Assembly (NCBI GenBank): GCA_900545265.1 | Contig: UQYI01000001.1 | Coordinates: 4,145 to 68,144 of the forward strand | Direction: 5' to 3' | DNA length: 64,000 nucleotides | From: an uncultured Eubacteriales bacterium | Lineage (GTDB): Bacteria; Bacillota; Clostridia; Christensenellales; CAG-138 | Shown: positions 1 through 64,000 of the stretch, in pieces | Layout: each line of letters opens with the position of its first letter | Position numbering within the stretch: the stretch's first letter is position 1 | Notes under the pieces: generated by a model | Seen by the model: the letters and a program-made list of their open reading frames with translations, nothing else | Database searches by the model: none | Told to the model about the DNA's origin: nothing | Position numbers and translations under genes: made by a program

Positions 1-3000
1 GGCGAACGCGGTTTGGTACAATCATTATGCACCAACACGCTTGTGTCGCCGACATAATAGGTGTGGAAGCCCTCGACCTCGAAATTGTAGACTGTGATCG
101 GCTCTTCGAGCAATTCATGCTCGACCGCTTCGACCACCACATATTCGCCATTGCTCTTAACGAGGATATCGCCTGCACGCAGGTCGATTGCATCGATCCA
201 GCCCTTTTGCGGCTGATAGAACGGGTGCGTGGGGGTTGTGGTAACGGTTGTTCCACCGTATTGCAAATGGACCAGTTCATCCGTCTCATTCACAAAGGTT
301 TGGACTACCCGTTTATATCCACTTTCTCCTGTCTCGGGGTCTGAAGCATAGACAAGGTCTCCCTCAGATATCGACTCAATCGGCACCTGCCCCGCAGCTG
401 TCAAAACCGCCGTCCCCGCAACAAAGCACACTCCACCCTTTATACCGATATAGGCAGTGCAGAGGAAGGTGCCGACCTCGGCTACTGTTGCTATCACATC
501 GCGTTGTTTTTCGTAGGCGGCCTTATCGCCTCTAAAAAAAGCATCCCGCATGAAATTCTGACCATCATTGGAGGTATCATTCGTAGCAGTAAGTCCCTCC
601 TGCACTTCCGCTATGCCATTTGCAACGGTTACAATACCAGTTGTTGTTGTCGCAGCAGCAACAGCAACCATGATAGGGGCTGCAGCGCCGCAAGTCAAGA
701 TCGTGGCACCGATAGCAACGGCTGCTAATCCGATGGAAAGCAAGCTCGCACCCGAGAAAATATTGGAAAATGAGAGACTACCCGACGGATCATAATTCGT
801 TGTAGGGTTATTCAAACAATAGGCATACATATTGTAACCCAGTACACCCTGGCCTGTTGAACTCAACGTGTCGGCTGACAAATAGCGACCAACCGTTGGG
901 TTGTAATAACGGCTCAGAAGGTAGTACCAGCCCGTTTCTTCATCATATACGTAACCATGGTAACGGAACGGGTTCAATGCGCCGAGTGTACTTGCCATGC
1001 TGCCGGTAGTTGTGCAAACGCCCCATGGATCATACGAATAGCTGACAACAGTACTGCCATTCCCATCGATTAACTTTACGATACTGCCCTGACCATCGCG
1101 CAGGTAGTAATAATACGTCCCGTTATAATCAACCGCAACAACATTGCTCTGATCATCATAACTGAATAGGAGCTTGTTAATGCCGTCATACGTCCCCATC
1201 AAAACATTACCGTTGTAATAATACTGTGTGGTCGCTGTGTCGATGGTCTTTGTTTGGCGAATGCCATCCTTATCATAGGCATAGGAAATATTGCTACCAA
1301 CACCCGTGAGCTGCAGACCATTCCAAGACAACGACTGTCCCAAATAGACGGTCGGGTTGCCGCTTGTATCGTATACAATGGACTGGCCATTGTAGCTGGT
1401 CAGTTGATCCGACCAGCCTTCCGTTGCGTAACCGTACTGGATTGTAGATGTTGCCGTGCCAAGCTCGTCGGTCGTATATGGATACAAGGTTTTCGATGTA
1501 AGGTTTCCATTGCCGTCATATGCATAAATTGCTGTATAACTGTCGGTACTGCTGTTATAGATATTTGCACGAACGAGTTGATTGGCCGCATCGTAGACAT
1601 AGGAAGATGCAGTCGATCCCTGTGCCACCGACAGGATATTGTTATTTGCATCATAGGTATAGGAGTAGGCATCATCAGTACCATTCCGATATGTATCGAG
1701 CAGAATCGAGGAAGAACCGTTTACTCCATTTTTATAGGATACGTTGATCGAATACGGAGTTGAAAGCCCTATCTGCTTGCTTTGAACTCGACCAATAGCA
1801 TCGTAAGAATTTGTAAGGACTACTCCATTTTCGAGGGTTGTTGTCAGCCCATGATTGTCCTTGTCGTAGGTATAAACCATCGACCAAGAAGAGCCGGCAA
1901 CACTTTGCTGAATCCTAGAGATGTTATTGTTCGCATCATAATGATAGAGATATGTCGATACTACAGTTCCATATGTTAACGAGTTGGAACTGCCAGTAAA
2001 GGTTTTTTCGATCGAAGCGATACAACGACCAGAATGATCGTATTCGCGAAATAGCGCCCGATTGTTCAAATAGTTTCGTTCTTCATATAACTCTCCATCG
2101 CCATTGTAAACATATTCGTAAGCAGTTGCATAAGATGTACTACCCGGAAGTTTTTGTTGAACCGCAATCAATCTGTCCAAATTGTCATATGAATATTTGA
2201 CAGCAAATCCATTTCCATACTCAACCTCGGAAAGCAAGCCGGCACTATTAAAGACATTGGTCGAAAGAGAAAATTCCCCTACTGCCAGCCCAAGCGACCG
2301 TCCCCAAACATCATAGCTGTAATTGTAACTCGTACCTCCACGGGAAATCGACTGGATTTCTCCATTCGTTGTATAAGAATAGGTGATCGGGTTGAGCCCC
2401 TCAGTTGTGATAGTCTGTAATCTGCCATAGTTTGCAGGAGACCCGTATGTATAGGTTGTCGTATTATTTCTTGCATCTGTGATAGCAGTCCTCGTACGCG
2501 AGACGGGATCGAGTGTATAAGTAACTGTATTTCCAGAAGCATCTGTTTCGTTAATTGCAATACCGGAGGCGCTGTCATACGTGGTCGTGGTGCGGATATA
2601 GTCCGCTTCAGTGCCGACCTTGGTTTCGGTCGCAAGGCCGAAATCATTATACGTGTTGGAGGTCACAACGCCCTCGGGGGAGGTGCTCGTGAGGAGGTTG
2701 TGCTTGCTGTCATAGGTATAGGTGGTCGTGTTCCCACGCGCATCCGTCATGCTCGTGAGATTGTCGTTGCTGTCATACCCGAAGCTGTTCTGCTGCCCGA
2801 TCAGCGAGACCGTGCCGGAAAGGTTGCCGTTGCTGTCATAGCTGTAGCCGGTGGCAAACTGCTCCTTGTGCAGCTGGAGACCATCGACATAGAGGACATT
2901 CAGGGAATCGGTGTACTCCACCACGATCTGCATCTGCGCATACGAGCTGGTAGCCGTGACCGTGCCGCTGGCAAACTGCCACTCGTCCGTATCCGCCGCA

Positions 3001-6000
3001 AAGTTCACATATCCGGAGCAGACAACCGTGCCGCTCGAGTTCAGGAACTGCAGCACCAGACGCTTGATTCCGTAGTCCTTGGTCGTTGTGCTGCCGCTGC
3101 TCGTATATATCTGCTGCTTGGTCTGCGGAATATTGTTGGAGGCGATCCATGCGCCGAAGGTGTAGGTATCACCCGTGCTACCGCTCAGGAAGGTTTGCTT
3201 GATTTTCTCCGCCTTCGACGTCCCGTTCATCTCGTACACCTTGCTGTCCAGGAACGACGGGTGCGTATCCCGCGCAGCGGCATACTTTGCGTCCGCCACA
3301 TCGACAATCGCACAGTAGTTGGCGTAATTCATGGTGTAGTTGCTCGTGCCGCTCGTGAAATCGCTGTTCATCACCATGTTGTAGCGATTCGGTGCTGCAC
3401 CCTTCTCTAACTGAATGGAGTCCACATACACCGTTCCGCTGCCCGCAGGCACGATTACCGCGACCGTGATCGTGCTCGACGCGGCGGTGAAGGTCAGGCT
3501 CTCGCGGTTCCAACCCGTACCGCCTGCCGTAACCGCCGGCGACTGGATTGTGCTGCTGCCATTTGTTACCTTCAGGTAGGCGGTGTTTAGCGTGCCGCTA
3601 AAGTACGCCGAAAGCGTATATGTTTGCCCCGACGTCACACTGACGCTCTGCGACAGCGTGCGTGCGGCGGAACCCGCCGTAATCTTGCAGGAATATGCGC
3701 CGGTATGCCGCCGGCTGGAATCATTCGTGAGGTTTCCGGAATCGCTCCGTGTCCATGATGAAGGCCAGGTGGATTCCTCAAAACCATGATTTTTCAGCAG
3801 ATTGACGACCGTCATCTGCATTTTGGACACGGCCTTAAGCTGCGTTACCGTCTGGCTGGCGGTATTGTATGTTGCAAAGACCGCCCGCCCCTCCGGGTCG
3901 GTCACGGATACCGGCTGGCCGATATTGTCTGTGTGGTAGACCGTTCTCCTGCCCTGCGCATCCGCCACGGTCGTCTTATTGCGGCCGTAGGTAAAGGTTA
4001 GGTACTGACCGTTTGTGCTGCCCGCTGCCTCGGCTGCGCGTGTAACGCGGTACGGCGCACCGGCAGTATAGCTGTAGGAGATGCTGTATGCGTCAATGTT
4101 CGTCGCTTTTGTCAGGCAGCGGTTACCGTTGTAAGTATAGGAGACCGTTTCCCCATCGGCATAGGTGATACCGGTCAGATTTGTGTCCGAATAGGCATAT
4201 GACACGTTCAGCCCATTCGGCGCGGTCACCTGCGAGAGCAGATCATTCGTATATGCGAGTGTCAACGCCTGCCCTGCGTCGTTGCCTGCGAGTTTTTCCG
4301 TGATGGAGGATATACGAAGGTTGGTGATCGTTGTGGTCGTATAGGCGATATTGGTCTCGTTTCCGTTTGCATCTCGGATGGTTGTCAGGCGTCCATTGGC
4401 AACAGAGGAATCGCACTCGAAGATCAGCTTATTGTCACCCTTGTCGGTGATGGTTACGGTTGTGCCGCTGATGGTCAGAACGGAATCCTTGTCCAGTTCA
4501 TTCACATACTGCGTCGTGCTGGTGCCGTCAGCCTTATAATAATGGCGCGTGCCATCGCCATCGATATACTGATAGTAGGTCGCCGTACCGCTCAGGTTGG
4601 TCACGGACACTTTTTTGAGCGATTGCGCGTAGTTGAGCCGCCAGCCATACCCGTAGCCGATGTTTGCGGTGCGGTCGTTGGTGTTATACACATGGGACAG
4701 CGAGATGGGCAGAACACCGTTGCTGACCGACGCATCGGCATGTGTCATGGTCAGGTTGCCGGAGAACGCATTGACCGATCCCGTACCTGCACGGCCGATG
4801 CTCTGGCTATAATATGCCCAGGTATCCTCAAGACCGGTAGAGTTCCGATAGATGACACTGTAGTAGGGCTTCCGGTTGGCATTTGCGGTATATTCGGAGG
4901 AAGACAGATCCGAATAGCTTCCGGTGTTGTACAGCGCAACGCCACGATTGCTGGACGGGGTTTCGTACCAATTCTTTACGATCTTGGTGATGTCGAAGGA
5001 AGTGTATTGTCCCGGCACGGTCGATACACCAAAGGAGTCCACCGCGGAATTATGTGCCGGTTTGGTATTCCAGGTGACGGTTGTGTGATTCCATGTACCC
5101 GTGATTGCCGACAGATTGATTTCCTTGTTTTCCTTGTTGGTATTGCTGTTATATCGGTTCAGATTCAATGTTGCTTTCAGGATTACATCGCCGCTTGACA
5201 ATGTGGGCAGGTTGGCATTTGGAATATAGATCAGGGCTTCATGCGACTTGCTGACACGCATGTACTGATAGGATGAATAGTTTCCGTTGCCCGAGCCGCT
5301 GTTGACAAAGGTATCCTGAACTGCGCTTGAGAAATTGATACTGACGTCCGGGTCAATGGAGAGGGGGTACTGGCGATCAGCACTTTGCAGCCATTCGGTA
5401 TCGGGAATCAGCGTGTAGGTGCAGGTGCCGGTATCCGCGTTAAACTCGGAGAGGTGCGCTTCAATCGCGCTGCTCTGTTCTCCAGCCGCGTCGTACATAA
5501 TCGCTTGTCCGAGCGTGAACACCGGCTGACCGCTGGCATTGACAAACGCAGTTGCTCCGGCTTCATCCGTCACGGGAGACACTCCCATCGCTTGGATCTC
5601 CACCGAGTAGGCGACAGCGCGTTCGGGAGCGGATGCAAGCGTGATATACTCGCGCAGCGTTTTGCCGGAGAGCACATAGCGCACGTTCAGGCCGGTAGCC
5701 GGATCGACATATGCAATTTCGGATTGAAGAGAGGAGGGGAAGCGCAGCTGCATATCGCGCTCTTCATCGGTCAGAGCAGCGACAGCTTCGGCTGATTCCG
5801 CAGAGAAAGTTTCAGTGTTTGTAACAATCTGTGCGACTGCATCCGTTATGGCGAGAGTGTCAAATGCACTGAGATCGAAAGCCGCTTCGGTCAGTTCGTC
5901 TTCAGCCGGGAGCTGTTCTTCGGAAGCGGCAGGTTCAGTCGGATTCGATTCCGCTTCCGGCGCAGGCGTTGCGGTAGGAGCAGTTTCTGCTTCGGGTTCG

Positions 6001-6734
6001 ATGATCTCCAACTCAAGGGTTGGCTCCTCAGTGCCAGGAAGCTCCGAATCGACTGCCGGATCGGCCGGCTGCGCATCCGTTTCAGATTGTGCGTCAGACG
6101 GTTCGCTCGTTTCCGTATCCACCATCTGGTCATTTTCCGGAGTTACTGCGGTTTCCGTCTCCGGTTCGGACTCAATAGACTGATCCGCTTCCGGTGGCAG
6201 AATGATCGGCTCAGTCGTGATCATCGGCTCGGGCGTCGGTTCCGGCGTCGGCTCCGGCAACGAGTCCGTTTCTGCACCGACAAAACGCCACGAGAGCGAT
6301 TGCCCGCCCGTTTCCACCGTCACCAACCGGTTGCTGCTGAACAGCGGCGCAAACGATACAATAAAGTCGCTCGCGGTGTTTCGATAGACCTGAGTGCCAT
6401 CTTCCAGCGTGACCAGCGTCAACGTATTATCGATGGGTTGCCATGCACCATTCATCAGGTAGTTGACCGGCTCGGCATATACAACGGCCTCGCGTGCGCC
6501 ATCCTCCCTGAGAAAGACGCGGATGCTTTCCGCTCTTCCGGCCGCATCTTCGCCCACCAGAGGACTATATGGAAGCTCTTGTGACCCTGAAAAGCTATTT
6601 GTCTCCGCATATGCTTCGATTGCCCGCTGTTCTTCTATCTCATCTGCGAGCGTCTTGGCCGGCGAGGCGATATAGTACACAAACATCATGACAGCCACAA
6701 GGCTCAAACTCAGAATCCGTTTGAATGCTTTCAT
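1..6734 (-). CDS. RHS/YD-repeat polymorphic toxin precursor RHS-1 (WapA-like), 3' end beyond window
   Basis: Absent from the ORF track because its stop lies left of base 1. The reverse frame from ATG 6734-6732 (RBS GGGAGAGGAAAC) has no stop down to base 1; I confirmed frame continuity at 5381, 980 and 428. Signal peptide MKAFKRILSLSLVAVMMFVYYIASPAKTLA. Acidic/PEPTPEPTPEP linker (~5830-6260). YPLSIDPDVSINF...TVTWNTKPA DNRLRE-like module (~5045-5370). NHGFEESTWPSSW CBM-like jelly-roll modules (~2850-3800). Many YD repeats. Core end FRYHGYVYDEETGWYYLLSRYYNPTVGRYLSADT...YAYCLNNPTTNYDPSG (780-980). Confidence 0.85.
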   Translation of the reverse strand, partial: MKAFKRILSLSLVAVMMFVYYIASPAKTLADEIEEQRAIEAYAETNSFSGSQELPYSPLVGEDAAGRAESIRVFLREDGAREAVVYAEPVNYLMNGAWQPIDNTLTLVTLEDGTQVYRNTASDFIVSFAPLFSSNRLVTVETGGQSLSWRFVGAETDSLPEPTPEPTPEPMITTEPIILPPEADQSIESEPETETAVTPENDQMVDTETSEPSDAQSETDAQPADPAVDSELPGTEEPTLELEIIEPEAETAPTATPAPEAESNPTEPAASEEQLPAEDELTEAAFDLSAFDTLAITDAVAQIVTNTETFSAESAEAVAALTDEERDMQLRFPSSLQSEIAYVDPATGLNVRYVLSGKTLREYITLASAPERAVAYSVEIQAMGVSPVTDEAGATAFVNASGQPVFTLGQAIMYDAAGEQSSAIEAHLSEFNADTGTCTYTLIPDTEWLQSADRQYPLSIDPDVSINFSSAVQDTFVNSGSGNGNYSSYQYMRVSKSHEALIYIPNANLPTLSSGDVILKATLNLNRYNSNTNKENKEINLSAITGTWNHTTVTWNTKPAHNSAVDSFGVSTVPGQYTSFDITKIVKNWYETPSSNRGVALYNTGSYSDLSSSEYTANANRKPYYSVIYRNSTGLEDTWAYYSQSIGRAGTGSVNAFSGNLTMTHADASVSNGVLPISLSHVYNTNDRTANIGYGYGWRLNYAQSLKKVSVTNLSGTATYYQYIDGDGTRHYYKADGTSTTQYVNELDKDSVLTISGTTVTITDKGDNKLIFECDSSVANGRLTTIRDANGNETNIAYTTTTITNLRISSITEKLAGNDAGQALTLAYTNDLLSQVTAPNGLNVSYAYSDTNLTGITYADGETVSYTYNGNRCLTKATNIDAYSISYSYTAGAPYRVTRAAEAAGSTNGQYLTFTYGRNKTTVADAQGRRTVYHTDNIGQPVSVTDPEGRAVFATYNTASQTVTQLKAVSKMQMTVVNLLKNHGFEESTWPSSWTRSDSGNLTNDSSRRHTGAYSCKITAGSAARTLSQSVSVTSGQTYTLSAYFSGTLNTAYLKVTNGSSTIQSPAVTAGGTGWNRESLTFTAASSTITVAVIVPAGSGTVYVDSIQLEKGAAPNRYNMVMNSDFTSGTSNYTMNYANYCAIVDVADAKYAAARDTHPSFLDSKVYEMNGTSKAEKIKQTFLSGSTGDTYTFGAWIASNNIPQTKQQIYTSSGSTTTKDYGIKRLVLQFLNSSGTVVCSGYVNFAADTDEWQFASGTVTATSSYAQMQIVVEYTDSLNVLYVDGLQLHKEQFATGYSYDSNGNLSGTVSLIGQQNSFGYDSNDNLTSMTDARGNTTTYTYDSKHNLLTSTSPEGVVTSNTYNDFGLATETKVGTEADYIRTTTTYDSASGIAINETDASGNTVTYTLDPVSRTRTAITDARNNTTTYTYGSPANYGRLQTITTEGLNPITYSYTTNGEIQSISRGGTSYNYSYDVWGRSLGLAVGEFSLSTNVFNSAGLLSEVEYGNGFAVKYSYDNLDRLIAVQQKLPGSTSYATAYEYVYNGDGELYEERNYLNNRALFREYDHSGRCIASIEKTFTGSSNSLTYGTVVSTYLYHYDANNNISRIQQSVAGSSWSMVYTYDKDNHGLTTTLENGVVLTNSYDAIGRVQSKQIGLSTPYSINVSYKNGVNGSSSILLDTYRNGTDDAYSYTYDANNNILSVAQGSTASSYVYDAANQLVRANIYNSSTDSYTAIYAYDGNGNLTSKTLYPYTTDELGTATSTIQYGYATEGWSDQLTSYNGQSIVYDTSGNPTVYLGQSLSWNGLQLTGVGSNISYAYDKDGIRQTKTIDTATTQYYYNGNVLMGTYDGINKLLFSYDDQSNVVAVDYNGTYYYYLRDGQGSIVKLIDGNGSTVVSYSYDPWGVCTTTGSMASTLGALNPFRYHGYVYDEETGWYYLLSRYYNPTVGRYLSADTLSSTGQGVLGYNMYAYCLNNPTTNYDPSGSLSFSNIFSGASLLSIGLAAVAIGATILTCGAAAPIMVAVAAATTTTGIVTVANGIAEVQEGLTATNDTSNDGQNFMRDAFFRGDKAAYEKQRDVIATVAEVGTFLCTAYIGIKGGVCFVAGTAVLTAAGQVPIESISEGDLVYASDPETGESGYKRVVQTFVNETDELVHLQYGGTTVTTTPTHPFYQPQKGWIDAIDLRAGDILVKSNGEYVVVEAVEHELLEEPITVYNFEVEGFHTYYVGDTSVLVHNDCTKPRS
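24..428 (-). other. Hint (intein-like) pre-toxin domain within the RHS-1 C-terminus
   Basis: Translation CFVAGTAVLTAAGQVPIESISEGDLVYASDPETGESGYKRVV...THPFYQPQKGWIDAIDLRAGDILV...PITVYNFEVEGFHTYYVGDTSVLVHN. It has the N-terminal Cys block and the C-terminal HN typical of Hint/intein folds. After HN the sequence reads DCTKPRS and runs off the window. Confidence 0.7.
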
Positions 6735-6840
6735 GTTTCCTCTCCCATGTTCTGTTTTTGCTTCGGTCTCCAGTTTCGATCGTGCGTAGAAATGACTCTT
6801 GATGACTTGTGAATATGTTATATCATATCTATACAGTTTT

Positions 6841-6876
6841 CCATATTTTGTAAATCGTGTTTACAAAGAGTTCATA
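6841..6876 (-). promoter_or_regulatory. Conserved upstream box, copy 1 (upstream of RHS-1)
   Basis: CCATATTTTGTAAATCGTGTTTACAAAGAGTTCATA. The 17-nt core TGTTTACAAAGAGTTCA (6858-6874) is identical to 20701-20717 upstream of RHS-2. It lies between a minus-strand terminator (6932-6967) and the RHS-1 start. Confidence 0.5.
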
Positions 6877-6931
6877 AAGGAGAGAAAAGTGTCGTTGCGG
6901 TGATGTACACACACAGAAAACAATAATCATG

Positions 6932-6967
6932 AACAACGAAAACAGAGTGGCAACGATGGCCACTCTG
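6932..6967 (-). terminator. Rho-independent terminator separating the orphan-cassette operon from RHS-1
   Basis: Minus strand reads CAGAGTGGC-catcgtt-GCCACTCTG followed by TTTTCGTTGTT: a perfect 9-bp stem plus a U-run. Confidence 0.65.
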
Positions 6968-7095
6968 TTCAGAATTGTGGTGGTATTTGGGATGGTGCAA
7001 TTTGCCAACCAGAAAACATAATGCAAAGCTATTGCAAGTTCTTACACTATGTTCCCGCAAATCAAATACTGGCCATCTCGTTGAACTGGTCGCAA

Positions 7096-7175
7096 TTATA
7101 GCTCTTTGATCACTGCGCCGTTACCGTCAACAATCATCGTCACGCTGCCGCGGATATCGTACCGGTAGAAGGCAT
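7096..7175 (-). pseudogene. Vestigial RHS core fragment (scar)
   Basis: Reverse translation AFYRYDIRGSVTMIVDGNGAVIKEL-stop matches the YFFYRYDIRGSVTNIVDGEGSIVKSY segment of RHS-2 and the orphan at both DNA and protein level. Only ~25 codons remain and there is no start codon. Confidence 0.6.
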
Positions 7176-7230
7176 TTGTATTTGTATTGTTATTACTTTG
7201 TCCTTGCCGTCTACTCTTTCCGTCTCTCCG

Positions 7231-8682
7231 TTAAATAAAGTCGATGGTATAGTCCCCCTCATGCATACGCGGGGCGCACCGCTCATACCGCTCCTGCAGC
7301 ATCTGCTTGATGTCGTACGGGTGCCGGTAATCCCGGTCCCAGATCGTGTCGCTGCAATCCGGCGTCAGCTTCAGCCGCCGCTTGATCAGTTTCAGGTTTT
7401 CCTCATACGTCCGATGCAGCCGCTCCTCTATCGCCACCTCGTCCCGATTCTTCAGCAGCAGGTATTCCTCCCGTTTGTTCTCCTTCGCCTCGATCACGCG
7501 CTCCATCCCCTCGTAGTCGTCCCAGCCGCGCACGCCTGGCGTCGGACGGGAAACGGAATATCCGCTTGCATCTCGCAGCGTCTTATGCCACAGTTCCTCA
7601 TACATCCGGAAAAAGCAATACTGGTTGAATACGACATTTACCGGCTCTCTCAGCAGTTTATAGTTCTCTACCGTCGGCGGCCTCCATTCACGCTCCGATG
7701 CCTGTTTAGAACAATCGTACCGTCTGTAATAGACAAACGTCCACCATTGGATCTCCATCACCGCGTCCCGCACGTTGGTGATCCTGCGCAGCATCGGTTC
7801 CACCACCTGGCCGAATATCTCCTCCACCGTATACCTTGTCCATTTGGTTAGGTGGAGATCGTCGCAAGAAAAAATATAATGAACCGAACGCGAATCATGA
7901 CGCCAGTCCTGCATTTTATTGGGCGTATCTTGAACTCTCATGACATACGGCAAACTCTCCAATTTTTCGGTCATAAAAGAGTCCAAATATGGCATGAAGG
8001 TTGGCTGAATGCTAATCAACATGTTAAATAATCCGTTATATGGCACCAGTCCGAACGATAGCAGCACCTCGTCGCGGATCAGCTTATACCACCTGTGGTA
8101 CTGGAACGTCGTAAACCCCAGTGCCGCCATCCGTTCCCCAAAGGTTTCCTGCGCATATGCATCCAGTCGCTGCGAAGCGGTCGGCTGCTTTCGCTTGTGC
8201 TTCCGCTCGCGTTTGTCGGCCTCCATCTGCTCTGCCAGCTCCGCGTCCGGCAGCAGCGGCAGCTTGAGATACGCCGCCAGTTCCTCGATCTGCTGCATCG
8301 TGTCCAGCGGGACGTCCATCATCAGCCGCTCCAGTGTCGCGCCGCCCGCGTCTTCTACGCCAAATGCCGCTGTGATCTGCGCCATGTTCTGCGGCGTTTG
8401 AGAGAGTCCTTCATCCAGCGATGACACACCGCCAGCCACCGCGTTGCCGCCCCGATAGAGCGCCAGCGCCACCGCATCTTCATCGAAACAGTAAAAGGCC
8501 AGCACGTCTATGCCGGTCTCGCGCGAAAGCGTCTCTGCATCCGCATACAAGATAAGCGGATTGTCCCAGTCGGGGTCATACACGCTGACCCGCCCATCCT
8601 GTTCCCTGCGGTGTGGGTTTGCAGCCTGCTGCTCCTTCGTCAACGTCCCCATCAAGTGCAGACTCCCGATCGTCAGTCCCAT
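7231..8682 (-). CDS. Hypothetical 483-aa cytoplasmic protein, candidate immunity partner of the orphan toxin
   Basis: Track ORF 7231..8853 trimmed to MGLTIGSLHL, which is preceded by AGAAAGGAGCGGAGAAAC (RBS). This start removes the overlap with the upstream gene. No signal peptide or TM segment and no motif I recognise. It sits directly 3' of a toxin cassette. Confidence 0.7.
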   Translation of the reverse strand: MGLTIGSLHLMGTLTKEQQAANPHRREQDGRVSVYDPDWDNPLILYADAETLSRETGIDVLAFYCFDEDAVALALYRGGNAVAGGVSSLDEGLSQTPQNMAQITAAFGVEDAGGATLERLMMDVPLDTMQQIEELAAYLKLPLLPDAELAEQMEADKRERKHKRKQPTASQRLDAYAQETFGERMAALGFTTFQYHRWYKLIRDEVLLSFGLVPYNGLFNMLISIQPTFMPYLDSFMTEKLESLPYVMRVQDTPNKMQDWRHDSRSVHYIFSCDDLHLTKWTRYTVEEIFGQVVEPMLRRITNVRDAVMEIQWWTFVYYRRYDCSKQASEREWRPPTVENYKLLREPVNVVFNQYCFFRMYEELWHKTLRDASGYSVSRPTPGVRGWDDYEGMERVIEAKENKREEYLLLKNRDEVAIEERLHRTYEENLKLIKRRLKLTPDCSDTIWDRDYRHPYDIKQMLQERYERCAPRMHEGDYTIDFI

Positions 8683-8767
8683 GTTTCTCCGCTCCTTTCT
8701 ACCCGTTCTGCCGCAAGAAAACCGGCGAACAGCTCCATCTCTTTTCCGAAACCCTTTCTGTCTTTCC

Positions 8768-10018
8768 TTAAAACATACGGAACGCCATAGTATTCCACCA
8801 TCTGCCGCCTCCGCCCATGGATAACCCATATCCCGGAGAATATCCGGTTGCATAGCCCGGCACGGCTGCGCCTTGCTTCTCTGGGGGGATGATCCCTATC
8901 GGAGGAATGATCGGTATGCTCCTCGGCGCCTTTACTTCGGAAGGACTATCCTCCCGCGCTTGTTCTCGCGCAGGTTCTTGTTCGGCTTGCCAAAAGGCAT
9001 ACTCTATTACTCCTGGGATTGTACTCCAGTATTCTACATTAAAAACACTATTATCCTCTGTTTTCATAACGGTTTGCCCTTGGAACTGTGTTGTTGACGG
9101 ATGCAATGGCGCCTTTACATCGATCTTTGAACTCACGACTGTCGCCCCTGTATATCGACTCAACTGCATGAGCGCCAAAGCTCTGGGTATCATCGGAAAA
9201 TTATCATTATGATGCTTTACTTCCCAAATTTCTCCTGTTTCCAGATTAAGAAGATCTACTCTTCCACGCCTTCCATTTGAGCAAGTCACCACTTTTTCCA
9301 TCACTATATTTAAATCTGTCTCCGCAATACTCACTTGTACAGCGTTATGGGCGTCCCTGTAAACTGCTATACGCTTCTTCCAGGGCCAGAAAAGCCAGCC
9401 TTTTGGATAACTCGTCTCGGCTTCATGTCCCGTCGGGTCGACCATGTTGACGGGGTTGTTGTTGCAGTAGGCGTAGAGGTGCTGCGTCCAGGGGACGGAG
9501 GCAGAGCCGGTGTAGCTGTCCTGCGAGAGGAAGCGGGCGGTGGCGGGGTTGTAGTAGCGTGCGTTCATGTACAGAAGGCCGGAGGCGTCCGCTACGCTCC
9601 CCGTGAACGTCACCTCGTTGAAGAACGTGTCCCCCGTGCTGGTCGTCACGCCGAACTCGTCGTAGTCGTAGCTCTTGACGATGGAACCCTCGCCGTCCAC
9701 GATGTTTGTCACGCTGCCACGGATATCGTACCGGTAGAAGAAGTAGTCGTCCGCGTACGGGTCCTGCCCGGTGGCTGCCTGCCCCTCAAACCGCTTGCTC
9801 GCCACGATCGTGCCCGACGGGTCGAGGATGTTCTGCGTCTGCAGCACGTACTCGTTCACCGTCGTGAACAGCAGGGCGCTGCCCGAGTAGTAGAAGTGCG
9901 TAACGACCTCGTCCTGCACGCGCGTCACGCGCTGCCCTGCGCAATACGTCCTTGCGCCGGTCGGCAGACAGATGCGCCTGCCGACCGGCACAGGGATTCC
10001 ATTCAAGTTGTTCGTCAT
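8768..10018 (-). CDS. Orphan RHS C-terminal cassette: core remnant plus PD-(D/E)xK-like toxin tip
   Basis: 416-aa ORF with its own ATG. The first ~195 aa are near-identical to the last core segment of RHS-2 (THFYY.GSALLFTTVNEYVLQTQNILDP...ARYYNPATARFLSQD...YAYCNNNPVNMVDPTGH). An unrelated 218-aa tail follows (8771-9424), containing GRVDLLNLETGEIWEVK (D-x10-E-x-K). Confidence 0.8.
   Translation of the reverse strand: MTNNLNGIPVPVGRRICLPTGARTYCAGQRVTRVQDEVVTHFYYSGSALLFTTVNEYVLQTQNILDPSGTIVASKRFEGQAATGQDPYADDYFFYRYDIRGSVTNIVDGEGSIVKSYDYDEFGVTTSTGDTFFNEVTFTGSVADASGLLYMNARYYNPATARFLSQDSYTGSASVPWTQHLYAYCNNNPVNMVDPTGHEAETSYPKGWLFWPWKKRIAVYRDAHNAVQVSIAETDLNIVMEKVVTCSNGRRGRVDLLNLETGEIWEVKHHNDNFPMIPRALALMQLSRYTGATVVSSKIDVKAPLHPSTTQFQGQTVMKTEDNSVFNVEYWSTIPGVIEYAFWQAEQEPAREQAREDSPSEVKAPRSIPIIPPIGIIPPEKQGAAVPGYATGYSPGYGLSMGGGGRWWNTMAFRMF
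9429..9942 (-). repeat. Direct repeat, copy 1 (RHS core 3' segment, orphan)
   Basis: Hand alignment to 12491-13005 gives about 40 differences in ~515 nt, with a ~120-nt block showing no differences. The repeat ends exactly at the codons for VDPTGH. Confidence 0.85.
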
Positions 10019-10020
10019 GC

Positions 10021-10135
10021 AGTTGTCAAGGTGCCGTCAGTCAGAAACGTCGTGTTGTCCGCGCCTTCTCAATCTCTCCGCAGGCGTGGTACGCATACGA
10101 GCAGATCGGCTTCTTGCTTGCCGTGAGCCGGTTCC
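10021..10135 (-). pseudogene. Degraded RHS-body fragment upstream of the orphan cassette
   Basis: DNA similar to RHS-2 13521-13635. Translation ASKKPICSYAYHACGEIEKARTTRRF-stop-LTAP-stop compares with SNKKLIRSYAYNAYGDIETVTDNTSFLTGGTLTT in RHS-2, and it contains in-frame stops. Confidence 0.6.
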
Positions 10136-10144
10136 GTATCTTGC

Positions 10145-10875
10145 CTATGGCATATACAGTTCGGCGTATCCAAGCAGCTCCTCGTCATTGAAAAGCAAAT
10201 TGGCCCCTGGCAAAAAGCCGACATACTCCTGTTCCAGTAGGAGAAAAAAGCAGTCTCGCGTAGCGACCGTTTCCCCCAGTCCCACCAGACGATCAACAGC
10301 GCGCTTTCCGCAACCCGTAACGAGAGCACCTCTTCGCTGATGGACTCTTTCGGAATGTAAGGAACGCCATCGTCCATTGCAAATTCCCCTATTGCAATGT
10401 TGACGATATGGCTCTCGGCGTCAAAAGACCGCACAATCCCCGGCGCCTCTGTCAGCGCGCGATTTCCTGCCGCCAAGTCCGCTTTGCAAGCGTCCTACGG
10501 AATGCTCATCGGATGCAGCTTCGCCTGCGAAGACTGCAAATCCATCTGATAGCGGCAGCCATAGGCAAAGCCGGAATCTCGATACGATAGCTCGCCCAGG
10601 CAATACTTCTGTGTATCATCCTGCAGGTAAACCAGCTCATGCCCCTCCGTTGCAGACTCCTCAAGCGTAATCGAGCACGCAGTCGGATCGTTCGACCACT
10701 TGTCACCCAGATCATAGCAAAGTCCAAATCCATCCAGCCAGAAAACGATGTCGCACCCGTACCTTTCTCCTGCTGTGATCTGAATGTCTGCAGGATTCGG
10801 CTTTCCCTGCCGCGGCGCGCAGGAGAGGGACAAAGCGGCACAGCAGCAGACGAGCGCCAAAAGAAGCTTTTTCAT
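10145..10875 (-). pseudogene. Decayed paralogue of the 10994-11794 lipoprotein (N-terminal 126-aa ORF still intact)
   Basis: ORF 10495..10875 has lipoprotein signal MKKLLLALVCCCAALSLSC and shares the motif G.DI..W.(D/G)(G)FG.CYDL with the upstream lipoprotein. It ends at TAG 10495-10497, and the same frame stays open afterwards. After a frameshift near 10300 the reading ...AVDRLVGLGETVATRDCFFLLLEQEYVGF...LYMP-stop resembles ...RDILLGLMERGYFET of the intact paralogue. Confidence 0.5.
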
Positions 10876-10993
10876 GGAATACCCTCATTTTTGTTGTCGT
10901 TGCGATCGTTGTAACGGGCAAATTCCGCATGCGCGGCGCATGGAGCGGCATGTTCGTCTTCCAACGCGTAGCGGCAGCACCCGGCGCCGTCGT

Positions 10994-11794
10994 TTAAGGG
11001 TTGCAGATCTCCACCACCAGCCTGATCTGATCCCCTTCTATAACAAGCCAACACGGCGTTTCAAAATATCCCCGTTCCATCAGGCCCAGTAAAATATCCC
11101 GTTTGACCAGCATATTGGCAATGTTTTCATCAAAACAGCTTATGACGCCTAGCGCCTGCTCCTGCAACGCGCACTGCATCTGCTCTTTCTGTACGTCTTT
11201 TTCAATCCAGACCGCATCCGACAATACCATGTCACATTCCGACACATAAATCTGGCCCTCTTGCTCAGAGGCAGAAACCACTCCGCCAATTCTGCGCTCC
11301 CAGTCATCGTACAGCGCTATGGGCGTACAAGGCAAAAGATCGGCTTTTATGTCATAGTAGGTATAAAAATCATAGTAGACGCCATAGCGGTTCGGCTTGC
11401 TGTAAGTCCTCAACAGTCCAATGCGGTATCGCCTGTCCCCGTGACGCAACCAAACCGGATATCCGTAACCTGCCGGTTCCTGATAATCCAGCAGCGGATG
11501 TCCCTGCTCAAGCAATCGGTGTTCATCCTGACAACCATCCAGAAAAACGTCTTCTCCAATTTCTATACTGCATGCCTGCAGGCAAAAAGCCTCTTCATCA
11601 AGATCATAGCAAAATCCAAAATCGCCAATCCAGCAAATGATATCACGCCCTACCTCATCACCGGAACAAACAGATACTACAGGCAACGCACCGTTTGCTG
11701 TTGGCTCGCGATTGTGCTCTCCCAATTCAGTTGAAGAACATGCGACTGTCATTACAATTGTAACAAGAATGAACAGACATACGATTTTCTTCAT
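10994..11794 (-). CDS. Lipoprotein, candidate immunity protein for the NlpC/P60 tip of RHS-2
   Basis: Track ORF 10994..11812. The likelier start is MKKIVCLFILVTIVMTVACSS (lipobox VAC) with AAGAGGA 8 nt upstream. The alternative ATG at 11812 overlaps the RHS-2 stop by 1 nt (TAATG). The gene is immediately 3' of the toxin gene. Confidence 0.75.
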   Translation of the reverse strand: MKKIVCLFILVTIVMTVACSSTELGEHNREPTANGALPVVSVCSGDEVGRDIICWIGDFGFCYDLDEEAFCLQACSIEIGEDVFLDGCQDEHRLLEQGHPLLDYQEPAGYGYPVWLRHGDRRYRIGLLRTYSKPNRYGVYYDFYTYYDIKADLLPCTPIALYDDWERRIGGVVSASEQEGQIYVSECDMVLSDAVWIEKDVQKEQMQCALQEQALGVISCFDENIANMLVKRDILLGLMERGYFETPCWLVIEGDQIRLVVEICNP

Positions 11795-11811
11795 GATTGT
11801 ATCCTCTTTCA

Positions 11812-14800
11812 TTACCCGCTATATCTGGCGTATCCTAAAAATTTTGCATTTTCGTTACCACCGTACATTTGATAATTTTCAACTGGTCTGAATGCTACTC
11901 CACCGCCGGATTCTGTTGCGTCTATCATATACCCATCACCAACATACACCGCAACATGGCAGGGACGACCCTCTTGCTTGGTCCAATAAATCAAATCCCC
12001 CGGAATCAAATCATCGGTAGTAAAGCTGTTTGTTTCGTAAAATTTCCATTTTTCATTGGCAGCTCCAAACTCTCCCGGGTTGTCACGTTTTAAATAATGC
12101 ACCTGTAAACGAGTGGTATTTGGAAAGCTAATATCCCCACTTGAATGAACCGCTGCTGCTACCAGTTCTGAACAATCCATGGTTCCAGGGGTTCGAACAT
12201 ACCTCTGTTGCGTAGCATCATATGGGGAATAAGGTGTTCCCAAATATTGGGCAGCAGTTTCAATCCATTGTAATGCTACAGTAGACGCCCCGGAACTTTT
12301 GGCCACCTGGATTGCTTTTTCACCGTCCGTTACTGCCCCTGCTGTCGGACTGGGAGTTGGGACCACCTGCATTCTTACAGGTGTAGGCTCCGGTTTCTCT
12401 GTAGGTTCCGGCTCGGGAGGTTGGTTACTACATCCTGTAGTAGCTGCCGTCACCAATGCAATCAATATAACGACCAGCCAGGAGGAATGCCCCGTCGGAT
12501 CGACCATGTTGACGGGGTTGTTGTTGCAGTAGGCATACAGGTGCTGCGTCCAGGGGGTAGAGGCGGAGCCGGTGTAGGTATCCTGCGACAGGAAACGGGC
12601 GGTGGCGGGGTTGTAGTAGCGGGCGTTCATGTAGAGCAGGCCGGAGGCATCCGCTACGCTACCGGTGAAAGTAACCTCGTTGAAGAACGTATCGCCCGTG
12701 CTGGTCGTCACGCCGAACTCGTCGTAGTCGTAGCTCTTGACGATGGAACCCTCGCCGTCCACGATGTTTGTCACGCTGCCACGGATATCGTACCGGTAGA
12801 AGAAGTAGTCGTCCGCATACGGGTCTTGCCCGGTAGCCGCCTGCCCCTCGAACCGCTTGCTCGCCACGATTGAACCCGCCGGGTCAAGGATGTTCTGTGT
12901 CTGCAGCACGTACTCGTTCACCGTCGTAAACAGCAGGGCAGAGCCCGTGTAGTAGAAGTGCGTAATGACCTCGTCCTCCACGCGCGTCACGCGCTGCCCC
13001 TGCGCGTTGTACGCATACGTCGCGCTCGTCGACAGCGGGATCACCGCGTTGTTCGAGATGTTTGTAGAGGTCAGCCGGTTCGCCAGATCGTAGCCATAGT
13101 TCGTGGTCGTCGTCACGCCCGTGCCCGTCTGCACCTGCTGCGTCTGGTTCCCCCGCGCGTCATAGGTGTAGGTCGTCACCGCCGTGCCCTGCTGCACCCG
13201 CGTCAGCTGGTTCAGGTAGTTGTAGGTATACGTCTCCGCCGTCTCCGTGCCCTGCTGCCGCGTGAGCCGGTTCCCCACCGCGTCGTACGTATACGTCGTG
13301 GTCGTCCCGTCGTACGCCGCCGAGATCAGGCGGTTGCCCAGGTCATACTGGTACGTCCGCGTCTTCATCGTGCTGCCGCTGTACGCCTCCGTCACCGCTT
13401 CGGTCAGGATGTTCCCGTTCCCGTCGTACGTCAGGTTCGTCTCCTCCCGCACCGTCCGCGTCTCCCCGTCCACGTCCGTATACGTCAGCTTCACCGGCAG
13501 GCCGAAATCGTTGTAGGTATATGCCAGTTCGGTTGTCAAGGTGCCGCCGGTCAGGAACGACGTGTTGTCCGTGACCGTCTCGATATCCCCATAGGCGTTA
13601 TACGCATATGAGCGGATCAGCTTCTTGTTGCTTGTTGGGGAGGTTGTGCTTGCCGAGCCCGCATCCAGATAGATCGCAGAGAGCCGCCCATCAGCATCAT
13701 AAGTATACCACAGGATGTGCAGCTCCGTATTGCCGGGATTGAACGAGCCCTGCGCGCTCTCCTTCGCGTATGAGATCGCCGTGACCTGCCCCGCGCTATT
13801 GTACCGGTAGTTCACTGCCAGCGCCCCGGCCTCCGCCTCCGTCTCCTGCCGCTGCTGCGTCACCCGCCCGTACTGGTCGTACGAATACGCCGTGGTCACG
13901 CTCTGCTGCGTCTCGCCGCTGCCGGTAATCTGCACCGCGCTCTCCAGACGGCTCCCACCATTGCTATAGGCGTAGGAGATGGCGATCTCCGGCGCTTGTG
14001 CCGATGCGGAGGCAAAGTACTGCTCGCTCACGACGTTGCCCACCGCATCGTAGGCATACCGCACGACGCTGCCGTCCTCCCGTGTGACTGACGTTACCTG
14101 CCCGTGCGCATCGTACGTATACGCCGTGGTCATGCTCTTCGTCGCGTCGTCCGGGTCGGTCACCACGTCGCGCAGCTTGCGCCCGCTGTTATCAAACACC
14201 GTGGTGGTTGTTACGCCTTTTGCGCTGGTCACAGCATTCGCCACCCCGCCGGTTACGCTCTGGTCGTAGGCATAGGCCGTCGTGGCCGTTACGCCAGAGG
14301 AGAGCGGCTGGCGCACCTCAGTGAGGCGGGAGAGAGCATCGTAGGTATAGGTGGTGGTGGTACCGCGGCCATCGGTGACGGAGGTGTTGTTACCCAACAT
14401 ATCATAGGCCGCCGAAGTTGTCAAATCAGCCGATGGGACATAACCGGAAAGCCTCTCGCCGTGACTGCCCAGCTTTGTACGGTTTGCTGCGGCAACGGCC
14501 GCTGTCAGCGTTCGATTGCCCAGCGCATCGTACTCTGCACGCACGACTCGATTGCCCGTTGCGCCTCCGAGAGTCTCCACCACGGTCTGGTTGCCCATGT
14601 AATCGTAGCGGTAGACGACCGTCATGCCTCCGCCAGTTTGCTGGACGGCACGGCCGTTTTGATCGTACCATGTGGTGGATGTGCGTTCCTCAGGATCGGT
14701 CACGGTCACGCGGCGCACGCCGTAGCTATCGCTGCCCAGATAGGTGTAACTGGTCGTCAGCGCTCCGTTGCCCGAACCAATGCGGGCGGTGCTCACGCGC

Positions 14801-17800
14801 CCCATACTGTCATAGGTATAGGTGGTGACCACACCCTCCACATCGCGTGCGGTCAACGCAAGACCCGCCACGGAATAGGTGTACGCTTCGTACGCGCCAT
14901 TTGCATATGTTTTCTTCGTGAGCAGGCCGCGCCAGTCGTATTCGTATGCTACGGCATCCTCCATTCCGTCTGTCGCCGCTGTAGCGGTGCGGCCATAATC
15001 GTCATACGTATAGCGCACGACAGAGAAAGGCGTCTGCCCCGCGCCGTTGGCGCTCGATATGGTGGTCACGCGGCCCTTGGCATCGTAAACATACGACACA
15101 TATCCGCCGTTGCGGTCGGTCGTGGCGATCAGATAGCCATAGTCGTTGTAGGCGTTCGTGGTCATTTTGCCGGCAGGATCGACAGCTGTCAGCACCTGCC
15201 CGGCAGCATTATAAGTATAGGTTGTGGTCTGGTAACTGCTGCCGTTTTTGACCTTGACGGTTTTGGGCTGATTATACTGATAGTTCTGGTAGAGCGTTTC
15301 TCCTAAGAGCGTATCCCCCTGCGTGATCGCCATGCGCGTCAGGTCGCGCGTCGTTTCATCGTAGGTGTAGCTCTGCACGATGGGCGTTTCGCTTGCTGCG
15401 CCCTCCACGAGGTTGGTGTAGCTGACCGAAGCAAGCAGCAGATCGTCGGTATAGGTGTAGTTGATCGGATGACCGTCTGCGTCCTCACACCGCGTGATCA
15501 CTCCGGTCGCGGGAACGTAGGTATAGGTGGCAACGGTGTATGCTGCATCATCCCCGATCTTTGTCTTGACGGTGGTGGTAGCTGCGCTGTATGCAAATTC
15601 GGCAGCCTCCTGCCCGCCTGGGTACGCTATGCCAACCAGTCGGCCAGCATTATCATACGTCAGTGTATAGACCCGGTTGTCCGGATTCTTGATCGTGGAG
15701 AGGCCATTCTCCGAATAGGTGAAGATTTCGGTATACCCGCTATTGCCGGAGAGCGCGTGGGTGGCTGAAATGAGCCGGTCCTGTGCATCGTAGGCATAGG
15801 TATAGGTGATACTGGGCTGGTCGCCCTCCGTGCTTGTCCAGGTGAGCGACTCGAGCATATCGATATGCTCGTTGACATACAAGTAATCCACCTCGTTGGG
15901 AAGCACTTCTTCGTAATTTGTGGCTTCCGGTGCTCTGCTTGCCCGCGTGGATGGGCTTGTGCGCTGCACCTTGTAGGTGAGCGTCAGCTTGTCACCAACG
16001 CTGTTTGCCACTTCCACGACATTGCCACGCGCATCATACGTAAGCGTTAACGCTGCACCGGCAAGGTTGGTGAAAGATTTCAAACGCATAGTCTGCGCGT
16101 CGAAATGGTAGGTGATGTTGTCCTTGCGCGTGATCGTGTATTCGGCTGGTGCATCCGCCGTGGCTTCGATATAGGCAAGCACCATCCGTGTACCGGGCGC
16201 GCTTGCATACGTGCCGTCCTCCTGCAGCGCAAAGCGGTGTAACGAACCATCGCCATCCTTGAGGATCAAGCCCACTTCTGTTCCGATCGAATCGTATTCG
16301 CGCATCAGTACAGTATTGAACGAATAATCCCACCCCACGCCGAGCGCCGTCTTGCTTGTCGTCTGGCTGTTGAACGTACGCCGCATGGCCATAGCAAAAA
16401 ATGGATCGGCAACCACGAGATCGCTCGTTTGATATACCACATTGCCGTTGGCAACGTTGACATACCCTGCGCCACTATCCGTGCTGAACTGAGCATAACT
16501 CCAGTAATCCTGCAGTCCCAACTGCTTCTCCAGCTCATCCTCATCCACAACAGTGCCAACCACCTGATTCGTTGGTTCGCTAACACGCCCATTCTTTACA
16601 GCGGCGACAAGATAATAGAATGTCTTGCCATAGTTCAGGTTGAAGTCCGACCAATTGCAATCGGTCAGTCCACTGGCGACAAGTGTACTGTTGGAAAGGG
16701 TGAAATACGGAGTTTCGCTACGGTAGACGCTATATGTCACACCTTCGGTTTCGGATGGAGCCCAGCGCAGCACAGTCAAGTTGTTTGCGCCTGAAAAGGC
16801 GGAAAGATTGTTTGGTGGGTCAATCAGTGAGACCGTCTGCGCTTCACCCGGCATGGCAGCACGTACCTCCAGCGACCAGCTGCTGAGCACAGGTTTTTCA
16901 CCGTCTGCATTCGCCTCGAGCGTGGCACGAAGCACAATTTCCTCTCCTCCGGCTGTGACAGCGTTCCAAGTGCTCTGGTCATCAGCGGCTACGGTAGGAA
17001 CGGCCTGCCAGGTTGTGCCACCATCCGTTGATAGATGATAGGTGATGCCTGCACCATCCGGGATGCTGGCGTCCACGATCAGACGAGTTGCCTCAGCCTC
17101 GCCGGCAAGCAGACGGCGGGTGCTCTGGACGGTACCGGACTCGCTCGCATTTGATAGCGTTAGACCGCCGCTTTCGAGAACCTCCGTGTTGTTCAGTTCG
17201 GTAAATCCACGCGCATCTGTCAAAAATGCAGTCTGAATTAGTTCGCTGGAGCCATAGAAGATATAGCGGGTTTCCGCATAGATTTGGTCGATCGTCGGAG
17301 ATGCTGTGGCGGTGCCCTTTCCCAACGTAGCGCGTATACGTACGCTGCTGCTGGTGTTGCTGCCGTACAGATACAGCCGGTTCGCTTTTGTAACGGTTAC
17401 ACCGCCATCCGTGGAAACCGGCGTAATTGTCTGCCATGTATCGCCATCCACCGAAATCTCATATCCTATCGACGAACCAGATGGTACCGTCTGGTTGACG
17501 ATCAGATCAATATAGGAAATCGTACCGCTTAGCGCAAGTACAGGAGTGATAAGCATGCCGCTTTCGCCCGTCAGTGCTGCAATGCCGTCGGTGACTGCTA
17601 CACCATCAAGCGTGAAGCCGCTGGTTCCATTCGCTGGCAGAAAGAGGTGCTGCTTTTCGTAAGTTGAATGGCTATAGACTGGTTCACCTGCTTCGTCGAA
17701 GGCCATGACATAGAGATAGTGTGTGGAACCTTCAGCAAACCCTGACGGGAGTGTGAAGGACAAGCCGGGCTCGTCCTCTGTCTGAGTATCTCGTACCACA

Positions 17801-18228
17801 TTATCCACTACAAATTTTGCTCCGCTATATATCGCGGTATCGGAGGAATCGGCCTTTGTATAGGTTGCCGCCCATGTACCGTTCGCAGAGTCAGTCTGAA
17901 TCGTATGCGTCAGCCCTGCATCGACCTGCCGGCTACCCTCGGCCTTGGTCCAAGTCGCCGTTTGGCTGGCTGTGTTGCCCGCCTGATCCCATGCGGTCAA
18001 GGTCAACGTATACGTCTGCTCATTGTCGAGTCCGGTGATGTTCCAGCGTGCAATAATCGCATCCGTTAGCGTTGTCGTGCCGGTTGCAATTGTTGTTTTT
18101 TTCCGTAGAAGTTCCTGTCCCGAGATGATACTCCAGTTTCCATCCGGAAAAATCATTTGCGTTTGTGGTAATTGTCGCGCGTACCTGCACAATCCCACCC
18201 GTGTCCGAGACGACAGTCGGGCCCGCAA
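11812..18228 (-). CDS. RHS/YD-repeat body of RHS-2 with C-terminal NlpC/P60 domain (5' part displaced by frameshift)
   Basis: 2138-aa ORF with dozens of YD repeats (YTYD, YAYD, YEYD...). Core end LYMNARYYNPATARFLSQDTYTG...YAYCNNNPVNMVDPTGH, followed by a 224-aa tip. The first ~45 listed residues (MRARLSSRTRVGLCRY...) look out-of-frame. The real sequence joins the 18020-20536 ORF at the A7 run. Confidence 0.9.
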   Translation of the reverse strand: MRARLSSRTRVGLCRYARQLPQTQMIFPDGNWSIISGQELLRKKTTIATGTTTLTDAIIARWNITGLDNEQTYTLTLTAWDQAGNTASQTATWTKAEGSRQVDAGLTHTIQTDSANGTWAATYTKADSSDTAIYSGAKFVVDNVVRDTQTEDEPGLSFTLPSGFAEGSTHYLYVMAFDEAGEPVYSHSTYEKQHLFLPANGTSGFTLDGVAVTDGIAALTGESGMLITPVLALSGTISYIDLIVNQTVPSGSSIGYEISVDGDTWQTITPVSTDGGVTVTKANRLYLYGSNTSSSVRIRATLGKGTATASPTIDQIYAETRYIFYGSSELIQTAFLTDARGFTELNNTEVLESGGLTLSNASESGTVQSTRRLLAGEAEATRLIVDASIPDGAGITYHLSTDGGTTWQAVPTVAADDQSTWNAVTAGGEEIVLRATLEANADGEKPVLSSWSLEVRAAMPGEAQTVSLIDPPNNLSAFSGANNLTVLRWAPSETEGVTYSVYRSETPYFTLSNSTLVASGLTDCNWSDFNLNYGKTFYYLVAAVKNGRVSEPTNQVVGTVVDEDELEKQLGLQDYWSYAQFSTDSGAGYVNVANGNVVYQTSDLVVADPFFAMAMRRTFNSQTTSKTALGVGWDYSFNTVLMREYDSIGTEVGLILKDGDGSLHRFALQEDGTYASAPGTRMVLAYIEATADAPAEYTITRKDNITYHFDAQTMRLKSFTNLAGAALTLTYDARGNVVEVANSVGDKLTLTYKVQRTSPSTRASRAPEATNYEEVLPNEVDYLYVNEHIDMLESLTWTSTEGDQPSITYTYAYDAQDRLISATHALSGNSGYTEIFTYSENGLSTIKNPDNRVYTLTYDNAGRLVGIAYPGGQEAAEFAYSAATTTVKTKIGDDAAYTVATYTYVPATGVITRCEDADGHPINYTYTDDLLLASVSYTNLVEGAASETPIVQSYTYDETTRDLTRMAITQGDTLLGETLYQNYQYNQPKTVKVKNGSSYQTTTYTYNAAGQVLTAVDPAGKMTTNAYNDYGYLIATTDRNGGYVSYVYDAKGRVTTISSANGAGQTPFSVVRYTYDDYGRTATAATDGMEDAVAYEYDWRGLLTKKTYANGAYEAYTYSVAGLALTARDVEGVVTTYTYDSMGRVSTARIGSGNGALTTSYTYLGSDSYGVRRVTVTDPEERTSTTWYDQNGRAVQQTGGGMTVVYRYDYMGNQTVVETLGGATGNRVVRAEYDALGNRTLTAAVAAANRTKLGSHGERLSGYVPSADLTTSAAYDMLGNNTSVTDGRGTTTTYTYDALSRLTEVRQPLSSGVTATTAYAYDQSVTGGVANAVTSAKGVTTTTVFDNSGRKLRDVVTDPDDATKSMTTAYTYDAHGQVTSVTREDGSVVRYAYDAVGNVVSEQYFASASAQAPEIAISYAYSNGGSRLESAVQITGSGETQQSVTTAYSYDQYGRVTQQRQETEAEAGALAVNYRYNSAGQVTAISYAKESAQGSFNPGNTELHILWYTYDADGRLSAIYLDAGSASTTSPTSNKKLIRSYAYNAYGDIETVTDNTSFLTGGTLTTELAYTYNDFGLPVKLTYTDVDGETRTVREETNLTYDGNGNILTEAVTEAYSGSTMKTRTYQYDLGNRLISAAYDGTTTTYTYDAVGNRLTRQQGTETAETYTYNYLNQLTRVQQGTAVTTYTYDARGNQTQQVQTGTGVTTTTNYGYDLANRLTSTNISNNAVIPLSTSATYAYNAQGQRVTRVEDEVITHFYYTGSALLFTTVNEYVLQTQNILDPAGSIVASKRFEGQAATGQDPYADDYFFYRYDIRGSVTNIVDGEGSIVKSYDYDEFGVTTSTGDTFFNEVTFTGSVADASGLLYMNARYYNPATARFLSQDTYTGSASTPWTQHLYAYCNNNPVNMVDPTGHSSWLVVILIALVTAATTGCSNQPPEPEPTEKPEPTPVRMQVVPTPSPTAGAVTDGEKAIQVAKSSGASTVALQWIETAAQYLGTPYSPYDATQQRYVRTPGTMDCSELVAAAVHSSGDISFPNTTRLQVHYLKRDNPGEFGAANEKWKFYETNSFTTDDLIPGDLIYWTKQEGRPCHVAVYVGDGYMIDATESGGGVAFRPVENYQMYGGNENAKFLGYARYSG
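11815..12279 (-). other. NlpC/P60 cysteine peptidase domain (toxin tip of RHS-2)
   Basis: YLGTPYSPYD...GTMDCSELVAAAV (catalytic Cys context) ...GDLIYW...CHVAVYVGDGYMIDA (catalytic His context). It is preceded by a Pro/Glu/Thr linker and the hydrophobic segment SSWLVVILIALVTAATTGC (12430-12486). Confidence 0.8.
12491..13005 (-). repeat. Direct repeat, copy 2 (RHS core 3' segment, RHS-2)
   Basis: See 9429-9942. Same orientation, 3062 bp apart. Confidence 0.85.
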
Positions 18229-20536
18229 TTACTGGTGCGATGATGTCGCGCTGATATGGTGTGGAAGAGCACTTTGCTGCACCAATGTTGCCCGCTGCAT
18301 CCTTGGCTCTGACCCACACGTACTGCGTACCAACAGCTGGCTCGGTGAGCGTATGTGTAAGCGCGTTGGAAGAGGGAAGATCTGAGAAGGATTCGGGTGC
18401 CGTAGTGTTTGAAGTGCTCAGCGCGTATTGGTAGATAACAGCCGAGGCATCGCTTGCAGCCGTGTGCGTAACGGTAACATTGCCGGTTGTCCAAGTAGTC
18501 GGTGAGACCGTCACACTGCTGGGTGCTGTGGGCGGTGTCAGATCGCCAACCGTAATCGTATTTGACACGGCATATTCGGAGCTGCCCACGCTGTTCTTTG
18601 CACGAACTTTTGCATAGTAGGTTGTGTTATCATTCTGGTTTGAAAATGTATAGCTGGTTCCTGTTCTGCTGACTGTCTGTACAAGCGTTCCCGCACGGTA
18701 TAGCTGCACATCATAACCGGTCGCGCCGGACGCTGCGCTCCACGATACGGTGATGGTAGCCTTTGTACCATTCTGCGTGTAAGCAGTTGTTATAGCTGTC
18801 GGCGCATTGGGCGCAGAGTTATATGTGACGACCAGCTTGGGCCTGTTTGCTGTGGTCGCGCCTTCGGTCGATGTAAAACGCTTGTAACGCGCTTCGGTCT
18901 CGTTCGGTATTTTCATGACGAATTTGCGTAGCTTACTGCTGTTGCCATACCATTCTTGCACCTTCGCCGTCATATCCCAGCTATAAGAACCGATGTTTTT
19001 AACCACCGTGCTGGAAAAATGCGTTGATTCAAAGGAAGGTTGTGTATTCCATGTCACAGTAGTAATGGAGAAGTTTGAAGTCACCTGATGCAGCCGTACC
19101 GATGGCGCGGAATTACCGGCATATTCCTCGTAGCAGGTCAAAGTCGCACCGGTGATCTGTTTGTTGGTTCCAATGGCGGTGATGAGGCTGGTAAAATCAA
19201 AGTAAACGCGTAACCGGTCGCCATTGGACATACAGCCCATCTTCAGGCCGGTCTCGGTATGATAGTTCCTAGTGCCACTGTATTGATCTGTCACATGTGT
19301 ATCCGCAATGTAGTTTGCACCACTATAGGTGGCCGAGGGATCTAATGATACTGGATACACGCGATCGCTGCTTGTCAACCATTCGCGATTCGGCGTAAGC
19401 GTGTACAGATAGCTTCCGCCCTCCAGAAGTTCGAGCTTTACATCAATGTCGTACGAAAAATTACAGTCTATATCTGATGAATCATACATCACTGGTGCTG
19501 GGATTGCGGCGACAATCTCTGCTGTGCGGCTATCAACCAAATAGGTATTGCCGTCCTCACGAAGCAAGGGTACCAGACCGCTCAACGTCAACAGAAAAGA
19601 GAAGCTGGCCTGCGTTGGAATCGAAAGAAACACAATATCTTCTTTCAGACCATTGCCCGTTGGCGTCAATACCAAGTCAATGTTGTTGCCATACACGTTC
19701 TTATAGCGTAGGCTACTATATGTTGAACGACTCGCTTCGGCATCTCCGTTCATACTGAAGATGCTGCTTCCATCAGCAAGATAACGTATATCAAAGGCAT
19801 TCAACGGCAAAAGGCCGTTTTGCGGTACCGGTGCAAGCGAAATTGAGCGACCGTCACGGCTTAGCGTTACAAGCCGGTTTTCGGTGATTGTTGTTTGAAA
19901 ATCTATGCGTACCGGCGACTTGGCGCTCGTAAGCGTCTGGAGACCATCTTGTGATCCCACTGTGATTTCAGGCTCAATCATGCGCCACTTGCCGCTGGAA
20001 GTCTTGTAACGGACGGGCGAGAGGTATAGCTCAACCGTGCCGCTTCCATCCTCATCTTCATTACGGATGATGTATGCCTCGAGATCTTCTGCGGTTAGTT
20101 CCGGTTGCAGTTCGAGCAACTCTTCATACTCGGCCATGGTTATAACATCACGCTCTTGCTTCGTGCCAGAAAACAGAGAGATACGTGTATCGATCTGTTC
20201 TTCTTCTAACTGCAATCCATCTTGCGATGTAATAGATGCATCTGGAAGGGAGGATGATTCTACGGCTTCTTCGCCATCTTCATCCGATTGTCCCGGCACC
20301 GTTTCTGACGGTTCCGCGACCGATTCAGCTTCTTCTCCTTGTGATGCTGGAGCGGATTCGTCCTCTGATGGCTCTGAAGTTGACAAAGTTATATCATTAA
20401 AAGACTCCCTTGCCACATTGGGTGAACTCATCTTTCCTGTGCTCAACGCCAATGCTGTTGCAGGTGAAATAATGTATCCTGACAAGAGAAAAACTGCAAC
20501 CAGAAACACACTCAGCGCTCGCCTGAACCCCTTCAT
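18020..20536 (-). CDS. N-terminal module of RHS-2: signal peptide, acidic linker, DNRLRE-type domain, FN3/Ig-like repeats
   Basis: 838-aa ORF. Signal MKGFRRALSVFLVAVFLLSGYIISPATALA. VYPVSLDPSATYSG...GDRLRVYFDFTSL...TVTWNTQPSF (DNRLRE-like). Then PNAPTAIT...YYAKVRAKNSVGSS and PPTAPSS...YVWVRAKDAAGN FN3-like units. The last ~25 residues (EKNNNCNRHDNANGCDYCTLEHHRTRQ) look like out-of-frame read-through. Confidence 0.85.
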   Translation of the reverse strand: MKGFRRALSVFLVAVFLLSGYIISPATALALSTGKMSSPNVARESFNDITLSTSEPSEDESAPASQGEEAESVAEPSETVPGQSDEDGEEAVESSSLPDASITSQDGLQLEEEQIDTRISLFSGTKQERDVITMAEYEELLELQPELTAEDLEAYIIRNEDEDGSGTVELYLSPVRYKTSSGKWRMIEPEITVGSQDGLQTLTSAKSPVRIDFQTTITENRLVTLSRDGRSISLAPVPQNGLLPLNAFDIRYLADGSSIFSMNGDAEASRSTYSSLRYKNVYGNNIDLVLTPTGNGLKEDIVFLSIPTQASFSFLLTLSGLVPLLREDGNTYLVDSRTAEIVAAIPAPVMYDSSDIDCNFSYDIDVKLELLEGGSYLYTLTPNREWLTSSDRVYPVSLDPSATYSGANYIADTHVTDQYSGTRNYHTETGLKMGCMSNGDRLRVYFDFTSLITAIGTNKQITGATLTCYEEYAGNSAPSVRLHQVTSNFSITTVTWNTQPSFESTHFSSTVVKNIGSYSWDMTAKVQEWYGNSSKLRKFVMKIPNETEARYKRFTSTEGATTANRPKLVVTYNSAPNAPTAITTAYTQNGTKATITVSWSAASGATGYDVQLYRAGTLVQTVSRTGTSYTFSNQNDNTTYYAKVRAKNSVGSSEYAVSNTITVGDLTPPTAPSSVTVSPTTWTTGNVTVTHTAASDASAVIYQYALSTSNTTAPESFSDLPSSNALTHTLTEPAVGTQYVWVRAKDAAGNIGAAKCSSTPYQRDIIAPVIAGPTVVSDTGGIVQVRATITTNANDFSGWKLEYHLGTGTSTEKNNNCNRHDNANGCDYCTLEHHRTRQ
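18096..18102. repeat. A7/T7 homopolymer at the RHS-2 frameshift
   Basis: Plus strand has ttttttt; the coding strand reads GGAACTTCTACGGAAAAAAACAACAATTGC. With A6 the reading becomes GTSTEKTTIATGTTTLTDAIIARWNITG, which continues the Ig-like domain into the 2138-aa frame. Confidence 0.85.
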
Positions 20537-20687
20537 TCGCCATTTCCTCCATATTCATTTGTTTTGAGTAGGTTTGTAAAAGAGACTGAAAACAGGTCGG
20601 TCGGGTAGGATTCCTTCTACTACAGCCAAAGCGGATATGGAAAGTTTCTTATGTCTCAATCATACATGTTTTGGAAGATATATCCAT

Positions 20688-20719
20688 CCATATTGTTTTA
20701 TGTTTACAAAGAGTTCACA
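20688..20719 (-). promoter_or_regulatory. Conserved upstream box, copy 2 (upstream of RHS-2)
   Basis: CCATATTGTTTTATGTTTACAAAGAGTTCACA. The 17-nt core at 20701-20717 is identical to 6858-6874 and lies 165 nt upstream of the RHS-2 ATG. Confidence 0.5.
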
Positions 20720-20912
20720 CACTATCATCTACATGCGTATCAAAATAATGTAATTGATTCGTGATGAATCAACAGAAAGGATATTGCCATCGACAAGGAT
20801 TAATGTTATTTTAAGATGGTTAGTGCAAAAGCATATGGTTGGTTATAAATGTTCAACTTTCCTCTGATTTCTAAAGCTGAGTAATATATGTAGATTTATG
20901 CTAAGCGGCTAT

Positions 20913-20994
20913 GATTGCAAGAAAAACGTATTTGACAATATTGTTTTTCAAATACGCACGCAATCTTGCAATCGGACAAAAGTCTGTCTATAGG
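20913..20994 (+). promoter_or_regulatory. Nested inverted repeats (operator-like) overlapping a candidate promoter of the WYL gene
   Basis: GATTGCAAG-aaaaa-CGTATTTGA-caatattgttttt-TCAAATACG-cacgcaat-CTTGCAATC: two perfect 9-bp palindromic arm pairs. The right outer arm contains TTGCAA (20966-20971), followed by a 17-nt spacer and TATAGG (20989-20994). Confidence 0.5.
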
Positions 20995-21019
20995 GTTAGG
21001 GATGAAAGGAGACCCGGGT

Positions 21020-21979
21020 ATGGATACGCAGATCAGCAAGCGGCGCCTACTCATGCTGTTAAAACTGCTTCGAGAGCAGACGGACGAGGAACACTCGCTA
21101 TCCACGGCTGAAATCATCGAATACTTTGATAAACAGGGTATCGTAATCGAACGGCGAACGGTGGTTGCAGATATTGAACTGCTCTGTGAAGCGGGCTATG
21201 ACATCGTGACCGTCAGAGGAAAGCAGAACCGATTCTTTTTTGGCGTACGGGAGCTTGAGTTGCCAGAGGTGAAGCTGCTAATTGATGCGGTATATGCCTC
21301 GAAGTTTATCACACCCGCAAAGAGTGAGGCACTGATCAAGAAGCTATCTCAATTTGTGAGTGTGTACCAGGCGGATTGCCTGCAACGCCACTTGTATGTT
21401 AACGAACGCATCAAGTCCGTCAACGAAACCGTCTACTATTCTGCAGACGTGATCCGCGCGGCCATCGAACAAAAGCGTCAAATCACCTTTCAGTACTATG
21501 AATACACGCCTACCAAGCATAAAATATTGAAGCACAAGGGTAAGGTTTATCGCTTCAGCCCGTATGACTTGATATGGAACGAGGATAGGTATTATGTTCT
21601 TGGATATTCAAACAGCCACAATAAGGTTATTAGCTTTCGCGTAGACAGAATGTACAAGGTCGCCCTCAGTGATGCTTTTGCCATTACTCCACCAAGTGAT
21701 TACTCCATTGCCACATACGGCAGCAAGGTTTTCGATATGTTTGACGGGCATAATGCAACGGTCGCGCTACGCTGTCAAAACGATCTCATGCGGGTTATCG
21801 TAGACAGATTTGGCGAGGATGTTTGCACAGAGGTATTGGACAAAGAACATTTTCTTGCAACGGTTGAAGTTTCCATCAGCCCAACGTTCTTTGGCTGGGT
21901 TTTCCAGTTTGCCGATGGAATTAGAATTGTTTCTCCACCAGAAATTGTCCAAGAATACAAGGAAATGCTGACAAGCTGA
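21020..21979 (+). CDS. HTH + WYL domain transcriptional regulator
   Basis: Track ORF 20966..21979 trimmed to MDTQISKRR, which follows AAAGGAGA. N-terminal wHTH-like LLMLLKLLREQTDEEHSLSTAEIIEYF. WYL signature KVYRFSPYDLIWNEDRYYVLGYS. C-terminal WCX-like part. Confidence 0.85.
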   Translation: MDTQISKRRLLMLLKLLREQTDEEHSLSTAEIIEYFDKQGIVIERRTVVADIELLCEAGYDIVTVRGKQNRFFFGVRELELPEVKLLIDAVYASKFITPAKSEALIKKLSQFVSVYQADCLQRHLYVNERIKSVNETVYYSADVIRAAIEQKRQITFQYYEYTPTKHKILKHKGKVYRFSPYDLIWNEDRYYVLGYSNSHNKVISFRVDRMYKVALSDAFAITPPSDYSIATYGSKVFDMFDGHNATVALRCQNDLMRVIVDRFGEDVCTEVLDKEHFLATVEVSISPTFFGWVFQFADGIRIVSPPEIVQEYKEMLTS

Positions 21980-21995
21980 CAACAGATAAAGGCAT

Positions 21996-22030
21996 TGAGG
22001 TGGCGTGTTGACACGCCACCTCATTTTATT
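21996..22030 (+). terminator. Rho-independent terminator after the WYL gene
   Basis: TGAGGTGGCGTG-ttga-CACGCCACCTCA followed by TTTTATT. Confidence 0.8.
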
Positions 22031-22105
22031 CTCTTGAATACGAACAAATGTTCGAATATACTGTAATAGAAGTGTTCGGGACGAGTGAACAGAGCAGGAG
22101 GCGAA

Positions 22106-22537
22106 ATGAAAATGAGCATCACATTTGGTAGTTATATCAGAGAGAAGTGCAAGGAGAAAAGTCTGTCCCTCCGCGCGCTCGCGGGGAAGACTGGTCTTTC
22201 GCCCGTGTATCTGAGCAACATTGAGAACGACCGTTGCCCTGCGCCCTCACGCAAGTATCAAGACAGGACGGTCGAGGTGCTGGACCTGACCCGCAGCGAG
22301 GCAGAAATTCTGTATGACCTCGCCGCTGATTCGCAGATAAATGGTGTGTCGCAGGATTTACCAGACTATATTATGCGGCACGATGTTGTGCGTGTTGCAC
22401 TCCGTACTGCAAAGGATGTGGACGCAACGGACGAGGAATGGCAGACATTCATTGAAACGCTCAGACAGCGCGACCAACAGAGGGAGGGGAGTACAGATGA
22501 ACAACGGTATTCGCTACTATCGTCAGCCAGTGATTGA
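22106..22537 (+). CDS. XRE-family HTH protein
   Basis: Start MKMSITF follows AGGAGG. LSLRALAGKTGLSPVYLSNIEND is a classic HTH_3 motif. The gene overlaps the next gene by 41 nt. Confidence 0.85.
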   Translation: MKMSITFGSYIREKCKEKSLSLRALAGKTGLSPVYLSNIENDRCPAPSRKYQDRTVEVLDLTRSEAEILYDLAADSQINGVSQDLPDYIMRHDVVRVALRTAKDVDATDEEWQTFIETLRQRDQQREGSTDEQRYSLLSSASD

Positions 22538-23204
22538 TCTGATTGCGAGGAACGTGCTGGACGGATATGACCGCCGCTTACTGATCGGCAAGCCAACCGC
22601 GATTCCAATTGATGATATCATTGAATCGCTGGGCCTTATTGTGGAGTACCATTATCTCCGCAACTGTGACCGCATCTGCGGAGAAACGGTGTTTGATACA
22701 GCTGAAGTTATCGTGTATGACATGGAAAAACGGAAGTATAAAACCATCATCGTCAAAGGTGGCACGATTATTGCTGACGCACACCTGTTGGACAGCGGCA
22801 ACGAGGGAAGGTTGCGATTCACCTTCGCTCACGAATTGGCGCATTGGATACTGCACAAGAACATCTTTTGTGGCTCACAGTATTCCGCAGCCATGACAAA
22901 AGTGCCGATCACAGAGGACTGCAAGTTAAGCTCTGAGGTTGACCGCGCCATAGAGCGTCAAGCAGATATGCTTGGTACAGCCCTTATTATGCCCATTACA
23001 CAGGTCAAGCGGGCGTACTATGCCATCAGTCGTAATCAAGGCAGCACACAGATTTTTTCACGCAGCAGATTGACAAATTTACCGGGTCATTGCATCCTAT
23101 CAGAGGAAACACCGCTATCGGTGGGGAGCATTGCTTCCTCTTCTGGGCTTCCTTTGTTGAAGTTCAGGCTGATAGCCGGTGTTTTTTTATGTTCACGTAT
23201 TTAA
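22497..23204 (+). CDS. ImmA/IrrE-family (COG2856) zinc metallopeptidase
   Basis: Track ORF 22341..23204 trimmed to MNNGIRYY, which follows GGAGGGGAG. HEXXH motif FAHELAHWILH, with downstream ERQADMLGTALIMP. Paired with the XRE gene, as in ImmR/ImmA-type modules. Confidence 0.8.
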   Translation: MNNGIRYYRQPVIDLIARNVLDGYDRRLLIGKPTAIPIDDIIESLGLIVEYHYLRNCDRICGETVFDTAEVIVYDMEKRKYKTIIVKGGTIIADAHLLDSGNEGRLRFTFAHELAHWILHKNIFCGSQYSAAMTKVPITEDCKLSSEVDRAIERQADMLGTALIMPITQVKRAYYAISRNQGSTQIFSRSRLTNLPGHCILSEETPLSVGSIASSSGLPLLKFRLIAGVFLCSRI

Positions 23205-23324
23205 GCCTGCCTCTTTGCCCTTCCCTGCTTTTCTGTCCATCATTTCGCATTTTGGGCACGGATTATTCCTGCTTTGCCCGCCGCATTTTAATGCCGCACG
23301 TCCATTGCCATTAACGTACAGAAA

Positions 23325-23361
23325 AAGCGCCGGAAGGAGCGTTATCCTTTCCGGCGCTTAT
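23325..23361. terminator. Bidirectional terminator between ImmA (+) and the ABC operon (-)
   Basis: AAGCGCCGGAAGGA-gcgtta-TCCTTTCCGGCGCTT (one bulge), with A-rich sequence on the left and T-rich on the right. Confidence 0.7.
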
Positions 23362-23380
23362 TTGCAGTATCTGCTTTGTT

Positions 23381-23590
23381 TCAGCTGGCAAACCCTGTAA
23401 AGGCCCAGGCAACCAGTGCAAACAGCAGCAGTATTCCGAGAGCTATGGGCAGGAACACCATAAAAGCAGATAAGATCAGGGCTTTCAAATCTCCCTTTTC
23501 CATACCGCCTCCCCGATGGATCTCATCGGCAAGGGCTTCCGCTTTCTTCGGGTCATACTTTTTCAGCTTTCGAAACTTTTCAATGAGCAT
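23381..23590 (-). CDS. Small membrane protein (69 aa), last gene of the ABC operon
   Basis: MLIEKFRKLKKYDPKKAEALADEIHRGGG... followed by one TM helix, LILSAFMVFLPIALGILLLFALVAWAF. It starts 3 nt after the ATPase stop. Confidence 0.55.
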   Translation of the reverse strand: MLIEKFRKLKKYDPKKAEALADEIHRGGGMEKGDLKALILSAFMVFLPIALGILLLFALVAWAFTGFAS

Positions 23591-23593
23591 GGG

Positions 23594-25219
23594 TTACTTT
23601 TCCTCTTTCTTGCTGTTCCTGTCAAAAAGATAATTGCCGTTTTCATCGATCTTCTTATCCAGGAAATGGCAGGCTACAAAGTGGCCGGGGCTGACCTCCA
23701 CATAGGGAGGGGGCACTCGCTTGCACTTATCGCAGGCCATATAGCAGCGGGTATGGAACTTGCAGCCTTCCGGAGGCCGGATGGGGCTGGGAATGTTGCC
23801 CTCCAGAATGATCCGATCCTTGCTGGCGGAATCGGGATCCGTGGTAGGAATGGAGGAAAGCAGCGCCACCGTGTAGGGATGCCGGGGATCCCGGAACACT
23901 TCTTCTGCCGTGCCCAGCTCCACCAGGTTGCCCAGGTACATAACACCGATACGGTCGGAAATGTAGCGGACAACGGACAGGTCGTGGGAGATGAACAGGT
24001 AGGTCAGTTTCTCGTTCTCCTTCAGTTCCTCCAGCAGATTGATGATCTGGGACTGGATGGACACGTCCAGAGCGGATACACACTCATCGCAGACGATGAA
24101 CTTGGGCTTTACGGCCAAAGCACGGGCAATGCAGATACGCTGCCGCTGGCCGCCGGAGAACTGGTGGGGATAGCGATGCAGCATATATCCCTGCAAGCCA
24201 CATTCTTCCATGATCTGAAGGATGTATTCCTTCATCTTGGGATCCCGGGGCTTGAAGAACTTATGGGTGATAAGGCCTTCGCCAATGATCTGACCCACGG
24301 TCATACGGGGGTTCAGAGAGGAATAGGGATCCTGGAAGATGATCTGGATATCCTTGCGCAGCACGCGCATTTCAGAATACTTCAGGCGGCTCAGGTCAAT
24401 GCCGTTGTCCAGCATGGCTTCGTACTCCTGGAACTTGGCATTATCCTTATACTTTGCTTTGAGGGCAGCCACGCTGGCTTCCTCGTCCCGCAGGATGGCG
24501 TTCAGCTTATCAAGCTTTTCCTGCAGACCCTTTTTCTTTTCCCGGTAGATCTCTGCCTTGCGCAGTGCCTGGCGGATCTTGGGCTGAGGATTCTTAAAGT
24601 TCTTGTCCGCCTCGATCTCCTTGGCAATAGCTTCGTTCAAAGAGATCTCGCCGTCCCAATCCCGCATCTGCTCCTTGATCTTGGAGATCTGGATGTTGGT
24701 GCGGTACTTCTTCAGCAGGGCCTCTGCTCCTTCCCGGGGATCATCCAGCGCCGCAAAGCCGCCCAGGATCTTGACCACGTTCTGGAAAGCCGTCTGAGCC
24801 TCCGCAGCCAGCAGATTCTTGGTCTGATGCTGATAGAAGGTTGCCTTCTCCCCCGCCTTTTCCACTTCCGCAGCGGCAGCAGCGGCCTTGGCCTGCTCCT
24901 TCTTATACTTTTCGATCATTTTAGGGGCCTGCGCCAAAGTCTTTGCCACATATTCGGGGGCAAAGTCTTCCAGCGTGCGGCCGTAATACAGGGTGCTGCC
25001 GGCAGTCTGATCGTACAGCTGAAGGATGGTTCTGCCCAGGGTGGACTTGCCGCAGCCGGATTCGCCTACCAGACCGAAAGTCTCGCCGCTGAAAATATCG
25101 ATGGTGATATCCTCATTGGCCCGTACATACAGCTGCTCTTTCTGGAACCATTTGGTTTTGGCTACAGGAAAGTACTTTTTAAGATTCGTGATTGACAACA
25201 GCTTTTCCGTGTTCTTCAC
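23594..25219 (-). CDS. Opp/Dpp-family ABC ATPase (OppF-like) with a ~190-aa helical insertion
   Basis: Walker A GESGCGKST, FQDPYSSLNP, signature FSGGQRQR, Walker B FIVCDECVSALD, and the oligopeptide C-terminal domain (HPYT...C.F..RC). About 235 aa separate Walker A from FQDP, whereas I expect roughly 45-50. Confidence 0.9.
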   Translation of the reverse strand: MKNTEKLLSITNLKKYFPVAKTKWFQKEQLYVRANEDITIDIFSGETFGLVGESGCGKSTLGRTILQLYDQTAGSTLYYGRTLEDFAPEYVAKTLAQAPKMIEKYKKEQAKAAAAAAEVEKAGEKATFYQHQTKNLLAAEAQTAFQNVVKILGGFAALDDPREGAEALLKKYRTNIQISKIKEQMRDWDGEISLNEAIAKEIEADKNFKNPQPKIRQALRKAEIYREKKKGLQEKLDKLNAILRDEEASVAALKAKYKDNAKFQEYEAMLDNGIDLSRLKYSEMRVLRKDIQIIFQDPYSSLNPRMTVGQIIGEGLITHKFFKPRDPKMKEYILQIMEECGLQGYMLHRYPHQFSGGQRQRICIARALAVKPKFIVCDECVSALDVSIQSQIINLLEELKENEKLTYLFISHDLSVVRYISDRIGVMYLGNLVELGTAEEVFRDPRHPYTVALLSSIPTTDPDSASKDRIILEGNIPSPIRPPEGCKFHTRCYMACDKCKRVPPPYVEVSPGHFVACHFLDKKIDENGNYLFDRNSKKEEK

Positions 25220-26201
25220 TGCAGCGCACCTCCTTCATGGGATAGAAACAACGAATTTTCTGGCCGGGGAGAACCTCACTGAGCGCAGGTTCTTCCTCCA
25301 GACAACGCTGGGTGGCGTACTTGCACCGGGGTGCAAACTTGCAGCCCTTGGGCAGTGCCAACGGATGGGGCACTACGCCGGGAATAGGCTTGAGCTTGGT
25401 GCCCACGCTGTCCATACGGGGGATGGAATGCATCAGACCCTCCGTATAGGGGTGGCTGGCCGGGCAATCATGGCTGAAGATCGTCCGTGCAGCCGCCTGC
25501 TCCACCACCTGGCCGCAGTACATGACCACCACGTCATCGGCCATCTCATTGATAACGCCCAGGTCATGGGTGATGAAGATGATGGCGGTGCCGTTTTCCC
25601 GCTGAAGGTCGTTCATCAGGTGCAGGATCTGTGCCTGAATGGTCACATCCAGAGCGGTGGTGGGTTCGTCGGCAATGAGGATCTTGGGCTTGCAGGCCAG
25701 GGCCATGGCGATCATGACACGCTGGCGCATACCACCGGAAAGCTGGTGAGGATACTGGAGCAGAACCGTCTCGGGATTGGGGATCTGCACGGCGTAGAGC
25801 ATCTCCAGCGCCTTCTTCTCCGCTTCCTTCTTATTCAGCTTCTGGTGAATAATGAAGGGCTCGCTGAGCTGCCGCTTGACGGTAAACACCGGGTTCAAGC
25901 TGGTCATGGGCTCCTGGAAGATAACGGAGATCTTGTTGCCGCGGATGGAGTACATTTCCTGCTGGGAAAGCTTGGTCAGATCCTTGCCTTCGAAGAGAAC
26001 CTCCCCCTCGGCGATATAGCCATTGCCATCCAACAGCTGGAGGATGCTCATGGCAGATACGGATTTACCGGAACCGGACTCGCCTACAATGCCGATGGTC
26101 CTGCCGGATTCCAGGGAATAAGATACGTCGTTGACAGCCTTAACAATACCTTTTCTGGTCTTAAAGTAGGTATGAAGGTTTTTTACTTCTAATAAAGCCA
26201 T
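25179..26201 (-). CDS. Opp/Dpp-family ABC ATPase (OppD-like)
   Basis: [43 protein letters not shown]. Confidence 0.9.
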
Positions 26202-26218
26202 ATGTATGCCTCCATCCT

Positions 26219-28171
26219 TTATTTCTCCTGGGAGCTCTTGGGGTCAAGAACATCCCGCAGGGTGTCGCCGATGATGTTGATGCTGATGGTCGCCACAGAC
26301 AGCGCAATGGCGGGGAACAGCCACTGCCACCAGTAGTTCTGGATGACGATGGAGTTGTTGGCGCCGTTGAGCATGTTGCCCCAGGTAGGCTGCGGCTGCT
26401 GCACGCCGAAGCCCAGGTAGGAAAGGCTGGACTCGGTAAGCATGCATCCTGCAAAGTCCAGGGTGATGTTCACCAGAATGATGGAAATAACGTTGGGAAG
26501 GATGTGCTTGAAAGCGATCCGGTTCTCCTTGACGCCCATGGATTTGGCGGCAATGACAAACTCCTTCTCACGCTCGGCCAACACCTGTGCGCGGATCATA
26601 CGGGCAAGACCGGTCCAGCTGAGCAGGCCCAGAATGATCATGATGATGAAGATTCTGGTATTCTCGTCTATGGGCATGGTCCGTATGACGTAGGACAGCA
26701 TCATGGCAAATGGCAGGAAGGGCAAGGCAGAGAATATCTCTGTCACACGCATAAGCAGCATATCCACCCAGCCGCCGAAGTAGCCGGAGAGACAGCCCAC
26801 GATAACGGCGATGATGGTGGAAACCACTACGGCCACCGCGCCGATGGTCATGGTCATTTTGCCGCCGTGGATAATACGGGTGAGGATATCACGGCCGCGG
26901 CTGTCGGTGCCCAGGGGGTACCCCTTGAAGCCCACGCTCTCTACCAGCTTATCCTCACTGTCGACCATGTAGGTCTGCTTGGAGCCGGTGTAGATCAGGC
27001 TGCACTTGTCGCCGTCCACGTTGCACTGGCCGCCGTCGTTATGGCCCCAGGCATATACGTTGCCGCTTTCGCCCACGGCTACAAAGTGCCGGGTGCCAGC
27101 CTTGATCTCTACCATCTTCTCATTGGCAGTGATGGCGGGAATATCCTTCTCGCCGTATTCAGCGGCACCGAAGACCACCAGGCTGCCATCGTCCATGACG
27201 AAGCAGTAGCAGTTGTTGGTAGCGGCAATATCCAAGACGGTGCGGTCCTTCATGTAGGAGCGCAGGTTCTTGATCTGACCGTCCTTATTGGAATAAGCGG
27301 TCTGCTTATTGAAGGTCAGGGTCTGGCCGCCGGTAACGGTGCCGTCTTCCTTCAGCAGGATGGCATAGTAGTTGGAGAAGGCCACCTTTTGCACGCCGGT
27401 GTTGTATTTCTCCTTGTTGGCGAACTCAGCAAGGCTCAGCATGCTGTTGTTGTTGCCCCACATATACATCCGTCCGTCATCCATGACCAGAGCAGTGACC
27501 TGATAGCCGCAGATCAGCTGCCGGATATGGCTGGGATCGATGGCGCCGTTGATCAGCTCTTCGGGCTCCTGGGTGTAGGGCTCGTTCTCGCTCTTGAGGT
27601 AGCCGTACTGGCCGTTGCCGTTAGTGCCCCAGCCCACCACCTTACCATCGGTAGTGACGGCGATGATATGGTCGGAACCGGCAGCGGCAGCCACCACCTT
27701 GCCGGGCTGGATCTCTTCGGGATACTTGGAGTAATCCACGCCGGTCAGGTTGTTCTTTACGTTGCCCCAGAGATAGAATGTGTTATCTTTGCTTACGCCG
27801 ACGGTGAAGTCGGAAAAGCCGTTGATATCCTTGATCTGATCCTTCAGGCCATCGGGCACCGTCTTCATATTATTGAGAGGAGGCATGTTGGCCTGGAGAG
27901 GATCGGTATAGTTCAGATCCATGGGCATGAAGTAAGGCCCAATGAACACAAACAGGAACATACCGATCAGCACGATCAGAGCGGCTACGGCCAGCTTCCG
28001 GCGGAAGAAGGCCTTGGTAGCCATAACGGAGGGGCTTTCGATCTTTTCGATGGCGAACTTCTCGTCATCGGTCAGCTCTTTGCTGGCGCCCCAGAAGGCG
28101 CGCTTGAGCCAGCGGCCCAGGGTGCTGAACACGCCGTTCTTTTTGGCAGCACTGCTGTTTTTCTTTTCCAT
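26219..28171 (-). CDS. OppC/DppC-like ABC permease with an RCC1-like repeat domain in the first extracytoplasmic loop
   Basis: TM1 LAVAALIVLIGMFLFVFIGPYF, then a ~315-aa insert (26927-27874) with repeats GWGTNGNGQYGY, MWGNNNSM, VFGAAEYGEKD and AWGHNDGGQCNV. The canonical PLGTDSRGRDILTRI follows, then the permease core with the EAA-like region AAKSMGVKENRIAFKHILPN. Confidence 0.85.
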   Translation of the reverse strand: MEKKNSSAAKKNGVFSTLGRWLKRAFWGASKELTDDEKFAIEKIESPSVMATKAFFRRKLAVAALIVLIGMFLFVFIGPYFMPMDLNYTDPLQANMPPLNNMKTVPDGLKDQIKDINGFSDFTVGVSKDNTFYLWGNVKNNLTGVDYSKYPEEIQPGKVVAAAAGSDHIIAVTTDGKVVGWGTNGNGQYGYLKSENEPYTQEPEELINGAIDPSHIRQLICGYQVTALVMDDGRMYMWGNNNSMLSLAEFANKEKYNTGVQKVAFSNYYAILLKEDGTVTGGQTLTFNKQTAYSNKDGQIKNLRSYMKDRTVLDIAATNNCYCFVMDDGSLVVFGAAEYGEKDIPAITANEKMVEIKAGTRHFVAVGESGNVYAWGHNDGGQCNVDGDKCSLIYTGSKQTYMVDSEDKLVESVGFKGYPLGTDSRGRDILTRIIHGGKMTMTIGAVAVVVSTIIAVIVGCLSGYFGGWVDMLLMRVTEIFSALPFLPFAMMLSYVIRTMPIDENTRIFIIMIILGLLSWTGLARMIRAQVLAEREKEFVIAAKSMGVKENRIAFKHILPNVISIILVNITLDFAGCMLTESSLSYLGFGVQQPQPTWGNMLNGANNSIVIQNYWWQWLFPAIALSVATISINIIGDTLRDVLDPKSSQEK

Positions 28172-28183
28172 AGACTGCCTCCT

Positions 28184-29209
28184 TTACTTGTTGACGCGCA
28201 CGCGCGGGTCGACCAGACCGTATACCAGGTCGATAAGCAGATTGCCGAAAAGGGAAATGGACACATAGAACATCTGCAAAGCCAGAATGACCTCGTTGTC
28301 ATTGCCGTTCAGGGCATCAAAATATGTTTTACCGATACCGTTAAGGCCGAAGATATTTTCAATCATTACGGATCCGCCGAATATACCGAGGAACCAGCCG
28401 ATAATCAGCGTAACGACAGGCAGCAACGCATTGCGCCAGGCATGGGAATAGATAACTACCTTTTCCCGGACGCCCTTGGCGCGGGCAGTACGAATGCAGT
28501 CCATGGACAGGGCCTCGATCATGGATGCGCGGACATAACGGGTCATGCCGCCCAGGGAGCAGAAGGTCATTACGATCAGGGGCAGGGCCAGATGATACAT
28601 CTTATCCCAGAATTTATCCCACTTGGACCAGTTAAGACTGCCTGCTGTCTGCATGCCGGAGACCGGGAACCAGCCCAGCACAACGGCAAATAACCAAATG
28701 AATACAATTGCAATGATAAAGGTAGGTAAGCTGTAGCCAATGATCGTGCCCACCTGCACGGCTACATCCCTGCGGCTCCCCCGCTTTACGGCACAGAATA
28801 TGCCAAGGGGAATGGTTATGCCCAGGGCCAGAATGGTGGCGAAGACATTAAGGAAAATAGTGTTTTTCATGGGTTCGCCCAGCACTTCGATCACGGGTTT
28901 GCCGTATTTGATGGACTGGCCGAGATTCCCCTGAAGCAGGCCGTTGTAGCTCCCGTCATAGAAGGGATACACACCCAGCCAGCGTAAATAGCGTTCGATT
29001 TTTGTACCGTCTGTACCGTATCGTCTTTGCCAATATTCAAGACGTTCGTCGTAGTTGAGCTTGCGGTTGGCCTGGATCTCCAGCTTGGCCGCTTCTGCCG
29101 CCTTATCGATGGGCAGCATGTTGTAGACCATGTAAATCAGAAATGAGAGAATAAAGAATACGAGAACAATGTATAATATTCTCTTGACTATGTATTTCCC
29201 CATAGGCAC
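28184..29209 (-). CDS. OppB/DppB-like ABC permease
   Basis: MGKYIVKRILYIVLVFF..., six TM segments, and EAA motif TARAKGVREKVVIYSHAWRNALLP. Confidence 0.9.
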   Translation of the reverse strand: MPMGKYIVKRILYIVLVFFILSFLIYMVYNMLPIDKAAEAAKLEIQANRKLNYDERLEYWQRRYGTDGTKIERYLRWLGVYPFYDGSYNGLLQGNLGQSIKYGKPVIEVLGEPMKNTIFLNVFATILALGITIPLGIFCAVKRGSRRDVAVQVGTIIGYSLPTFIIAIVFIWLFAVVLGWFPVSGMQTAGSLNWSKWDKFWDKMYHLALPLIVMTFCSLGGMTRYVRASMIEALSMDCIRTARAKGVREKVVIYSHAWRNALLPVVTLIIGWFLGIFGGSVMIENIFGLNGIGKTYFDALNGNDNEVILALQMFYVSISLFGNLLIDLVYGLVDPRVRVNK

Positions 29210-29262
29210 CCTCCGTTTGATATGCCCGCACGGCAGCAGCGGGCTATGCCGTTATACCCTCT

Positions 29263-29317
29263 AAAAAAAGCGCCGACCTGCACAGGAAGGGATCCTTATA
29301 GACATGCAGATCAGCGC
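29263..29317 (-). terminator. Intra-operon hairpin/attenuator after the binding-protein gene
   Basis: Minus strand reads GCGCTGATCTGCA-(22 nt)-TGCAGGTCGGCGC followed by TTTTTTT. A second hairpin GGGGGCAT-ttta-TATGCCCCC lies just upstream. Confidence 0.55.
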
Positions 29318-29434
29318 CTGCGCTTAAACCTGTACCGAAAGACCGCTCCTTACGACAGGGGGGGCATATAAAATGCCCCCGCACAGTCGTTTTTGCGCTT
29401 AAAGCGATCTTATATTTTCTTCTACAGGAACCGA

Positions 29435-31720
29435 TTAATAGTTCTCGTAGAAGTCGGCCTCGTCCATGATGTAGTAGCTGGAGTAGTTGCTGTACATCTC
29501 AGGATCGATGGTCCAGTTCCAGGAGAAGTCATATACGGCGCTGTTGAAGCCGGTAGCAAAGTTGATAGCGTTCAGCTTGGCTACGCCGTTCCAGCCGTAG
29601 GATTCCATTTGGGAGAGCTCGCCATATACACCAGTCTGGAAGTCGCAGGAGGTGTAGGTGATGTAAGCGCCGATCTCGGTGGTGGCGTTGGGGTTGGTCT
29701 GCCATGCGGTGATCAGCTGGTCGGTAACGTTGTTGGGCTGAGTGCCGTACCAGTTGATGGCCAGGGGCATGTAGTACTCACCGTTGATCTTGAGGGTCTT
29801 GTAAGCGCCGTCAACAGATTCAAAGGTGATGTTCTGGGGGGAGAGCTCATAGCCTTCCAGCTTCTTGTAACGAACGGCATCGGTGCCGGCCACATAAGCC
29901 TGACCCTTGTCGTTGTAGATCCAGCCGCCCTCGTCGAGCACTGCGTTGGCAGAGTCGGCGCTGTAAGCATACTGGTTCAGGATGATCTCGTCTTCAACGG
30001 CCTTGTAGGCGGAGAAGCCGGTGTAGTAAGGACCATGCACAACGGAGCCGTAGCCGCCGGTGAAGGTCTGAGCGAATTCAGGACGGTTGATGGTGTAGAT
30101 GATAGCCTGACGGACGGAAGTGAAGCTGGTGGGACCCAGGTCGCCGCGGAAGCCGAGCTTGCCGTAACCGGCGCGGTCATAGTGGGTCTCGGCGAACTTG
30201 CCGGGGTTTTCTTCCACGATCTTCAGAGCGGCCTTGGTGTCGTCACCACCGGTAACACCGGCAATGATGTCGATCTCGCCCTTGAGGAGCTGGTCGTTCT
30301 GGGTCTCGCTGATGATCTTGACGTAGGTGATGGTCTCGATGGAGGCCTTGCCGCGGGCATCGTCACCAGGATAGTTGGGGTTCAGAGTCAGGGTAGCGGT
30401 CAGGGAAGAAGCGTCGTAGTTGGACACTACATAGGGGCCGCTGTAGGGGATAGCAGAATCCCACTTGAGGTTCTCGTTAATGACGTCGGCCATGACATAA
30501 GCGTCAACGCCGTTCTTGTTCTCCTTCTTGTAGAAGTCATCGGAGAGGCCGCACTCGTTGTTCTCGTTGACAACGATGTCGTTCTCGCCCAGGTACAGAG
30601 CCATGGGAGTGGGATCGAAAGCGGCATAGGTGATTACATAGTAGTAATCGGCATAGTCTGCCAGGTAGGTGATGGCGAAGGTGTAGTCATCGATGAGCTG
30701 TACGCCCTTGAAGTAAACCTTGTCGCCCTCGCCTTCGTAGGCCTTGAATGCATCGTAGCCCACAACGGTCTGGCCCGCATTACCATTGCCGCCGGCGGCC
30801 ATAGCCACTTTGGTGGAGTTGACCAGCAGGTAAGCCAGGTAGTTCTTGGCGGTGATGGGGGTGCCATCGGAGAACTTCAGGTCGTTACGGATCTTGATGG
30901 TGTAGGTCAGGGTGCCGTCGTCATTCTTGACGTGCACGGGCTCTTCGGCCAGAGCCTGCATGTTCCAGGCATAGGCACCGTCCATGCCGGCCTGAGCGGT
31001 AGCATAACCGGTGGTCAGGTTCTGGACATCCAGATCGGAGCTGGCGGGAGAGGACTTGCCCCAGGCGGAGTTACGGAAGTTGCCGGACAGATCGGTGGTG
31101 CTGCCGAGAATGAAGGAGCTGGTTTCGCCTTCCTTAACGGTTGCGGCCACGATGGCATCTGCGGGACCCCAGTAGGGAGAGGTCACGAAGTTTTCGATCT
31201 TGGCGTTGTATACATCGAAGTACTGGTTGGAGTAAAGGGGCACTTCACATACCATGTAGTTCCAGCGCTGGATGTACAGCTTCCACCACTCGGCGTACAC
31301 GTCGTCAGCAGTCTTATACTTCTCGCTATTTTCGGGTACGGAGCAATTGTAGACCATAGCCATGGAGAGGAAGTCCTCGCCCAGCTCATAGGTCTTGCCA
31401 TCAACTTCAACGGTGGCAATACCGTCTTCGTCCTCTTTCACCATGTCGATGGTGACTTTGGAACCGATCTTGGAGTAGACGGAAGAATAATCCTTATGGA
31501 CGATAGCATCGTTCACATCTACTTCTTCGTACTTAACTTCAGCTGCCGGAGCGGGTTCCTCGGTCTTGGTGTCGGTATCCGCAGGAGCTTCGGTCTTGGT
31601 CTCAGCTTCGGGCTGCTTCTGATCTTCGGCGGGTTTCTGCTGCTGGCAACCAGCGAGCACACCAAAGACCATCACAACGGCCAGCATGAGTGCAAAGAGC
31701 TTTGCAAATTTGGATTGCAT
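29435..31720 (-). CDS. Family-5 (peptide/nickel) ABC substrate-binding lipoprotein, unusually long (761 aa)
   Basis: Lipoprotein signal MQSKFAKLFALMLAVVMVFGVLAGC, a Gln/Glu/Pro/Thr-rich linker, a ~150-aa extra N-terminal region, then an SBP_bac_5-like body. Confidence 0.85.
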   Translation of the reverse strand: MQSKFAKLFALMLAVVMVFGVLAGCQQQKPAEDQKQPEAETKTEAPADTDTKTEEPAPAAEVKYEEVDVNDAIVHKDYSSVYSKIGSKVTIDMVKEDEDGIATVEVDGKTYELGEDFLSMAMVYNCSVPENSEKYKTADDVYAEWWKLYIQRWNYMVCEVPLYSNQYFDVYNAKIENFVTSPYWGPADAIVAATVKEGETSSFILGSTTDLSGNFRNSAWGKSSPASSDLDVQNLTTGYATAQAGMDGAYAWNMQALAEEPVHVKNDDGTLTYTIKIRNDLKFSDGTPITAKNYLAYLLVNSTKVAMAAGGNGNAGQTVVGYDAFKAYEGEGDKVYFKGVQLIDDYTFAITYLADYADYYYVITYAAFDPTPMALYLGENDIVVNENNECGLSDDFYKKENKNGVDAYVMADVINENLKWDSAIPYSGPYVVSNYDASSLTATLTLNPNYPGDDARGKASIETITYVKIISETQNDQLLKGEIDIIAGVTGGDDTKAALKIVEENPGKFAETHYDRAGYGKLGFRGDLGPTSFTSVRQAIIYTINRPEFAQTFTGGYGSVVHGPYYTGFSAYKAVEDEIILNQYAYSADSANAVLDEGGWIYNDKGQAYVAGTDAVRYKKLEGYELSPQNITFESVDGAYKTLKINGEYYMPLAINWYGTQPNNVTDQLITAWQTNPNATTEIGAYITYTSCDFQTGVYGELSQMESYGWNGVAKLNAINFATGFNSAVYDFSWNWTIDPEMYSNYSSYYIMDEADFYENY

Positions 31721-32251
31721 GTTTTTTCCTCCTTGTTTTTTTATATTTTACGGCTCGCGCCGGAAAATATCTCTTTCGGGTGAAGGGAAGAGCCGGATAT
31801 TTTTGTGGAAGAAGTGTATATACAGCCTTTCTATCACTTGATAATGGATTTTACCACAAGGCCGATTAAAATGCAACAGAAATTTTGCGCCGTTATGAAG
31901 AATACATAGTCTGTGGGCATTTTCCCCCGTAAATAGGCGTATTTTCATCCAAATGGGCTGGATACAAATTCATATTTTTGTTTGTGCCAGACGGAAAACA
32001 TGGACTTTTTCATGCTTTTTTGTCTTTTATTCTCTTTTGAAGCGACCGTTTTGTGTTTTGTTATATAAGATGCAGTATTTTCTTACCCTACAAATTTCAG
32101 ATATGGATTTTTGTGCATAAAGGCTGCAATTATACCCCCTCGGGGCATATTTTTACACTTTTGTTTCTTATTATATACACTCCTCCCCTACCCGGGCTGG
32201 ACAACAGGCCAGGAACAATCTACAATAAGAAAAAAGCGGAGGGAGGCACTT

Positions 32252-32911
32252 ATGGGAAAATGCATTCTCCCGGCGGAGCTGTGCCGGGGACGGCTGGCCG
32301 GGGCAGACCTTGCCTTTGCGGATCTGCGGGGACGGGATCTTTCCTGGTCGGATCTGGAAAGTGCAGATCTACACGGGGCCGACCTTACCGGAGCCCGGCT
32401 GGACAATGCCTGGCTGCCCCGGGCCAATCTGCAGGGCGCCATACTGCAGAACGCCAGCCTGCAGGGTGCCTGCTGCCGCTGGACCGACTTTTCCCAGGCG
32501 GATGCACGGGGTGCGGACTTTTTCCGGGCGGTGATGGAATATACCCGCACGGACGGCCTGCTGACCGACGGCTCCACCCGCTGGTTCCGGATGCACTGCC
32601 CGGAGCAGGGCGCCTTTGTGGCTTATAAAAAATGTGCGGACATGCGGCTGGTGCAGCTGCTTATCCCCGCAGAGGCCCGGCGGGTAGCGGCAACCAGCAC
32701 CTGGGGCCGGTGCGACAGAGCCAAGGTGCTGACCATAAAGAGCTTTGATTACCGGGAGCGGTTCACGGAAGCCACCTCTTTGCAGACGGACAGCTTTGTA
32801 TACCGGATGGGGCAATGGGTGAGCGAGCCCCGCTTTGACCCGGATCGCTGGCTGGAATCGGCCCCGGGGATATACTTCTGGCTCACCCGGCAGGAGGCCT
32901 ATGACTACTGA
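32252..32911 (+). CDS. Pentapeptide-repeat protein with a C-terminal domain of unknown function
   Basis: Start MGKCILP follows GGAGGGAGG. Repeats ADLAFADLRGRDLSWSDLESADLHGADLTGARLDNAWLPRANLQGAILQNASLQGA. The C-terminus ends GIYFWLTRQEAYDY. Confidence 0.8.
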   Translation: MGKCILPAELCRGRLAGADLAFADLRGRDLSWSDLESADLHGADLTGARLDNAWLPRANLQGAILQNASLQGACCRWTDFSQADARGADFFRAVMEYTRTDGLLTDGSTRWFRMHCPEQGAFVAYKKCADMRLVQLLIPAEARRVAATSTWGRCDRAKVLTIKSFDYRERFTEATSLQTDSFVYRMGQWVSEPRFDPDRWLESAPGIYFWLTRQEAYDY

Positions 32912-33269
32912 AAAGGATCCGGATCTGCTTCGGCTGGAAGAACGGCTGGCCGCCGCCCCCGGCTTTGTATATAAGCTGGGAACGGAATACTGGTATCTGG
33001 GCCGGTTTATCTGCGCTCCCTGCAGGGAACAGGATGCCACAGACAGCTGGGAAATGTTCGTCCTCTTTGCCGATGCCTCCGGGCAGGAGGGATGGCTGTA
33101 TTTCCACCGGCTCCGGGGATACAGCGACATGGCCCTGACCCCGCCCTATGACCCGGAACAGGTGCGTGCCTGCCGGCGGGAGCTGCTGGCCGGACTTTCC
33201 CCGGCAGAGAGAAAAAGTCTTTTGCAGCAGTTGGAGAGGCTGTATCGATGTCTGCCCCGGTTCAGCTGA
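32901..33269 (+). CDS. Hypothetical protein (122 aa)
   Basis: ATG follows CAGGAGG and overlaps the stop of the preceding gene (ATGACTACTGA). No recognisable motif. A weak hairpin plus T-run follows at 33277-33308. Confidence 0.55.
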   Translation: MTTEKDPDLLRLEERLAAAPGFVYKLGTEYWYLGRFICAPCREQDATDSWEMFVLFADASGQEGWLYFHRLRGYSDMALTPPYDPEQVRACRRELLAGLSPAERKSLLQQLERLYRCLPRFS

Positions 33270-33380
33270 TGTTTTGAGCGCTCCCCCACCCTGGGCGGAG
33301 CGTTTTTTATGCCAAAACTGCAAAAGGGCCCGGCGCACACGCGCTCAGCCCTTCTGCAGGAGACTACTATGAGTATACGA

Positions 33381-34106
33381 TTACACTTTGGCGATGTATT
33401 CGTAAGGAAGTGGCACGATGGTACCGGGGGTCTGGATGGCAACGAGCTGCTCCAGCGCCGCCCTGACGATATCCGTCTGCATCTGCACGTTATGGGGTTC
33501 CCCCGCATTGGCGCCCATAGGCACCAGAGGGGCTACCGCCCGGGGTGCGCCCGTCTGCCGCACAACGGGAGGCAGGGCTGCGATGATAATGGTGGGAATG
33601 CCAACGGCTTCGATTGCTCTCTGCACCAGAACTGCAGAGCGGTGGCAGGTCCCTCACCCGGCGGTGAGGATGACGGCGTCTACATCCTCGCTTTTGAACA
33701 TTTCGGCAATCTGGGGGCCGGTGATGTGCCGGAACTTCTCCTGATTGCCGCCGCCGCCCATGAACCCTGCGTGAACCGGAGCGCAGGCCCGGATAAACCC
33801 GGCCCGGGCCAGTTCATGAATGCGATCCAGCGGAAACATACAGTTGATGTCTTTATTTACATCGGAGTTGTCATAGCCCCCGTGGGAGACCATGAGTTCG
33901 CTGGTGGGAACGGTATTTTCTATCTTGCGCCAGGTGAAATCCCCCGCCAGATTGAACCGCTCCTGATCCTTTCTGTGTATACCGGCCGCCGAAGCGATGG
34001 CAATGGACATATCCTTGAGAGCTTTAGTCACCGGGGCCCACACGGGGGGCGGGGTCACGGGCACGTAGATCTCAGACTGCAATCCTTTGACTATGGTCAG
34101 GCCCAT
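33381..34106 (-). CDS. prdB: D-proline reductase subunit PrdB, selenoprotein (UGA-Sec at 33654-33656)
   Basis: Track ORFs 33654..34106 and 33381..33626 are in the same frame, separated only by TGA. The joined reading is ...DVDAVILTAG-U-GTCHRSAVLVQRAIEAVGIPTIII...; SG/AG-U-GTC is the PrdB/GrdB-type Sec context. Joined length is 241 aa. Confidence 0.85.
33619..33656 (-). promoter_or_regulatory. UGA plus candidate SECIS hairpin
   Basis: mRNA reads UGA GGGACCUGCCACCG CUCUGCA-GUUCUGG-UGCAGAG: a perfect 7-bp stem that begins 15 nt after the UGA. Confidence 0.6.
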
Positions 34107-34405
34107 CAGAGTTCCTCCTTCATATTTTCGTTCTTTTGGCGCATCCGCTCCTTACGGAGCGCATATTCGCCTTGATTTTGTAGGTAACGCCGGTTGACTT
34201 CGGGGCCCAGCTGCTCTATGAAGCTCATGTTCCAGGCCACTTCCTGCCCCACCCGGATCTCATACTCGCTGATAAACATCCGCAGGGGGATCCGCAAAGA
34301 GCCAAGACGCCCCTTCAGGTCAATGGCTACGGCGCCGTCATGGACCTCGGTGATCACACCCTCCATGCGGATGATCTTATCGCCATACGCAAGAGGCTTT
34401 TCCAT
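34106..34405 (-). CDS. Small conserved-looking ORF between prdA and prdB (99 aa)
   Basis: Translationally coupled at both ends (TGATG overlaps with the prdA stop and the prdB start). MEKPLAYGDKIIRMEGVITEVHDGAVAIDLKGRLGSLRIPL... Confidence 0.65.
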   Translation of the reverse strand: MEKPLAYGDKIIRMEGVITEVHDGAVAIDLKGRLGSLRIPLRMFISEYEIRVGQEVAWNMSFIEQLGPEVNRRYLQNQGEYALRKERMRQKNENMKEEL

Positions 34406-36207
34406 CAGTCATATTTCTCCCGGCGCTTTTGGCTCATGGGCAGGGACTGCTCGTTGAGCTCGGTTTCTATCCGCTTTCCGGTGGCAGCCTCCATGGCCTG
34501 CAGGTTGGCGGCCTTTACTTCCGGATTCCATTTCTTTTCAGCGGCCTTTACCGGCTCCCCGGCCATGGCGTTCTTGAGCATCTGAATGGCACGCAGTGCA
34601 TCTTCGGGGCAGAGCGTGTTGCAGGCCAGCACCTCGTTTTCTATACCGGAGGCGGATTTGTTCATATCCACCATGTGGGTCATGTACTTGTTGCCCACCA
34701 CCAGAGCCCCCTGCACGGCGCAGAAGCTGAGCCCCACCACAGGGATGCCCCGCATGCCGATCTGTTCATGATGGCTGGCAAAATCGATATGGTTGTTGCC
34801 GAAGCCTTCGGTAGTTACAAAGGCGCCGTCTACATCCAGCATCTCGCACCACTGGCCTACCCGCCTGGACACATAGAACTTTTCCGCATTGATCTGGGGA
34901 GACCCTACAAAGATCACCCCGCACAGATCCAGCTCCTCGTCCTGCAGGGCCGCCAGCACCAGTGGCTCCCGCCAGTAGTGACGGCTCATCTCCTTGGAAG
35001 CGGGGCCAATGCAGGTAAGGGCGTGGATGCACCCATCCAGCACCTCCAGCGGGGATACGGCCACGGGCACGTTGCCCAGATCCACATTGGGTTTGGCCCC
35101 CAGCACGCCTACCGGCTCCACGGGAAGGATCAGATTGTCATGCATGGCCCCCTGCCCCATGATCTCCTTGACGATGACCACTTTCTTTTTGCCGGGGCGG
35201 CGGTACTGCTCAAAGGTTTCTTCGGAAACGACCAGTTCATCGCCGGCCTTTTTCAGGGCTTCCCGGATCTCCTGGGTGATCACGTCCGTAGCGGCATGAG
35301 CGGCCATGGGACCGGGACGCTCCATGTTGGTGTGCTCCTTGACGGTGACCTGGGTCTTGATAAAGATCTCTCCCTTATCCGGTGCGCCGGGGCGGCCCCA
35401 GACGATATTCTCATCCAGATAGCCTTCACTGGAACCGAACTCGCCGATCTGCACGCCGTTGGCATCGGTACCTGTGACCATCATGATCACCCCGTCCAGC
35501 ACCCGGGTGACGCCGGAACCCAGCTCGTTCTCCCCTTCTTTGGCGGCGATGGGCTGCACGTCCATAATGGTTTCGGAGTAGGTATGATAGGCATCTGGCG
35601 TGATGATATCGATCTTCAGATCGTACACCAGCGCCTGAGAAGCCACGCAGTCCTTCTCTATCCCCTCCCGGATATACAGTACGGTACCTTCCAGCCGGGT
35701 CTCCGGGCCCCGCCGGACTTCCGTGACCTTAAAATGCTTCCGTTTCAGGCTGCGCACCAGCCGGGGAGGCTGTTCCGGTGCAGCGGGTACGGCGGCAGCG
35801 GTGTTGGAAACGGCGGCGGAAACACCGCTCAGCGGGATCTCGATGTGGATATCCTTTCCCTCCGCAATATCGATGCGCAGCACGCCGCCTGCAGCGGGGA
35901 GCGCCGCCGGAGTCTTTTCTTCCTCTGCGGCAGGAGCAGGCTCTGCTTCCGGCAGCTCCTGAACGCCCTCCAGCACCTGCCGGGTCAAAGCAGTGAGGGA
36001 ATCGCAGGTCTTGGTAAGTCTGGCCCCCAGCACCTGCCGGATGGACAGGCATCCCGTCAGATCCAGCAGATTGGAATCCACCAGATCGTCAAAAATGGCG
36101 GGATCCTCCAGGTTGTGGGCCTCGATAACGGTGCCCGCTTCCGTACGGCAGCAAAGCACCGCAGGCTCCTGCTGATGCTCCCGGGCATATTCGGCTGAAA
36201 TGGACAT
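34405..36207 (-). CDS. prdA: D-proline reductase proprotein PrdA
   Basis: 600 aa. The N-terminus MSISAEYAREHQQEPAVLCCRTEAGTVIEAHNLEDPAIFDDL resembles PrdA as I remember it. Its position between prdC and prdB fits. It includes the region HALTCIGPASKE expected around the processing Cys. Confidence 0.8.
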   Translation of the reverse strand: MSISAEYAREHQQEPAVLCCRTEAGTVIEAHNLEDPAIFDDLVDSNLLDLTGCLSIRQVLGARLTKTCDSLTALTRQVLEGVQELPEAEPAPAAEEEKTPAALPAAGGVLRIDIAEGKDIHIEIPLSGVSAAVSNTAAAVPAAPEQPPRLVRSLKRKHFKVTEVRRGPETRLEGTVLYIREGIEKDCVASQALVYDLKIDIITPDAYHTYSETIMDVQPIAAKEGENELGSGVTRVLDGVIMMVTGTDANGVQIGEFGSSEGYLDENIVWGRPGAPDKGEIFIKTQVTVKEHTNMERPGPMAAHAATDVITQEIREALKKAGDELVVSEETFEQYRRPGKKKVVIVKEIMGQGAMHDNLILPVEPVGVLGAKPNVDLGNVPVAVSPLEVLDGCIHALTCIGPASKEMSRHYWREPLVLAALQDEELDLCGVIFVGSPQINAEKFYVSRRVGQWCEMLDVDGAFVTTEGFGNNHIDFASHHEQIGMRGIPVVGLSFCAVQGALVVGNKYMTHMVDMNKSASGIENEVLACNTLCPEDALRAIQMLKNAMAGEPVKAAEKKWNPEVKAANLQAMEAATGKRIETELNEQSLPMSQKRREKYD

Positions 36208-36225
36208 ATCCTGTTCCCTCCTTGG

Positions 36226-37569
36226 TTAAAAATCTATCTCCTGGCTCACCTGCTTGGAGGTTTTGAGCCGTCTGTACAGGGGATGGCCTATGGCCCGCAT
36301 GACATGATCCGTCATATGCAGCACCTTCAGCCCCATTTTAGGCCCGGAGGCCATGACCGTATTGGAGCAGTCCGAGCAGTTGCCGATAAGGATATACCGG
36401 CAGCCGTCCTTTTTGAACTGCAGGTTATTCTGCACCTGCCCGGGGCAGTTGCCGGGCCGCTCGCACTTTAAGGGCGCACCGGGTTTATTCTCTATGGCCT
36501 GTTTGCACCGGCAGACGGAGGCCACCCGGCCGTGCATCTTTTCGGCCAGCTCCCGCATCCGGGCTTCGCTGCCCCCGCAGGCGCATACCAGCAGCCCAAC
36601 GGGCGCCCCGTGAAGATCCGGAAAGTCTGCCGAAACCAGAATGGCTCCGGTGGTTTTGGCAACGGGTTCCTCCCGGGAAACGGAACGGCCCGTGAAGGCT
36701 CCCCCCATCAGGATCTCGCCATAGGGGCATACATCCGTATCGATTCCCCCGGCACGTTCCAGCAGAGCGCCCACCGACACGCCTACAGGCACATCCATAA
36801 ACACATGCGCGCCGCTGCCTCCGTGCAACTGGCCCCGCACGGTAAGGTTCTTGCTGAAACAGGGCCGCCGGTCCTCAACGGCTTCGGCCACCCGCAGCAC
36901 GGTTTCCGCATTGAGCACCACAGCGTTGGCAGCGGTGGGCAGCTGGGTGGTGGAAAGCTCTATGCCCAGGCACTCCCGCACCACGGCCCGTTCCTCCCCC
37001 ATGGGATAGATATCCGGGAGCAGATGCAGGGAAATATTTTTATACTCCTTCAGCAGACCATGCAGCAGACGGATCGCCCGCTCATGCTTGCGTTTAACGG
37101 CAATAATAGCCTGGCCGGCCCCGGTGATCTCCATGCAGATGGCTATGCCCCGAAGGGTCTTTTCCCCCTGTTCCTCCAGCTGGCGGATATTATGCTCCAG
37201 CCCGGGTTCGCACTCTGCGGCGTTTACCAGCACATAGCCCCCGTGAAGATCGGTATCCAGCTTTACCCCCGTGGGAAACCCTGCGCCCCCCATGCCCACG
37301 ATGCCTGCATAGCGGATAAGCTCCAGTTTGGTGACCGCTTCCGGCAGGGGAATAGGTGCAAAGGCTTCCGGCTGGATCTCATCGGGGCGGATGCAGATGC
37401 GGTCCGGCTCCAACGCCTCTACCGTGCCGTATACGCTTGAAAAGATGTTGGCCCCCAATCCCTGCGGGGCTGCCACCAGAGTCCCCTTTTCTACCCGGTC
37501 TCCCGGCTGCACGCAGGGGACGCAGGGAGCACCTACATGCTGTTTGAGCAATAGCTGTATAAGTTCCAT
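36226..37569 (-). CDS. prdC: RnfC-like electron-transfer protein PrdC
   Basis: 447 aa. MELIQLLLKQHVGAPCVPCVQPGDRVEKGTLVA, GIVGMGGAGFPTGVKL (RnfC/NuoF-like nucleotide-binding motif), and C-terminal Cys clusters. Confidence 0.8.
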   Translation of the reverse strand: MELIQLLLKQHVGAPCVPCVQPGDRVEKGTLVAAPQGLGANIFSSVYGTVEALEPDRICIRPDEIQPEAFAPIPLPEAVTKLELIRYAGIVGMGGAGFPTGVKLDTDLHGGYVLVNAAECEPGLEHNIRQLEEQGEKTLRGIAICMEITGAGQAIIAVKRKHERAIRLLHGLLKEYKNISLHLLPDIYPMGEERAVVRECLGIELSTTQLPTAANAVVLNAETVLRVAEAVEDRRPCFSKNLTVRGQLHGGSGAHVFMDVPVGVSVGALLERAGGIDTDVCPYGEILMGGAFTGRSVSREEPVAKTTGAILVSADFPDLHGAPVGLLVCACGGSEARMRELAEKMHGRVASVCRCKQAIENKPGAPLKCERPGNCPGQVQNNLQFKKDGCRYILIGNCSDCSNTVMASGPKMGLKVLHMTDHVMRAIGHPLYRRLKTSKQVSQEIDF

Positions 37570-37596
37570 GTTACCTCCTGCCGGGCAGAGAAAGTC

Positions 37597-38995
37597 TCAG
37601 TCCACCTTTTCCGTAGTACGGTTGACCATGTAGAGTACAATGCCTACAGCCATCCATACGGCAAAGGCAATGGCAGACTTGCGGCCCATATACACCGGGT
37701 TTCCGGGGATCAGCAGCAACACGAACACCGCCGCTGCCAGCAGACTGGCAAACCAGCCCATGGCCGTGCCCCCGGGAATCCGGTAAGGGCGATGGGCATC
37801 GGGCATGGTATAGCGCAGCCGCACCAGCGAAAAAGCAGTGATCATCCAGGAAAGCACAAAAGCCGCCGCCGAGAAGCAGGTAAGCGTATCTACCAGCCCT
37901 TCTCCCAGGAAGGGACCCGTCAGAGACAACGCCAGACACACCAGCAGACCGTTGACGGCCACATCGTTTTTATTCTGCCGGCTGAAAACCCTGGGGATAA
38001 GCCCTTTGCGGCCCATGGCCATGAGCAGGTTGGCGGAAGCGGCAAAAAAGCCGTTCCAGGTGGTAAGAAGCCCGGCAATGGCTCCGATAATGATCATCCA
38101 ATAAAAGATATTCCCCCACACGCCTCCATAGATATGGCGGAACAGGACGGCGGCTACGGGCTTATCCAGCGCAATAAACTCCTTCCAGGGCATGGCGGCG
38201 CCGAAGCAGAACAGCAGCAGCGCATAGAACACGCAGGCCATGGATACGGAAAGCACTACGGTTTTGCCTACCTTTTTCAGGTCGCCCCCGGCTTCCTCCA
38301 CCCCCTGGGGGATGGTTTCAAAACCGGAAAGGAAGAACGGCGCCGTGGCCAAGAATGGCCAGCACCCCGCCGAAGAAATGACGGTGGGAGCTCTCCTGAG
38401 AAACCTTTTCGTACAGGGGCTTCAGATTTTCGACCCCGCCGGCGCACAGGGCGGCTGCGGCGGCCACTACGGCGGAGCCTACCAGCAGCAGACAGAGAAT
38501 CTTCTGCACCCGGGCGGCTGCGGCCAGACCCCGGCGATTAAGCAGATACAGCAGCAGGGAAAATGCCGTGCCGATCAGAATGGTGGAAAGATAGATATCC
38601 GTACCGTACAGGGTATATAAGGGCGTGCCGGCAGTAAGCCCCGGGATCAGATATCCAAGCATGGAGGTGATCTGGATGGCCTCCCAGGGGATGATGGCTA
38701 CGAAGGCCCCAAAGGCCGCCCAGCCGGAAAACAAAGCTACCGTACGGCCGAAGGCCTTATGGGCATACACCATGCCGCCCCCGGCTTCCGGGAACATGGG
38801 CACCAGTTCGCAATAGGTCAGGGCAATGGGGATCATCATGATCACGGCCGCCAGATACCCTATGCTGGCAGGCAGAGGCCCGCCGGAACCGATCATCCAG
38901 TTGTTGATGGACACTGCCCAGCCTACGCCCACGATGGCACCAAAGCCGATGCAGAAGAAATCCAGTGCGCTGACCTTTTTTACGGTCTTTTCCAT
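37597..38995 (-). pseudogene. APC-family amino-acid permease interrupted by a 1-nt frameshift
   Basis: ORFs 38318..39103 (true start MEKTVKK at 38995, after AAAGGAG) and 37597..38352 are the two halves of one 12-TM permease. The junction reads ...GGVLAIL-G-HGAV... against ...LAILATAPFFLSGFETIPQG. One extra G in CTTGGCC (38347-38353) explains the shift. Confidence 0.75.
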
Positions 38996-39024
38996 CCTCA
39001 TGCTCCTTTTTGAAAACTTTTGGT

Positions 39025-40050
39025 TTATCCCAGCAGGAATCCCAGCTTCAGCGGGTCGTCTTTCTGCAGCACCCACTGGTTCAGCCCGGTGATATAGGCG
39101 CACCCCGTGATCTGGGGCAGCACGGCGTCAAAGCCCCCCGCTTTGGCGGTACCCACGATCTCCCCTGTGAAGCGGGAGCCGGTGATGCTTTCGTATATGA
39201 ACTTTTCGTGGAGCCCCATTTTGCCTTTGGCATACAGGGCCGCCAGTTTGGCACTGGTGCCCGTGCCGCAGGGGGAACGATCTACCTGCGCATCCCCAAA
39301 GACCACGCAGTTGCGCATGGAAGCCCCTTCCCCTGCCCGGCGGCTGTAAAACTCCACCAGATCCACGGTGGTAATGGGCAGTTCCGGGTGACGGATCCCT
39401 CCGGCGGCATTGACCTTTTTCAGGATCTCCATACCAAGGGCGCTGAGCTTTTCCGCATTGCCCGTTTCGAGGGGGATATTCAAAGCGTCTGCATCCACCA
39501 GAGCAAAGAAAGAACCGCCGAAGGAGATATCGCAGCGTATCTCCCGGCCATCGGAAAGAAGGATCTTCTGCCCTTCCCTATACAAAAATGCCGGAACATT
39601 CAGAATGGTGACCTCCTGCGCCCGGCCATTTTCCACCCGCACACGGGAGCGGATGAGCCCGGAAGGCGTATCCAGCACCACGGTGGTATAGGGCTCCGTT
39701 ACGGGCACCAGCCCCGTTTCCACTGCCATGGCGCAGACACCCATGCTGCCGTGGCCGCACATATTCAGATAGCCGCCGCTTTCCATAAAAATAACGCCCA
39801 TGTCCGCCCGGGGATCCGTAGGCGCCGTCAGCAGGGCGCCGAACATGTCCCTGTGCCCACGGGGCTCCAGCATTATGGCCCGGCGCAGATGATCCCAATG
39901 GGTCATAAGATCCTGCTTCTTTTCCATCATGGTGTTCCCCCGGAGCTCGGGGAAACCCTCATACAGAATGCGGGTGGGCTCCCCCATGGTGTGGGAATCG
40001 ATGGTCTTAAACACATACTCGCACGTTTGCAGCTTGGGCGCAAAGGTCAC
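39025..40050 (-). CDS. prdF: Proline racemase
   Basis: GTG start follows GGAGG. IDSHTMGEPTRI, the catalytic Cys contexts NMCGHG and SPCGTGTSAKLA. Confidence 0.9.
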   Translation of the reverse strand: MTFAPKLQTCEYVFKTIDSHTMGEPTRILYEGFPELRGNTMMEKKQDLMTHWDHLRRAIMLEPRGHRDMFGALLTAPTDPRADMGVIFMESGGYLNMCGHGSMGVCAMAVETGLVPVTEPYTTVVLDTPSGLIRSRVRVENGRAQEVTILNVPAFLYREGQKILLSDGREIRCDISFGGSFFALVDADALNIPLETGNAEKLSALGMEILKKVNAAGGIRHPELPITTVDLVEFYSRRAGEGASMRNCVVFGDAQVDRSPCGTGTSAKLAALYAKGKMGLHEKFIYESITGSRFTGEIVGTAKAGGFDAVLPQITGCAYITGLNQWVLQKDDPLKLGFLLG

Positions 40051-40134
40051 GGTCTGCCTCCTTTTTCCCTGAACAGGGCCCGGTCAGAAGCCCGGGAATA
40101 TATATGATCTTATGGGTGTTTTCTCCTTGCTCTT

Positions 40135-40162
40135 ATTATATGAGAGGCAGAACCCCATGTAA
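40135..40162 (-). promoter_or_regulatory. Candidate sigma-70 promoter of the prd cluster
   Basis: Minus strand reads TTACAT, a 16-nt spacer, then TATAAT, about 85 nt upstream of the prdF start. Confidence 0.4.
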
Positions 40163-40329
40163 AGCGCGGTTCTTTCAGCTTATCCAGTACAAAAACTAAT
40201 GGGTGCAACAAAAGGATAGTGAACAGAAGGTGTATCGTCCCCGTGGCAGTTATTTACCCGCTGTTGCTGCCGGATAGCAGGAGGGGCACGGTCATGGAGC
40301 AATTCAGGGGCTGATACCAGAAGGAACGG

Positions 40330-40515
40330 AAGCTGCCGGGAAGCGGGGGCGGGGCGCCGGGCGGCGGAACGCCGCTGCCCGGCCGCTTTGCGGCCGGGCC
40401 TTTGGCGCCGCAGGCGCCAAAGCCGGCGCCCCCCGGCTTTCGTATACAGACCGATCCCGTATCTGCACGGCCCATGCCCGCTGTTGGAAACCTCCTTTTC
40501 TCAAGGAGACCAGGA
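40330..40515 (+). repeat. GC-rich multi-hairpin intergenic repeat, copy A (type I)
   Basis: Hairpins GCGGCG-gaa-CGCCGC, GGCCGC-ttt-GCGGCC and CTTTGGCGC-cgcag-GCGCCAAAG. Tail GCGCCCCCCGGCTTTCGTATACAGACCGATCC ... CTTTTCTCAAGGA. The reverse complement of copy D aligns over most of its length. Confidence 0.75.
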
Positions 40516-40543
40516 GAAAAGAAAAAGGGGCCTTTTCGGCCCC
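40514..40543 (-). terminator. Rho-independent terminator after the YitT gene
   Basis: Minus strand reads GGGGCCGAAAAGGCCCC followed by TTTTTCTTTTC, 17 nt after the stop. Confidence 0.8.
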
Positions 40544-40559
40544 ATATCTTTTATGCGGT

Positions 40560-41450
40560 TTACAGATGCTTATCAAAATTGCCCAGAATGCCGCTGACGT
40601 TGAGAAACGTTACAAAGGCCCCGGGATCCGTTTCCTTGAGGATATGGCGCAGTTCCATAGCCTCGTACTGAGACATGACCATATACAGGATCTGATGCTT
40701 TTTGCCTGCAAAGGACCCCGTCCCCTCCCAGGAAGTAGCGGTGCGGTCAATGGAAGCCCGTATGGCAGGCATCACATCCTCCCGGCTGGTAATGATGATC
40801 GCCGCCACATTCCGGTTCTGAGCGTGGGTATAGTCGGTGACAAAATTGTACACTGCCACATAGATGAGGGAATAGATCACCGTGGAGAGATCATACATCA
40901 GGGCGCAGGCAGTAAACACGGCAATGTTGATCATCATGGATATCTTCCCCACGCTGAAGTTTCTGTCCTTCTGCATGAAGTACAGCCCCAGAATATCCTG
41001 TCCCCCGCCGCAGCCCCCATTCTGCAGGGTCATGCCGCAGCCATACCCCGCAATAACGCCGCCTACGATGGAAGCCGCCAGCTTATCCGTCAGAATAGGC
41101 ACAGTGGGAATGGGGATCAGTGTCAAAAACACCGTCTGAAAGGTCACGCATACCAGCGTATCCACAAAAAAGCGCTTTCCCAGCTTTTTATAGGCCAGCA
41201 CCAGCAGGGGCACGTTGATGATATACAGCAAAATACCGGCAATATCCACATTGGCCGGAATGGGGATATGGGCATAGTCTACCAGCAGGGTGCGCAGCAC
41301 CATGCCGATGCCAAGAAAGCCGCCGCTGTACAAAGAGATGGGTACGATAAACAGGTTCACCCCGGCGGCAAAAAGAAGTGTGCCCAGCACCGCCGTGGCC
41401 AGGCGCCTGCCGTAGGTTTTGAGAAAGTGCATCCTATCCGTCTTGTTCAT
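40560..41450 (-). CDS. YitT-family membrane protein (DUF161/DUF2179-like)
   Basis: Track ORF trimmed to MNKTDRMHFLK, which follows AAAGGAG. Multiple TM helices, then a C-terminal soluble domain ...ILYMVMSQYEAMELRHILKETDPGAFVTF. Confidence 0.75.
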   Translation of the reverse strand: MNKTDRMHFLKTYGRRLATAVLGTLLFAAGVNLFIVPISLYSGGFLGIGMVLRTLLVDYAHIPIPANVDIAGILLYIINVPLLVLAYKKLGKRFFVDTLVCVTFQTVFLTLIPIPTVPILTDKLAASIVGGVIAGYGCGMTLQNGGCGGGQDILGLYFMQKDRNFSVGKISMMINIAVFTACALMYDLSTVIYSLIYVAVYNFVTDYTHAQNRNVAAIIITSREDVMPAIRASIDRTATSWEGTGSFAGKKHQILYMVMSQYEAMELRHILKETDPGAFVTFLNVSGILGNFDKHL

Positions 41451-41690
41451 GAAAAAACTCCTTTTTCTGCGGTCACGCCATGGAAGTATAGCCCCGGCGG
41501 CGATCTTTGTCAACGGCTGATTTTTACGGTGGCTTTTCTGTAAAATATCTCCCTCTCCCCTGGCCTTTCCGGTGGGAGGAAAGCGAAAAATCACTTGTAT
41601 ATTTTGCGCTTATAGATTATAGTGAAGGGGCAGGCACCAGTAAAGAGCATTCAAAGCACTCTTTGCACAAGGTCTGCTCATGGAGGTTTT

Positions 41691-42575
41691 ATGTCCAACA
41701 GTAAGTATGCGGCTCTGGCAGCTACCATGGAGCATGGCAGTCTGACCCGGGCGGCTTCGGCCCTGGGATATACCCAATCCGGTGTAAGCCACCTGATACG
41801 GGCTCTGGAGCAGGAGGTAGGCTTTTCCCTGCTGAAGCGTTCCAAAAGCGGTGTGGAACTTACCCCAGAGGGAAAGCGCCTTATGCCCTATATCCAGCAA
41901 ATCCTCACCGCCGAAAAGGATATGCAGCGCCTGTGCGAGGAGCTGCGGGGCGTTTCCACCGGGCAGCTGACCGTGGGCACCTTTTCCAGCGCCGCTATTG
42001 CCTGGATGCCGGAGCTAACCCGGCGCTTTGCCGCCCTGCACCCCGGGATCTCTCTGGAGATCTACAACGATACCTATTCCCCTCTGGAGGAAGCTCTGCT
42101 GCGGGATCAGGTGGACTGTGCCTTTGTGACCGCACCCTCCCGGGAGGAATTCATCCTTTATCCCCTGTATAAAGACAGGCTCATGGCCGTTATGGACAGC
42201 GGCTGCCCGCTTTCCTCCAAAGCCCGTCTTACTGCGCAGGATCTGAAGGATCTGCCCTACATCGTCCCGGCGGAGGGCACCAACTACGATGCCGGGAAGC
42301 TCTTCCTTTCCGCCGGAGTAACGCCCACCGTCCGCTGTAATGCCGGAGACGATTATGCCGCCGCCGCCATGGCCCGAAAGGGACTGGGCTTTACCATTCT
42401 TCCGGAACTGCTGCTGCAGGACATCCTGCTGGGCGGGCTGCGCACCATTCCGCTGGCCGGTTCCGAACGGCGGATCTGCATGGCCGTAAACCGCTACCGC
42501 TACCGTTCCCCCGCCCTGCAAAGCTTTGTAAGCTTTGTTCAGGAAACCGTACCCAAGCTTATGTCCCATCAATAA
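41691..42575 (+). CDS. LysR-family transcriptional regulator
   Basis: Start MSNSKYAALAATMEHGSLTRAASALGYTQSGVSHLIRALEQEVGF (LysR HTH) follows GGAGG. Confidence 0.9.
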   Translation: MSNSKYAALAATMEHGSLTRAASALGYTQSGVSHLIRALEQEVGFSLLKRSKSGVELTPEGKRLMPYIQQILTAEKDMQRLCEELRGVSTGQLTVGTFSSAAIAWMPELTRRFAALHPGISLEIYNDTYSPLEEALLRDQVDCAFVTAPSREEFILYPLYKDRLMAVMDSGCPLSSKARLTAQDLKDLPYIVPAEGTNYDAGKLFLSAGVTPTVRCNAGDDYAAAAMARKGLGFTILPELLLQDILLGGLRTIPLAGSERRICMAVNRYRYRSPALQSFVSFVQETVPKLMSHQ

Positions 42576-42606
42576 TTCAATCAAATCAACGTAAAGGAGT
42601 AAACGT

Positions 42607-43680
42607 ATGCATCATTTTTCATCTATCCGCAGCAAGCTGGCCGCTTACGGCCTGGACGCCATTATGCTCACGGAGCAGTACAACCGCTTCTATGCGGCGG
42701 ATTTCCCCTCCACAGGCACCGACGGTCTGGCACTGATCACCCGGAACCGGAACTACTACTTTACCGATTCCCGCTACACTGTAGCCGCTCAGCGTCATGT
42801 AAAGGATGCGGTTATTTCCATCACCGCTCCCGGCCGGGGCTATGTGGAGCTGGTCAATGAAGTGATCGAAAACGAAGGCATCCGCAAACTGGGCTTTGAC
42901 GAAGGCTATATGACCGTTGCCGACTTCCGCCGCTATGAAGGAGCACTCAAGGCGGAGCTTCTCCCTGCCACGGCTCTTATGACCGGCTTACGGGTAGTGA
43001 AGGACGAGGAGGAACTGGAGCGCCTGCGCCATGCCCAGCGCATTGCCGATAAAGCCCTCACGGAAACCGTGCCCATGATCCGGCCCGGCGTTACCGAAAA
43101 GGAAGTGGCCGCCTACCTGACTTACCGGCTCCTGGCCAACGGGGCGGAAAACGTCTCCTTTGACCCTATCGTAGTTTCCGGCGAAAACGGCGCCATGCCC
43201 CACGGCGTCCCCAGCGAAAAGAAGATCCAGGATGGGGAATTCGTGACCATTGACTTTGGCGCCCTGAAGGACGGCTACTGCTCCGATACCACCCGAACCT
43301 TTGCCGTAGGCCATGTGACCGAAGAAATGGAAAAGGTCTACAACACCGTGCTCAAGGCCCAGACCACCGCTATTGCCGCTACCAGGGCCGGCATGACCGG
43401 CAAGGAGATCGACGGCATCGCCCGTAAGATCATTGCCGACGCCGGTTACGGCGAATACTTTGGCCACGGCTACGGCCACGGCGTAGGGGTGCAGATCCAT
43501 GAAGGCCCCAATGTAAACGCCCGGAATGACCAGCCCATGCCCGCCGGCAGCGTGACCAGCGCCGAACCGGGGATCTATCTGCCCGGCAAGTTCGGTGTGC
43601 GCATTGAGGACGTGGTGATCCTCCGGGAGGACGGTTATGAGGACCTGACTTCCCTGCCCAGGGAGCTGACCATTCTGTAA
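42607..43680 (+). CDS. M24-family Xaa-Pro aminopeptidase/dipeptidase
   Basis: Creatinase-like N-terminal domain, then metal ligand contexts DFGA..DGYCSD, GHGYGHGVG, EPGIY and IED. Confidence 0.9.
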   Translation: MHHFSSIRSKLAAYGLDAIMLTEQYNRFYAADFPSTGTDGLALITRNRNYYFTDSRYTVAAQRHVKDAVISITAPGRGYVELVNEVIENEGIRKLGFDEGYMTVADFRRYEGALKAELLPATALMTGLRVVKDEEELERLRHAQRIADKALTETVPMIRPGVTEKEVAAYLTYRLLANGAENVSFDPIVVSGENGAMPHGVPSEKKIQDGEFVTIDFGALKDGYCSDTTRTFAVGHVTEEMEKVYNTVLKAQTTAIAATRAGMTGKEIDGIARKIIADAGYGEYFGHGYGHGVGVQIHEGPNVNARNDQPMPAGSVTSAEPGIYLPGKFGVRIEDVVILREDGYEDLTSLPRELTIL

Positions 43681-43753
43681 GCATCCCCCGGATCGCTCAT
43701 GGTTTGTCCATGTGTGAAAGGATCTGCGGCGCCTAAGCTGCTGACACGTATTC

Positions 43754-43796
43754 AGGACTGCGAAGGAAGATATGTTTTCCCCGCAGTCCTTTTTTG
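43754..43796 (+). terminator. Rho-independent terminator after the M24 peptidase gene
   Basis: AGGACTGCG-(19 nt)-CGCAGTCCT followed by TTTTTTGA. Confidence 0.65.
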
Positions 43797-43854
43797 ATGC
43801 ATCCGGTACGGAGCAGCAAGCTGGAAACCGCTGTGAACCGGAGCTTCTTGGGGC

Positions 43855-44010
43855 ACGCAGGGTGGGGGCGCAGGTTCCGACTGCAGGTCGGAACGCTGCG
43901 GGGGCTCCCCCCCGCAGGCGTGCCGGAGGCACGCCTGCGCCCCCGGGCCCCGTATACGGCGCTGCTCCCGCATCCCTGCCCCTGTCCCTCACCTGAGCGA
44001 AGGCCCCGTT
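43855..44010 (+). repeat. GC-rich multi-hairpin intergenic repeat, copy B (type II)
   Basis: GGGGGCGCAGG; GTTCCGAC-tgcag-GTCGGAAC; CTGCGGGGG..CCCCCGCAG; GCAGGCGTGCC-gga-GGCACGCCTGC; GCGCCCCCGGGCCCCGTATAC. Confidence 0.75.
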
Positions 44011-44194
44011 TTTCGCACTCATGCTCGGCCAATCTCTCCCGCCGCCCTGTACAATAAGGAGCAGAGACGCATTCCCGGGCACCGTCTTACTTCCTGCCTG
44101 GACGTCCCTAGACGTGCAAACCCCGTACAGGCAAAGTCTGTACGGGGGGCTTTTATACTGTATGGGTCGTCCTGTTCCCTGGAAACCGGGGAAC

Positions 44195-44743
44195 TCAGGT
44201 ATACATGGCCATGGCGTTTCGGGTCATGGCGGAGGCAAAAGCGGCGATCTGCTCCCGGGGATATTTCCCATATCCCGTCAGGATCACCTGCAGCAGCCCA
44301 TTGGCCAGACAGGTAAATAGCATATCTATCTCCCCTTCGGTGGCTTTTGGCAGGCTGGCCCGCCACAAAGTACGGGTCTTATAGCGGGCAATGGCGATCA
44401 TCCGCTCGGCCAGCGCTCTGTCCTTCTGCTCCAGGATCAGCACCCGGCAGACCTGACTGTTTTCATCCATGATCCGGTACACGGCTTCCATAAGATCCTG
44501 CACATCCATCCCTCCTGCACTGGCACTGAGGGAATTTTCAAATGCCCGCAGCAGCCCGTCTTCCAAAGCATTCAAAACGGCATAGCAGTCGGCATAATGG
44601 GCATAAAAGGTGGCCCGGTTGATCTGTGCCAGAGCGCAGAGCTCCGTTACGGTGATCTTGTTCATGGGCTTTTGTTCCAGCAGCGTCAGCAGCGCTTCCT
44701 GAATGACCCGCCTGGTATAGCGGACCCGCGCATCTAGTTTCAT
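44195..44743 (-). CDS. TetR/AcrR-family regulator
   Basis: RYTRRVIQEALLTLLEQKPMNKITVTELCALAQINRATFYAHY (TetR HTH). Confidence 0.9.
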   Translation of the reverse strand: MKLDARVRYTRRVIQEALLTLLEQKPMNKITVTELCALAQINRATFYAHYADCYAVLNALEDGLLRAFENSLSASAGGMDVQDLMEAVYRIMDENSQVCRVLILEQKDRALAERMIAIARYKTRTLWRASLPKATEGEIDMLFTCLANGLLQVILTGYGKYPREQIAAFASAMTRNAMAMYT

Positions 44744-44970
44744 ATGATCCTCTCCTGTCCATCCATTCTTATTGCCCCGGATAAGCCCTGCCGCCGGCGG
44801 GTTTTGGCCGCTGACACAAACTTCTCACATTGTTATGCAACGCTTTCCCGGCAAGTGTTGGAAAACTAACATTTGGCTGCAAGGTGTACCTTGCGGCTCG
44901 GTTCTTATTGAGTATACTATACACATGAAAGAAAAACAACACCTGTACCGGTTGTTGAAAGGAGGCTCCC

Positions 44971-45969
44971 ATGTTTAACAGATATCTGGTCACCGGCGCC
45001 ACGGGCTTTCTGGGCCATACGGTGGTGCACATGCTGGCAAACAGGCACAAAGCGGTAACGGCTCTGGTGCTTCCCGAGGATCCGGGTGCGCAACGGCTGC
45101 CGGAGGGGGTGGACATCGCCCTGGGGGATGTGACCGATCCGGAAAGTCTGGAGCCCGTGTTCGCCTCCCTGGGGGAAAATGCCTGTGTGATCCACTGCGC
45201 CGGCCTCATCTGCATCGATACGGTGCCCGGCCCCATGGTACGCAAAGTCAATGTAGAGGGCACCCGGCACGTGGTGGATCTTTGCCGCCGCTACGGGATT
45301 CGGAAGCTGGTATACGTCAGTTCTGTCCATGCCATTCCGGAACGGAAGGACGGCTGTGCCATGACGGAGATCCGGGATTTTTCGCCCCAGAATGTATCCG
45401 GCGAGTATGCAAAAACCAAGGCCGAGGCCACTGCCTACGTGCTGGAAGCAGCCCGGCAGGGGCTCAACGCTTCGGTGGTGCAGCCTTCCGGCATAGTAGG
45501 GCCCCAGGATTATGCCATAGGCAGCCTGAGTTCCATGATCATCTCCTACTGCAAGGGCAAACTGCCCATGGGCGTGGAAGGCGGATATGACTTTGTAGAC
45601 GTGCGGGATGTGGCCGCCGGGATCCTGGCCTGCTGTGAAAAGGGCCGTCCGGGAGAATGCTACATTCTTTCGGCAGAGTATGTAAGCATCCGCCGAATGC
45701 TGGACAGCCTGTGCCATATTTCCAAAGGGAACCGGGTAAAACTGCTGGCTCCGGTGTGGCTTGCCAAGGCCGTGTCTCCCTTTGCCGAATGGGTCAGCAA
45801 GCTGAAGAAGGAAAAGCCCTACTTTACCCCCTATGCCGTATCGGTACTGGGCTCCAACGGCCTGTTCTCCCACGCCAAGGCCGCCCGGGAGCTGGGGTAT
45901 TCCCCCCGGCGCTTCTCCGTGACGCTGCGGGATACCTATCACTGGCTCAAGGGAGTTGGGTATTGCTGA
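44971..45969 (+). CDS. NAD(P)-dependent epimerase/dehydratase-family SDR
   Basis: MFNRYLVTGATGFLGHTVV (Rossmann motif GxxGxxG) and the Y..AK context YAKTKAEA. Confidence 0.85.
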   Translation: MFNRYLVTGATGFLGHTVVHMLANRHKAVTALVLPEDPGAQRLPEGVDIALGDVTDPESLEPVFASLGENACVIHCAGLICIDTVPGPMVRKVNVEGTRHVVDLCRRYGIRKLVYVSSVHAIPERKDGCAMTEIRDFSPQNVSGEYAKTKAEATAYVLEAARQGLNASVVQPSGIVGPQDYAIGSLSSMIISYCKGKLPMGVEGGYDFVDVRDVAAGILACCEKGRPGECYILSAEYVSIRRMLDSLCHISKGNRVKLLAPVWLAKAVSPFAEWVSKLKKEKPYFTPYAVSVLGSNGLFSHAKAARELGYSPRRFSVTLRDTYHWLKGVGYC

Positions 45970-45990
45970 TATCCCATAGATATAAAACAA

Positions 45991-46024
45991 CCGAAGCATG
46001 ATATCGTGCTTCGGCTGTTTATTT
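45991..46024 (+). terminator. Terminator between the SDR (+) and XRE (-) genes
   Basis: CCGAAGCA-tgatatcg-TGCTTCGG followed by CTGTTTATTT, with an A-rich left flank. Confidence 0.65.
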
Positions 46025-46035
46025 ATCGAAAAAAT

Positions 46036-46278
46036 TCAATGGATTTCCTGCTCAAGGTCGTCAAACTGCGATCCGCCGAAAAACTCCCGTATGGAAATGT
46101 TCAGTCCGTCGCACAGTTTTTTTACGGTGGATACAGTGGCACTGTTGTTCCGGCCGCTGAGAATGTTTTGCAGAGTTGACTGGGTCACTCCCGACATGGT
46201 CGCCAGCTTATTGCAGGTTATATTCCGTTCCTGACAGAGCTCCAATATCCGGAGCCGCACCGCTTCTCCTACCCGCAC
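46036..46278 (-). CDS. Small XRE-family HTH protein (80 aa)
   Basis: GTG start follows GAAGGAGG (the longer track ORF was rejected). ITCNKLATMSGVTQSTLQNILSGRNNSATVSTVKKLCDGLNISIREFF. Confidence 0.75.
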   Translation of the reverse strand: MRVGEAVRLRILELCQERNITCNKLATMSGVTQSTLQNILSGRNNSATVSTVKKLCDGLNISIREFFGGSQFDDLEQEIH

Positions 46279-46417
46279 AAAAGCCTCCTTCGCATAATGT
46301 AGGTATAGTATTGAATATTTTCTCCAAAAGTTACCCCTTTTGGGTTGACTTTTGGAGAAAGATTTGTTATGCTTTCCATGCGAAAGCGAATTTTGAATGA
46401 AATGGAAGGAAAAAAGT

Positions 46418-46924
46418 ATGGCAAGAATGGAAAGCAAGAGTGTAAGGGTTGCCCCGGCTGCAGAACAAATCACCATTGATCGGTATCAGAAATTCGGCTG
46501 GGTTCTGCTCGGTTCTCAGGAAGTGTTTAATAGGGATTCTCACCTGGAGGAAGGTGCCCCCGGCACTATCAACAGCGTGACCGAAACCACACATTTTGTA
46601 AAACTTGTTTTCCAGCGGGATATGGATATGCCTTATTACAACGAAATAAAGGAACTGGACGAACAGTTTGAAGTCACCCTGGATGAGCTTGACTCTTCCA
46701 AGCGTCTTCGGCGACGGTCTCTGCTCTGGTCCATTCCTCTGGGACTTTTTGTCATGATGTGTGCATCGGGCTCCAAGAGTATCGTCGTGGACATTGTCTG
46801 CCTGATCGGCGGCGCCTGCGTTATTGCCGGCGGCATTTATCTCAGGAAACGGGCCACAAAGCAATGCGATGAGCTGACAGCAAAACGAGATGAAATTCTA
46901 ACCGCCATAGCACATTATGTGTAA
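46418..46924 (+). CDS. Hypothetical membrane protein (168 aa)
   Basis: Start MARMESK follows GGAAGGA. Soluble N-terminal domain, then two TM helices (LLWSIPLGLFVMMCA, IVCLIGGACVIAGGIYL). Divergent from the XRE gene. Confidence 0.6.
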   Translation: MARMESKSVRVAPAAEQITIDRYQKFGWVLLGSQEVFNRDSHLEEGAPGTINSVTETTHFVKLVFQRDMDMPYYNEIKELDEQFEVTLDELDSSKRLRRRSLLWSIPLGLFVMMCASGSKSIVVDIVCLIGGACVIAGGIYLRKRATKQCDELTAKRDEILTAIAHYV

Positions 46925-46927
46925 TCC

Positions 46928-47401
46928 ATGAGATCACTTCGGTGCCCTCAGTGCGGCGGCGGGCTGCGGCCCGGCTCCGGGCAGGATACGTACCGCTGCC
47001 CTTACTGCGGAACGGAATACCGGTGCAGGATGCCGTTGCTGCGCAGTCCCATGGAGCGAAATTTTGTGGTGCGGGGAGGCATTTTAGAGCGTTATATCGG
47101 CCCTGATCAGGAAGTTCTCATACCGGAAGGAATCGTTCGCATTGGGGAAAGGGCCTTTGCCGGTTCCGGCATAGAAAGTGTCCGCTTTCCCGCTTCGGTG
47201 ACATATATTGCCGCCTATGCCTTTGCAGACTGTCCGCTGCTGACCCGGTTGGAATTCTGTTCCCTGCCCCATATGGAAAGCAGAGCCTTTTGGCATTGTT
47301 TTTCTTTAAAAGAGGTAAAAGCGCCCGAAGGATGGCATCCAAAAGAAAATGTTTTTCTGGGCACTCCTTACTGGACATCCTGCTATCCGGATCACATATA
47401 A
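46928..47401 (+). CDS. Zinc-ribbon plus BspA-type leucine-rich-repeat protein (157 aa)
   Basis: CPQCGG...CPYCGT zinc ribbon. IPEGIVRIGERAFAGSGIESVRFPASVTYIAAYAFADCPLLTRLEF is LRR_5-like. Confidence 0.7.
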   Translation: MRSLRCPQCGGGLRPGSGQDTYRCPYCGTEYRCRMPLLRSPMERNFVVRGGILERYIGPDQEVLIPEGIVRIGERAFAGSGIESVRFPASVTYIAAYAFADCPLLTRLEFCSLPHMESRAFWHCFSLKEVKAPEGWHPKENVFLGTPYWTSCYPDHI

Positions 47402-47543
47402 AAAACGGAACAGGATATTCCTCTCCGCAGCTATTATTTCCAGCTGCTGTTGCTGCAGCTTTACGATAATAGAGGTGGACTATCAGTATGCAAAGAGGGT
47501 GTATCGCTCCTCGAAAATATCTCCTAAAAAGGTACGGCACATA

Positions 47544-47582
47544 AAAAAACCGCAGTTCGCTTTTTGCGGCTGCGGTTTTGTG
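47544..47582. terminator. Bidirectional terminator
   Basis: AAAAAACCGCAG-ttcgctttttgcgg-CTGCGGTTTTG, between convergent genes. Confidence 0.65.
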
Positions 47583-47586
47583 CTGC

Positions 47587-47985
47587 TTATTTTGTTTCCA
47601 GTCTGGATTGGGCTTTCTGCATGAAGCGGTCCTCGCTTATAATGCATCGGGTATGGGTACCCTGGCCGATAAGCCCGGCCTCGTCATAGGCCCTGACCTC
47701 AAAGGTAAGGAGGCGGCCCTCCACCTTGACCAGCAGGCTCTCCGCCCGCACATGGCCTCCTACGGGCGTAGGAGCCAGATGCTGAATATCCAGCCCGGTG
47801 CCTACGGTACCCTGTCCCTTTTCCAGACAGGGGAGTACGCTTTCATGGGCGCAGCCCTCCATAAGAGCCACCAGCATGGGGGTGCCAAACACTGGCAGTG
47901 CCCCACTGTTCAGGGATCTGGCGGTATATGCTTCGGTAACGGTAAGTTCTTTTTTTCCGGTAATGCCGGGGGTAAGCATAAGCAA
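47587..47985 (-). CDS. Hotdog-fold thioesterase-family protein
   Basis: 132 aa. ...VFGTPMLVALMEGCAHESV...GTGLDIQHLAPTPVGGHVRAESLLVKVEGRLLTFEVRAYDEAGLIG is typical of small hotdog thioesterases. Confidence 0.65.
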   Translation of the reverse strand: MLMLTPGITGKKELTVTEAYTARSLNSGALPVFGTPMLVALMEGCAHESVLPCLEKGQGTVGTGLDIQHLAPTPVGGHVRAESLLVKVEGRLLTFEVRAYDEAGLIGQGTHTRCIISEDRFMQKAQSRLETK

Positions 47986-48004
47986 AAGCTCCTTTCGTGG
48001 ACAA

Positions 48005-48832
48005 TCAGGTCTGCATCCGGTGGATCAGGGTCTCATAGGTCTTTTCCAGTTCTTTATTCTCCCGCCAGGCACAGCCCAGAGGGATGCCGGGGCGATTCTT
48101 TCCATGGAAGTCGCTGCCGCAGGTGACCATGAGCTTGTATTGCCGGGCTACGGAAAGAAACTGCTCCGTCTGCCGGGGTGTGTTGCTGGGATAGAACGCC
48201 TCTATGCCCATGAGCCCCCAGTCCATAAGGGCTTTGAGCAGAGCATAAAAATTCTCCCGGATATGGCAGGGATGGGCCAGCACGGGGATGCCGTCGGCCC
48301 GTTGTATGATCTCTATAACCTGCTGAGGCGTAAAGCGTTTTTCCGTATAATAACCGGGGGTACCGGGCTTCAGATATTTGGAAAAGGCCTCCTTTACCTC
48401 GGCGGCATAGCCCCCCTGTATAAGGGCATGGGCAATATGCAGCTTGGTGGTGGATGTCTGCCCCGTTTCCATAAAGGGACGGATCTCTATACCGGCAGCA
48501 TCCAGCTGAGAGAAGATGATCTCGTTGCGCCTGTCCCGCCGTTCCCGGGCCACCTCCATGGCCCGCAGCAGCACCGGATGCTCCGGATCCACATCCAGCC
48601 CCAGAATATGCAGCTCATGGGGCCATTCGTTATCCAGCTCCACCCCGGGCAGCACAGGGACCCCCAGCTTCTTCCCCTCTGCCATCGCTTCCTGCACGCC
48701 GGAGATGCAGTCGTGGTCGCTGAGAGCCACCAGCGACAGCCGGGCTCTGGCAGCCATGCGAACGATCTCCGCCGGCGTATAGGTGCCGTCAGAATGACAG
48801 CTGTGGATGTGCAGATCAAATCTGTGGGCCAT
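48005..48832 (-). CDS. PHP-domain phosphoesterase (TrpH/YciV-like)
   Basis: Trimmed to MAHRFDLHIHSCHSDG; also LSDHD, GVEL and GSDFHG. Confidence 0.85.
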   Translation of the reverse strand: MAHRFDLHIHSCHSDGTYTPAEIVRMAARARLSLVALSDHDCISGVQEAMAEGKKLGVPVLPGVELDNEWPHELHILGLDVDPEHPVLLRAMEVARERRDRRNEIIFSQLDAAGIEIRPFMETGQTSTTKLHIAHALIQGGYAAEVKEAFSKYLKPGTPGYYTEKRFTPQQVIEIIQRADGIPVLAHPCHIRENFYALLKALMDWGLMGIEAFYPSNTPRQTEQFLSVARQYKLMVTCGSDFHGKNRPGIPLGCAWRENKELEKTYETLIHRMQT

Positions 48833-48954
48833 GGGCTTCCCTGGATGCAGGCTCCTTTCTTTGAATGTATCCGGGCCTCCGGTTTTGCCCGGCGACCGTT
48901 TTAAGAACGTGTATAAGCGACAGAAAGGCAAATCGCTCACCTGCCTTTTTGCGT

Positions 48955-49135
48955 GGAAACGATGGTGGGGGCGCACTGCGTGCCAGCAGGCACGCCTGCG
49001 GTGCGGATGCCCCGCAGAGTTCCGGCGGAGCAGCGCCGGAACGTGCGCCCCCCGGGCTGCGTATACAAGCCGATCCTTTACCGCAGCGCCCCCGACCCCG
49101 CCGCAGACCGGCCGCTTTTCTCAAGGAAGGCCGTC
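48955..49135 (+). repeat. GC-rich multi-hairpin intergenic repeat, copy C (type II, modules swapped)
   Basis: GGGGGCGCAC; GCGTGCC-agca-GGCACGC; GTTCCGGCG-gagcag-CGCCGGAAC; GTGCGCCCCCCGGGCTGCGTATACAAGCCGATCC ... CTTTTCTCAAGGA. It abuts the ftsH stop. Confidence 0.75.
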
Positions 49136-49139
49136 TTTG

Positions 49140-51122
49140 TTACTTATTCTCCTGCGTGCCTTCCGCACCGGAGGCTTCGGCGGTCTCTTCGCTGTTTGAA
49201 GCGGTTTCCGCTTTGGAAGCGGCGGAAGCCATAACGGCGTCCATGTCCTCACCCCGGTACACCCGCTCAAATTCTTCGCCGGTGACCCGCTCATACTTCA
49301 GCAGCAGGGCAGATACTCTGTCCAGTGCTTCCCGCTCCCGGGACAGAATGGTTCTGGCCCGCTCATACTGTTCGGTGATCTCCCGGTGCACCTCTTCATC
49401 AATACGCCCGGCGATCTCTTCGGAATAGTCTTTGCTGTGCCCCAGATCCCGGCCGATGAACACCTCTGCATCCCCGCCGTAAAACACGGGCCCCAGATCC
49501 TGACTCATACCGTACTGGGACACCATACGCCGGGCTGTCTGCGTGCTGTTCTTCAAGTCCTGACTGGCACCGGCGCTGATATCCCCGAATACCAGTTCTT
49601 CGGCCACACGGCCTCCCATGCACATGCAGATATAATCTTCCAGCCGCCTCTTGGTGACGTGGTCCAGATCATCCTTCGGCATGGTCATGGTATAGCCTGC
49701 CGCCATGCCCCGGGAAATAATGGAGACCTCATGCACCTTATCGCACTTGGGCAGCTCTATGGCCAGAATGGCATGGCCGGATTCATGATAGGCAGTGTAG
49801 CGCCGGTCCTCCTCGGAGATGATCCGGCTCTTTTTTTCCGGCCCCATCATCACCCGGGTAATAGACTCCTCCAGATCCTGCATGGAGATCTTTTTACGGC
49901 GGGCCCGGCCGGCCAGAATGGCGGCCTCGTTGAGCAGGTTTTCAAGATCTGCGCCGGTAAAGCCGGGGGTCCGGCGGGCCAGCACCTTCATATCTACGTT
50001 GTCTTCAAACTTCTTGTTGCGGGCATGCACCTTGAGAATGGCTTCCCTGCCGCCCACATCGGGGTAGCCCACGGTGATGCGCCTGTCAAAACGGCCGGGC
50101 CGCAGCAGCGCCGGATCCAGGATATCGGGGCGATTTGTAGCCGCCATCACGATGATCCCCTGATTGTGGGAAAAGCCATCCATCTCCACCAGCATCTGGT
50201 TGAGAGTCTGCTCCCGTTCATCATGGCCTCCGCCCAGACCGGATCCGCGGTGGCGGCCTACGGCGTCGATCTCATCGATAAAGATAATGGCGGGCGCACT
50301 GCGCTTGGCAGTGTTGAACAGATCTCTGACCCGGGAGGCGCCTACGCCCACAAACAGCTCTACAAAATCGGAACCGCTGATGGAATAGAAGGGAACCCCG
50401 GCTTCCCCGGCCACAGCCTTGGCCAGAAGGGTCTTGCCTGTACCCGGAGGGCCCACCAGCAGCACGCCCTTGGGGATCCTGGCCCCTACTTCGGTAAAGC
50501 GCTGGGGCGCACGCAGAAATTCCACGATCTCCTGCAGCTCCGCCTTTTCTTCGTCTGCTCCGGCCACGTCCTTAAAGGTCACGGGATTTTTGCTGCCGCT
50601 CATTTCCCGGGCCCGGGCTTTGGAAAATTCTGCCATCTGCCGGTTGCTGTTGCCCTGCTGGCGCATAAACCACCACATGATCAGCAGCACCAGTGCGCCC
50701 ATAAACAGATAGGGCAGCATCTCTTTCAGGAAATTTTCCCCTTTAGGCTGAGAAACGGAATACACAAAGGGATAGTCCGATGTGGATATGCTGTCTGGAG
50801 ATGCTCCCGTCTTTTTGGCCAGAAGCAGGGACAGATCCCGGTTAAAATCCTCTTCGGAAGCGGAGAAGTAAAAGTCTGCCTTGCCGGGCAGATCCTTCGG
50901 CTGATAGGTACTGCCGGTACGCAGGCCGTAAAACAGGCCGCTGCCCAGCTCTTCTTTCACGGCGGCGACCTTATCTTCTTCCACCAGCGTCAGGAAGTCC
51001 TTCAGCGTCAGTTCCACGGGCTTTTTTACCCCGCTGCCCATTAAGACCATATACACGATCATGCCCAGAACCATGCCCCAGAGCAGGATCGTTGTCAATA
51101 CACGTGTTTGCTTAGAATTCAA
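49140..51122 (-). CDS. ftsH: ATP-dependent zinc metalloprotease FtsH
   Basis: [22 protein letters not shown], and HEXXH motif AYHESGHA. Confidence 0.95.
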
Positions 51123-51163
51123 AGAAACTCCTTTTGCCGGGGATCTTCCCGGCCAGATATGAT

Positions 51164-51730
51164 TTATTGCGCTTCATACACCCGGGGAGAAAGCACTCCC
51201 ACATAGGGCAGATTCCGATAATACCCCTTATAGTCCAGCCCGTAGCCCACCACAAACTTGTTGGGAATGGTAAAGCCGCAGTAGTCCGGGGTGATGGCGC
51301 ACTCCCGGCGCTCGGGCTTATCCAGCAGGCAGCATACTCGCAGGGAGGCGGGCTGCCGGGTAGCCAGAAGCCTGGTCATATAGCTGAGCGTCAGGCCGCT
51401 GTCCATGATATCCTCTACGATGATGATATCCTTGCCGGTGATGCTGGAGTCGATATCCTTTTTTATGCTGACGATGCCGCTGGTCTTCTGCGCGTCCCCA
51501 TAGCTGGAGATGGCCATAAAGTCCATCTTCATGTGGATGGGGGTGGCTCGGGCCAGATCCGTATAGAATACGCAGGCGCCTTTGAGCACACAGATCATGA
51601 TGACCTCTCTGCCTGCATAATCCCGGGCGATCTCCTGCCCCAATTCCCGCACACGCTGCTCGATCTGCTCTTTGGTCAGCAGGATCTCCGCCATGTCCTC
51701 TTCCATAAATCCGTGCCCCGTGTAAATCAT
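51164..51730 (-). CDS. hpt: Hypoxanthine phosphoribosyltransferase
   Basis: Start MIYTG follows GGGAGG. PRPP motif [14 protein letters not shown]. Conserved tilS-hpt-ftsH order. Confidence 0.9.
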
Positions 51731-51731
51731 T

Positions 51732-53066
51732 TCATACCTCCCGGATAGAATCAAACTGAAAATGAAGGATCTGCCGGGTGGCGGCGGTGATCCGCACCCG
51801 GTCGTCTATGGTATGGCCCGCCGCATACACGGCCCCGATGGCATCAAACACCACCGGCGTCTGCCGCAGGGACAGCGGTACCTTTTTATCCGTAAAATAG
51901 TCTGAAAACAGCTTGGAGCCCTTCATGCCCAGAGGGGTAAAGCGCTCTCCCCGCCGCCAGGGACGCACCAGCAGAGGCCCCTGAAGCGTTTCTTCATCCA
52001 CATAGGCTTCCCCGGGGCCGCAGGGGATGCAGGCTTTGCTTACCCGCTCCAGCAGCAGGGAGCCAAAGGGCGTTTCTGTCTTTTTTCCCACCTCAAGCGG
52101 CAGGACATAAGCCTCAGCTTCAAGGGTACCGGGGGCGTAAAGCCTTATGGCATCCCCTTCCGCCCGGGCAGTCCATCCCCCCGTCAGGGGCGCCATGCGT
52201 CCGCCCGGCCCGGAGAGCAGCCCTTCCAGCCGGCGTACATCCTCCCGGGTGTAATCGGAGGTATGGGCACGCAGGATCCGCAGCAGCACCCGTCTGCCAA
52301 GCACCGGAGGCAAAGCCTCCAACGCCCGGCGGCTGCCGCGGCAGTTCTTTTCCGCCTCCTCCGCCAGAGTTTCCAGATACCCGTCCTCCTCCCGCACCAG
52401 TGCGGCAGTATGGGCCATGTGCGCAGCGGCCTGAGGATTCACTGCTTTCAAAGCCTCCATGGCACCGTGACGGAGCCGGTTCCGATCCGCTTCATCCCCG
52501 GCGTTGGTGGAATCCGTGCAAAAGGATTCTCCCCGTTCCGCCAGATAGGCAAGGATATCCTCTTTGCCTGCTTCCAGCAGCGGCCGGACATACAGACCGC
52601 TTTGGGGCGCCATGCCCCCCAGCCCTCGAAGGCCGGAACCACGGATCAGGTGCATAAGCACCGTTTCCGCCTGATCCTCCCGATGATGACCCAATGCCAC
52701 GGCCTCTGCCCCGGTCCGGGCGGCGGCCCGGCGAAGAAACCCGTAGCGAAGTTCTCTTGCGGCACTTTCCACGCTGATCCCCTTCTCCCGGGCGGCGGCA
52801 GGCACGTCCCCTCTTTCAAACAGAAAGGGGATCCCCAGTCTTTGGCACAGGGCCCGGCAAAATGCCAGATCCCGCTCCGCCTCTCCCCCGCGGATGCCGT
52901 GGTGATAATGGGCGGCATATACGGCCCCCAGCTCCCCCTGCCGGGAAAGCCGAGCCAGTTCCAGCACCAGAGCGGTGGAATCTGCTCCGCCGGAAAAGGC
53001 CGCCAGCACAGCGCTGTTTTTATGGAGGCCGCAGCCCCGAAGAACAGCCGGGCAGATCAGCTCCAT
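51732..53066 (-). CDS. tilS: tRNA(Ile)-lysidine synthase
   Basis: PP-loop motif AAFSGGADSTAL, and the synteny with hpt and ftsH. Confidence 0.9.
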   Translation of the reverse strand: MELICPAVLRGCGLHKNSAVLAAFSGGADSTALVLELARLSRQGELGAVYAAHYHHGIRGGEAERDLAFCRALCQRLGIPFLFERGDVPAAAREKGISVESAARELRYGFLRRAAARTGAEAVALGHHREDQAETVLMHLIRGSGLRGLGGMAPQSGLYVRPLLEAGKEDILAYLAERGESFCTDSTNAGDEADRNRLRHGAMEALKAVNPQAAAHMAHTAALVREEDGYLETLAEEAEKNCRGSRRALEALPPVLGRRVLLRILRAHTSDYTREDVRRLEGLLSGPGGRMAPLTGGWTARAEGDAIRLYAPGTLEAEAYVLPLEVGKKTETPFGSLLLERVSKACIPCGPGEAYVDEETLQGPLLVRPWRRGERFTPLGMKGSKLFSDYFTDKKVPLSLRQTPVVFDAIGAVYAAGHTIDDRVRITAATRQILHFQFDSIREV

Positions 53067-53095
53067 AAATTCCTCCGATGATACTCTATATTATA

Positions 53096-53124
53096 ATGAT
53101 ACCCTTTCCCGCAGCTTTTGACAA
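53096..53124 (-). promoter_or_regulatory. Candidate sigma-70 promoter of tilS-hpt-ftsH
   Basis: Minus strand reads TTGTCA, a 17-nt spacer, then TATCAT, 30 nt upstream of the tilS ATG. Confidence 0.4.
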
Positions 53125-53148
53125 GGGTCTGGGCAAAAAAACGACGGC

Positions 53149-54096
53149 TCAGTTCACGCAGTTCTGAGGCTGCCCTGCCAGAGCGCGGCGCAGGTTTTCC
53201 GCCGATACATCCAGTATCTGCTGCCGGGCCTCCCGGGTAGCCCAGGCGCAATGGCCGGAAAGCACGCAGTTAGGTGCCTTCAGCAGGGGATTGTGGACGG
53301 AAATGGGCTCTCTGGAAACCACATCAGCTCCATAGCCCCCCAGTTTTCCGGTGCTCAGGGCATTGGCCACGTCCTTTTCCACCACCAGGCTCCCCCGGCC
53401 GGTATTGATAAGGATGGCACCCGTGCGCATCATGGAAATGGTCTGCTCGTTCAGGAAGCCTATGGTATCCCCTTTGGCTGGGCAATGAAGGCTCACTACA
53501 TCGGCGGATCTCAAAAGGGTTTCCAAAGACACGTACTTGCCTGCAAACCCGGGCTTTTTGTGTGGATTGAAGCCCAGTACCTCCATGCCCATGGCTTTGG
53601 CGATCTCCGCCACCCGGCGGCCTATGGCGCCGCAGCCCACGATGCCCATGGTGCGGCCGTACAGGCTCACGGGAGTGCGCTCCCACCAGCAGAAGTCCGG
53701 ACAACTGGTCCACGCTCCCTGATGGATCCGGGCATTGTGGTAGCCCAGGTTCAGCGTCAGTTCCAGCAGCAGGCCGATGGCCGTTTGGGCCACGGGCTCC
53801 GTGGCATAACCGGGCACGTTGCACACGGGGATACCCAGTTCCCTTGCCCCTTTTATATCCACCACATCGTAGCCGGTGGCCAAAACGCCTATGAACTTCA
53901 GGTTGGGGTTGCCGGAAAGCTGCTCCCGGGTCAGGCACACTTTATTGGTAAATACGGCGTCGGCCCCTCGCAGGCGCTGGGAAACAAGGATGGCGTCGGT
54001 GCGGTCATATAAGGAAAGGGTGCCCTGCTCCCGGAGCCCGGACCAGTCCAGTTCCTCGGGCCGCAGGGATTTACTGTCCAATACCACTATCTGCAT
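53149..54096 (-). CDS. D-isomer-specific 2-hydroxyacid dehydrogenase (glycerate dehydrogenase-like)
   Basis: Trimmed to MQIVVLD, which follows AGGAGG. NAD motif GIVGCGAIGRRVA, and the R..G.L / E...H catalytic contexts. Confidence 0.85.
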   Translation of the reverse strand: MQIVVLDSKSLRPEELDWSGLREQGTLSLYDRTDAILVSQRLRGADAVFTNKVCLTREQLSGNPNLKFIGVLATGYDVVDIKGARELGIPVCNVPGYATEPVAQTAIGLLLELTLNLGYHNARIHQGAWTSCPDFCWWERTPVSLYGRTMGIVGCGAIGRRVAEIAKAMGMEVLGFNPHKKPGFAGKYVSLETLLRSADVVSLHCPAKGDTIGFLNEQTISMMRTGAILINTGRGSLVVEKDVANALSTGKLGGYGADVVSREPISVHNPLLKAPNCVLSGHCAWATREARQQILDVSAENLRRALAGQPQNCVN

Positions 54097-54239
54097 GGAA
54101 TTTCCTCCTGAAACGTGTCGAATGCTGTATGCATCATTGTATCCGCTTTCCCCCTTCCAGTCAAATGAAATATGCAGCTTTCCGGCTGCCGGTGCGTCCG
54201 TATACATAGAATCCCTGCGAAAAACTTCCCTGAAAACGA

Positions 54240-54400
54240 AATAGGGACGCGGGAATACGGAGAAGGTTCGTATACGAAAGTCAGGGGCGCTGGCTTTGGG
54301 CGCCTGCGGCGCCCAAAGGCCCGGCTGCCCTGCAGCCGGGCGGGCGGCGTCCCGCCGCCCAGCGCCCCCGCTCCCCGCTTCCCCTTTCCCTGAGTCTGTA
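54240..54400 (-). repeat. GC-rich multi-hairpin intergenic repeat, copy D (type I, inverted)
   Basis: The reverse complement reads GGGAAGCGGGGAGCGGGGGCGC..GGCGGCGGGACGCCGCC..CCCGGCTGC-agg-GCAGCCGGG..CTTTGGGCGCC-gca-GGCGCCCAAAG..GCGCCCCTGACTTTCGTATACGAA, collinear with copy A. Confidence 0.75.
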
Positions 54401-54419
54401 AACGCCGCCATCCGCTCTA

Positions 54420-54448
54420 TTGCAAAGCCCCGGGGAACGTGCTATAGT
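54420..54448 (+). promoter_or_regulatory. Candidate sigma-70 promoter of trkA-trkH
   Basis: TTGCAA, a 17-nt spacer, then TATAGT, 43 nt upstream of the trkA ATG. Confidence 0.5.
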
Positions 54449-54490
54449 ACAACCAACCTTATGAAATAGTGTAAAAAGGGGATTTTTACC

Positions 54491-55861
54491 ATGTTCATCC
54501 TTATTGTGGGCCAGGGCAAGGTAGGCTCCACCCTGGCGGCTCAGCTTTCCGCCGAGGGGCACGATCTGGTGCTCATCGATACAAACAGCGCCGTGTTGCA
54601 GCATTTGCAGGAGACGCTGGATGTGGCCACTCTGTGCGGCAATGGAGCGGCGGCGGATGTGCTGTTGGAGGCAGGAGCTGACCGGGCAGATCTGCTCATT
54701 GCCTGCACCAACGGCGACGAGGTGAACCTGCTCAGCTGCATGGTAGCCAAAAAGCTGGGGACGGAGAACACCATTGCCCGGGTGCGCAACCCGGAATATG
54801 ACTTTGATCTGCGGCTGCTGAAGGACGAGCTCCACGTTTCTCTGGTCATCAACCCGGAGCTTACCGCCGCCCGGGAGATATACCGCAATTTGCAGTTTCC
54901 CACATTCATGAAGCGGGATACCTTTGTGCGGGGCAAAGCGGATCTTGTGGAGCTGCGCATCGGCAAGGACAGCCCCCTGAACGGGCTACGTCTGGCTGAT
55001 CTGCCCAAAATCACCAAAGAAAAGGCTCTGATCTGCGCCGTGGAGCGGGAAGGCCGGCTGACCATTCCTCACGGCAGTTTTGTATTGCATCAGGAGGACA
55101 AGATCATCATTGCCGCCGTAGCCTCCGGTCTGGTGCGCTTTATCAAGGATCTGGGGCTGCCCCCCACCCGGATCCGTCGGGTCATGATCATCGGCGGCAG
55201 CCGCACGGCCATCCATGTGGCCAAAATGCTTATGAAGAGCCGGGTGCAGGTGACCATTATGGAAAACAACGCTCAGCGGGCCCGGGAACTGACCCTGGAA
55301 GTGCCGGAAGCCACCGTTCTTTTCGGCAACGGCACCTTTCAGGATGTACTGGTCAGCGAGGGCATACGGGATGTGGATGCCGTGCTGGCTCTGACGGGCA
55401 TAGACGAAGAAAATGTGATCATCTCCATGTTTGCCAACTACATGGGTGTGCCCAAAACCGTTACCAAGATCGCCCGGACGGAATTCATGGACGTATTCAC
55501 CCAGGCGGGACTGGATTCCATCGTCAGCCCCAAGCTGCTGACGGCCAACGAGATCATCCGCTACGTGCGGGCCATGAGCTCCAGCGCCGGGCAGAGCATG
55601 ATCGCCCTTTCCCGCATTATGGACAGTAAAGCCGAGGCTATGGAGTTTATCGTCCCCGGGGACGCCCCCTATGTGGGGATCCCCTTTAAGAACCTGACCA
55701 TACAGCCCAACACCATTGTGGCGGCCATTGCCCGAGGCCGGGAGGTCATCATTCCCTCCGGCGGCGATATGCTTCTGGGAGAAGACCGGGTAGTGGTCAT
55801 TACCGGCCGGGATAAATCCGTAGGCGGGCTGGAGGAGATCTTCCGGGGAGGCGTGCAATGA
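54491..55861 (+). CDS. trkA: Trk potassium uptake protein TrkA (two RCK/NAD units)
   Basis: MFILIVGQGKVGSTLA and a second unit VMIIGGSRTAIHVA. Overlaps trkH by 4 nt. Confidence 0.9.
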   Translation: MFILIVGQGKVGSTLAAQLSAEGHDLVLIDTNSAVLQHLQETLDVATLCGNGAAADVLLEAGADRADLLIACTNGDEVNLLSCMVAKKLGTENTIARVRNPEYDFDLRLLKDELHVSLVINPELTAAREIYRNLQFPTFMKRDTFVRGKADLVELRIGKDSPLNGLRLADLPKITKEKALICAVEREGRLTIPHGSFVLHQEDKIIIAAVASGLVRFIKDLGLPPTRIRRVMIIGGSRTAIHVAKMLMKSRVQVTIMENNAQRARELTLEVPEATVLFGNGTFQDVLVSEGIRDVDAVLALTGIDEENVIISMFANYMGVPKTVTKIARTEFMDVFTQAGLDSIVSPKLLTANEIIRYVRAMSSSAGQSMIALSRIMDSKAEAMEFIVPGDAPYVGIPFKNLTIQPNTIVAAIARGREVIIPSGGDMLLGEDRVVVITGRDKSVGGLEEIFRGGVQ

Positions 55862-57312
55862 ATGCCCGCTCCGTCCGTTACTATCTGGGGCACATCCTCC
55901 GCTGGGAAGCCGTTTTGATGCTTCCCTCCCTGTTTGTCTCTCTGTACGATGGGGAATGGGCGGCGGTAAAAGCCTTTTTGATCACCACGGCACTGCTGCT
56001 GGTGGTATCCACCTGCCTGCTGTATATCCGTCAGCAGGGCTCCCACAGCCTTCAGGCCCGGGAGGGCATGCTTACCGTGGGTCTGAGCTGGGTGCTCCTG
56101 TCTTTGTTTGGAGCCCTTCCTTTCACCCTTTGCGGGGATATCCCCCACTATATAGACGCAGTGTTTGAATCCGTCTCCGGCTTTACCACCACAGGGGCCA
56201 GCATCCTTTCAGATGTGGAGGCGCTCCACCGCGGGATGCTGTTCTGGCGGAGCTTTACTCATTGGGTGGGCGGTATGGGCGTGCTGGTATTCGTAATGGC
56301 CATTATCCCCCTGAGCAAGGGCAACGGAGATTCCCTTCATCTGCTCCGGGCGGAAAGCCCCGGCCCCTCCGTGGGAAAGGTAACGCCCACCATGTCCAAA
56401 AACTCCCGGGTGCTGTACGCCATCTATGTGGGCATGACACTGGTGACCATTCTGCTTCTGCTTCTGGACGGGATGCCCCTCTTTGACAGCCTGTGCAACG
56501 CCTTTGGAGCGGCGGGTACCGGAGGCTTTTCCATCAAAAACAACGGCATGAACGGCTACAGCGCCCTGTCCCAATCCATTATTACGGTGGCCATGCTGCT
56601 GTTTGGGGTAAACTTTTCCATATATTACCTTCTGCTGACCCGGGAAGCCAAACGGGCCTTTAAGGATGAAGAGCTGCGGTGGTACCTGGCCATTGTACTT
56701 CTGGCGGTAGGAGCCATTGTGATCAACGTAAAGGGCATATTCCCTTCGTTTTGGGCGGCCGTGCACCATGTGTTCTTTACCGTTTCTTCCATCATCACCA
56801 CCACGGGATATGTCACGGTGGACTTTAACCTGTGGCCGGAATTTTCCCGGTGGATACTGCTGCTGTTGATGATCCTGGGGGCTTGTGCAGGCTCTACCGG
56901 CGGCGGCACCAAGGTCTCCCGGCTGATCATGCTTTTCAAGAGCCTGAAGAACGAGGTGGCCTCCATGATGCGGCCCCGGTCCGTCCATACGGTGCGCATC
57001 AACGGCAAGCTGGTGGAGGAAAGCACCATTAAGGGCGTATATGTGTTTTATCTCACCTATCTGTTCATTGCGCTGGTTTCCCTGCTGTTTGTTTCCACGG
57101 ATAATTTTGACGGCATGACTACCTTTTCCTCCGTCATTGCCTGTTTGGGCAATATCGGTCCGGGGCTTAACCTGGTGGGGCCTACGGGGAACTTCGGCGC
57201 CTACAGCGATCTGAGCAAAATCGTTCTTTCTCTGGACATGCTGTTCGGCCGGCTGGAGATCTTCCCCCTGCTGCTGCTGTTCAGCCCTGCTGCCTGGAGC
57301 CGCCGGGGCTGA
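55858..57312 (+). CDS. trkH: Trk potassium uptake membrane protein TrkH
   Basis: 484 aa, polytopic, with TrkH-type selectivity loops (SGFTTTGAS, TGGFS, TTTGY, GSTGGG). Confidence 0.9.
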   Translation: MNARSVRYYLGHILRWEAVLMLPSLFVSLYDGEWAAVKAFLITTALLLVVSTCLLYIRQQGSHSLQAREGMLTVGLSWVLLSLFGALPFTLCGDIPHYIDAVFESVSGFTTTGASILSDVEALHRGMLFWRSFTHWVGGMGVLVFVMAIIPLSKGNGDSLHLLRAESPGPSVGKVTPTMSKNSRVLYAIYVGMTLVTILLLLLDGMPLFDSLCNAFGAAGTGGFSIKNNGMNGYSALSQSIITVAMLLFGVNFSIYYLLLTREAKRAFKDEELRWYLAIVLLAVGAIVINVKGIFPSFWAAVHHVFFTVSSIITTTGYVTVDFNLWPEFSRWILLLLMILGACAGSTGGGTKVSRLIMLFKSLKNEVASMMRPRSVHTVRINGKLVEESTIKGVYVFYLTYLFIALVSLLFVSTDNFDGMTTFSSVIACLGNIGPGLNLVGPTGNFGAYSDLSKIVLSLDMLFGRLEIFPLLLLFSPAAWSRRG

Positions 57313-57355
57313 GGGATCGCCTATTCTGTTAAAGCTTATATCCCTGCTGGGGCCC

Positions 57356-58243
57356 ATGGCGCTTCTCATCGGGCTGGGGTGTCTGTGCAGAAGAAAAAAT
57401 ACCTTCTCCCCGGAAGAGATAGGCGGACTGAAAAAGCTGGTGGCCCGGGTGCTGCTGCCCTTTCTGGTATTTACTTCCTTTGCCACGGTGGAGCTGGAAG
57501 TGCGCACTCTGCTGCTGCCCCTGCTCAGCGCCCTGATCTTCCTGGGCGCTTTTGGGATGGGGAAACTGTGCCGCACGCTGCCGGGGATCTATGGAGAATA
57601 CCACCCCTTTGTGGCCGGCTCTACCGAAGCAGGCATGGTGGGATACGGGCTGTTTGCCATGCTCTTCGGAAAAGAGAGCCTTCCTTACTTTGTTATCTTT
57701 GATGCGGGGCAATCCCTGATCTTTTTCACGGTATATCTGCCTGCGCTGCGGCGGTTCACCGAAGGGAAGGGAACCTTTCAGCTCCGCTCCCTGCTGAAGG
57801 ATCCGCTGCTGCTGAGTATGCTTCTGGGCCTGGCCGCCAATGTGACCGGCCTGTGGCAGCTGCTGTGCGCTTCCCCGGCGGGGCCGGCAGCCGAGGATAT
57901 TCTGGCCGTTCTTTCGACCCCCGTATCCTGCATCATGCTGTTTGCCGTGGGCTATGGACTGCAGCCGGACAGAGATACCCTGAAGCCGGTATGCCGCTCA
58001 GCCCTGCTGCGCATAGGATATATGCTGCCCATGAGTCTTGGCCTTATGGCACTGATCCGGCATCTGGGCATGGACGTCCGGTATGCCTGGGGCGCCTTGC
58101 TGTTCTTTGCTTTGCCCCCCAGCTATCTGCTTTCGGCCTATGTGCGGGAGGAACGGCCCCAGCACTATGTCAATACCTTTTTGAGCCTGTATGTGCTCTA
58201 TACTCTGGCCGTGGCGCTGAGCATCGCCCTCTTCGCCGCCTAA
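57356..58243 (+). CDS. AEC (auxin efflux carrier) family transporter, N-terminus uncertain
   Basis: Polytopic, with AEC-like LLIGLGCLCRR and LPFLVF. The frame stays open and hydrophobic upstream of the ATG (PILLKLISLLGP) with no ATG/GTG/TTG. Confidence 0.7.
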   Translation: MALLIGLGCLCRRKNTFSPEEIGGLKKLVARVLLPFLVFTSFATVELEVRTLLLPLLSALIFLGAFGMGKLCRTLPGIYGEYHPFVAGSTEAGMVGYGLFAMLFGKESLPYFVIFDAGQSLIFFTVYLPALRRFTEGKGTFQLRSLLKDPLLLSMLLGLAANVTGLWQLLCASPAGPAAEDILAVLSTPVSCIMLFAVGYGLQPDRDTLKPVCRSALLRIGYMLPMSLGLMALIRHLGMDVRYAWGALLFFALPPSYLLSAYVREERPQHYVNTFLSLYVLYTLAVALSIALFAA

Positions 58244-58262
58244 AGAAGGCTTCCGTAAACGC

Positions 58263-58298
58263 AAACGCCCCGCCGTCAAATGACTGCGGGGCGTTTTA
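58263..58298 (+). terminator. Rho-independent terminator after the AEC gene
   Basis: AAACGCCCCGC-cgtcaaatgact-GCGGGGCGTTT followed by TAT. Confidence 0.7.
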
Positions 58299-58329
58299 TG
58301 TGTGCGGATCCGAGTTGCATTTCTCCGTG

Positions 58330-58590
58330 CTGCCCGGAGGCCGCCGGAACGGGGCCGCTGCCTTGCGAAGGTGCGTACAGGCGGAACGTGGGGGCGCATG
58401 TTCCGGCGGCTCCGCCGCCGGAACGCTGCGTGGGCAAAGCCCCCGCAGGCGTGCCCGAAGGGCACGCAATGCGCCCCCAGCCCCCGAGCCGACGCAGCCG
58501 GGAGCAGCCGGGTACCAGCCCCCGTGTGCCTCCGGCCGGCACAGATACGGAAAAACCCCTGCCGCAGATAAAAAGGGAAACCGGCTGACC
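58330..58590 (+). repeat. GC-rich multi-hairpin intergenic repeat, copy E (type II)
   Basis: GGGGGCGCATG; GTTCCGGCGG-ctccg-CCGCCGGAAC; GCGTGCCC-gaa-GGGCACGC; AATGCGCCCCC. It lies just 3' of rph. Confidence 0.7.
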
Positions 58591-58618
58591 GATCTCCCCG
58601 CTGCGGCTGTAATAAACG

Positions 58619-59341
58619 CTATTTTCCCAGTATCGCCCGCTGCTTTTCCATCAGGGTGCGGATACCCGCCTCCCCCAAAGCCAGCAGTGCATCCAGTTCC
58701 CGGCGAGAAAAAGAGCGTCCTTCTCCCGTGCCCTGGATCTCGATAAACTCTCCGGCTTCGTTCATCACCAGGTTCATATCCACCTGCGCCCGGGAATCCT
58801 CCTGATAGCACAGATCCAGCAGTGGCCTGTCTCCCTCCAATCCCACGGACACGGCTGCGATCTGATGACATATGGGGTCTGCCTGAAGCCTGCCTTCCTT
58901 CAGCCAGCGATCCACTCCCAGCCGCAGGGCCGCCCAGGCTCCGGTAATGGAAGCCGTGCGGGTGCCGCCGTCAGCCTGAAGCACATCGCAGTCGATATAG
59001 ATCACGTTCTCCCCCAGAGCCTGCCTGTCCAGCGCCTGCCGGAGACTCCGGCCGATGAGCCTCTGTATCTCCGTGGAGCGGCCGTCTTTTTTGATGCCGT
59101 CCCGCTTTTTTCTGTCCCCGGTAGAACTGGGCAGCATGGCATATTCCGCCGTCAGCCAACCCATTCCCGTATTTTTCAAAAAGGGCATAGCCCCCTCCTC
59201 CAGCAAGGCGGTGCACAGCACCCGGGTTTCTCCCCAGTTGATGAGCACGGAGCCCCCTTTGGTTTTGGTAAAATCCGGTATCAGCTCCACGGGCCGCAGT
59301 TCTGCCGCCCCTCTGCCGTCAAAGCGCATGAAATCCTCCAT
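58619..59341 (-). CDS. rph: Ribonuclease PH
   Basis: MRFDGRGAAELRPVEL...GSVLINWGETRVLCTA...DCDVLQADGGTRTASITGA. Confidence 0.9.
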   Translation of the reverse strand: MEDFMRFDGRGAAELRPVELIPDFTKTKGGSVLINWGETRVLCTALLEEGAMPFLKNTGMGWLTAEYAMLPSSTGDRKKRDGIKKDGRSTEIQRLIGRSLRQALDRQALGENVIYIDCDVLQADGGTRTASITGAWAALRLGVDRWLKEGRLQADPICHQIAAVSVGLEGDRPLLDLCYQEDSRAQVDMNLVMNEAGEFIEIQGTGEGRSFSRRELDALLALGEAGIRTLMEKQRAILGK

Positions 59342-59429
59342 CTTTCCCCTGCTTTCCGGGCCAGTGCCCTGTTTTTCCTTATACTAACACGATAGTAGGA
59401 GATTGTCTATTCCGGAAAACGCACAGCTC

Positions 59430-59580
59430 GAAAACCGTCCGGCTCCGGGGAAGGGCGCTGCGCTTTGGCAAAGCCAAAGACAGCGGGCCCCGCTTGCTGG
59501 GCCCGCTGGGGCGGCGTACCGCCGCTCGCAGCGCCTCCTCCGTCTATGCGCAGGCCTTCGATCTTTCACCGATTGCCCGC
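59430..59580 (-). repeat. GC-rich multi-hairpin intergenic repeat, copy F (type I, inverted, diverged)
   Basis: The reverse complement has GCGGCGGTACGCCGCC, GGGCCC..GGGCCC, CTTTGGC-ttt-GCCAAAG and GCAGCGCCCTTCCCC..GGTTTTCG, in the same module order as copies A and D. Confidence 0.55.
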
Positions 59581-59611
59581 CCAGCGAACCCGTTTTGCTC
59601 ATGTTTTTCCG

Positions 59612-59650
59612 TATAGAAAAAGCCGCCGGAGCTTCCGCACCGGCGGCTTC
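59612..59650 (-). terminator. Rho-independent terminator after clpX
   Basis: Minus strand reads AAGCCGCCGG-tgcggaagct-CCGGCGGCTT followed by TTTCTAT. Confidence 0.75.
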
Positions 59651-59676
59651 TTGCCATGTTTGTTTTCGCCTGCAGC

Positions 59677-61032
59677 TCACGCTCTGGGAGCGGCGGCAGG
59701 GGCCGCAGTCCGGCGGGGACGGCGGGTGGTCTTGGGGGGCTCGGTGAGCTCCTCTTTGGGGGCGGTGAGCTCCTCCGGGGCATGGATCAGCAGGGGGGCA
59801 GCGGTCTTATTGATCACGTCTGCGTTGATCTGACATTCCACAATACCTTCCTGAGAGGGAATGTCATACATCACGTCCTGCATGATGTCTTCCATAATGG
59901 CCCGCAAGCCACGGGCGCCGGTCTTACGCTCAATAGCCTTGTGCGCCACGGCCCGAAGGGCATCATCCGTAATGGTCAGCTGCACGCCGTCCATCTCAAA
60001 CAGCCGCTTATACTGGCGGGACAGGGCATTTTTAGGCTCGGTGAGAATGTTCACCAGCGCATCCTCGTCCAGACTCTCCAGCGTAACGATAACGGGCACC
60101 CGGCCGATAAACTCGGGGATCAGGCCGAACTTGAGCAGATCCTCCGGAAGGATCTGTTTGAGCACCTGACCCACGTCCTTATCCTCTTTGGACTGGATGG
60201 GTGCGCCAAAGCCCAGCATCTTCTGGCCTGTGCGGCGCTCGATGATCTTTTCGATACCCGTAAAGGCGCCGCCGCAGATAAAGAGAATATTGGTGGTATC
60301 GATCTGCAGACACTCCTGCTGAGGATGCTTCCGGCCGCCCTGGGGCGGTACGTTGGCTACCGTGCCCTCCAGGATCTTCAGCAGCGCCTGCTGCACTCCT
60401 TCCCCGGAAACGTCCCGGGTAATGGATACGTTTTCTCCCTTGCGGGCGATCTTGTCGATCTCATCGATATACACAATACCGTGCTCGGCCCGGCTCATAT
60501 CATAATCCGCTGCCTGAATGAGCTTGAGGAGGATATTCTCCACATCGTCGCCCACATAGCCCGCCTCGGTCAAAGAGGTAGCGTCGGCCACGGCAAAGGG
60601 TACATCCAGTATCTTGGCCAGAGTTTGTGCCAACAGGGTCTTGCCGCAGCCCGTGGGCCCCAGCATCACGATATTGCTTTTCTGCAGCTCCACATCGTCG
60701 TCGGTCTGGGGGGCACGCACCCGCTTGTAGTGGTTGTATACCGCCACCGCCAAAGCTTTTTTAGCGCTCTGCTGGCCAATGACATACTGATCCAGCGCCG
60801 CTACGATCTCGTGGGGCTTGGGGATCTGCTGCAGGGGAGCCTGCCGGTCGCCTTGCTGCCGCTCGTTGACCATATCCTCCTGGACGATCTCCCGGCACAG
60901 CTCCACGCACTCGTTGCAGATATACACATTGGGGCCGGCAATGAGCTTTTTGACCTCGCCCCGCCGCTTCCCGCAGAAGCTGCAGCGGACATCGTCAAAG
61001 GAGTCTTTTCCGGAACCGCCGTATTTGCTCAT
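59677..61032 (-). CDS. clpX: ATP-dependent Clp protease ATP-binding subunit ClpX
   Basis: Zinc finger CSFCGK...CNEC, Walker A GPTGCGKT, and IVYIDEIDK. It carries an extra Pro/Ala/Arg-rich C-terminal tail. Confidence 0.95.
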
Positions 61033-61052
61033 GTATGCTTGTTTCCTTTCTT

Positions 61053-61637
61053 TTACCGCCGGGGTGCGATGACCTCGTCTACCAGGCCGTAAGCCCTGGC
61101 TTCCTCGGCAGTCATGTAGTTATCCCGCTCCGTATCCGCCCGGATGGTATCCAGCGGCTGACCGGTGCGCTTGGAGAGGATCTCATTGAGACGGGTCTTG
61201 ATCTTCAGGATCTGCTCCGCCACGATGGAAATATCCGTTGCCTGCCCCTGGGCGCCGCCGGAGGGCTGGTGGATCATGATCTCGGCATTTTCCAGGGCTT
61301 TGCGCTTGCCCTTGGCCCCCGCCGCCAGCAGGAAGGCGCCCATGCTGGCCGCCATGCCCACGCAGATAGTGGAGACCTCGCAGCGGATATACTGCATGGT
61401 ATCATAGATAGCCAGACCCGCGCTGACGGATCCCCCGGGGCTGTTGATGTACAGAAAGATATCCTTATCGGGATCGTCCGCCTCCAGGAAGAGCATCTGG
61501 GCGATGACGGCATTGGCCACATCGTCGTTGATCTCTCCTCCCAGAAAAATGATCCGGTCCTTCAGCAGCCGGGAATAGATATCATAGGAGCGTTCGCCCC
61601 GGCTGGTTTGCTCCACCACATAGGGGATCAGGTTCAT
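61053..61637 (-). CDS. clpP: ATP-dependent Clp protease proteolytic subunit ClpP
   Basis: Catalytic contexts [11 protein letters not shown] (Ser) and IMIHQP (His). Confidence 0.95.
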
Positions 61638-61673
61638 AGTGTCCTCCTTCTAGTATACTCACGGGGGAGAAGG

Positions 61674-63020
61674 TTACTCCGCCTTCTCCTCCTTCTGCTC
61701 TTCTTCGTCTTTCTTTTCTTCCGCAGGGGCATCTACCCGCACGGCGGAATCGCTCAGGAGCCTGATCACCTTCTCTACGCAGGCCCGGTCGGCAAAGTAT
61801 TCCCGGTCGGATTCGGAAAGGTTCTTTTCCAGATCCTCTTTGGTCATGCCGTTCTGGGTGGCGTACAGATCGATCTGCTCCTCTACATCTTCGGGAGCGG
61901 CGGTGATGTTCTCAGCCTTCTTGATGGCTTCCAGAGTCAGATCCACCTTGCAGCGCATCCTGGCTTCGGGCTTATACATCTCCTTGACCTTGTCCATATC
62001 GGTACCCATGTACTTGAAGTAATTGTCCATGGAGATGCCGCTGCCGGCCAGCCGGTAGGCCATATCCTGGATCATGCCCTGCACCTGGCGCTCGATCATG
62101 CACTCGGGGATATCGCACTGGGCGTTATCGGCGGCCTTGGTGAGCAGCTCGTTCTCTTCGGAGATCTTGGCGGCTTCCGCCCGCTGCTTGAGCAGCTCGG
62201 CCTTTTTGTTCTCTTTCCACTGGGCTACGGTATCGAACTCGCTGATATCCTTGATGAACTCATCGTCGATCTCCGGAAGCTCCTTCTGCTGGACGGCCTT
62301 GATCTTACAGGCGAACACGGCGTCCTTGCCGGCCAGATCGGCGGCATGATACTTTTCGGGGAAGGTGACCTTTACTTCCCGATCCTCACCGGCGGCTGCG
62401 CCGATGAGCTGATCTTCAAAACCGGGGATAAAGGTACCGCTGCCGATATCCAGGGTCTGATCCTGTGCGGTGCCGCCTTCAAAGGCCACGCCGTCTACGG
62501 TACCGGCATAATCCAGCAGCACCCGGTCCTTATCGGCTACGGGGCGCTCCACATCCACATAGCGGGCCTGGGCTTCCTGCTCGCTCCTGAGCGCCATATC
62601 CACTTCCTCTTCCGTTACAGTATACGCCTGCCGGGGGATCTCTATACCCTTATACTGACCCAGAGTCACCGTGGGGCGCAGCTGCACCTCGGCGGTATAG
62701 ACGATGCCCTTGTCTTCGCCGATATCGGTGATATCCACGGAGGGACGGTCTACGGGCTGCAGGTCATGCTCCTTGATGGCGGCTTCGTAGGGATCGGCCC
62801 AGCAAAGGTCAAAGGCCGCATCATAAAACACCATGGGGCCGTAGTTGCTCTCGATGATCCGGCGGGGGGCCTTGCCCTTGCGGAAGCCGGGTACGGGGTA
62901 CTTGCCGCCGTATTTATGGTAAGCGGTCTCCAGAGCGGCCTTGAAGGCCTCGGGGGAAACGGTGATGGTAAGCTTGGCTACATCGTGCTCCAATTTTTCG
63001 TACTGTGACATGTGATCCAT
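61674..63020 (-). CDS. tig: Trigger factor
   Basis: GFRKGKAP ribosome-binding motif, a central FKBP-like domain, and an acidic C-terminal tail. Conserved tig-clpP-clpX order. Confidence 0.9.
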   Translation of the reverse strand: MDHMSQYEKLEHDVAKLTITVSPEAFKAALETAYHKYGGKYPVPGFRKGKAPRRIIESNYGPMVFYDAAFDLCWADPYEAAIKEHDLQPVDRPSVDITDIGEDKGIVYTAEVQLRPTVTLGQYKGIEIPRQAYTVTEEEVDMALRSEQEAQARYVDVERPVADKDRVLLDYAGTVDGVAFEGGTAQDQTLDIGSGTFIPGFEDQLIGAAAGEDREVKVTFPEKYHAADLAGKDAVFACKIKAVQQKELPEIDDEFIKDISEFDTVAQWKENKKAELLKQRAEAAKISEENELLTKAADNAQCDIPECMIERQVQGMIQDMAYRLAGSGISMDNYFKYMGTDMDKVKEMYKPEARMRCKVDLTLEAIKKAENITAAPEDVEEQIDLYATQNGMTKEDLEKNLSESDREYFADRACVEKVIRLLSDSAVRVDAPAEEKKDEEEQKEEKAE

Positions 63021-63357
63021 CCTCCTAAAGCATTGTGATGCATAATTCCACGGATTGATATTCTATCATGGTGCGCCTGTAAATGCAAGGTGCTTTTGCC
63101 GCCGAAGCTCCGGTTTTGCATGGTTTTTCCACTTGTTTCCCGGGATTTCACCCTGACTTCATAATTGAGCGGGCGTGAATTTCCTGCAACATATGCTTTC
63201 CCGCCTTGATTCATCCCCCTGTTCGTGCTACTATATGTATAGGTAAAAGTATACGGTCCGCCCGGCAGGAAGAAACGGCTCTCCCCTTTCGTCGGCAGGC
63301 GGATCCACTCGGGGCAGTTCTGCCCCGTGCTATTTATAAAGGAACGAGGTACACCCC

Positions 63358-64000
63358 ATGCGCACCATTCCCTATGGACCGGGCTCTCTGTGTCTGCTCT
63401 GCAACCCTGTGGCCGGCACTGGCAAGGCCGCCAAAGCACTGGAAGAAGTCAAATCCCTGCTGCAGCAGGCAGGCGTCCGCTACACCGTGAAAGAGACCCA
63501 GTACCCCGGCCACGGAACGGAGTTGGCCCGGCAGGCGGCCCGGGAAGGCTACACCACCCTGTGCGCCCTGGGGGGAGACGGCTCCGTGCGGGAAGCGGCG
63601 CAGGGTCTTGCGGGCACCGGCTGTGTGCTGGGGATCATCCCCTGCGGCACGGGGAACGATTTTGTCAAACCACTGGGCATCCCTACGGATATTCCCGGAG
63701 CGGTGGACGTGCTGCTGTACGGCAAGGTCCTTAAGGTGAACCGCTGCAGGGCCAACGACCAGCCCTTTATCAACGTGGCGGGCTTCGGGTTTGATGTGGA
63801 TGTGCTGGATTCCGTGGAGCTGTTCAAGGCCGGGACAAAAAGCGGCCGTCTGGCCTATCTGAAAGGGCTGTTCCATGCTCTGGGGCATTTTCATCTGCGG
63901 CAGGTGGAATATTCCATAGACGGCGGCCAAAGCGTATCCTGCGACTGCCTGCTCATAGCCGCAGGCAACGGCACCCACATCGGCGGGGGGCTGGGCATTA
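63358..64000 (+). CDS. Diacylglycerol/lipid kinase family protein (YegS/BmrU-like), 3' end beyond window
   Basis: Not in the ORF track because no stop lies in the window. My translation: MRTIPYGPGSLCLLCNPVAGTGKA...CALGGDGSVREAA...GIIPCGTGNDFVKPLGIP..., the DAGK catalytic-domain motifs. ATG follows AGGAACGAGG. Confidence 0.8.
   Translation, partial: MRTIPYGPGSLCLLCNPVAGTGKAAKALEEVKSLLQQAGVRYTVKETQYPGHGTELARQAAREGYTTLCALGGDGSVREAAQGLAGTGCVLGIIPCGTGNDFVKPLGIPTDIPGAVDVLLYGKVLKVNRCRANDQPFINVAGFGFDVDVLDSVELFKAGTKSGRLAYLKGLFHALGHFHLRQVEYSIDGGQSVSCDCLLIAAGNGTHIGGGLGI

What the first reader, a model, noticed from the sequence alone, without database searches (positions are those of the whole stretch)
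18020..18228. RHS-2 is split at an A7 homopolymer: phase-variable switch, decay or assembly error
The 838-aa ORF carries the signal peptide, DNRLRE and FN3 modules. The 2138-aa ORF carries the YD shell and the tip. They overlap by 209 nt in different frames. Both ORF ends look like out-of-frame junk (EKNNNCNRHDNANG... and MRARLSSRTRVGLCRY...). Removing one A from GGAAAAAAACAAC (18096-18102) gives the continuous Ig-like sequence WKLEYHLGTGTSTEKTTIATGTTTLTDAIIARWNITGLDNEQTYTLTLTAWDQAGN. That would make a single protein of roughly 2900 aa, with the same architecture as the unsplit RHS-1. A 7-nt run can slip during replication or transcription, so expression of the toxin could be stochastic. It could equally be a homopolymer sequencing error.
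Basis: seen in the sequence. Interest (0 to 1): 0.6.

Follow-up and report, generated by a model that had tools for sequence, protein, structure and literature searches.

The report
Frameshifted RHS toxin gene, likely decaying
One extra A in a short run of A's splits a giant antibacterial RHS toxin gene of an uncultured gut Clostridia bacterium, and the evidence points to an ordinary recent inactivating mutation in a gene this species is losing, not to a genetic switch or an assembly error.

Summary
On the minus strand, an A7 run (window 18096-18102) lies in the 209-nt overlap of an 838-aa ORF and a 2138-aa ORF.

- **Single lesion.** The extra A is the only insertion or deletion in 8,050 nt compared with an intact 2,902-aa copy (96.4% identical, A6). 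A second 97%-identical copy also has A6.
- **The split cuts a domain.** Nineteen uninterrupted homologues (2,684-3,037 aa) read straight across the site. It falls in the middle of a predicted FN3/Ig-like beta-sandwich.
- **The run is not conserved.** Relatives at 80-84% identity have GAGAAGAC or GAGAAAAC there.
- **Probably not an assembler artefact.** A7 appears in three other assemblies (ENA, NCBI, Logan), each 100% identical to the window, though probably all from one sample.
- **The gene is being lost.** The common allele in this species (52-54 contigs, at least four samples, 99.96% identical) lacks 4.85 kb, including the promoter, the N-terminal half and this site. Other assemblies carry different frameshifts.
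- **The frameshift is recent.** The downstream frame shows no stop codons and no relaxed constraint.

Verdict: a real, recent loss-of-function frameshift at the gene's longest run, in a decaying toxin locus that keeps its putative immunity gene. Phase variation and slippage rescue are not supported. Interest is low.

The parts
18096..18102 (-). A7 run (T7 on the + strand) and site of the frame break. Intact near-identical copies have A6 here, read as GAA-AAA-ACA.
18020..20536 (-). Upstream ORF of 838 aa. Residues 1-813 (18098-20536) are native: signal-peptide-like N-terminus, CBM96/DNRLRE and fn3 modules. Residues 814-838 (18023-18097) are an out-of-frame tail. A GGAGG ribosome-binding site precedes the ATG.
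11812..18228 (-). Downstream ORF of 2138 aa. Codons 1-44 are out-of-frame. From codon 45 (18096) it is native: rest of the Ig-like stalk, DUF6531, RHS/YD shell, the core end ...DPTGH, and an NlpC/P60 tip. No candidate start codon has a good Shine-Dalgarno sequence.
17944..18232 (-). FN3/Ig-like beta-sandwich domain cut by the frameshift. The break falls after the third of seven predicted strands, between model residues 75 and 76.
   Evidence: mean pLDDT 87.4; best PDB matches are FN3/Ig-like domains, with weak E-values.
11815..12486 (-). Variable toxin tip after the core end (NlpC/P60 peptidoglycan hydrolase). Homology to relatives that carry other tips stops at 12487.
10994..11812 (-). 272-aa gene immediately downstream, a candidate immunity protein. 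It is kept in all alleles seen, including the 5'-deleted ones.
   Evidence: It has no Pfam hit.
16088..20941 (-). Segment of about 4,852 bp absent from the common allele of this species. It holds the promoter, the whole upstream ORF, the A-run and the first 713 codons of the downstream ORF. The junction shares a 2-nt AT microhomology and leaves a 1425-aa remnant that starts at Met714.

Best explanation
RHS-2 is one gene of about 2,907 codons. It encodes a Sec-exported, WapA-like RHS/YD-repeat antibacterial toxin built from a signal peptide, CBM96/DNRLRE, an FN3/Ig-like stalk, DUF6531, the RHS shell and an NlpC/P60 tip. A candidate immunity gene follows it.

In this strain a single A was inserted into the gene's longest homopolymer (A6 to A7), most likely by replication slippage. 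Translation from the real start now ends 25 junk codons after the run. The product is an 838-aa secreted N-terminal fragment ending inside a beta-sandwich domain.

The shell and toxin lie in a frame with no signal peptide and no convincing start codon, so the toxin is most likely not delivered. The mutation is recent. It is one of several independent ways in which this species is losing the toxin-delivery part of the locus while keeping the tip remnant and the candidate immunity gene.

Shown here: the lesion, its uniqueness, the intact relatives, the non-conservation of the run, and the other lesions in the population.

Inferred: replication slippage as the cause, loss of function, and loss of the toxin while the candidate immunity gene is kept.
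For: - **Single lesion.** The extra A is the only indel in 8,050 nt against the intact L023 gene (96.4% identical, A6), and the only one in 5,802 nt against L015 (96.8%, A6).
- **Homologues read through.** Nineteen uninterrupted homologues of 2,684-3,037 aa align so that the window's two pieces abut exactly. The site is inside a confidently predicted seven-strand beta-sandwich.
- **The run is not conserved.** The equivalent sequence is GAGAAGACG in L016 and GAGAAAACG in L017.
- **Other assemblies agree.** A7 appears with 100% identical flanks over 12-22 kb and no gaps in ENA ERZ28596438, NCBI GCA_900524325.1 and Logan ERR414266. Contig lengths differ from each other and from the window's contig.
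- **No indel noise.** There are no indels in 12,281 nt against assemblies of other samples. A crude screen of 6,510 homopolymers found no other convincing homopolymer-split long gene among the nine highest-ranked candidates inspected.
- **Other lesions in the population.**
  - The 1425-aa 5'-deleted remnant P0069 is on 52 contigs (54 index blocks) from at least four samples, 99.96% identical to the window.
  - P0074 carries a one-base deletion at codon ~154 that is not in a homopolymer.
  - P0073 carries a one-base deletion in a CCC at downstream codon ~1307.
- **The frameshift is recent.**
  - There are no stops in 1,870 downstream codons.
  - Codon changes specific to the window's branch are 64 synonymous and 27 non-synonymous.
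  - The intact L023 branch has 65 and 28.
  - dN/dS is 0.12-0.26.
- **Most slippage-prone run.** The gene has only two runs of 6 or more nt in 8.7 kb, and the frameshift hit the longer one.
- **No independent start.** The real start has GGAGG, while no downstream start has a good Shine-Dalgarno sequence.
Against: - A7 has therefore not been verified at read level, and a minority A6 subpopulation cannot be excluded.
- The four A7 assemblies are all 100% identical and probably come from one human-gut sample. They are independent assemblers, not independent biology.
- The downstream frame is fully intact. That is equally what a functional on/off switch would look like.
- Loss of function is inferred. 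No expression data are available.
Confidence: 0.75

Rival explanations
1. Phase-variable contingency switch. The A6/A7 tract changes length at an elevated, selected rate, so toxin production is stochastic: on at A6 and off at A7.
For: Both lengths occur among 96-97% identical sequences. The rest of the gene is undamaged.
Against: - The tract has only 6/7 nt. From my own knowledge, known A/T or G/C contingency tracts are usually 8 or more nt.
- The tract is not conserved. It is interrupted in relatives at 80-84% identity.
- It is formed by the ordinary codons GAA-AAA-ACA in the middle of a structural domain, about 28% of the way into the gene.
- The genome holds 589 A/T runs of 7 or more, so the run has no special status.
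- The same gene suffers irreversible lesions in conspecifics, which argues for relaxed or negative selection and not for regulated switching.
Confidence: 0.08
2. Sequencing or assembly error. The real sequence is A6 and the gene is intact.
For: - It is a single-base homopolymer difference.
- The genome is a draft of 36 contigs.
- A7 is known only from assemblies that are 100% identical to one another, probably from one read set.
- The downstream frame is perfectly intact.
Against: - Four assemblies with different contig lengths from different pipelines give A7: the window's genome, ENA, NCBI and Logan.
- There are no gaps in 22.5 kb between them, and none in 12.3 kb against other samples.
- No other convincing homopolymer-split long gene was found in the genome.
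- From my own knowledge, short-read consensus errors at a 7-nt run are rare.
Confidence: 0.07
3. Recoding. Transcriptional slippage or +1 ribosomal slippage on the A-run restores the frame in a useful fraction of products, so the gene is still functional.
For: - A tRNA-Lys on AAA could re-pair one base forward within the run.
- RNA polymerase is known to slip on A/T runs (PMC1088944, PMC5574713).
- The downstream frame is intact.
Against: - The split organisation is absent from all 19 homologues, and the run is not conserved.
- In most genomes, selection against slippage-prone runs becomes evident at about 9 nt. The sites that are actually used are 9A, and sometimes 8A (PMC1088944).
- Polymerase slippage in homopolymers mostly adds one base, and deletions there are rare (PMC5574713). 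Rescue here would need one base fewer or two more.
- No Shine-Dalgarno-like or stop-codon stimulator is seen next to the run.
Confidence: 0.05

Closest known systems
WapA-type Sec-dependent RHS/YD-repeat toxins of Gram-positive bacteria (Bacillus subtilis WapA, Streptococcus suis WapA; PMC12704120, PMC4436062)
   Same: An N-terminal signal peptide, an RHS/YD shell, a core that ends in ...DPxGH, a variable C-terminal toxin and a gene for a likely immunity protein immediately downstream.
   Different: RHS-2 is much larger. It has a CBM96/DNRLRE module and a long FN3/Ig-like stalk, and its tip is an NlpC/P60 peptidoglycan hydrolase. In this strain the gene is interrupted.
Orphan rhs modules and C-terminal displacement or rearrangement at rhs loci (PMC2935791 as cited in PMC13183296; PMC3150448; PMC3967940)
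   Same: The species' common allele is a 5'-truncated shell, tip and immunity remnant. The window also holds an orphan tip cassette sharing a 519-nt, 92%-identical core-end repeat with RHS-2. The intact relative L023 carries a tip 89.5% identical to that orphan.
   Different: The lesion asked about is a point frameshift, not a displacement. The 4.85-kb deletion has only 2-nt microhomology, so it is not homologous recombination between core repeats.
Homopolymer-mediated phase variation (contingency loci of Neisseria, Haemophilus, Campylobacter and Helicobacter; own knowledge)
   Same: A length change in an intragenic mononucleotide run toggles the reading frame.
   Different: The run is short (6/7 nt), is not conserved, and arises from ordinary codons inside a domain. 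Within-population length variation could not be assessed, because no reads were available.
Frameshifted genes rescued by transcriptional slippage at poly(A) runs (PMC1088944; endosymbiont cases discussed in PMC5574713)
   Same: A one-base indel in an A-run within an otherwise intact ORF.
   Different: The known cases use runs of about 9 or more (sometimes 8) and mostly depend on insertion of one base. Here the run is 7 nt, and rescue needs one base fewer or two more.

Membership tests
RHS/YD-repeat polymorphic toxin (WapA-like, Sec-dependent) | RHS/YD repeats that form the shell | tested here: met
   PF05593 with E=2.6e-57 in 7 stretches, plus DUF6531 (PF20148), in the downstream ORF. Homologues are annotated with TEN_YD-shell.
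RHS/YD-repeat polymorphic toxin (WapA-like, Sec-dependent) | Conserved core end (PxxxxDPxGH) followed by a variable toxin tip | tested here: met
   ...NNPVNMVDPTGH is followed by an NlpC/P60 domain (PF00877, E=1.3e-11). Similarity to relatives that carry other tips ends exactly at window 12487.
RHS/YD-repeat polymorphic toxin (WapA-like, Sec-dependent) | N-terminal Sec signal peptide | tested here: inconclusive
   Seen by eye only. The N-terminus reads MKGFRR, then a hydrophobic stretch, then ...ATALA. No signal-peptide predictor was available.
RHS/YD-repeat polymorphic toxin (WapA-like, Sec-dependent) | Cognate immunity gene immediately downstream | tested here: inconclusive
   A 272-aa ORF abuts the stop codon and is retained in every allele. 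It has no family hit, and its function was not tested.
Phase-variable contingency locus (simple-sequence repeat) | A tract in which a length change shifts the reading frame | tested here: met
   A7 here against A6 in L015, L023 and L024.
Phase-variable contingency locus (simple-sequence repeat) | A tract maintained, with length polymorphism, across strains and homologues | tested here: not met
   The run is interrupted in L016 (GAGAAGACG) and L017 (GAGAAAACG). Most conspecific strains lack the region altogether.
Phase-variable contingency locus (simple-sequence repeat) | Length heterogeneity within a population | not testable with these tools
Programmed frameshift or transcriptional slippage gene | Overlapping-ORF organisation and slippery motif conserved among homologues | tested here: not met
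   All 19 homologues are single uninterrupted ORFs, and the motif is not conserved.
Programmed frameshift or transcriptional slippage gene | A run long enough for efficient slippage (about 9 A/T, sometimes 8) | tested here: not met
   The run is 7 nt. The length criterion comes from PMC1088944.
Frameshift pseudogene (recent) | A single frame-disrupting lesion relative to intact orthologues, reproduced in other assemblies | tested here: met
Frameshift pseudogene (recent) | Independent inactivating lesions of the same gene in the population | tested here: met
   A 4.85-kb 5' deletion and two other one-base deletions, in P0073 and P0074.

The most novel reading that the evidence does not exclude
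The A6/A7 run works as a slow reversible on/off switch, or is bypassed at a low rate by polymerase or ribosome slippage. A minority of cells would then still make and export the roughly 300-kDa toxin, giving bet-hedged antagonism in a gut commensal.
Probability: 0.08. Interest if true: 0.45.

Novelty: already known. Interest (0 to 1): 0.18.

Why it matters
Taken alone, this is an ordinary frameshift pseudogene. For annotation, the two ORFs should be treated as one disrupted gene, not as two proteins.

The population picture is modestly useful. One species of uncultured gut Clostridia shows at least four independent lesions in the same giant RHS toxin gene:
- the extra A described here;
- two different one-base deletions;
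- a 4.85-kb 5' deletion that is the common allele.

Every allele examined in genomic context keeps the downstream 272-aa candidate immunity gene. This fits the known theme that costly toxin-delivery genes are lost while protection against neighbours' toxins is kept. It also gives a concrete locus in which to study that process in metagenomes.

Tried and rejected
- **Allele survey in JGI metagenome contigs.** Two pattern scans across the run found nothing.
- **GTDB genome scan with the downstream piece.** It found only one other locus, DXWI01000009.1. None of the 16 other genomes of the genus has the region.
- **Genome-wide test for homopolymer errors.**
  - I checked whether adding or removing one base at each of 6,510 runs merges long open frames. 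This produced 32 candidates.
  - Most were ordinary gene boundaries or non-coding frames.
  - It has low power, and I use it only as weak evidence against systematic error.
- **Independent translation of the downstream ORF.** No start codon with a good Shine-Dalgarno sequence was found.
- **A natural two-gene arrangement.** P0003 (810 aa) at first looked like a conserved short form. It is in fact a truncation followed by unrelated DNA.
- **Literature search for phase-variable RHS genes.** Nothing relevant was found.
- **What I did not build.** The two pieces were always analysed apart.

Full report
**1. What is there**

The gene lies on the minus strand. The + strand reads T7 at 18096-18102, which is GGAAAAAAACAAC in gene sense.
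- ORF 18020..20536(-) encodes 838 aa.
- ORF 11812..18228(-) encodes 2138 aa.
- They overlap by 209 nt, and the downstream frame is +1 relative to the upstream one.

Pfam places the domains as follows:
- Upstream ORF: CBM96 (the DNRLRE region, residues 407-572) and fn3 (589-655).
- Downstream ORF: DUF6531, seven RHS-repeat stretches (E=2.6e-57) and a C-terminal NlpC/P60 domain.

By eye, the N-terminus looks like a Sec signal peptide and the core ends with ...DPTGH. The toxin tip is a peptidoglycan hydrolase, so this is an antibacterial weapon. I saw no evidence that it acts on animals or plants.

RHS-1 (3..6734, minus strand) is not built the same way. It goes from CBM96 straight to DUF6531 and ends in PT-HINT.

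**2. The frame break sits at the run, and the run is the only lesion**

Two near-identical copies exist elsewhere:
- L023/L024 (Logan SRR16327203 and SRR16327223) carry an uninterrupted 2,902-aa gene, P0072. It is 96.4% identical in DNA from the start codon to the core end.
- L015 (GTDB genome G086, record DXWI01000009.1, 'Clostridiales bacterium HRGM_Genome_3519') shares window 18289..12487 at 96.8% identity.

In both alignments the only insertion or deletion is one A fewer in this run, A6 against A7.

At protein level the window's two pieces abut exactly (...GTGTSTEK | TTIATG...) against 19 uninterrupted homologues of 2,684-3,037 aa, down to about 32% identity.

I predicted the structure of the corresponding segment of the intact relative, using a 21-sequence alignment.
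- It gives a seven-strand beta-sandwich with mean pLDDT 87.4.
- The break falls between strands 3 and 4.
- The best PDB matches are FN3 and Ig-like domains. E-values are weak (5e-3 to 3e-2), but the fold class is consistent.

The split therefore cuts a folded domain. It is not a natural gene boundary.

**3. The run is not a conserved device**

In relatives at 80-84% DNA identity, the same codons read GAG-AAG-ACG (L016) and GAG-AAA-ACG (L017). The A6 run of the close copies is simply GAA-AAA-ACA.

The gene has only two runs of 6 or more nt in 8.7 kb, where genome-wide density would predict about 13. The frameshift hit the longer of the two. The genome holds 589 A/T runs of 7 or more, so an A7 has no special status.

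**4. Real or artefact?**

The indirect evidence is as follows:
- The exact 838-aa product, junk tail included, is on record from NCBI, ENA and Logan.
- Three loci from those sources carry A7 and are 100% identical to the window over 12.5-22.5 kb with no gaps:
  - ENA ERZ28596438 (sample SAMEA2338653), contig of 292 kb;
  - NCBI GCA_900524325.1, contig of 82 kb;
  - Logan ERR414266, contig of 12 kb.
- The window's own contig is 202 kb. That makes four different assemblies, probably of one sample.
- Against assemblies from other samples, the window shows 5 substitutions and no indel in 12,281 nt.
- A crude genome-wide screen found no other convincing homopolymer-split long gene among the nine highest-ranked of its 32 candidates.

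This makes an assembler artefact unlikely. It leaves only a systematic read error, which is rare for short reads at 7-nt runs (own knowledge).

**5. The population context**

The protein cluster that holds the 838-aa ORF also holds P0069 (1425 aa, on 52 contigs). P0069 is residues 714-2138 of the downstream ORF at 99.93% identity.

Its loci L019-L022 come from four different sample or assembly records, and the index lists 54 blocks. They are the same chromosomal locus at 99.96% identity, with the WYL gene upstream, the 272-aa gene downstream and RHS-1 further on.

These loci lack about 4,852 bp (window ~16088-20941). The missing segment holds the promoter, the whole N-terminal ORF, the A-run and 713 codons of the downstream ORF. 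The junction has only a 2-nt microhomology.

Other assemblies carry further lesions:
- P0074 has a one-base deletion at codon ~154, not in a homopolymer.
- P0073 has a one-base deletion in a CCC at downstream codon ~1307, on the already deleted allele.

A 70%-identical relative (P0003, L002) is truncated about 26 nt upstream of the run and continues into unrelated AT-rich DNA.

In G086, the module that is 97% identical to RHS-2 is joined out of frame to an RHS-1-like N-terminal half.

The gene is thus repeatedly disrupted in nature, often irreversibly. The 272-aa candidate immunity gene is kept in the 5'-deleted and A7 loci that were examined in genomic context.

**6. Age of the lesion**

- The downstream frame has no stop codon in 1,870 codons.
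- dN/dS is 0.12-0.26 against the intact relatives.
- Codon changes specific to the window's branch number 64 synonymous and 27 non-synonymous.
- The intact L023 branch has 65 and 28.

There is no sign of relaxed constraint, so the frameshift is recent relative to about 1.5% sequence divergence.

**7. Consequences (inferred)**

The real start codon has a GGAGG ribosome-binding site. No start codon in the downstream frame has a good one.

The expected product is an exported 838-aa fragment that ends inside a domain. The shell and toxin, which lack a signal peptide, are probably not made or not exported.

Rescue by slippage would need one base fewer or two more in the mRNA, or a +1 ribosomal slip.
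- In most genomes, selection against slippage-prone A/T runs becomes evident at about 9 nt. The sites that are used are 9A, and occasionally 8A (PMC1088944).
- Polymerase slippage in homopolymers mostly adds one base, and deletions there are rare (PMC5574713).

A trace of full-length product cannot be excluded, but nothing suggests it is selected.

**8. Verdict**

My weights for the four readings are:
- about 0.75: a real, recent loss-of-function frameshift at the gene's most slippage-prone run, in a toxin locus that this species is losing;
- about 0.08: a phase-variable switch;
- about 0.07: a sequencing error;
- about 0.05: functional recoding.

The kind of feature is already known: a frameshift pseudogene, and rhs locus decay that leaves orphan remnants with their candidate immunity gene (PMC3150448, PMC3967940, PMC4436062).

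Earlier notes of this scan on the same window describe the NlpC/P60 tip and the 515-bp core-end repeat. My results agree with both.

Noticed in passing
window 16088-20941 (L019-L022): The common allele of this species lacks about 4.85 kb of RHS-2: the promoter plus the first ~1,526 codons of the gene. The junction has a 2-nt AT microhomology and leaves a 1425-aa remnant starting at Met714, 79 nt from the divergent WYL gene. The allele is on 52-54 contigs from at least four samples.
   Followed up: yes
L015:4109-9352 and 9229-15516 (G086, DXWI01000009.1): A MAG placed in another genus carries a hybrid gene. Residues 1-1674 are 91% identical to the window's RHS-1. They are joined out of frame, at a 13-nt shared string (AACATTGGTGCAG, window 18289), to a 97%-identical copy of the RHS-2 stalk and shell. 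This could be a rearrangement between the two rhs genes, horizontal transfer, or a mis-binned contig.
   Followed up: partly
L002:4867-5300: A 70%-identical relative of the N-terminal ORF (P0003, 810 aa) loses homology about 26 nt upstream of the position of the A-run and continues into AT-rich unrelated DNA and non-rhs genes. Three independent breakpoints (this one, G086 at 18289 and the A-run) lie within about 200 nt of one another.
   Followed up: partly
window 20077 region and 14320 region (proteins P0074, P0073): Other assemblies of the same gene carry different one-base deletions. One is a C lost from GGCAT at codon ~154. The other is a C lost from CCC at downstream codon ~1307, on the 5'-deleted allele.
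   Followed up: partly
window 6773-9943 vs L023:9530-12707: The intact relative P0072 carries, as its active tip and partner gene, a cassette 89.5% identical to the window's orphan cassette. RHS-2 and the orphan share a 519-nt, 92%-identical core-end repeat (12487-13005 and 9425-9942). This is consistent with tip swapping at this locus.
   Followed up: partly
window ~23047-23053 (L019-L022): Conspecific strains carry an extra islet of about 4-6 kb here that is absent from the window. It holds GmrSD_N, a phage-type integrase, an HTH_17 gene and PemK in varying combinations.
   Followed up: no

Follow-up and report, generated by a model that had tools for sequence, protein, structure and literature searches.

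An RCC1/BLIP-II-like propeller predicted in the first outside loop of an OppC-type ABC permease

A five-gene importer operon and its enlarged permease

The stretch of DNA analyzed here (64,000 nucleotides from an uncultured Eubacteriales bacterium, called the window below) carries on its minus strand an operon of five genes, which encode, in this order, a binding protein, OppB, OppC with a propeller, OppD and OppF. The genes, and the parts of the permease with which we are mainly concerned, are as follows.

29435..31720, minus strand: family-5 lipoprotein substrate-binding protein, 761 aa (Pfam SBP_bac_5)
28184..29209, minus strand: OppB-type permease partner, 341 aa (Pfam BPD_transp_1, 131 bits)
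26219..28171, minus strand: OppC-type ABC permease gene with inserted propeller, P0001, 650 aa (ORF list, translation, Pfam)
27926..27997, minus strand: TM1 of the permease, residues 59-82, after a Lys/Arg-rich cytoplasmic N-terminus (residues 1-58)
26927..27838, minus strand: predicted propeller domain, residues 112-415, in extracytoplasmic loop 1 (model, Foldseek, PDB sequence search)
26219..26926, minus strand: canonical OppC core, residues 416-650, with the GTD-x-x-GRD start and the five remaining TM helices
25179..26201, minus strand: OppD-type ATPase, 340 aa (Pfam ABC_tran and oligo_HPY)
23594..25219, minus strand: OppF-type ATPase, 541 aa (Pfam ABC_tran match split into two stretches)

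Both ATPases carry the oligo_HPY tail (Pfam), and by domain content the five genes encode a type I ABC importer of the Opp/Dpp type (PepT family). Importers of this class are well known from textbooks, and canonical Opp/Dpp operons have the same make-up, that is, OppB, two oligo_HPY ATPases and a family-5 binding protein. Unlike the canonical systems, the one described here has a loop of ~335 residues in the permease, an insert of ~195 aa in OppF and a permuted binding protein.

Relatives were sought in one genome per species, which gave 258 stretches, and the best 80 loci were compared. All of these 80 cover the full 650 residues of the permease, at 53-92% identity, and the five genes are syntenic in them wherever the contig allows: OppB adjoins the OppC gene in 80/80, and OppD is kept in 79/80. 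When the flanking ORFs of the 80 loci were clustered, nothing was common to more than 12 loci, and no hydrolase, peptidase or regulator gene was conserved beside the operon. The D-proline reductase genes, RHS genes and WYL regulator that lie next to the operon showed no linkage to it in the relatives. Across the whole window Rfam gave nothing at gathering scores, with a match in the 5' leader at chance level only, and scans for promoters and terminators gave scores no better than those of shuffled sequence.

The ends of the permease are those of an ordinary OppC. Pfam places OppC_N at residues 46-98 (42 bits; cut-off, 23.9) and BPD_transp_1 at residues 455-645 (115.7 bits; cut-off, 26.4), and an AlphaFold2 model of the protein has a helix at residues 59-81 that corresponds to TM1. 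In a PDB sequence search, residues 416-646 align with residues 80-301 of Escherichia coli OppC (8z21_B; E, 9e-50). The canonical OppC/DppC chains (8z21_B and 8z1v_B of E. coli; 8j5q_C and 8wd9_C of Mycobacterium tuberculosis) have OppC_N, GTD-x-x-GRD and BPD_transp_1 in common with the permease and are 36-38% identical to its core in Foldseek alignments. The equivalog level of NCBIfam is not reached, the best model being Opp4C (308.1 bits; cut-off, 350), and OppC, DppC, NikC, GsiD and others lie further under their own cut-offs. We assign the protein, on these domains and alignments, as an OppC/DppC-type subunit of a type I ABC importer of the PepT family.

What is added to this subunit is evident from a comparison within the same genome, which encodes two OppC paralogs of the ordinary kind, 306 and 308 aa long. 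The gap from TM1 to GTD is ~335 residues in the 650-aa permease versus ~25 residues in both paralogs, and in the alignment TM1 and the GTD-x-x-GRD motif exactly bracket the whole insert; residues 100-415 of the ORF correspond to window positions 26927-27874 on the minus strand. The known topology of OppC is N-in. There are 13 Lys/Arg residues in residues 1-58 versus 2 in residues 83-111, the 29 residues after TM1, and this N-terminal excess agrees with an N-in topology, so that the insert should face the cell exterior; in the solved OppC chains that align with the core, the corresponding first loop is periplasmic.

Is the insert a propeller? Pfam finds RCC1_2 in three stretches (95 bits; cut-off, 22) and RCC1 at 41.3 bits (cut-off, 21.7), so that RCC1-type repeats and BPD_transp_1 both stand above gathering scores in one protein. 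The whole-domain model WD40_RLD (PF25390) covers residues 112-386 at 126.2 bits (E, 2.4e-36), under its gathering cut-off of 150, an incomplete fit that reflects the short blades. The AlphaFold2 model, built from 44 family sequences, has seven strand groups at pLDDT 85-94 over residues ~105-420; its membrane core has pLDDT 50-70, as expected for a subunit modeled without its partners. Foldseek matched the model to UVR8, BLIP-II, RPGR, HERC2 and RCC1 (probability 1.0 for UVR8, BLIP-II and RCC1), with BLIP-II the best fit (TM-score 0.66-0.76, normalized to the target), and matched the OppC/DppC chains 8j5t_C, 8z1y_B and 8z21_B separately. The PDB sequence search with the permease likewise returned UVR8, HERC2, RPGR, RCC1 and BLIP-II. 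Residues ~112-415 are thus modeled as a complete, compact, seven-bladed RCC1/BLIP-II-like propeller. Its ends lie close together in the model, which makes insertion into a loop geometrically simple.

These results bear out a sequence-only reading of the window, which had placed an RCC1-type propeller after TM1 of an OppC core: Pfam, the model, Foldseek and the paralog alignment agree on it, and the repeat motifs quoted there, GWGTNGNGQYGY, AWGHNDGGQCNV and PLGTDSRGRDILTRI included, are all present in the translation. That reading had also put the loop on the outside, for which the positive-inside charges and the alignment of the core with solved OppC chains now speak, and had held that the loop is usually short in OppC, as it is in both paralogs.

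Among solved structures, BLIP-II (1jtd_B, 3qi0) is like the insert in being a compact, bacterial, extracytoplasmic, seven-bladed RCC1-like propeller with short blades, and it matches the insert in sequence (E, 2e-6 in the PDB search; identity, 21-23%). In contrast to the insert, BLIP-II is a free, secreted, tight protein binder, and nothing here suggests beta-lactamase binding. The eukaryotic proteins RCC1, UVR8, HERC2 (its RLD) and RPGR share the repeat family and the seven-bladed fold at 15-20% identity; eukaryotic RCC1-like proteins are cytoplasmic or nuclear and serve in Ran exchange, UV-B sensing and ubiquitin ligase scaffolding, and a transfer of function from them to the propeller is not justified.

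Spread, ancestry and constraint

The fusion was surveyed with a query made of the last five propeller blades and the start of the core. In an even sample of the class it was found in 18 of 398 other genomes, where the open frames measure 609-684 aa, and in the sample of the phylum in 10 of 400, with open frames of 412-642 aa; roughly 3-5% of the genomes sampled from this major gut phylum thus carry it. In a protein collection, 440 clusters match the insert, and the best 120 of the 440 have nearly all the same domain list; the database name of the fused proteins is "ABC transporter permease subunit" only. The fusion is therefore not rare, with hundreds of database proteins. By record title, the carriers in the scan of one genome per species are metagenome-assembled genomes or uncultured isolates from gut, rumen or feces, with labels that include Christensenellaceae, Acetatifactor, Lachnospiraceae, Oscillospiraceae, Faecousia and Candidatus Scatosoma. 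Since the named carriers are almost all uncultured gut or rumen bacteria, the family marks an unstudied part of their nutrition.

To what extent has the architecture been inherited as a unit? The distant set consists of 23 loci, 20 from the class and phylum samples and three divergent loci from the order to which the window belongs. In 22 of the 23, the genes stand in the same order and the binding protein is orthologous; in the remaining one, L114, the contig ends before the binding-protein gene. Across the distant loci, identity to the window protein is 22-49% in the propeller and 50-88% in the core, and both fall together, which fits one old insertion followed by codivergence; the cores of the insert-less paralogs are only 34-39% identical. 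The fusion is thus inherited together with one particular binding-protein subfamily.

A search with the core only, for close relatives without the insert, yielded for the most part pieces of fused proteins. Two short database proteins that seem to lack the insert, P0299 and P0305, are near-identical to P0001 from residue ~467, but their unrelated N-terminal halves are of the ordinary OppC type, and they were rejected as insert-less relatives; these two are probably metagenome assembly chimeras. Chimeras thus occur around the permease gene, and one may ask whether the fusion itself is an assembly chimera, a decaying gene or a recent accidental insertion. To this we give practically no credence, and we exclude it: the frame is intact, the same architecture recurs in 80 independent species genomes and in 28 genomes of the class and phylum samples, the fold is confidently predicted, and the propeller shows the marks of purifying selection described next.

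Over 44 sequences, the propeller is on average 52% and the core 84% identical to the corresponding part of the window protein, and the propeller evolves ~3x faster than the core. In pairwise comparisons dN/dS lies at 0.04-0.17 in the propeller, as against 0.015-0.06 in the core. These values are to be read qualitatively since synonymous distances are near saturation; they indicate that the propeller is under purifying selection. The fold motifs (WG pairs, G-x-x-H, GQ) are invariant in the 44 sequences, and the strongest conservation in the propeller is on fold-determining residues (Gly, Trp and the G-x-x-H turns), less on clearly surface-specific ones. This last pattern is what a purely structural role would predict, in which the propeller is a rigid cap or buttress for TM1 and TM2, or a shield of the translocation path in a monoderm envelope, and has no ligand. 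We consider such a role unlikely, however, given that 300 residues held at dN/dS ~0.05-0.15 across at least two classes would make a costly passive spacer and that the OppC paralogs of ordinary type in this cell lack one.

A search of a representative library with the insert gave 72,514 matches at E<=1e-3, many of them 2,000-7,000 aa long with dozens of repeats. These giant multi-repeat RCC1 proteins swamped the search, which tells little about the origin of the insert. A second RCC1_2 protein is encoded in the same genome, in an open frame of 508 aa.

A circularly permuted binding protein

The sequence-only reading had remarked on an unusually long binding protein that the propeller could dock. 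The length of 761 aa holds, whereas the extra N-terminal part turns out to be a relocated canonical C-terminal segment and not a new domain. The protein has its lipobox Cys at position 25 and a low-complexity tether of ~35 aa. SBP_bac_5 covers residues 256-609 and stops at position 287 of the 368 in the Pfam profile, as fits a circular permutation. In relatives with the canonical order, a helix-strand segment with the IPLYSN-type motif forms the C-terminus (residues 580-628 of 628 in L100); in the 761-aa protein the homologous segment lies at residues 149-197, immediately ahead of the strand with which the mature protein begins in the relatives. The model of the binding protein (AlphaFold2; pLDDT 87, pTM 0.82) is confident over its whole length and leads Foldseek to the OppA and NikA folds. 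The closest solved binding protein is 9p48_A: positions 107-164 of a profile of the window clade align with its residues 502-559, and positions 195-264 and 372-537 align with its residues 22-86 and 157-306. These alignments identify the 761-aa protein as a circular permutant of the family-5 fold, in which the relocated segment and the low-complexity tether move the lipid anchor point.

The permutation bears on the proposed partnership. As the extension is a permuted canonical segment, the argument that a long partner calls for docking loses force. The distant propeller systems have binding proteins of canonical order and 598-714 aa, and across all propeller-bearing systems lengths are 598-780 aa, in canonical or permuted order; the propeller is thus not tied to an oversized partner. 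The genome holds no second copy of the operon's binding protein. With regard to substrate, peptides are most likely, to judge from family membership and the name of 9p48_A, a peptide-binding OppA, for which entry (PDB 9p48) we found no paper. No riboswitch, regulator or neighboring enzyme helps to narrow the choice.

A docking platform and its alternatives

What might an outward-facing propeller do for an importer? A precedent for a folded extracytoplasmic domain inside a loop of a type I importer permease is the P2 loop of MalF. P2 (residues 91-276 of MalF) reaches ~3 nm into the periplasm, binds MalE in isolation with a Kd of 7-22 uM, stays bound to MalE throughout the cycle and, in MalFGK2, takes up conformations that track the state of the ATPase dimer; a review terms it a unique extended periplasmic domain (PMC6906923). 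P2 is Ig-like, has ~185 residues and lies between TM3 and TM4 of MalF, a permease of the carbohydrate (CUT1) family, whereas the insert described here is an RCC1-type propeller of ~300 residues that lies in OppC, between TM1 and TM2. The two are unrelated in sequence and fold, and contact with the binding protein is known for P2 and only proposed here.

Based on this likeness, we posit a mechanism in which the propeller, on the outer face of the membrane and next to the docking site of the lipoprotein binding protein, would serve as an immobile protein-binding platform to capture, orient or retain the binding protein, as P2 does for MalE. Two considerations point to docking or retention of the cognate binding protein: an outward-facing protein-interaction fold adjoins the docking surface, and it is coinherited with one binding-protein subfamily. 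By their entry titles, solved RCC1-like proteins have proteins as partners (BLIP-II with beta-lactamase, UVR8 with COP1 and with RUP2, RPGR with PDE6D). We favor this reading tentatively, at somewhat less than even confidence. Many Gram-positive Opp systems have tethered binding proteins and work without such a platform.

If the propeller and the binding protein touch, do their evolutionary rates covary? On a fixed tree of 58 operons, branch lengths were fitted separately for nine segments. In correlation with the rates of the propeller, rho is 0.27 for the binding-protein core, 0.30 for OppB and only 0.11 for the binding protein's permuted N-terminal segment. Among these 58 operons and nine segments, rate covariation separates the outside and membrane parts from the cytoplasmic parts only, and there is no rate signal specific to the propeller and the binding protein.

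Could the propeller instead bind something else at the surface, for instance a substrate (a protein or a polymer), material of the cell wall, or a secreted enzyme (a hydrolase or peptidase)? Such binding would concentrate substrate or bring the importer to the site of substrate release. RCC1-type repeats abound in large surface and secreted bacterial proteins (the 72,514 library matches), the genome has its second RCC1_2 protein, BLIP-II as the nearest of the compact structural matches has a secreted enzyme of foreign origin as its target, and the propeller evolves faster than the core (~3x), as is often the case for surface-recognition domains. But the flanks of the operon hold no conserved gene for a hydrolase, a peptidase or another partner, no ligand-type signature was found, and propeller and core codiverge steadily, unlike the patchy diversification usual for modules that recognize hosts or polymers. 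On balance, another surface partner is the main alternative to docking, though a rather unlikely one.

The inner face of the importer is also enlarged. OppF carries an insert of ~195 aa (residues ~96-290; window positions 24350-24934) that is helical, rich in Lys, Glu and Ala, and separates the Walker A motif from the FQDP region. In 74 related loci where it could be measured, it is present in 60, shorter in 7 and absent from 7, and it occurs in most of the distant members of the family, deep lineages included. Both the propeller and the OppF insert are ancestral to most of the transporter family. This shared ancestry, with the coupling of P2 conformations to the ATPase dimer in MalFGK2 (PMC6906923), is what might be expected if the propeller were a sensory or regulatory module whose bound ligand gates transport or signals inward, possibly via the OppF insert. 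The two inserts are separable, however: the OppF insert has been lost from L109, L112 and a clade labeled Scatosoma, all of which retain the propeller, and in another Opp-like system of the genome an ATPase bears an insert at this site although there is no propeller. Nor is a regulator gene conserved next to the operon, and the rates of the propeller and the OppF insert are related at a rho of -0.35, a measure that is confounded. We give little probability to the sensory reading.

A more elaborate conception takes in both inserts. In a two-sided "trigger transporter," the propeller would do more than dock the binding protein: it would capture a macromolecule or signal at the surface, for instance a protein, a secreted enzyme or an element of the cell wall, and its occupancy would be coupled, via the OppF insert, to the ATPase or to a cytoplasmic partner. 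This is quite unlikely in our estimate; if true, the importer would be receptor-like, a type of transporter that is not known to have been described among Opp systems.

A full-text literature search, with few subscription journals covered, found no publication on a fusion of an RCC1-type or other propeller with OppC, in keeping with the sequence-only reading, which had known of no characterized example. The propeller-OppC protein is a real, uncharacterized variant of a known transporter. After P2, the propeller is a second, unrelated domain in a permease loop, which implies that permeases can carry their own outside recognition module. If the binding protein docks on the propeller, the family would provide an independent system in which to study how binding proteins are recruited and how they signal to the ATPases; if the propeller binds something else, the view of nutrient capture by gut Clostridia would change. 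The permuted binding protein, for its part, is a natural experiment in moving the point of the lipid tether.

A permuted binding protein

We compared the family-5 binding protein of the transporter operon with the corresponding region of a related propeller-OppC locus and with the closest solved binding protein.

29435-31720, minus strand: family-5 binding protein, 761 aa, a circular permutant by comparison with L100:5876-7762 (the related locus) and PDB 9p48_A.

By these comparisons, the protein is a circular permutant: residues ~107-197 correspond to the canonical C-terminal helix-strand segment (IPLYSN-type motif) and lie ahead of the canonical first strand. In the binding proteins adjoining divergent propeller-OppC genes, the same segment is C-terminal, whereas in the window protein it lies on the N-terminal side; PDB 9p48_A likewise carries it at the C terminus, unlike the window protein. 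The permutation shifts the point of lipid tethering.

Separately, a distant operon with the propeller (L119:11919-16434) has two binding-protein genes in tandem (672 and 661 aa). A circular permutant could arise from a pair like this one by fusion and trimming.

The OppF insert and a second Opp-like system

Within OppF (23594-25219) lies a further insertion.

24350-24934, minus strand: helical insert of ~195 aa, rich in Lys, Glu, and Ala, separating the Walker A motif from the FQDP region.

Of the 74 related loci with measurable OppF, 60 have this insert, as do most of the deep members of the family. The related loci L109 and L112 and the clade labelled Scatosoma have lost or shortened it, and the propeller is kept in all three.

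Outside the window, the source genome (G000) encodes another Opp-like system at G000:C5:50440-54697. Its OppD-like ATPase has a ~237-aa gap at the same position as the OppF insert (tblastn pieces at residues 3-78 and 82-310), and the OppC of this system is of the ordinary kind (331-aa open frame).

Apparent insert-less permeases and a divergent copy

Three database proteins of 317 to 360 aa (P0299, P0305, and P0364) are nearly identical to the window OppC over its stretch from residue ~467 to the C terminus; their N-terminal halves are ordinary OppC and unrelated to the window protein, with the changeover at a conserved GGWVD motif. For P0299 and P0305, chimeric metagenome assembly is the probable explanation, rather than a genuine insert-less form. 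P0364 is set apart by a loop of ~60 residues.

In a divergent copy from another genome of the same genus (L090:7566-10446, G005), the OppC and OppD frames each consist of two overlapping open reading frames; a frameshift, decay of the genes, or misassembly could be responsible.

Genomic surroundings

Upstream of the transporter operon is a cluster for D-proline reductase.

33381-37569, minus strand: RnfC-like PrdC, PrdA, a 99-aa open reading frame, and PrdB.

Among the related loci compared, this neighborhood is not conserved in other genomes. PrdB is interrupted by an in-frame TGA at ~33654, which probably encodes selenocysteine. The source genome has just one other RCC1_2-repeat protein; its position, G000:C17:~36329-36523, is beyond the window and falls within a 508-aa open frame.

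Follow-up and report, generated by a model that had tools for sequence, protein, structure and literature searches.

A probable lineage-specific family of GC-rich palindromic repeats in uncultured human-gut Clostridia

Six intergenic spaces within 24 kb of a 64,000-nucleotide stretch from an uncultured Eubacteriales bacterium (the whole stretch is called here the window) contain groups of GC-rich hairpins, which raises the question of whether they are copies of one repeat family and, if so, of what kind. An earlier note had described six such elements of two types and likened them to REP/BIME or MITE repeats. All six were present where it placed them, and at each of the six sites an outer stem and three adjacent hairpins made up a four-way junction core. 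The elements, named A to F, are listed below; z-scores refer to DNA folding of the cores and bit scores to the covariance model described after the list.

40323..40510, + strand: copy A, whole element, type I (from the sequence; nhmmer envelope 40323-40482); left arm ...ACGGAAGCTGCCGGGAAGCGGGGGCG, core, right arm with CGTATAC at 40441-40447, a distal CCGTATC..GCACGGCCCATGCC and then CTTTTCTCAAGGA at 40495-40507; located between the YitT terminator (40527-40543) and a promoter-like site (40163-40135)
40351..40432, + strand: copy A core; DNA dG -50.6, z -7.7, 37.4 bits; stem GGGGCGCCGG/CCGGCGCCCC with three hairpins, GCGGCG, CCCGGCCGC and CTTTGGCGCC
43815..43992, - strand: copy B, whole element, type II (nhmmer envelopes 43810-43992); CGTATAC at 43951-43957; located between convergent M24 peptidase (+) and TetR (-) genes on the gene map
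43865..43943, - strand: copy B core; z -7.4, 75.8 bits on the - strand; stem GGGGGCGCAG/CTGCGCCCCC with hairpins GTTCCGAC, CTGCGGGGG and GCGTGCC
48945..49131, + strand: copy C, whole element, type II, with its core in the opposite orientation to those of B and E (nhmmer envelope 48945-49116; inverted repeat I1 with B); CGTATAC at 49060-49066 and CTTTTCTCAAGGA at 49115-49127; immediately 3' to the ftsH stop codon (49140)
48968..49051, + strand: copy C core; z -7.0, 85.8 bits on the + strand
54236..54395, - strand: copy D, whole element, type I, opposite in orientation to A (nhmmer envelope); palindrome GGTTCGTATACGAAAG at 54267-54282; located between divergent promoter-like sites at 54164-54136 (-) and 54420-54448 (+)
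54284..54368, - strand: copy D core; z -7.4, 31.1 bits on the - strand
58343..58525, - strand: copy E, whole element, type II, without the CGTATAC tail (nhmmer); located between the convergent terminators of a Mem_trans gene (~58262-58298) and rph (58599-58574)
58391..58477, - strand: copy E core; z -8.9, 84.2 bits
59433..59563, - strand: copy F, whole element, degenerate type I, without the tail (nhmmer E 0.13); outer stem GGCGCTGCG/CGCAGCGCC; located between the clpX terminator (~59618-59650) and the rph promoter-like site (59409-59381)
~59453-59537, - strand: copy F core; z -6.1, 34.6 bits on the - strand

Common architecture of the six elements

The cores were folded with DNA parameters, and also with RNA parameters; the DNA folds gave z-scores of -6.1 to -8.9, and for each of the six cores none of 200 shuffles was equally stable. 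The pattern GGGGCGC-N55-85-GCGCCCC matched the window five times against 0.05 expected, a count reached in 0/100 shuffles, and GCGCCCC-N3-12-CGTATAC matched four times against none expected. A repeat finder independently paired A with C (D15), B with C in inverted orientation (I1) and A with D, likewise inverted (I7). A covariance model, a kind of check that the earlier note had proposed, was trained on type II cores only and scanned against the 64-kb window. It recovered all six copies at full length, type II at 76-86 bits and type I at 31-37 bits (E 1e-4 to 1e-3), and nothing else scored E < 1, so that six is the full copy count of the window; the left 40 kb yielded none, in agreement with the reported absence from the accessory left part. 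The strand of the best match likewise bore out the inversion of D and F relative to A.

The whole unit measures ~200 bp and consists of a core of 79-90 nt (79-87 nt in the six window copies) plus two conserved, partly palindromic arms. A conserved outer stem of 9-10 bp, GGGGCGC.../...GCGCCCC, closes over three almost perfect hairpins, and therefore either single strand, or the extruded duplex, is predicted to form a four-way junction. The division into two types stands, as two core types with a common outer stem and flanks; the earlier note's description of type I had missed the enclosing stem, GGGGCGC[CT]GG...CC[GA]GCGCCCC, with which both types have one architecture while differing in their hairpin sequences. 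What had been taken for a swapped hairpin order in copy C proved to reflect a core that is inverted as a whole with respect to the CGTATAC tail. This tail does occur in both types, as had been proposed, in 4/6 copies and not in E or F, and the 13-mer said to be common to A and C, CTTTTCTCAAGGA, starts in the window only at 40495 and 49115. The architecture stays the same with either of the two unrelated sets of hairpin sequences and in either orientation.

The arms flanking the core match one another imperfectly in inverted orientation, which, as in MITEs, allows the whole unit to adopt a long folded structure. In the proximal arm a palindrome of 12-16 bp, (GG)TTCGTATACGAA(CC), precedes a CCGTAT half-site and GCxGCGxCCC. 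The outer stem is adjoined by CC(N3-6)CGTATAC or by GGGAAGCG(N)GG, with a conserved GTAT 5-10 nt from the stem foot; the palindrome CGTATACG, at that same distance of 5-10 nt, is the only conserved motif nearby, and in a few copies (L104, L110, L126 and L138) GTATAC is present on both sides. Homology among copies runs through the stems, the junction nucleotides and the flank, fading gradually over ~15-55 nt on each side, so the element ends are not sharp.

Distribution and placement

Distribution was scanned with patterns that had to match exactly, so the range, narrow as it appears, is a minimum estimate. Of 185,579 species-representative genomes one had a true match, UMGS1691, with two copies on a 3.7-kb contig; this locus is 95% identical to a gut contig with the same two copies. 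The other 44 stretches in these genomes were rejected as chance matches: the hairpins were absent in all seven labelled Clostridia or Eubacteriales matches other than UMGS1691, and the remaining ones, in unrelated GC-rich taxa, were judged by taxon. Metagenome contigs contained at least 105 stretches, nearly all from human gut, and among the matches listed these amounted to 122 copies with 86 distinct cores at 58 distinct loci. Density on these contigs was one or more copies per 20-25 kb, with 8-10 copies on single contigs of 150-220 kb. Among the matches listed, 114 of the 136 in public DNA fold as an outer stem with three hairpins. No copy was found within 37 kb around rph in relatives at 77-82% RNase PH identity, nor in phage and plasmid DNA searched with the exact pattern. 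A single narrow group of uncultured Clostridia from the human gut is rich in this family. The earlier note had expected a dispersed family with further copies, and had named a lack of such copies, or similarity dissolving on alignment, as telling against it; many copies exist elsewhere in metagenome contigs and the similarity holds on alignment.

All 48 copies with gene context are intergenic, and the genes sandwiched between copies are housekeeping genes. In the window, copies A, B, D, E and F lie between terminators and promoters, and copy C follows the ftsH stop codon immediately, with no terminator between. Copy D is the one that had been assigned to a divergent promoter region, and it does sit between two divergent promoter-like sites. 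Terminators were placed by scan (40527-40543 and 58599-58574) or read directly from the sequence (~43755-43795, ~58262-58298 and ~59618-59650). The elements themselves were rejected as intrinsic terminators, since no T-run follows the outer stem and separate hairpin-plus-T-run terminators lie between genes and elements.

Sequence change and the nature of the family

Of 2,965 predicted pairs, 2,949 (99%) are Watson-Crick and only 0.5% are G.U/G.T. Between orthologous copies from different samples, substitutions were fewest in stems (0.40%) and increased through farther flanks (1.2%) and arms (1.9%) to loops (4.3%); between strains, change is threefold lower in stems than in the flanks and fourfold higher in loops. 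Loop differences were exact reverse-complement flips in 8 of 24 cases, and the variable stem pairs were mostly swaps between GC and CG at hairpin tips. Whole hairpins are deleted in some strains, as in the copy E core of metagenome contig L005, which has lost 44 nt (two hairpins). Assembly breaks fell at cores in 9/10 contigs; seven independent metagenome contigs end inside the copy D core, and contig ends also lie at 58454 in that of copy E. Internal deletions were the only polymorphisms seen in a comparison that covered strains and one genome pair at 95% identity. A search for insertion polymorphism, suggested earlier, gave none between strains: the copy was present in all 105 orthologous pairs, and none of these pairs showed an in-place inversion of the whole core.

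We consider it probable that all six are palindromic DNA repeats of one lineage-specific family, non-coding and non-autonomous. They behave like REP/BIME- or MITE-type junk or structural DNA and unlike a gene or a terminator. Such a family would have multiplied inside one narrow clade of uncultured human-gut Clostridia, its copies settling in untranscribed terminator-to-promoter spacers where they would be harmless. The palindromes are probably upheld by DNA-level processes, namely hairpin or cruciform formation and intra-strand template switching, which would correct stems and flip loops, with selection on DNA structure as a possible further contributor. The arms, and above all the GTATAC palindrome, would be the most likely binding site of a putative protein that copies or tolerates the element. 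Today the main effects of the family are probably structural (recombination or deletion hot spots, and breaks in sequencing and assembly), and the elements may act as a barrier between neighbouring transcription units.

The slow change of stems relative to mostly coding flanks could reflect selection for a host function and not self-correction. Under a rival reading the elements would be host-domesticated structural sites, where a host protein binds or is loaded, organising the chromosome or insulating transcription units; examples would be a nucleoid-associated protein, a topoisomerase, or a junction-binding or dimeric HTH protein recognising TTCGTATACGAA. Stems conserved better between strains than coding flanks, the 12-16-bp palindrome with its half-site in the proximal arm, the precise terminator/promoter placement (including that between two divergent promoters) and the constancy of architecture, outer stem and arms around unrelated hairpins all point this way. 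We nevertheless regard it as unlikely: no candidate protein was found, copies minus two hairpins are tolerated in some strains, the arms decay and differ widely among copies, and the family is missing in the nearest sampled relatives, so that any host function would be very recent. It seems equally doubtful that the architecture, a Holliday-junction mimic beside a 12-16-bp GTATAC palindrome, represents a hitherto overlooked class of structure-specific elements, upheld by selection and not by passive correction of the palindromes. If it did, the element would serve as substrate for a transposase or recombinase that recognises junctions, or for a host protein that binds them, and its class would be distinct from the single-hairpin REP/RAYT and IS200/IS605 systems.

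Selection could instead act on RNA, the elements being sRNAs or 3'/5' UTR modules (e.g., REP-like exonuclease-blocking stabilisers) kept as RNA four-way junctions. The folds are very stable, 8 of 34 pairs show double-sided changes that preserve pairing, copy C directly follows ftsH, and, of the 48 copies with gene context, 32 have their tail side towards the 3' end of a gene, a mild bias that might indicate a role in transcripts. This we hold to be quite unlikely, however, as there is no strand asymmetry (G.U/G.T pairs 16 vs 8; mean dG -68.9 vs -69.5 on the two strands), RNA helices under selection do not usually have so small a share of G.U pairs, the core is found either way round with respect to flanks and neighbouring genes, and five of the six copies in the window are placed past canonical terminators or between promoters. 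The loop flips and tip swaps are, moreover, the signature of DNA palindromes. Rfam 15 gave no match at gathering score in the 64 kb and no relevant match even at E <= 5 in 40.2-59.8 kb, and a tRNA/tmRNA search found none.

Within the arms the type II core can point either way, its two orientations with respect to the CGTATAC tail being about equally frequent (44 vs 42 copies and 16 vs 21 distinct loci among the matches listed). This, the arms common to both core types and the lack of in-place flips between strains would suit nested elements, in which a smaller mobile core of type I or II had inserted, either way round, into an older palindromic repeat or preferred target now seen as the arms. 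Such nesting is very improbable, given that the outer stem, which both types have in common, passes into the arms without interruption, and that in ~0.83 Mb scanned no core-less arm was found, 56/56 arm matches adjoining a core; arms and core are one unit. Finally, GC-rich terminators or chance hairpins of independent origin, to which an intergenic position near gene 3' ends would be natural, have practically no chance of being the explanation and are refuted by pattern counts far above shuffles, the covariance model matches, more than 100 homologous copies elsewhere, homology that extends from stems and junction nucleotides into the flank, and the presence of separate canonical terminators beside structures that no T-run follows.

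Mobility and comparison with known systems

For the favoured family of non-autonomous repeats, a mobilising enzyme was sought. The RAYT search proposed in the earlier note was run as tblastn with E. coli RayT against the window and ~0.9 Mb of related loci and returned nothing better than E = 2; no Y1 transposase, TnpA or TnpB domain was found among the window genes, and no transposase, recurrent or otherwise, in the window or the ~0.9 Mb sampled. No empty site, no parent IS with the same ends and, at the gradual limits of similarity, no recurrent direct repeat or target-site duplication was found. Targeted full-text literature searches turned up no account of this repeat family.

A REP unit consists of a single hairpin, either with a basal stem of 7-20 bp and a loop of 2-5 nt or long and bulged, and the cognate RAYT/TnpA-REP gene is usually flanked by REP copies (REPtron). 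PATEs, the palindrome-associated elements derived from IS200/IS605, have the left and right subterminal hairpins of a cognate IS200/IS605, lack terminal inverted repeats and insert 3' of a fixed tetra- or pentanucleotide. REP sequences are further defined by a GT[AG]G tetranucleotide 0-2 nt 5' of the hairpin foot (PMC6006769). This tetranucleotide is absent 0-2 nt from the stem foot here, and the window units are, in 6/6 copies, a closing stem with three separate hairpins. Since the structural features that define REP are lacking and neither a RAYT nor MITE-defining features were found, the REP/BIME- or MITE-like label of the earlier note holds as a behavioural analogy and not as a classification; in our best reading the family resembles these classes in behaviour and fits the definition of none.

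Like REP/BIME/REPIN sequences, the elements are short GC-rich palindromic repeats, always extragenic and numerous in each genome, with several subtypes per genome in both orientations, mosaics with conserved linker motifs, a species- or genus-specific distribution and a frequent position beyond the 3' ends of genes. They differ in that REP is a single imperfect hairpin of ~35 nt whereas an outer stem here surrounds three hairpins in ~85 nt, and in that the REP/RAYT hosts (E. coli, Pseudomonas and others) are Proteobacteria and the present host is a Clostridia lineage. E. coli BIMEs have been proposed as sites for gyrase, IHF and Pol I, with a role in chromosome organisation or insulation like that considered above for a host protein. 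Bacterial MITEs (Correia/NEMIS, ERIC, RUP, bcr1 and others) share a length of 150-250 bp, the non-coding and intergenic character and lineage-specific expansion; unlike them, this family is very GC-rich, has an internal multi-hairpin junction and shows no sharp terminal inverted repeats. The BOX elements (boxA-boxB-boxC) of Streptococcus pneumoniae are also modular intergenic Firmicute repeats of stable predicted structure, with variable module number and order and no associated transposase known, but their sequences are unrelated, their composition is different and their modules are linear blocks, not hairpins in a closing stem. BOX elements are transcribed and affect neighbouring genes. The mobile GC clusters and palindromic repeats of organelles (yeast and green-algal mitochondria) are GC-rich perfect palindromes scattered intergenically, and organelle palindromes and chloroplast-spacer hairpins undergo loop or tip inversions and hairpin gain or loss by DNA-level template switching. 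These organelle repeats are not known to have a dedicated enzyme. They belong to a different genetic system and share no sequence homology with the present family, which they may resemble in their palindromes and flips.

A common three-hairpin core in the six window copies

The gene map of the window, based on Pfam assignments, contained no transposase or integrase domain and located the six copies (A to F) of the GC-rich intergenic repeat as follows.

Genes, repeat cores and flanking signals along the window
3-6734 (-) and 11812-18228 (-): RHS toxins
23.6-31.7 kb: opp transporter
33.4-37.5 kb: D-proline reductase genes
Next, before copy A: permease, then proline racemase (-, 39025-40050)
40351-40432: core A, type I; flanked by the YitT terminator (40527-40543) and a TTTACA-17-TATAAT promoter-like site (40163-40135)
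Between A and B: YitT (-), LysR (+), M24 peptidase (+)
43865-43943: core B, type II; flanked by convergent genes
Between B and C: TetR (-), epimerase (+), HTH, LRR, PHP (-)
48968-49051: core C, type II; the sole copy directly after a stop codon (ftsH)
Between C and D: ftsH, hpt, tilS, 2-hydroxyacid dehydrogenase, all (-)
54284-54368: core D, type I; flanked by divergent promoter-like sites at 54164 and 54420
Between D and E: trkA, trkH, Mem_trans gene, all (+)
58391-58477: core E, type II; flanked by convergent terminators at ~58298 and 58574
Between E and F: rph (-)
~59453-59537: core F, type I, weaker outer stem; flanked by the clpX terminator and a promoter-like site (59409-59381)
After F: clpX, clpP, tig, all (-)

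Direct reading showed the same arrangement in all six copies: an outer stem of 9-10 bp around three adjacent near-perfect hairpins whose junctions measure 0-2 nt. Type II copies have GGGGGCGCA(C/G/T)...TGCGCCCCC as their outer stem and type I copies GGGGCGC(C/T)GG...CC(G/A)GCGCCCC, with a weaker version in copy F (GGCGCTGCG...CGCAGCGCC). When the six cores were folded as single-stranded DNA, this four-way junction was both the minimum-energy and the centroid structure of each (dG -40 to -51 kcal/mol, z -6.1 to -8.9; none of 200 shuffles reached this stability), and RNA parameters gave the same core shape on both strands. The pattern GGGGCGC-N55-85-GCGCCCC occurred five times in the window against 0.05 expected, and a generic repeat finder paired A with C and, as inverted copies, B with C and A with D. 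When a covariance model trained only on type II cores from elsewhere was searched over the whole window with filters off, the six copies were the sole matches under E = 0.01, each of them full length: C, E and B scored 76-86 bits and A, F and D 31-37 bits, and E rose to 1.4 at the match that followed.

Shared fold, pattern counts, repeat finder and covariance model thus agree that the six window copies described in the earlier note are real. It was also right that D and F have the opposite orientation to A, that the accessory left part is free of copies (none in the left 40 kb by the covariance model) and that the elements produce spurious Pro/Gly/Ala/Arg-rich ORFs; a protein-database search with these ORFs gave four uninformative matches. 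More order was present than it described, types I and II being one architecture with a common outer stem and three hairpins. Copy C does differ from B and E, as an inverted copy and not by a swapped hairpin order. The tail proposed as common to both types was found as GCGCCCC-N3-12-CGTATAC, with 0 matches expected and only four observed among the six copies. The heptamer CGTATAC occurred 27 times in the whole window (3.3 expected), many of these sites lying inside the repeated YD-type motifs of the RHS genes and being unrelated to the elements.

The elements themselves are not terminators, because separate hairpin-plus-T-run terminators sit between gene ends and elements, with promoter-like sites beyond. 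Of the placement claimed earlier, mostly just 3' of genes with one copy in a divergent promoter region, the latter part held for D, which lies between divergent promoter-like sites; only C directly follows a stop codon. A terminator-like hairpin (12-bp stem, then GGCTTTTATA) was seen at 44121-44147 (+), ~110 nt downstream of copy B, with no plus-strand gene between the two.

Other genes of the window had features of their own. The two RHS proteins are giant, one with a PT-HINT and the other with an NlpC/P60 C-terminus; between their genes lie small ORFs for which Pfam gave no match, as well as a 300-nt block present both at 9425-9724 and at 12487-12786 (93% identity). The region has the appearance of a polymorphic-toxin locus that includes orphan modules. 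At 26219-28171 (-) an OppC-type permease (OppC_N + BPD_transp_1) contains an inserted RCC1-like repeat domain, an unusual fusion. The D-proline reductase cluster (33381-33626, 33654-34106 (-), 34405-36207, 36226-37512) comprises PrdA-like, GRDB/PrdB-like and RnfC-like genes upstream of the proline racemase; two neighbouring ORFs together make up its PrdB-like gene, a split that an in-frame TGA read as selenocysteine would produce. The amino-acid permease is represented by two overlapping ORFs (37597-38352 and 38318-39103 (-)) that correspond to the C-terminal and the N-terminal half of the Pfam model, a frameshift that reflects either a pseudogene or a sequencing error.

Distribution of the repeat

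Copies E and F were found unchanged on ten human-gut metagenome contigs with identical RNase PH, i.e., from the same species. We scanned 185,579 species-representative genomes with the exact pattern GGGGCGC-N55-85-GCGCCCC-N5-10-CGTATAC: 45 stretches matched, and the true element was present in one genome only, 'uncultured Lachnospiraceae bacterium UMGS1691', where a 3.7-kb contig carries it twice, both times as type II. Inspection of the seven other matches labelled Clostridia/Eubacteriales revealed the hairpins in none, and the remaining ones, from unrelated GC-rich taxa, were judged chance by taxon. The UMGS1691 contig was 95% identical to a gut contig bearing the same two copies; therefore at least two very close species are involved.

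Among metagenome contigs at least 105 stretches, nearly all from human gut, matched the same pattern, and 114 of 136 pattern matches folded the outer stem and three hairpins. A structural search of the matched loci yielded 122 copies, so that the proposed family does extend beyond the window; they represented 86 distinct cores, of which 70 were type II, 11 type I and 5 variants, and were spread over 58 distinct loci. On individual contigs of 150-220 kb, 8-10 copies were present, at least one per 20-25 kb. Three metagenome loci were the window's own A and B regions, one of them on a 380-kb contig with other copies too. The nearest other relatives ('Clostridia bacterium', RNase PH 77-82% identical) had no copy in 37 kb around rph, and one of them retained tig-clpP-clpX synteny. 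Rfam gave no match, and a phage or plasmid origin was rejected because viral contigs, phage records and plasmids likewise gave none. Gene context was available for 48 copies, every one of them intergenic (16 convergent, 23 tandem and 9 divergent gene pairs), according to gene calls by a scorer that had learned codon usage from the Pfam-supported genes of the window; the tail (CGTATAC) side faced a gene 3' end in 32 of them. The repeat is high-copy, strictly intergenic and confined to one narrow lineage.

At the repeat-rich metagenome locus L071/L099/L107, a parS-like TGTTCCACGTGAAACA adjoins a soj/spo0J (ParA/ParB) pair ~150 nt from a type II copy, and the locus is for this reason probably near the replication origin.

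Arms, stems and instability of the cores

Both the junction architecture and the arms flanking it are conserved. One arm reads CCGGGnTn-CGTATAC-GAACCnGGnC-CCGTAT-n-GCnGCGnCCC(ATGCC) and starts with the consensus palindrome (GG)TTCGTATACGAA(CC); the opposite arm is ...ACGGAAGCTGCCGGGAAGCGnGGGCGG or a degenerate inverted version of the first, GTATAC being found on both sides in a few copies. Similarity among non-orthologous copies (78-94% identity) reached 15-55 nt ahead of the core and 15-57 nt past it and had no sharp end, so the unit is ~115-200 bp and mosaic. With respect to the CGTATAC tail, type II cores pointed either way (44 vs 42 copies; 16 vs 21 distinct loci), and flank profile searches did not support a fixed orientation relative to a 'long tail'. 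In-place flipping of whole cores between strains was seen in 0 of 105 orthologous pairs. Insertion of cores into pre-existing arm repeats was rejected, as 56 of 56 arm matches came with a core and none was core-less. The tail of copy A (40438-40510) aligned with the 3' end of 16S rRNA and the ITS start (TCGTAACAAGG..CCGTATC..ACCTCCTTTCTAAGGAG; z = 5.5), which is a coincidence of one copy: over 48 loci the mean z was 0.8 against 1.0 for the reverse complement, and 16S rRNA mimicry was discarded.

Repeat evolution follows DNA-level patterns. In the 86 distinct cores, 2,949 of 2,965 predicted pairs were Watson-Crick, one strand had 16 G.T pairs and its complement 8, and mean folding energy was equal for both strands. 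An alignment of 35 type II cores showed the basal 5-8 pairs of each helix to be almost invariant, with apical pairs switching between GC and CG. Between orthologous copies from different samples, the share of substituted positions was 0.40% for stems, 4.3% for loops, 1.9% for arms and 1.2% for the farther, mostly coding flanks, and 8 of 24 loop differences were exact reverse complements. Complementarity is near-perfect, strand bias is absent and both orientations are present; loops flip, whole hairpins are deleted and copies sit outside transcription units. These features are typical of hairpin- or cruciform-forming DNA palindromes with template switching, not of selected RNA helices. Intra-strand correction, selection on DNA structure, or both, may keep the stems perfect. 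With stems corrected and loops flipping, the repeat offers a natural system for how perfect DNA palindromes are maintained.

The repeat is unstable within itself, and assemblies break because of it. Of ten independent metagenome contigs with identical rph (L001-L010), nine ended inside core D or core E, at window positions 54298-54359 and 58454, and one of the ten carried a clean 44-nt deletion of two hairpins of E. The cores thus systematically break short-read metagenome assemblies (9/10 contigs examined), which helps to explain the fragmented state of UMGS1691, the only representative genome with a true pattern match; they also give rise to internal deletions and possibly to chimeric joins. 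Four sets of loci (L113/L141, L103/L112, L057/L065/L139 and L066/L075) shared one flank plus core at 95-98% identity and diverged within a few bases of the core edge, a result of either recombination breakpoints at cores or chimeric assemblies. In another contig (L089, ~3700-3850) ~140 nt of junk rich in poly-C/G took the place of part of a type II core, probably an artefact that the hairpins caused in assembly or sequencing.

Mobility and relation to known repeats

A RAYT partner, raised in the earlier note, found no support, tblastn with E. coli RayT against the window and about 0.9 Mb of loci giving only noise (best E = 2). Recurrent neighbouring proteins were only common ones (ABC ATPases, hydrogenase, LysR regulators, cell-wall proteins) and the genes sandwiched between copies encoded aaRS, Hsp20, ParA/ParB, MreB and similar, with no transposase in either set; within the sequence covered, no RAYT or other transposase thus came up as a partner. 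Anchor-pair searches for empty sites gave internal length variants and one poly-C/G stretch only, and a gene-pair search found no cross-species orthologous spacer. The 77-82% RNase PH relatives were too rearranged for base-level comparison. No target duplication was found at the copies, whose ends are not sharp. The family would have spread by copying within its lineage, and the arm palindrome is a putative protein-recognition site. That the conserved junction architecture and the GTATAC palindrome serve a dedicated protein seems improbable; such a protein, if real, would carry the REP/RAYT model over to a new class of structures.

A targeted full-text literature search found no paper on UMGS1691 and no description of a comparable family, in line with the earlier note. 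To our knowledge, dispersed palindromic repeats are well studied in Proteobacteria and hardly at all in gut Clostridia; here an uncultured lineage of the gut proves to carry an abundant repeat of its own, built on an unusual multi-hairpin junction core. The repeat could be a strain-typing marker.

The repeat is a lineage-specific intergenic palindromic element of a known type, unusual in its three-hairpin junction core, and the likeness to REP/BIME or MITE elements noted earlier stands as analogy and not as membership. REP/BIME/REPIN elements are the closest in behaviour: they too are extragenic, GC-rich palindromes that come in subtypes and in both orientations and are mosaic and lineage-specific. 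However, a REP is defined by one single hairpin with GT[AG]G at 0-2 nt from its foot (PMC6006769), which leaves the repeat outside the definition, and RAYT was not found. MITEs resemble the repeat in size and inverted arms, whereas no sharp ends, target duplication or parent IS were found for it. Pneumococcal BOX elements offer a modular counterpart in a Firmicute and resemble the repeat in neither sequence nor structure. The GC clusters of organelles and the hairpin inversions of chloroplasts may be mechanistic analogues.
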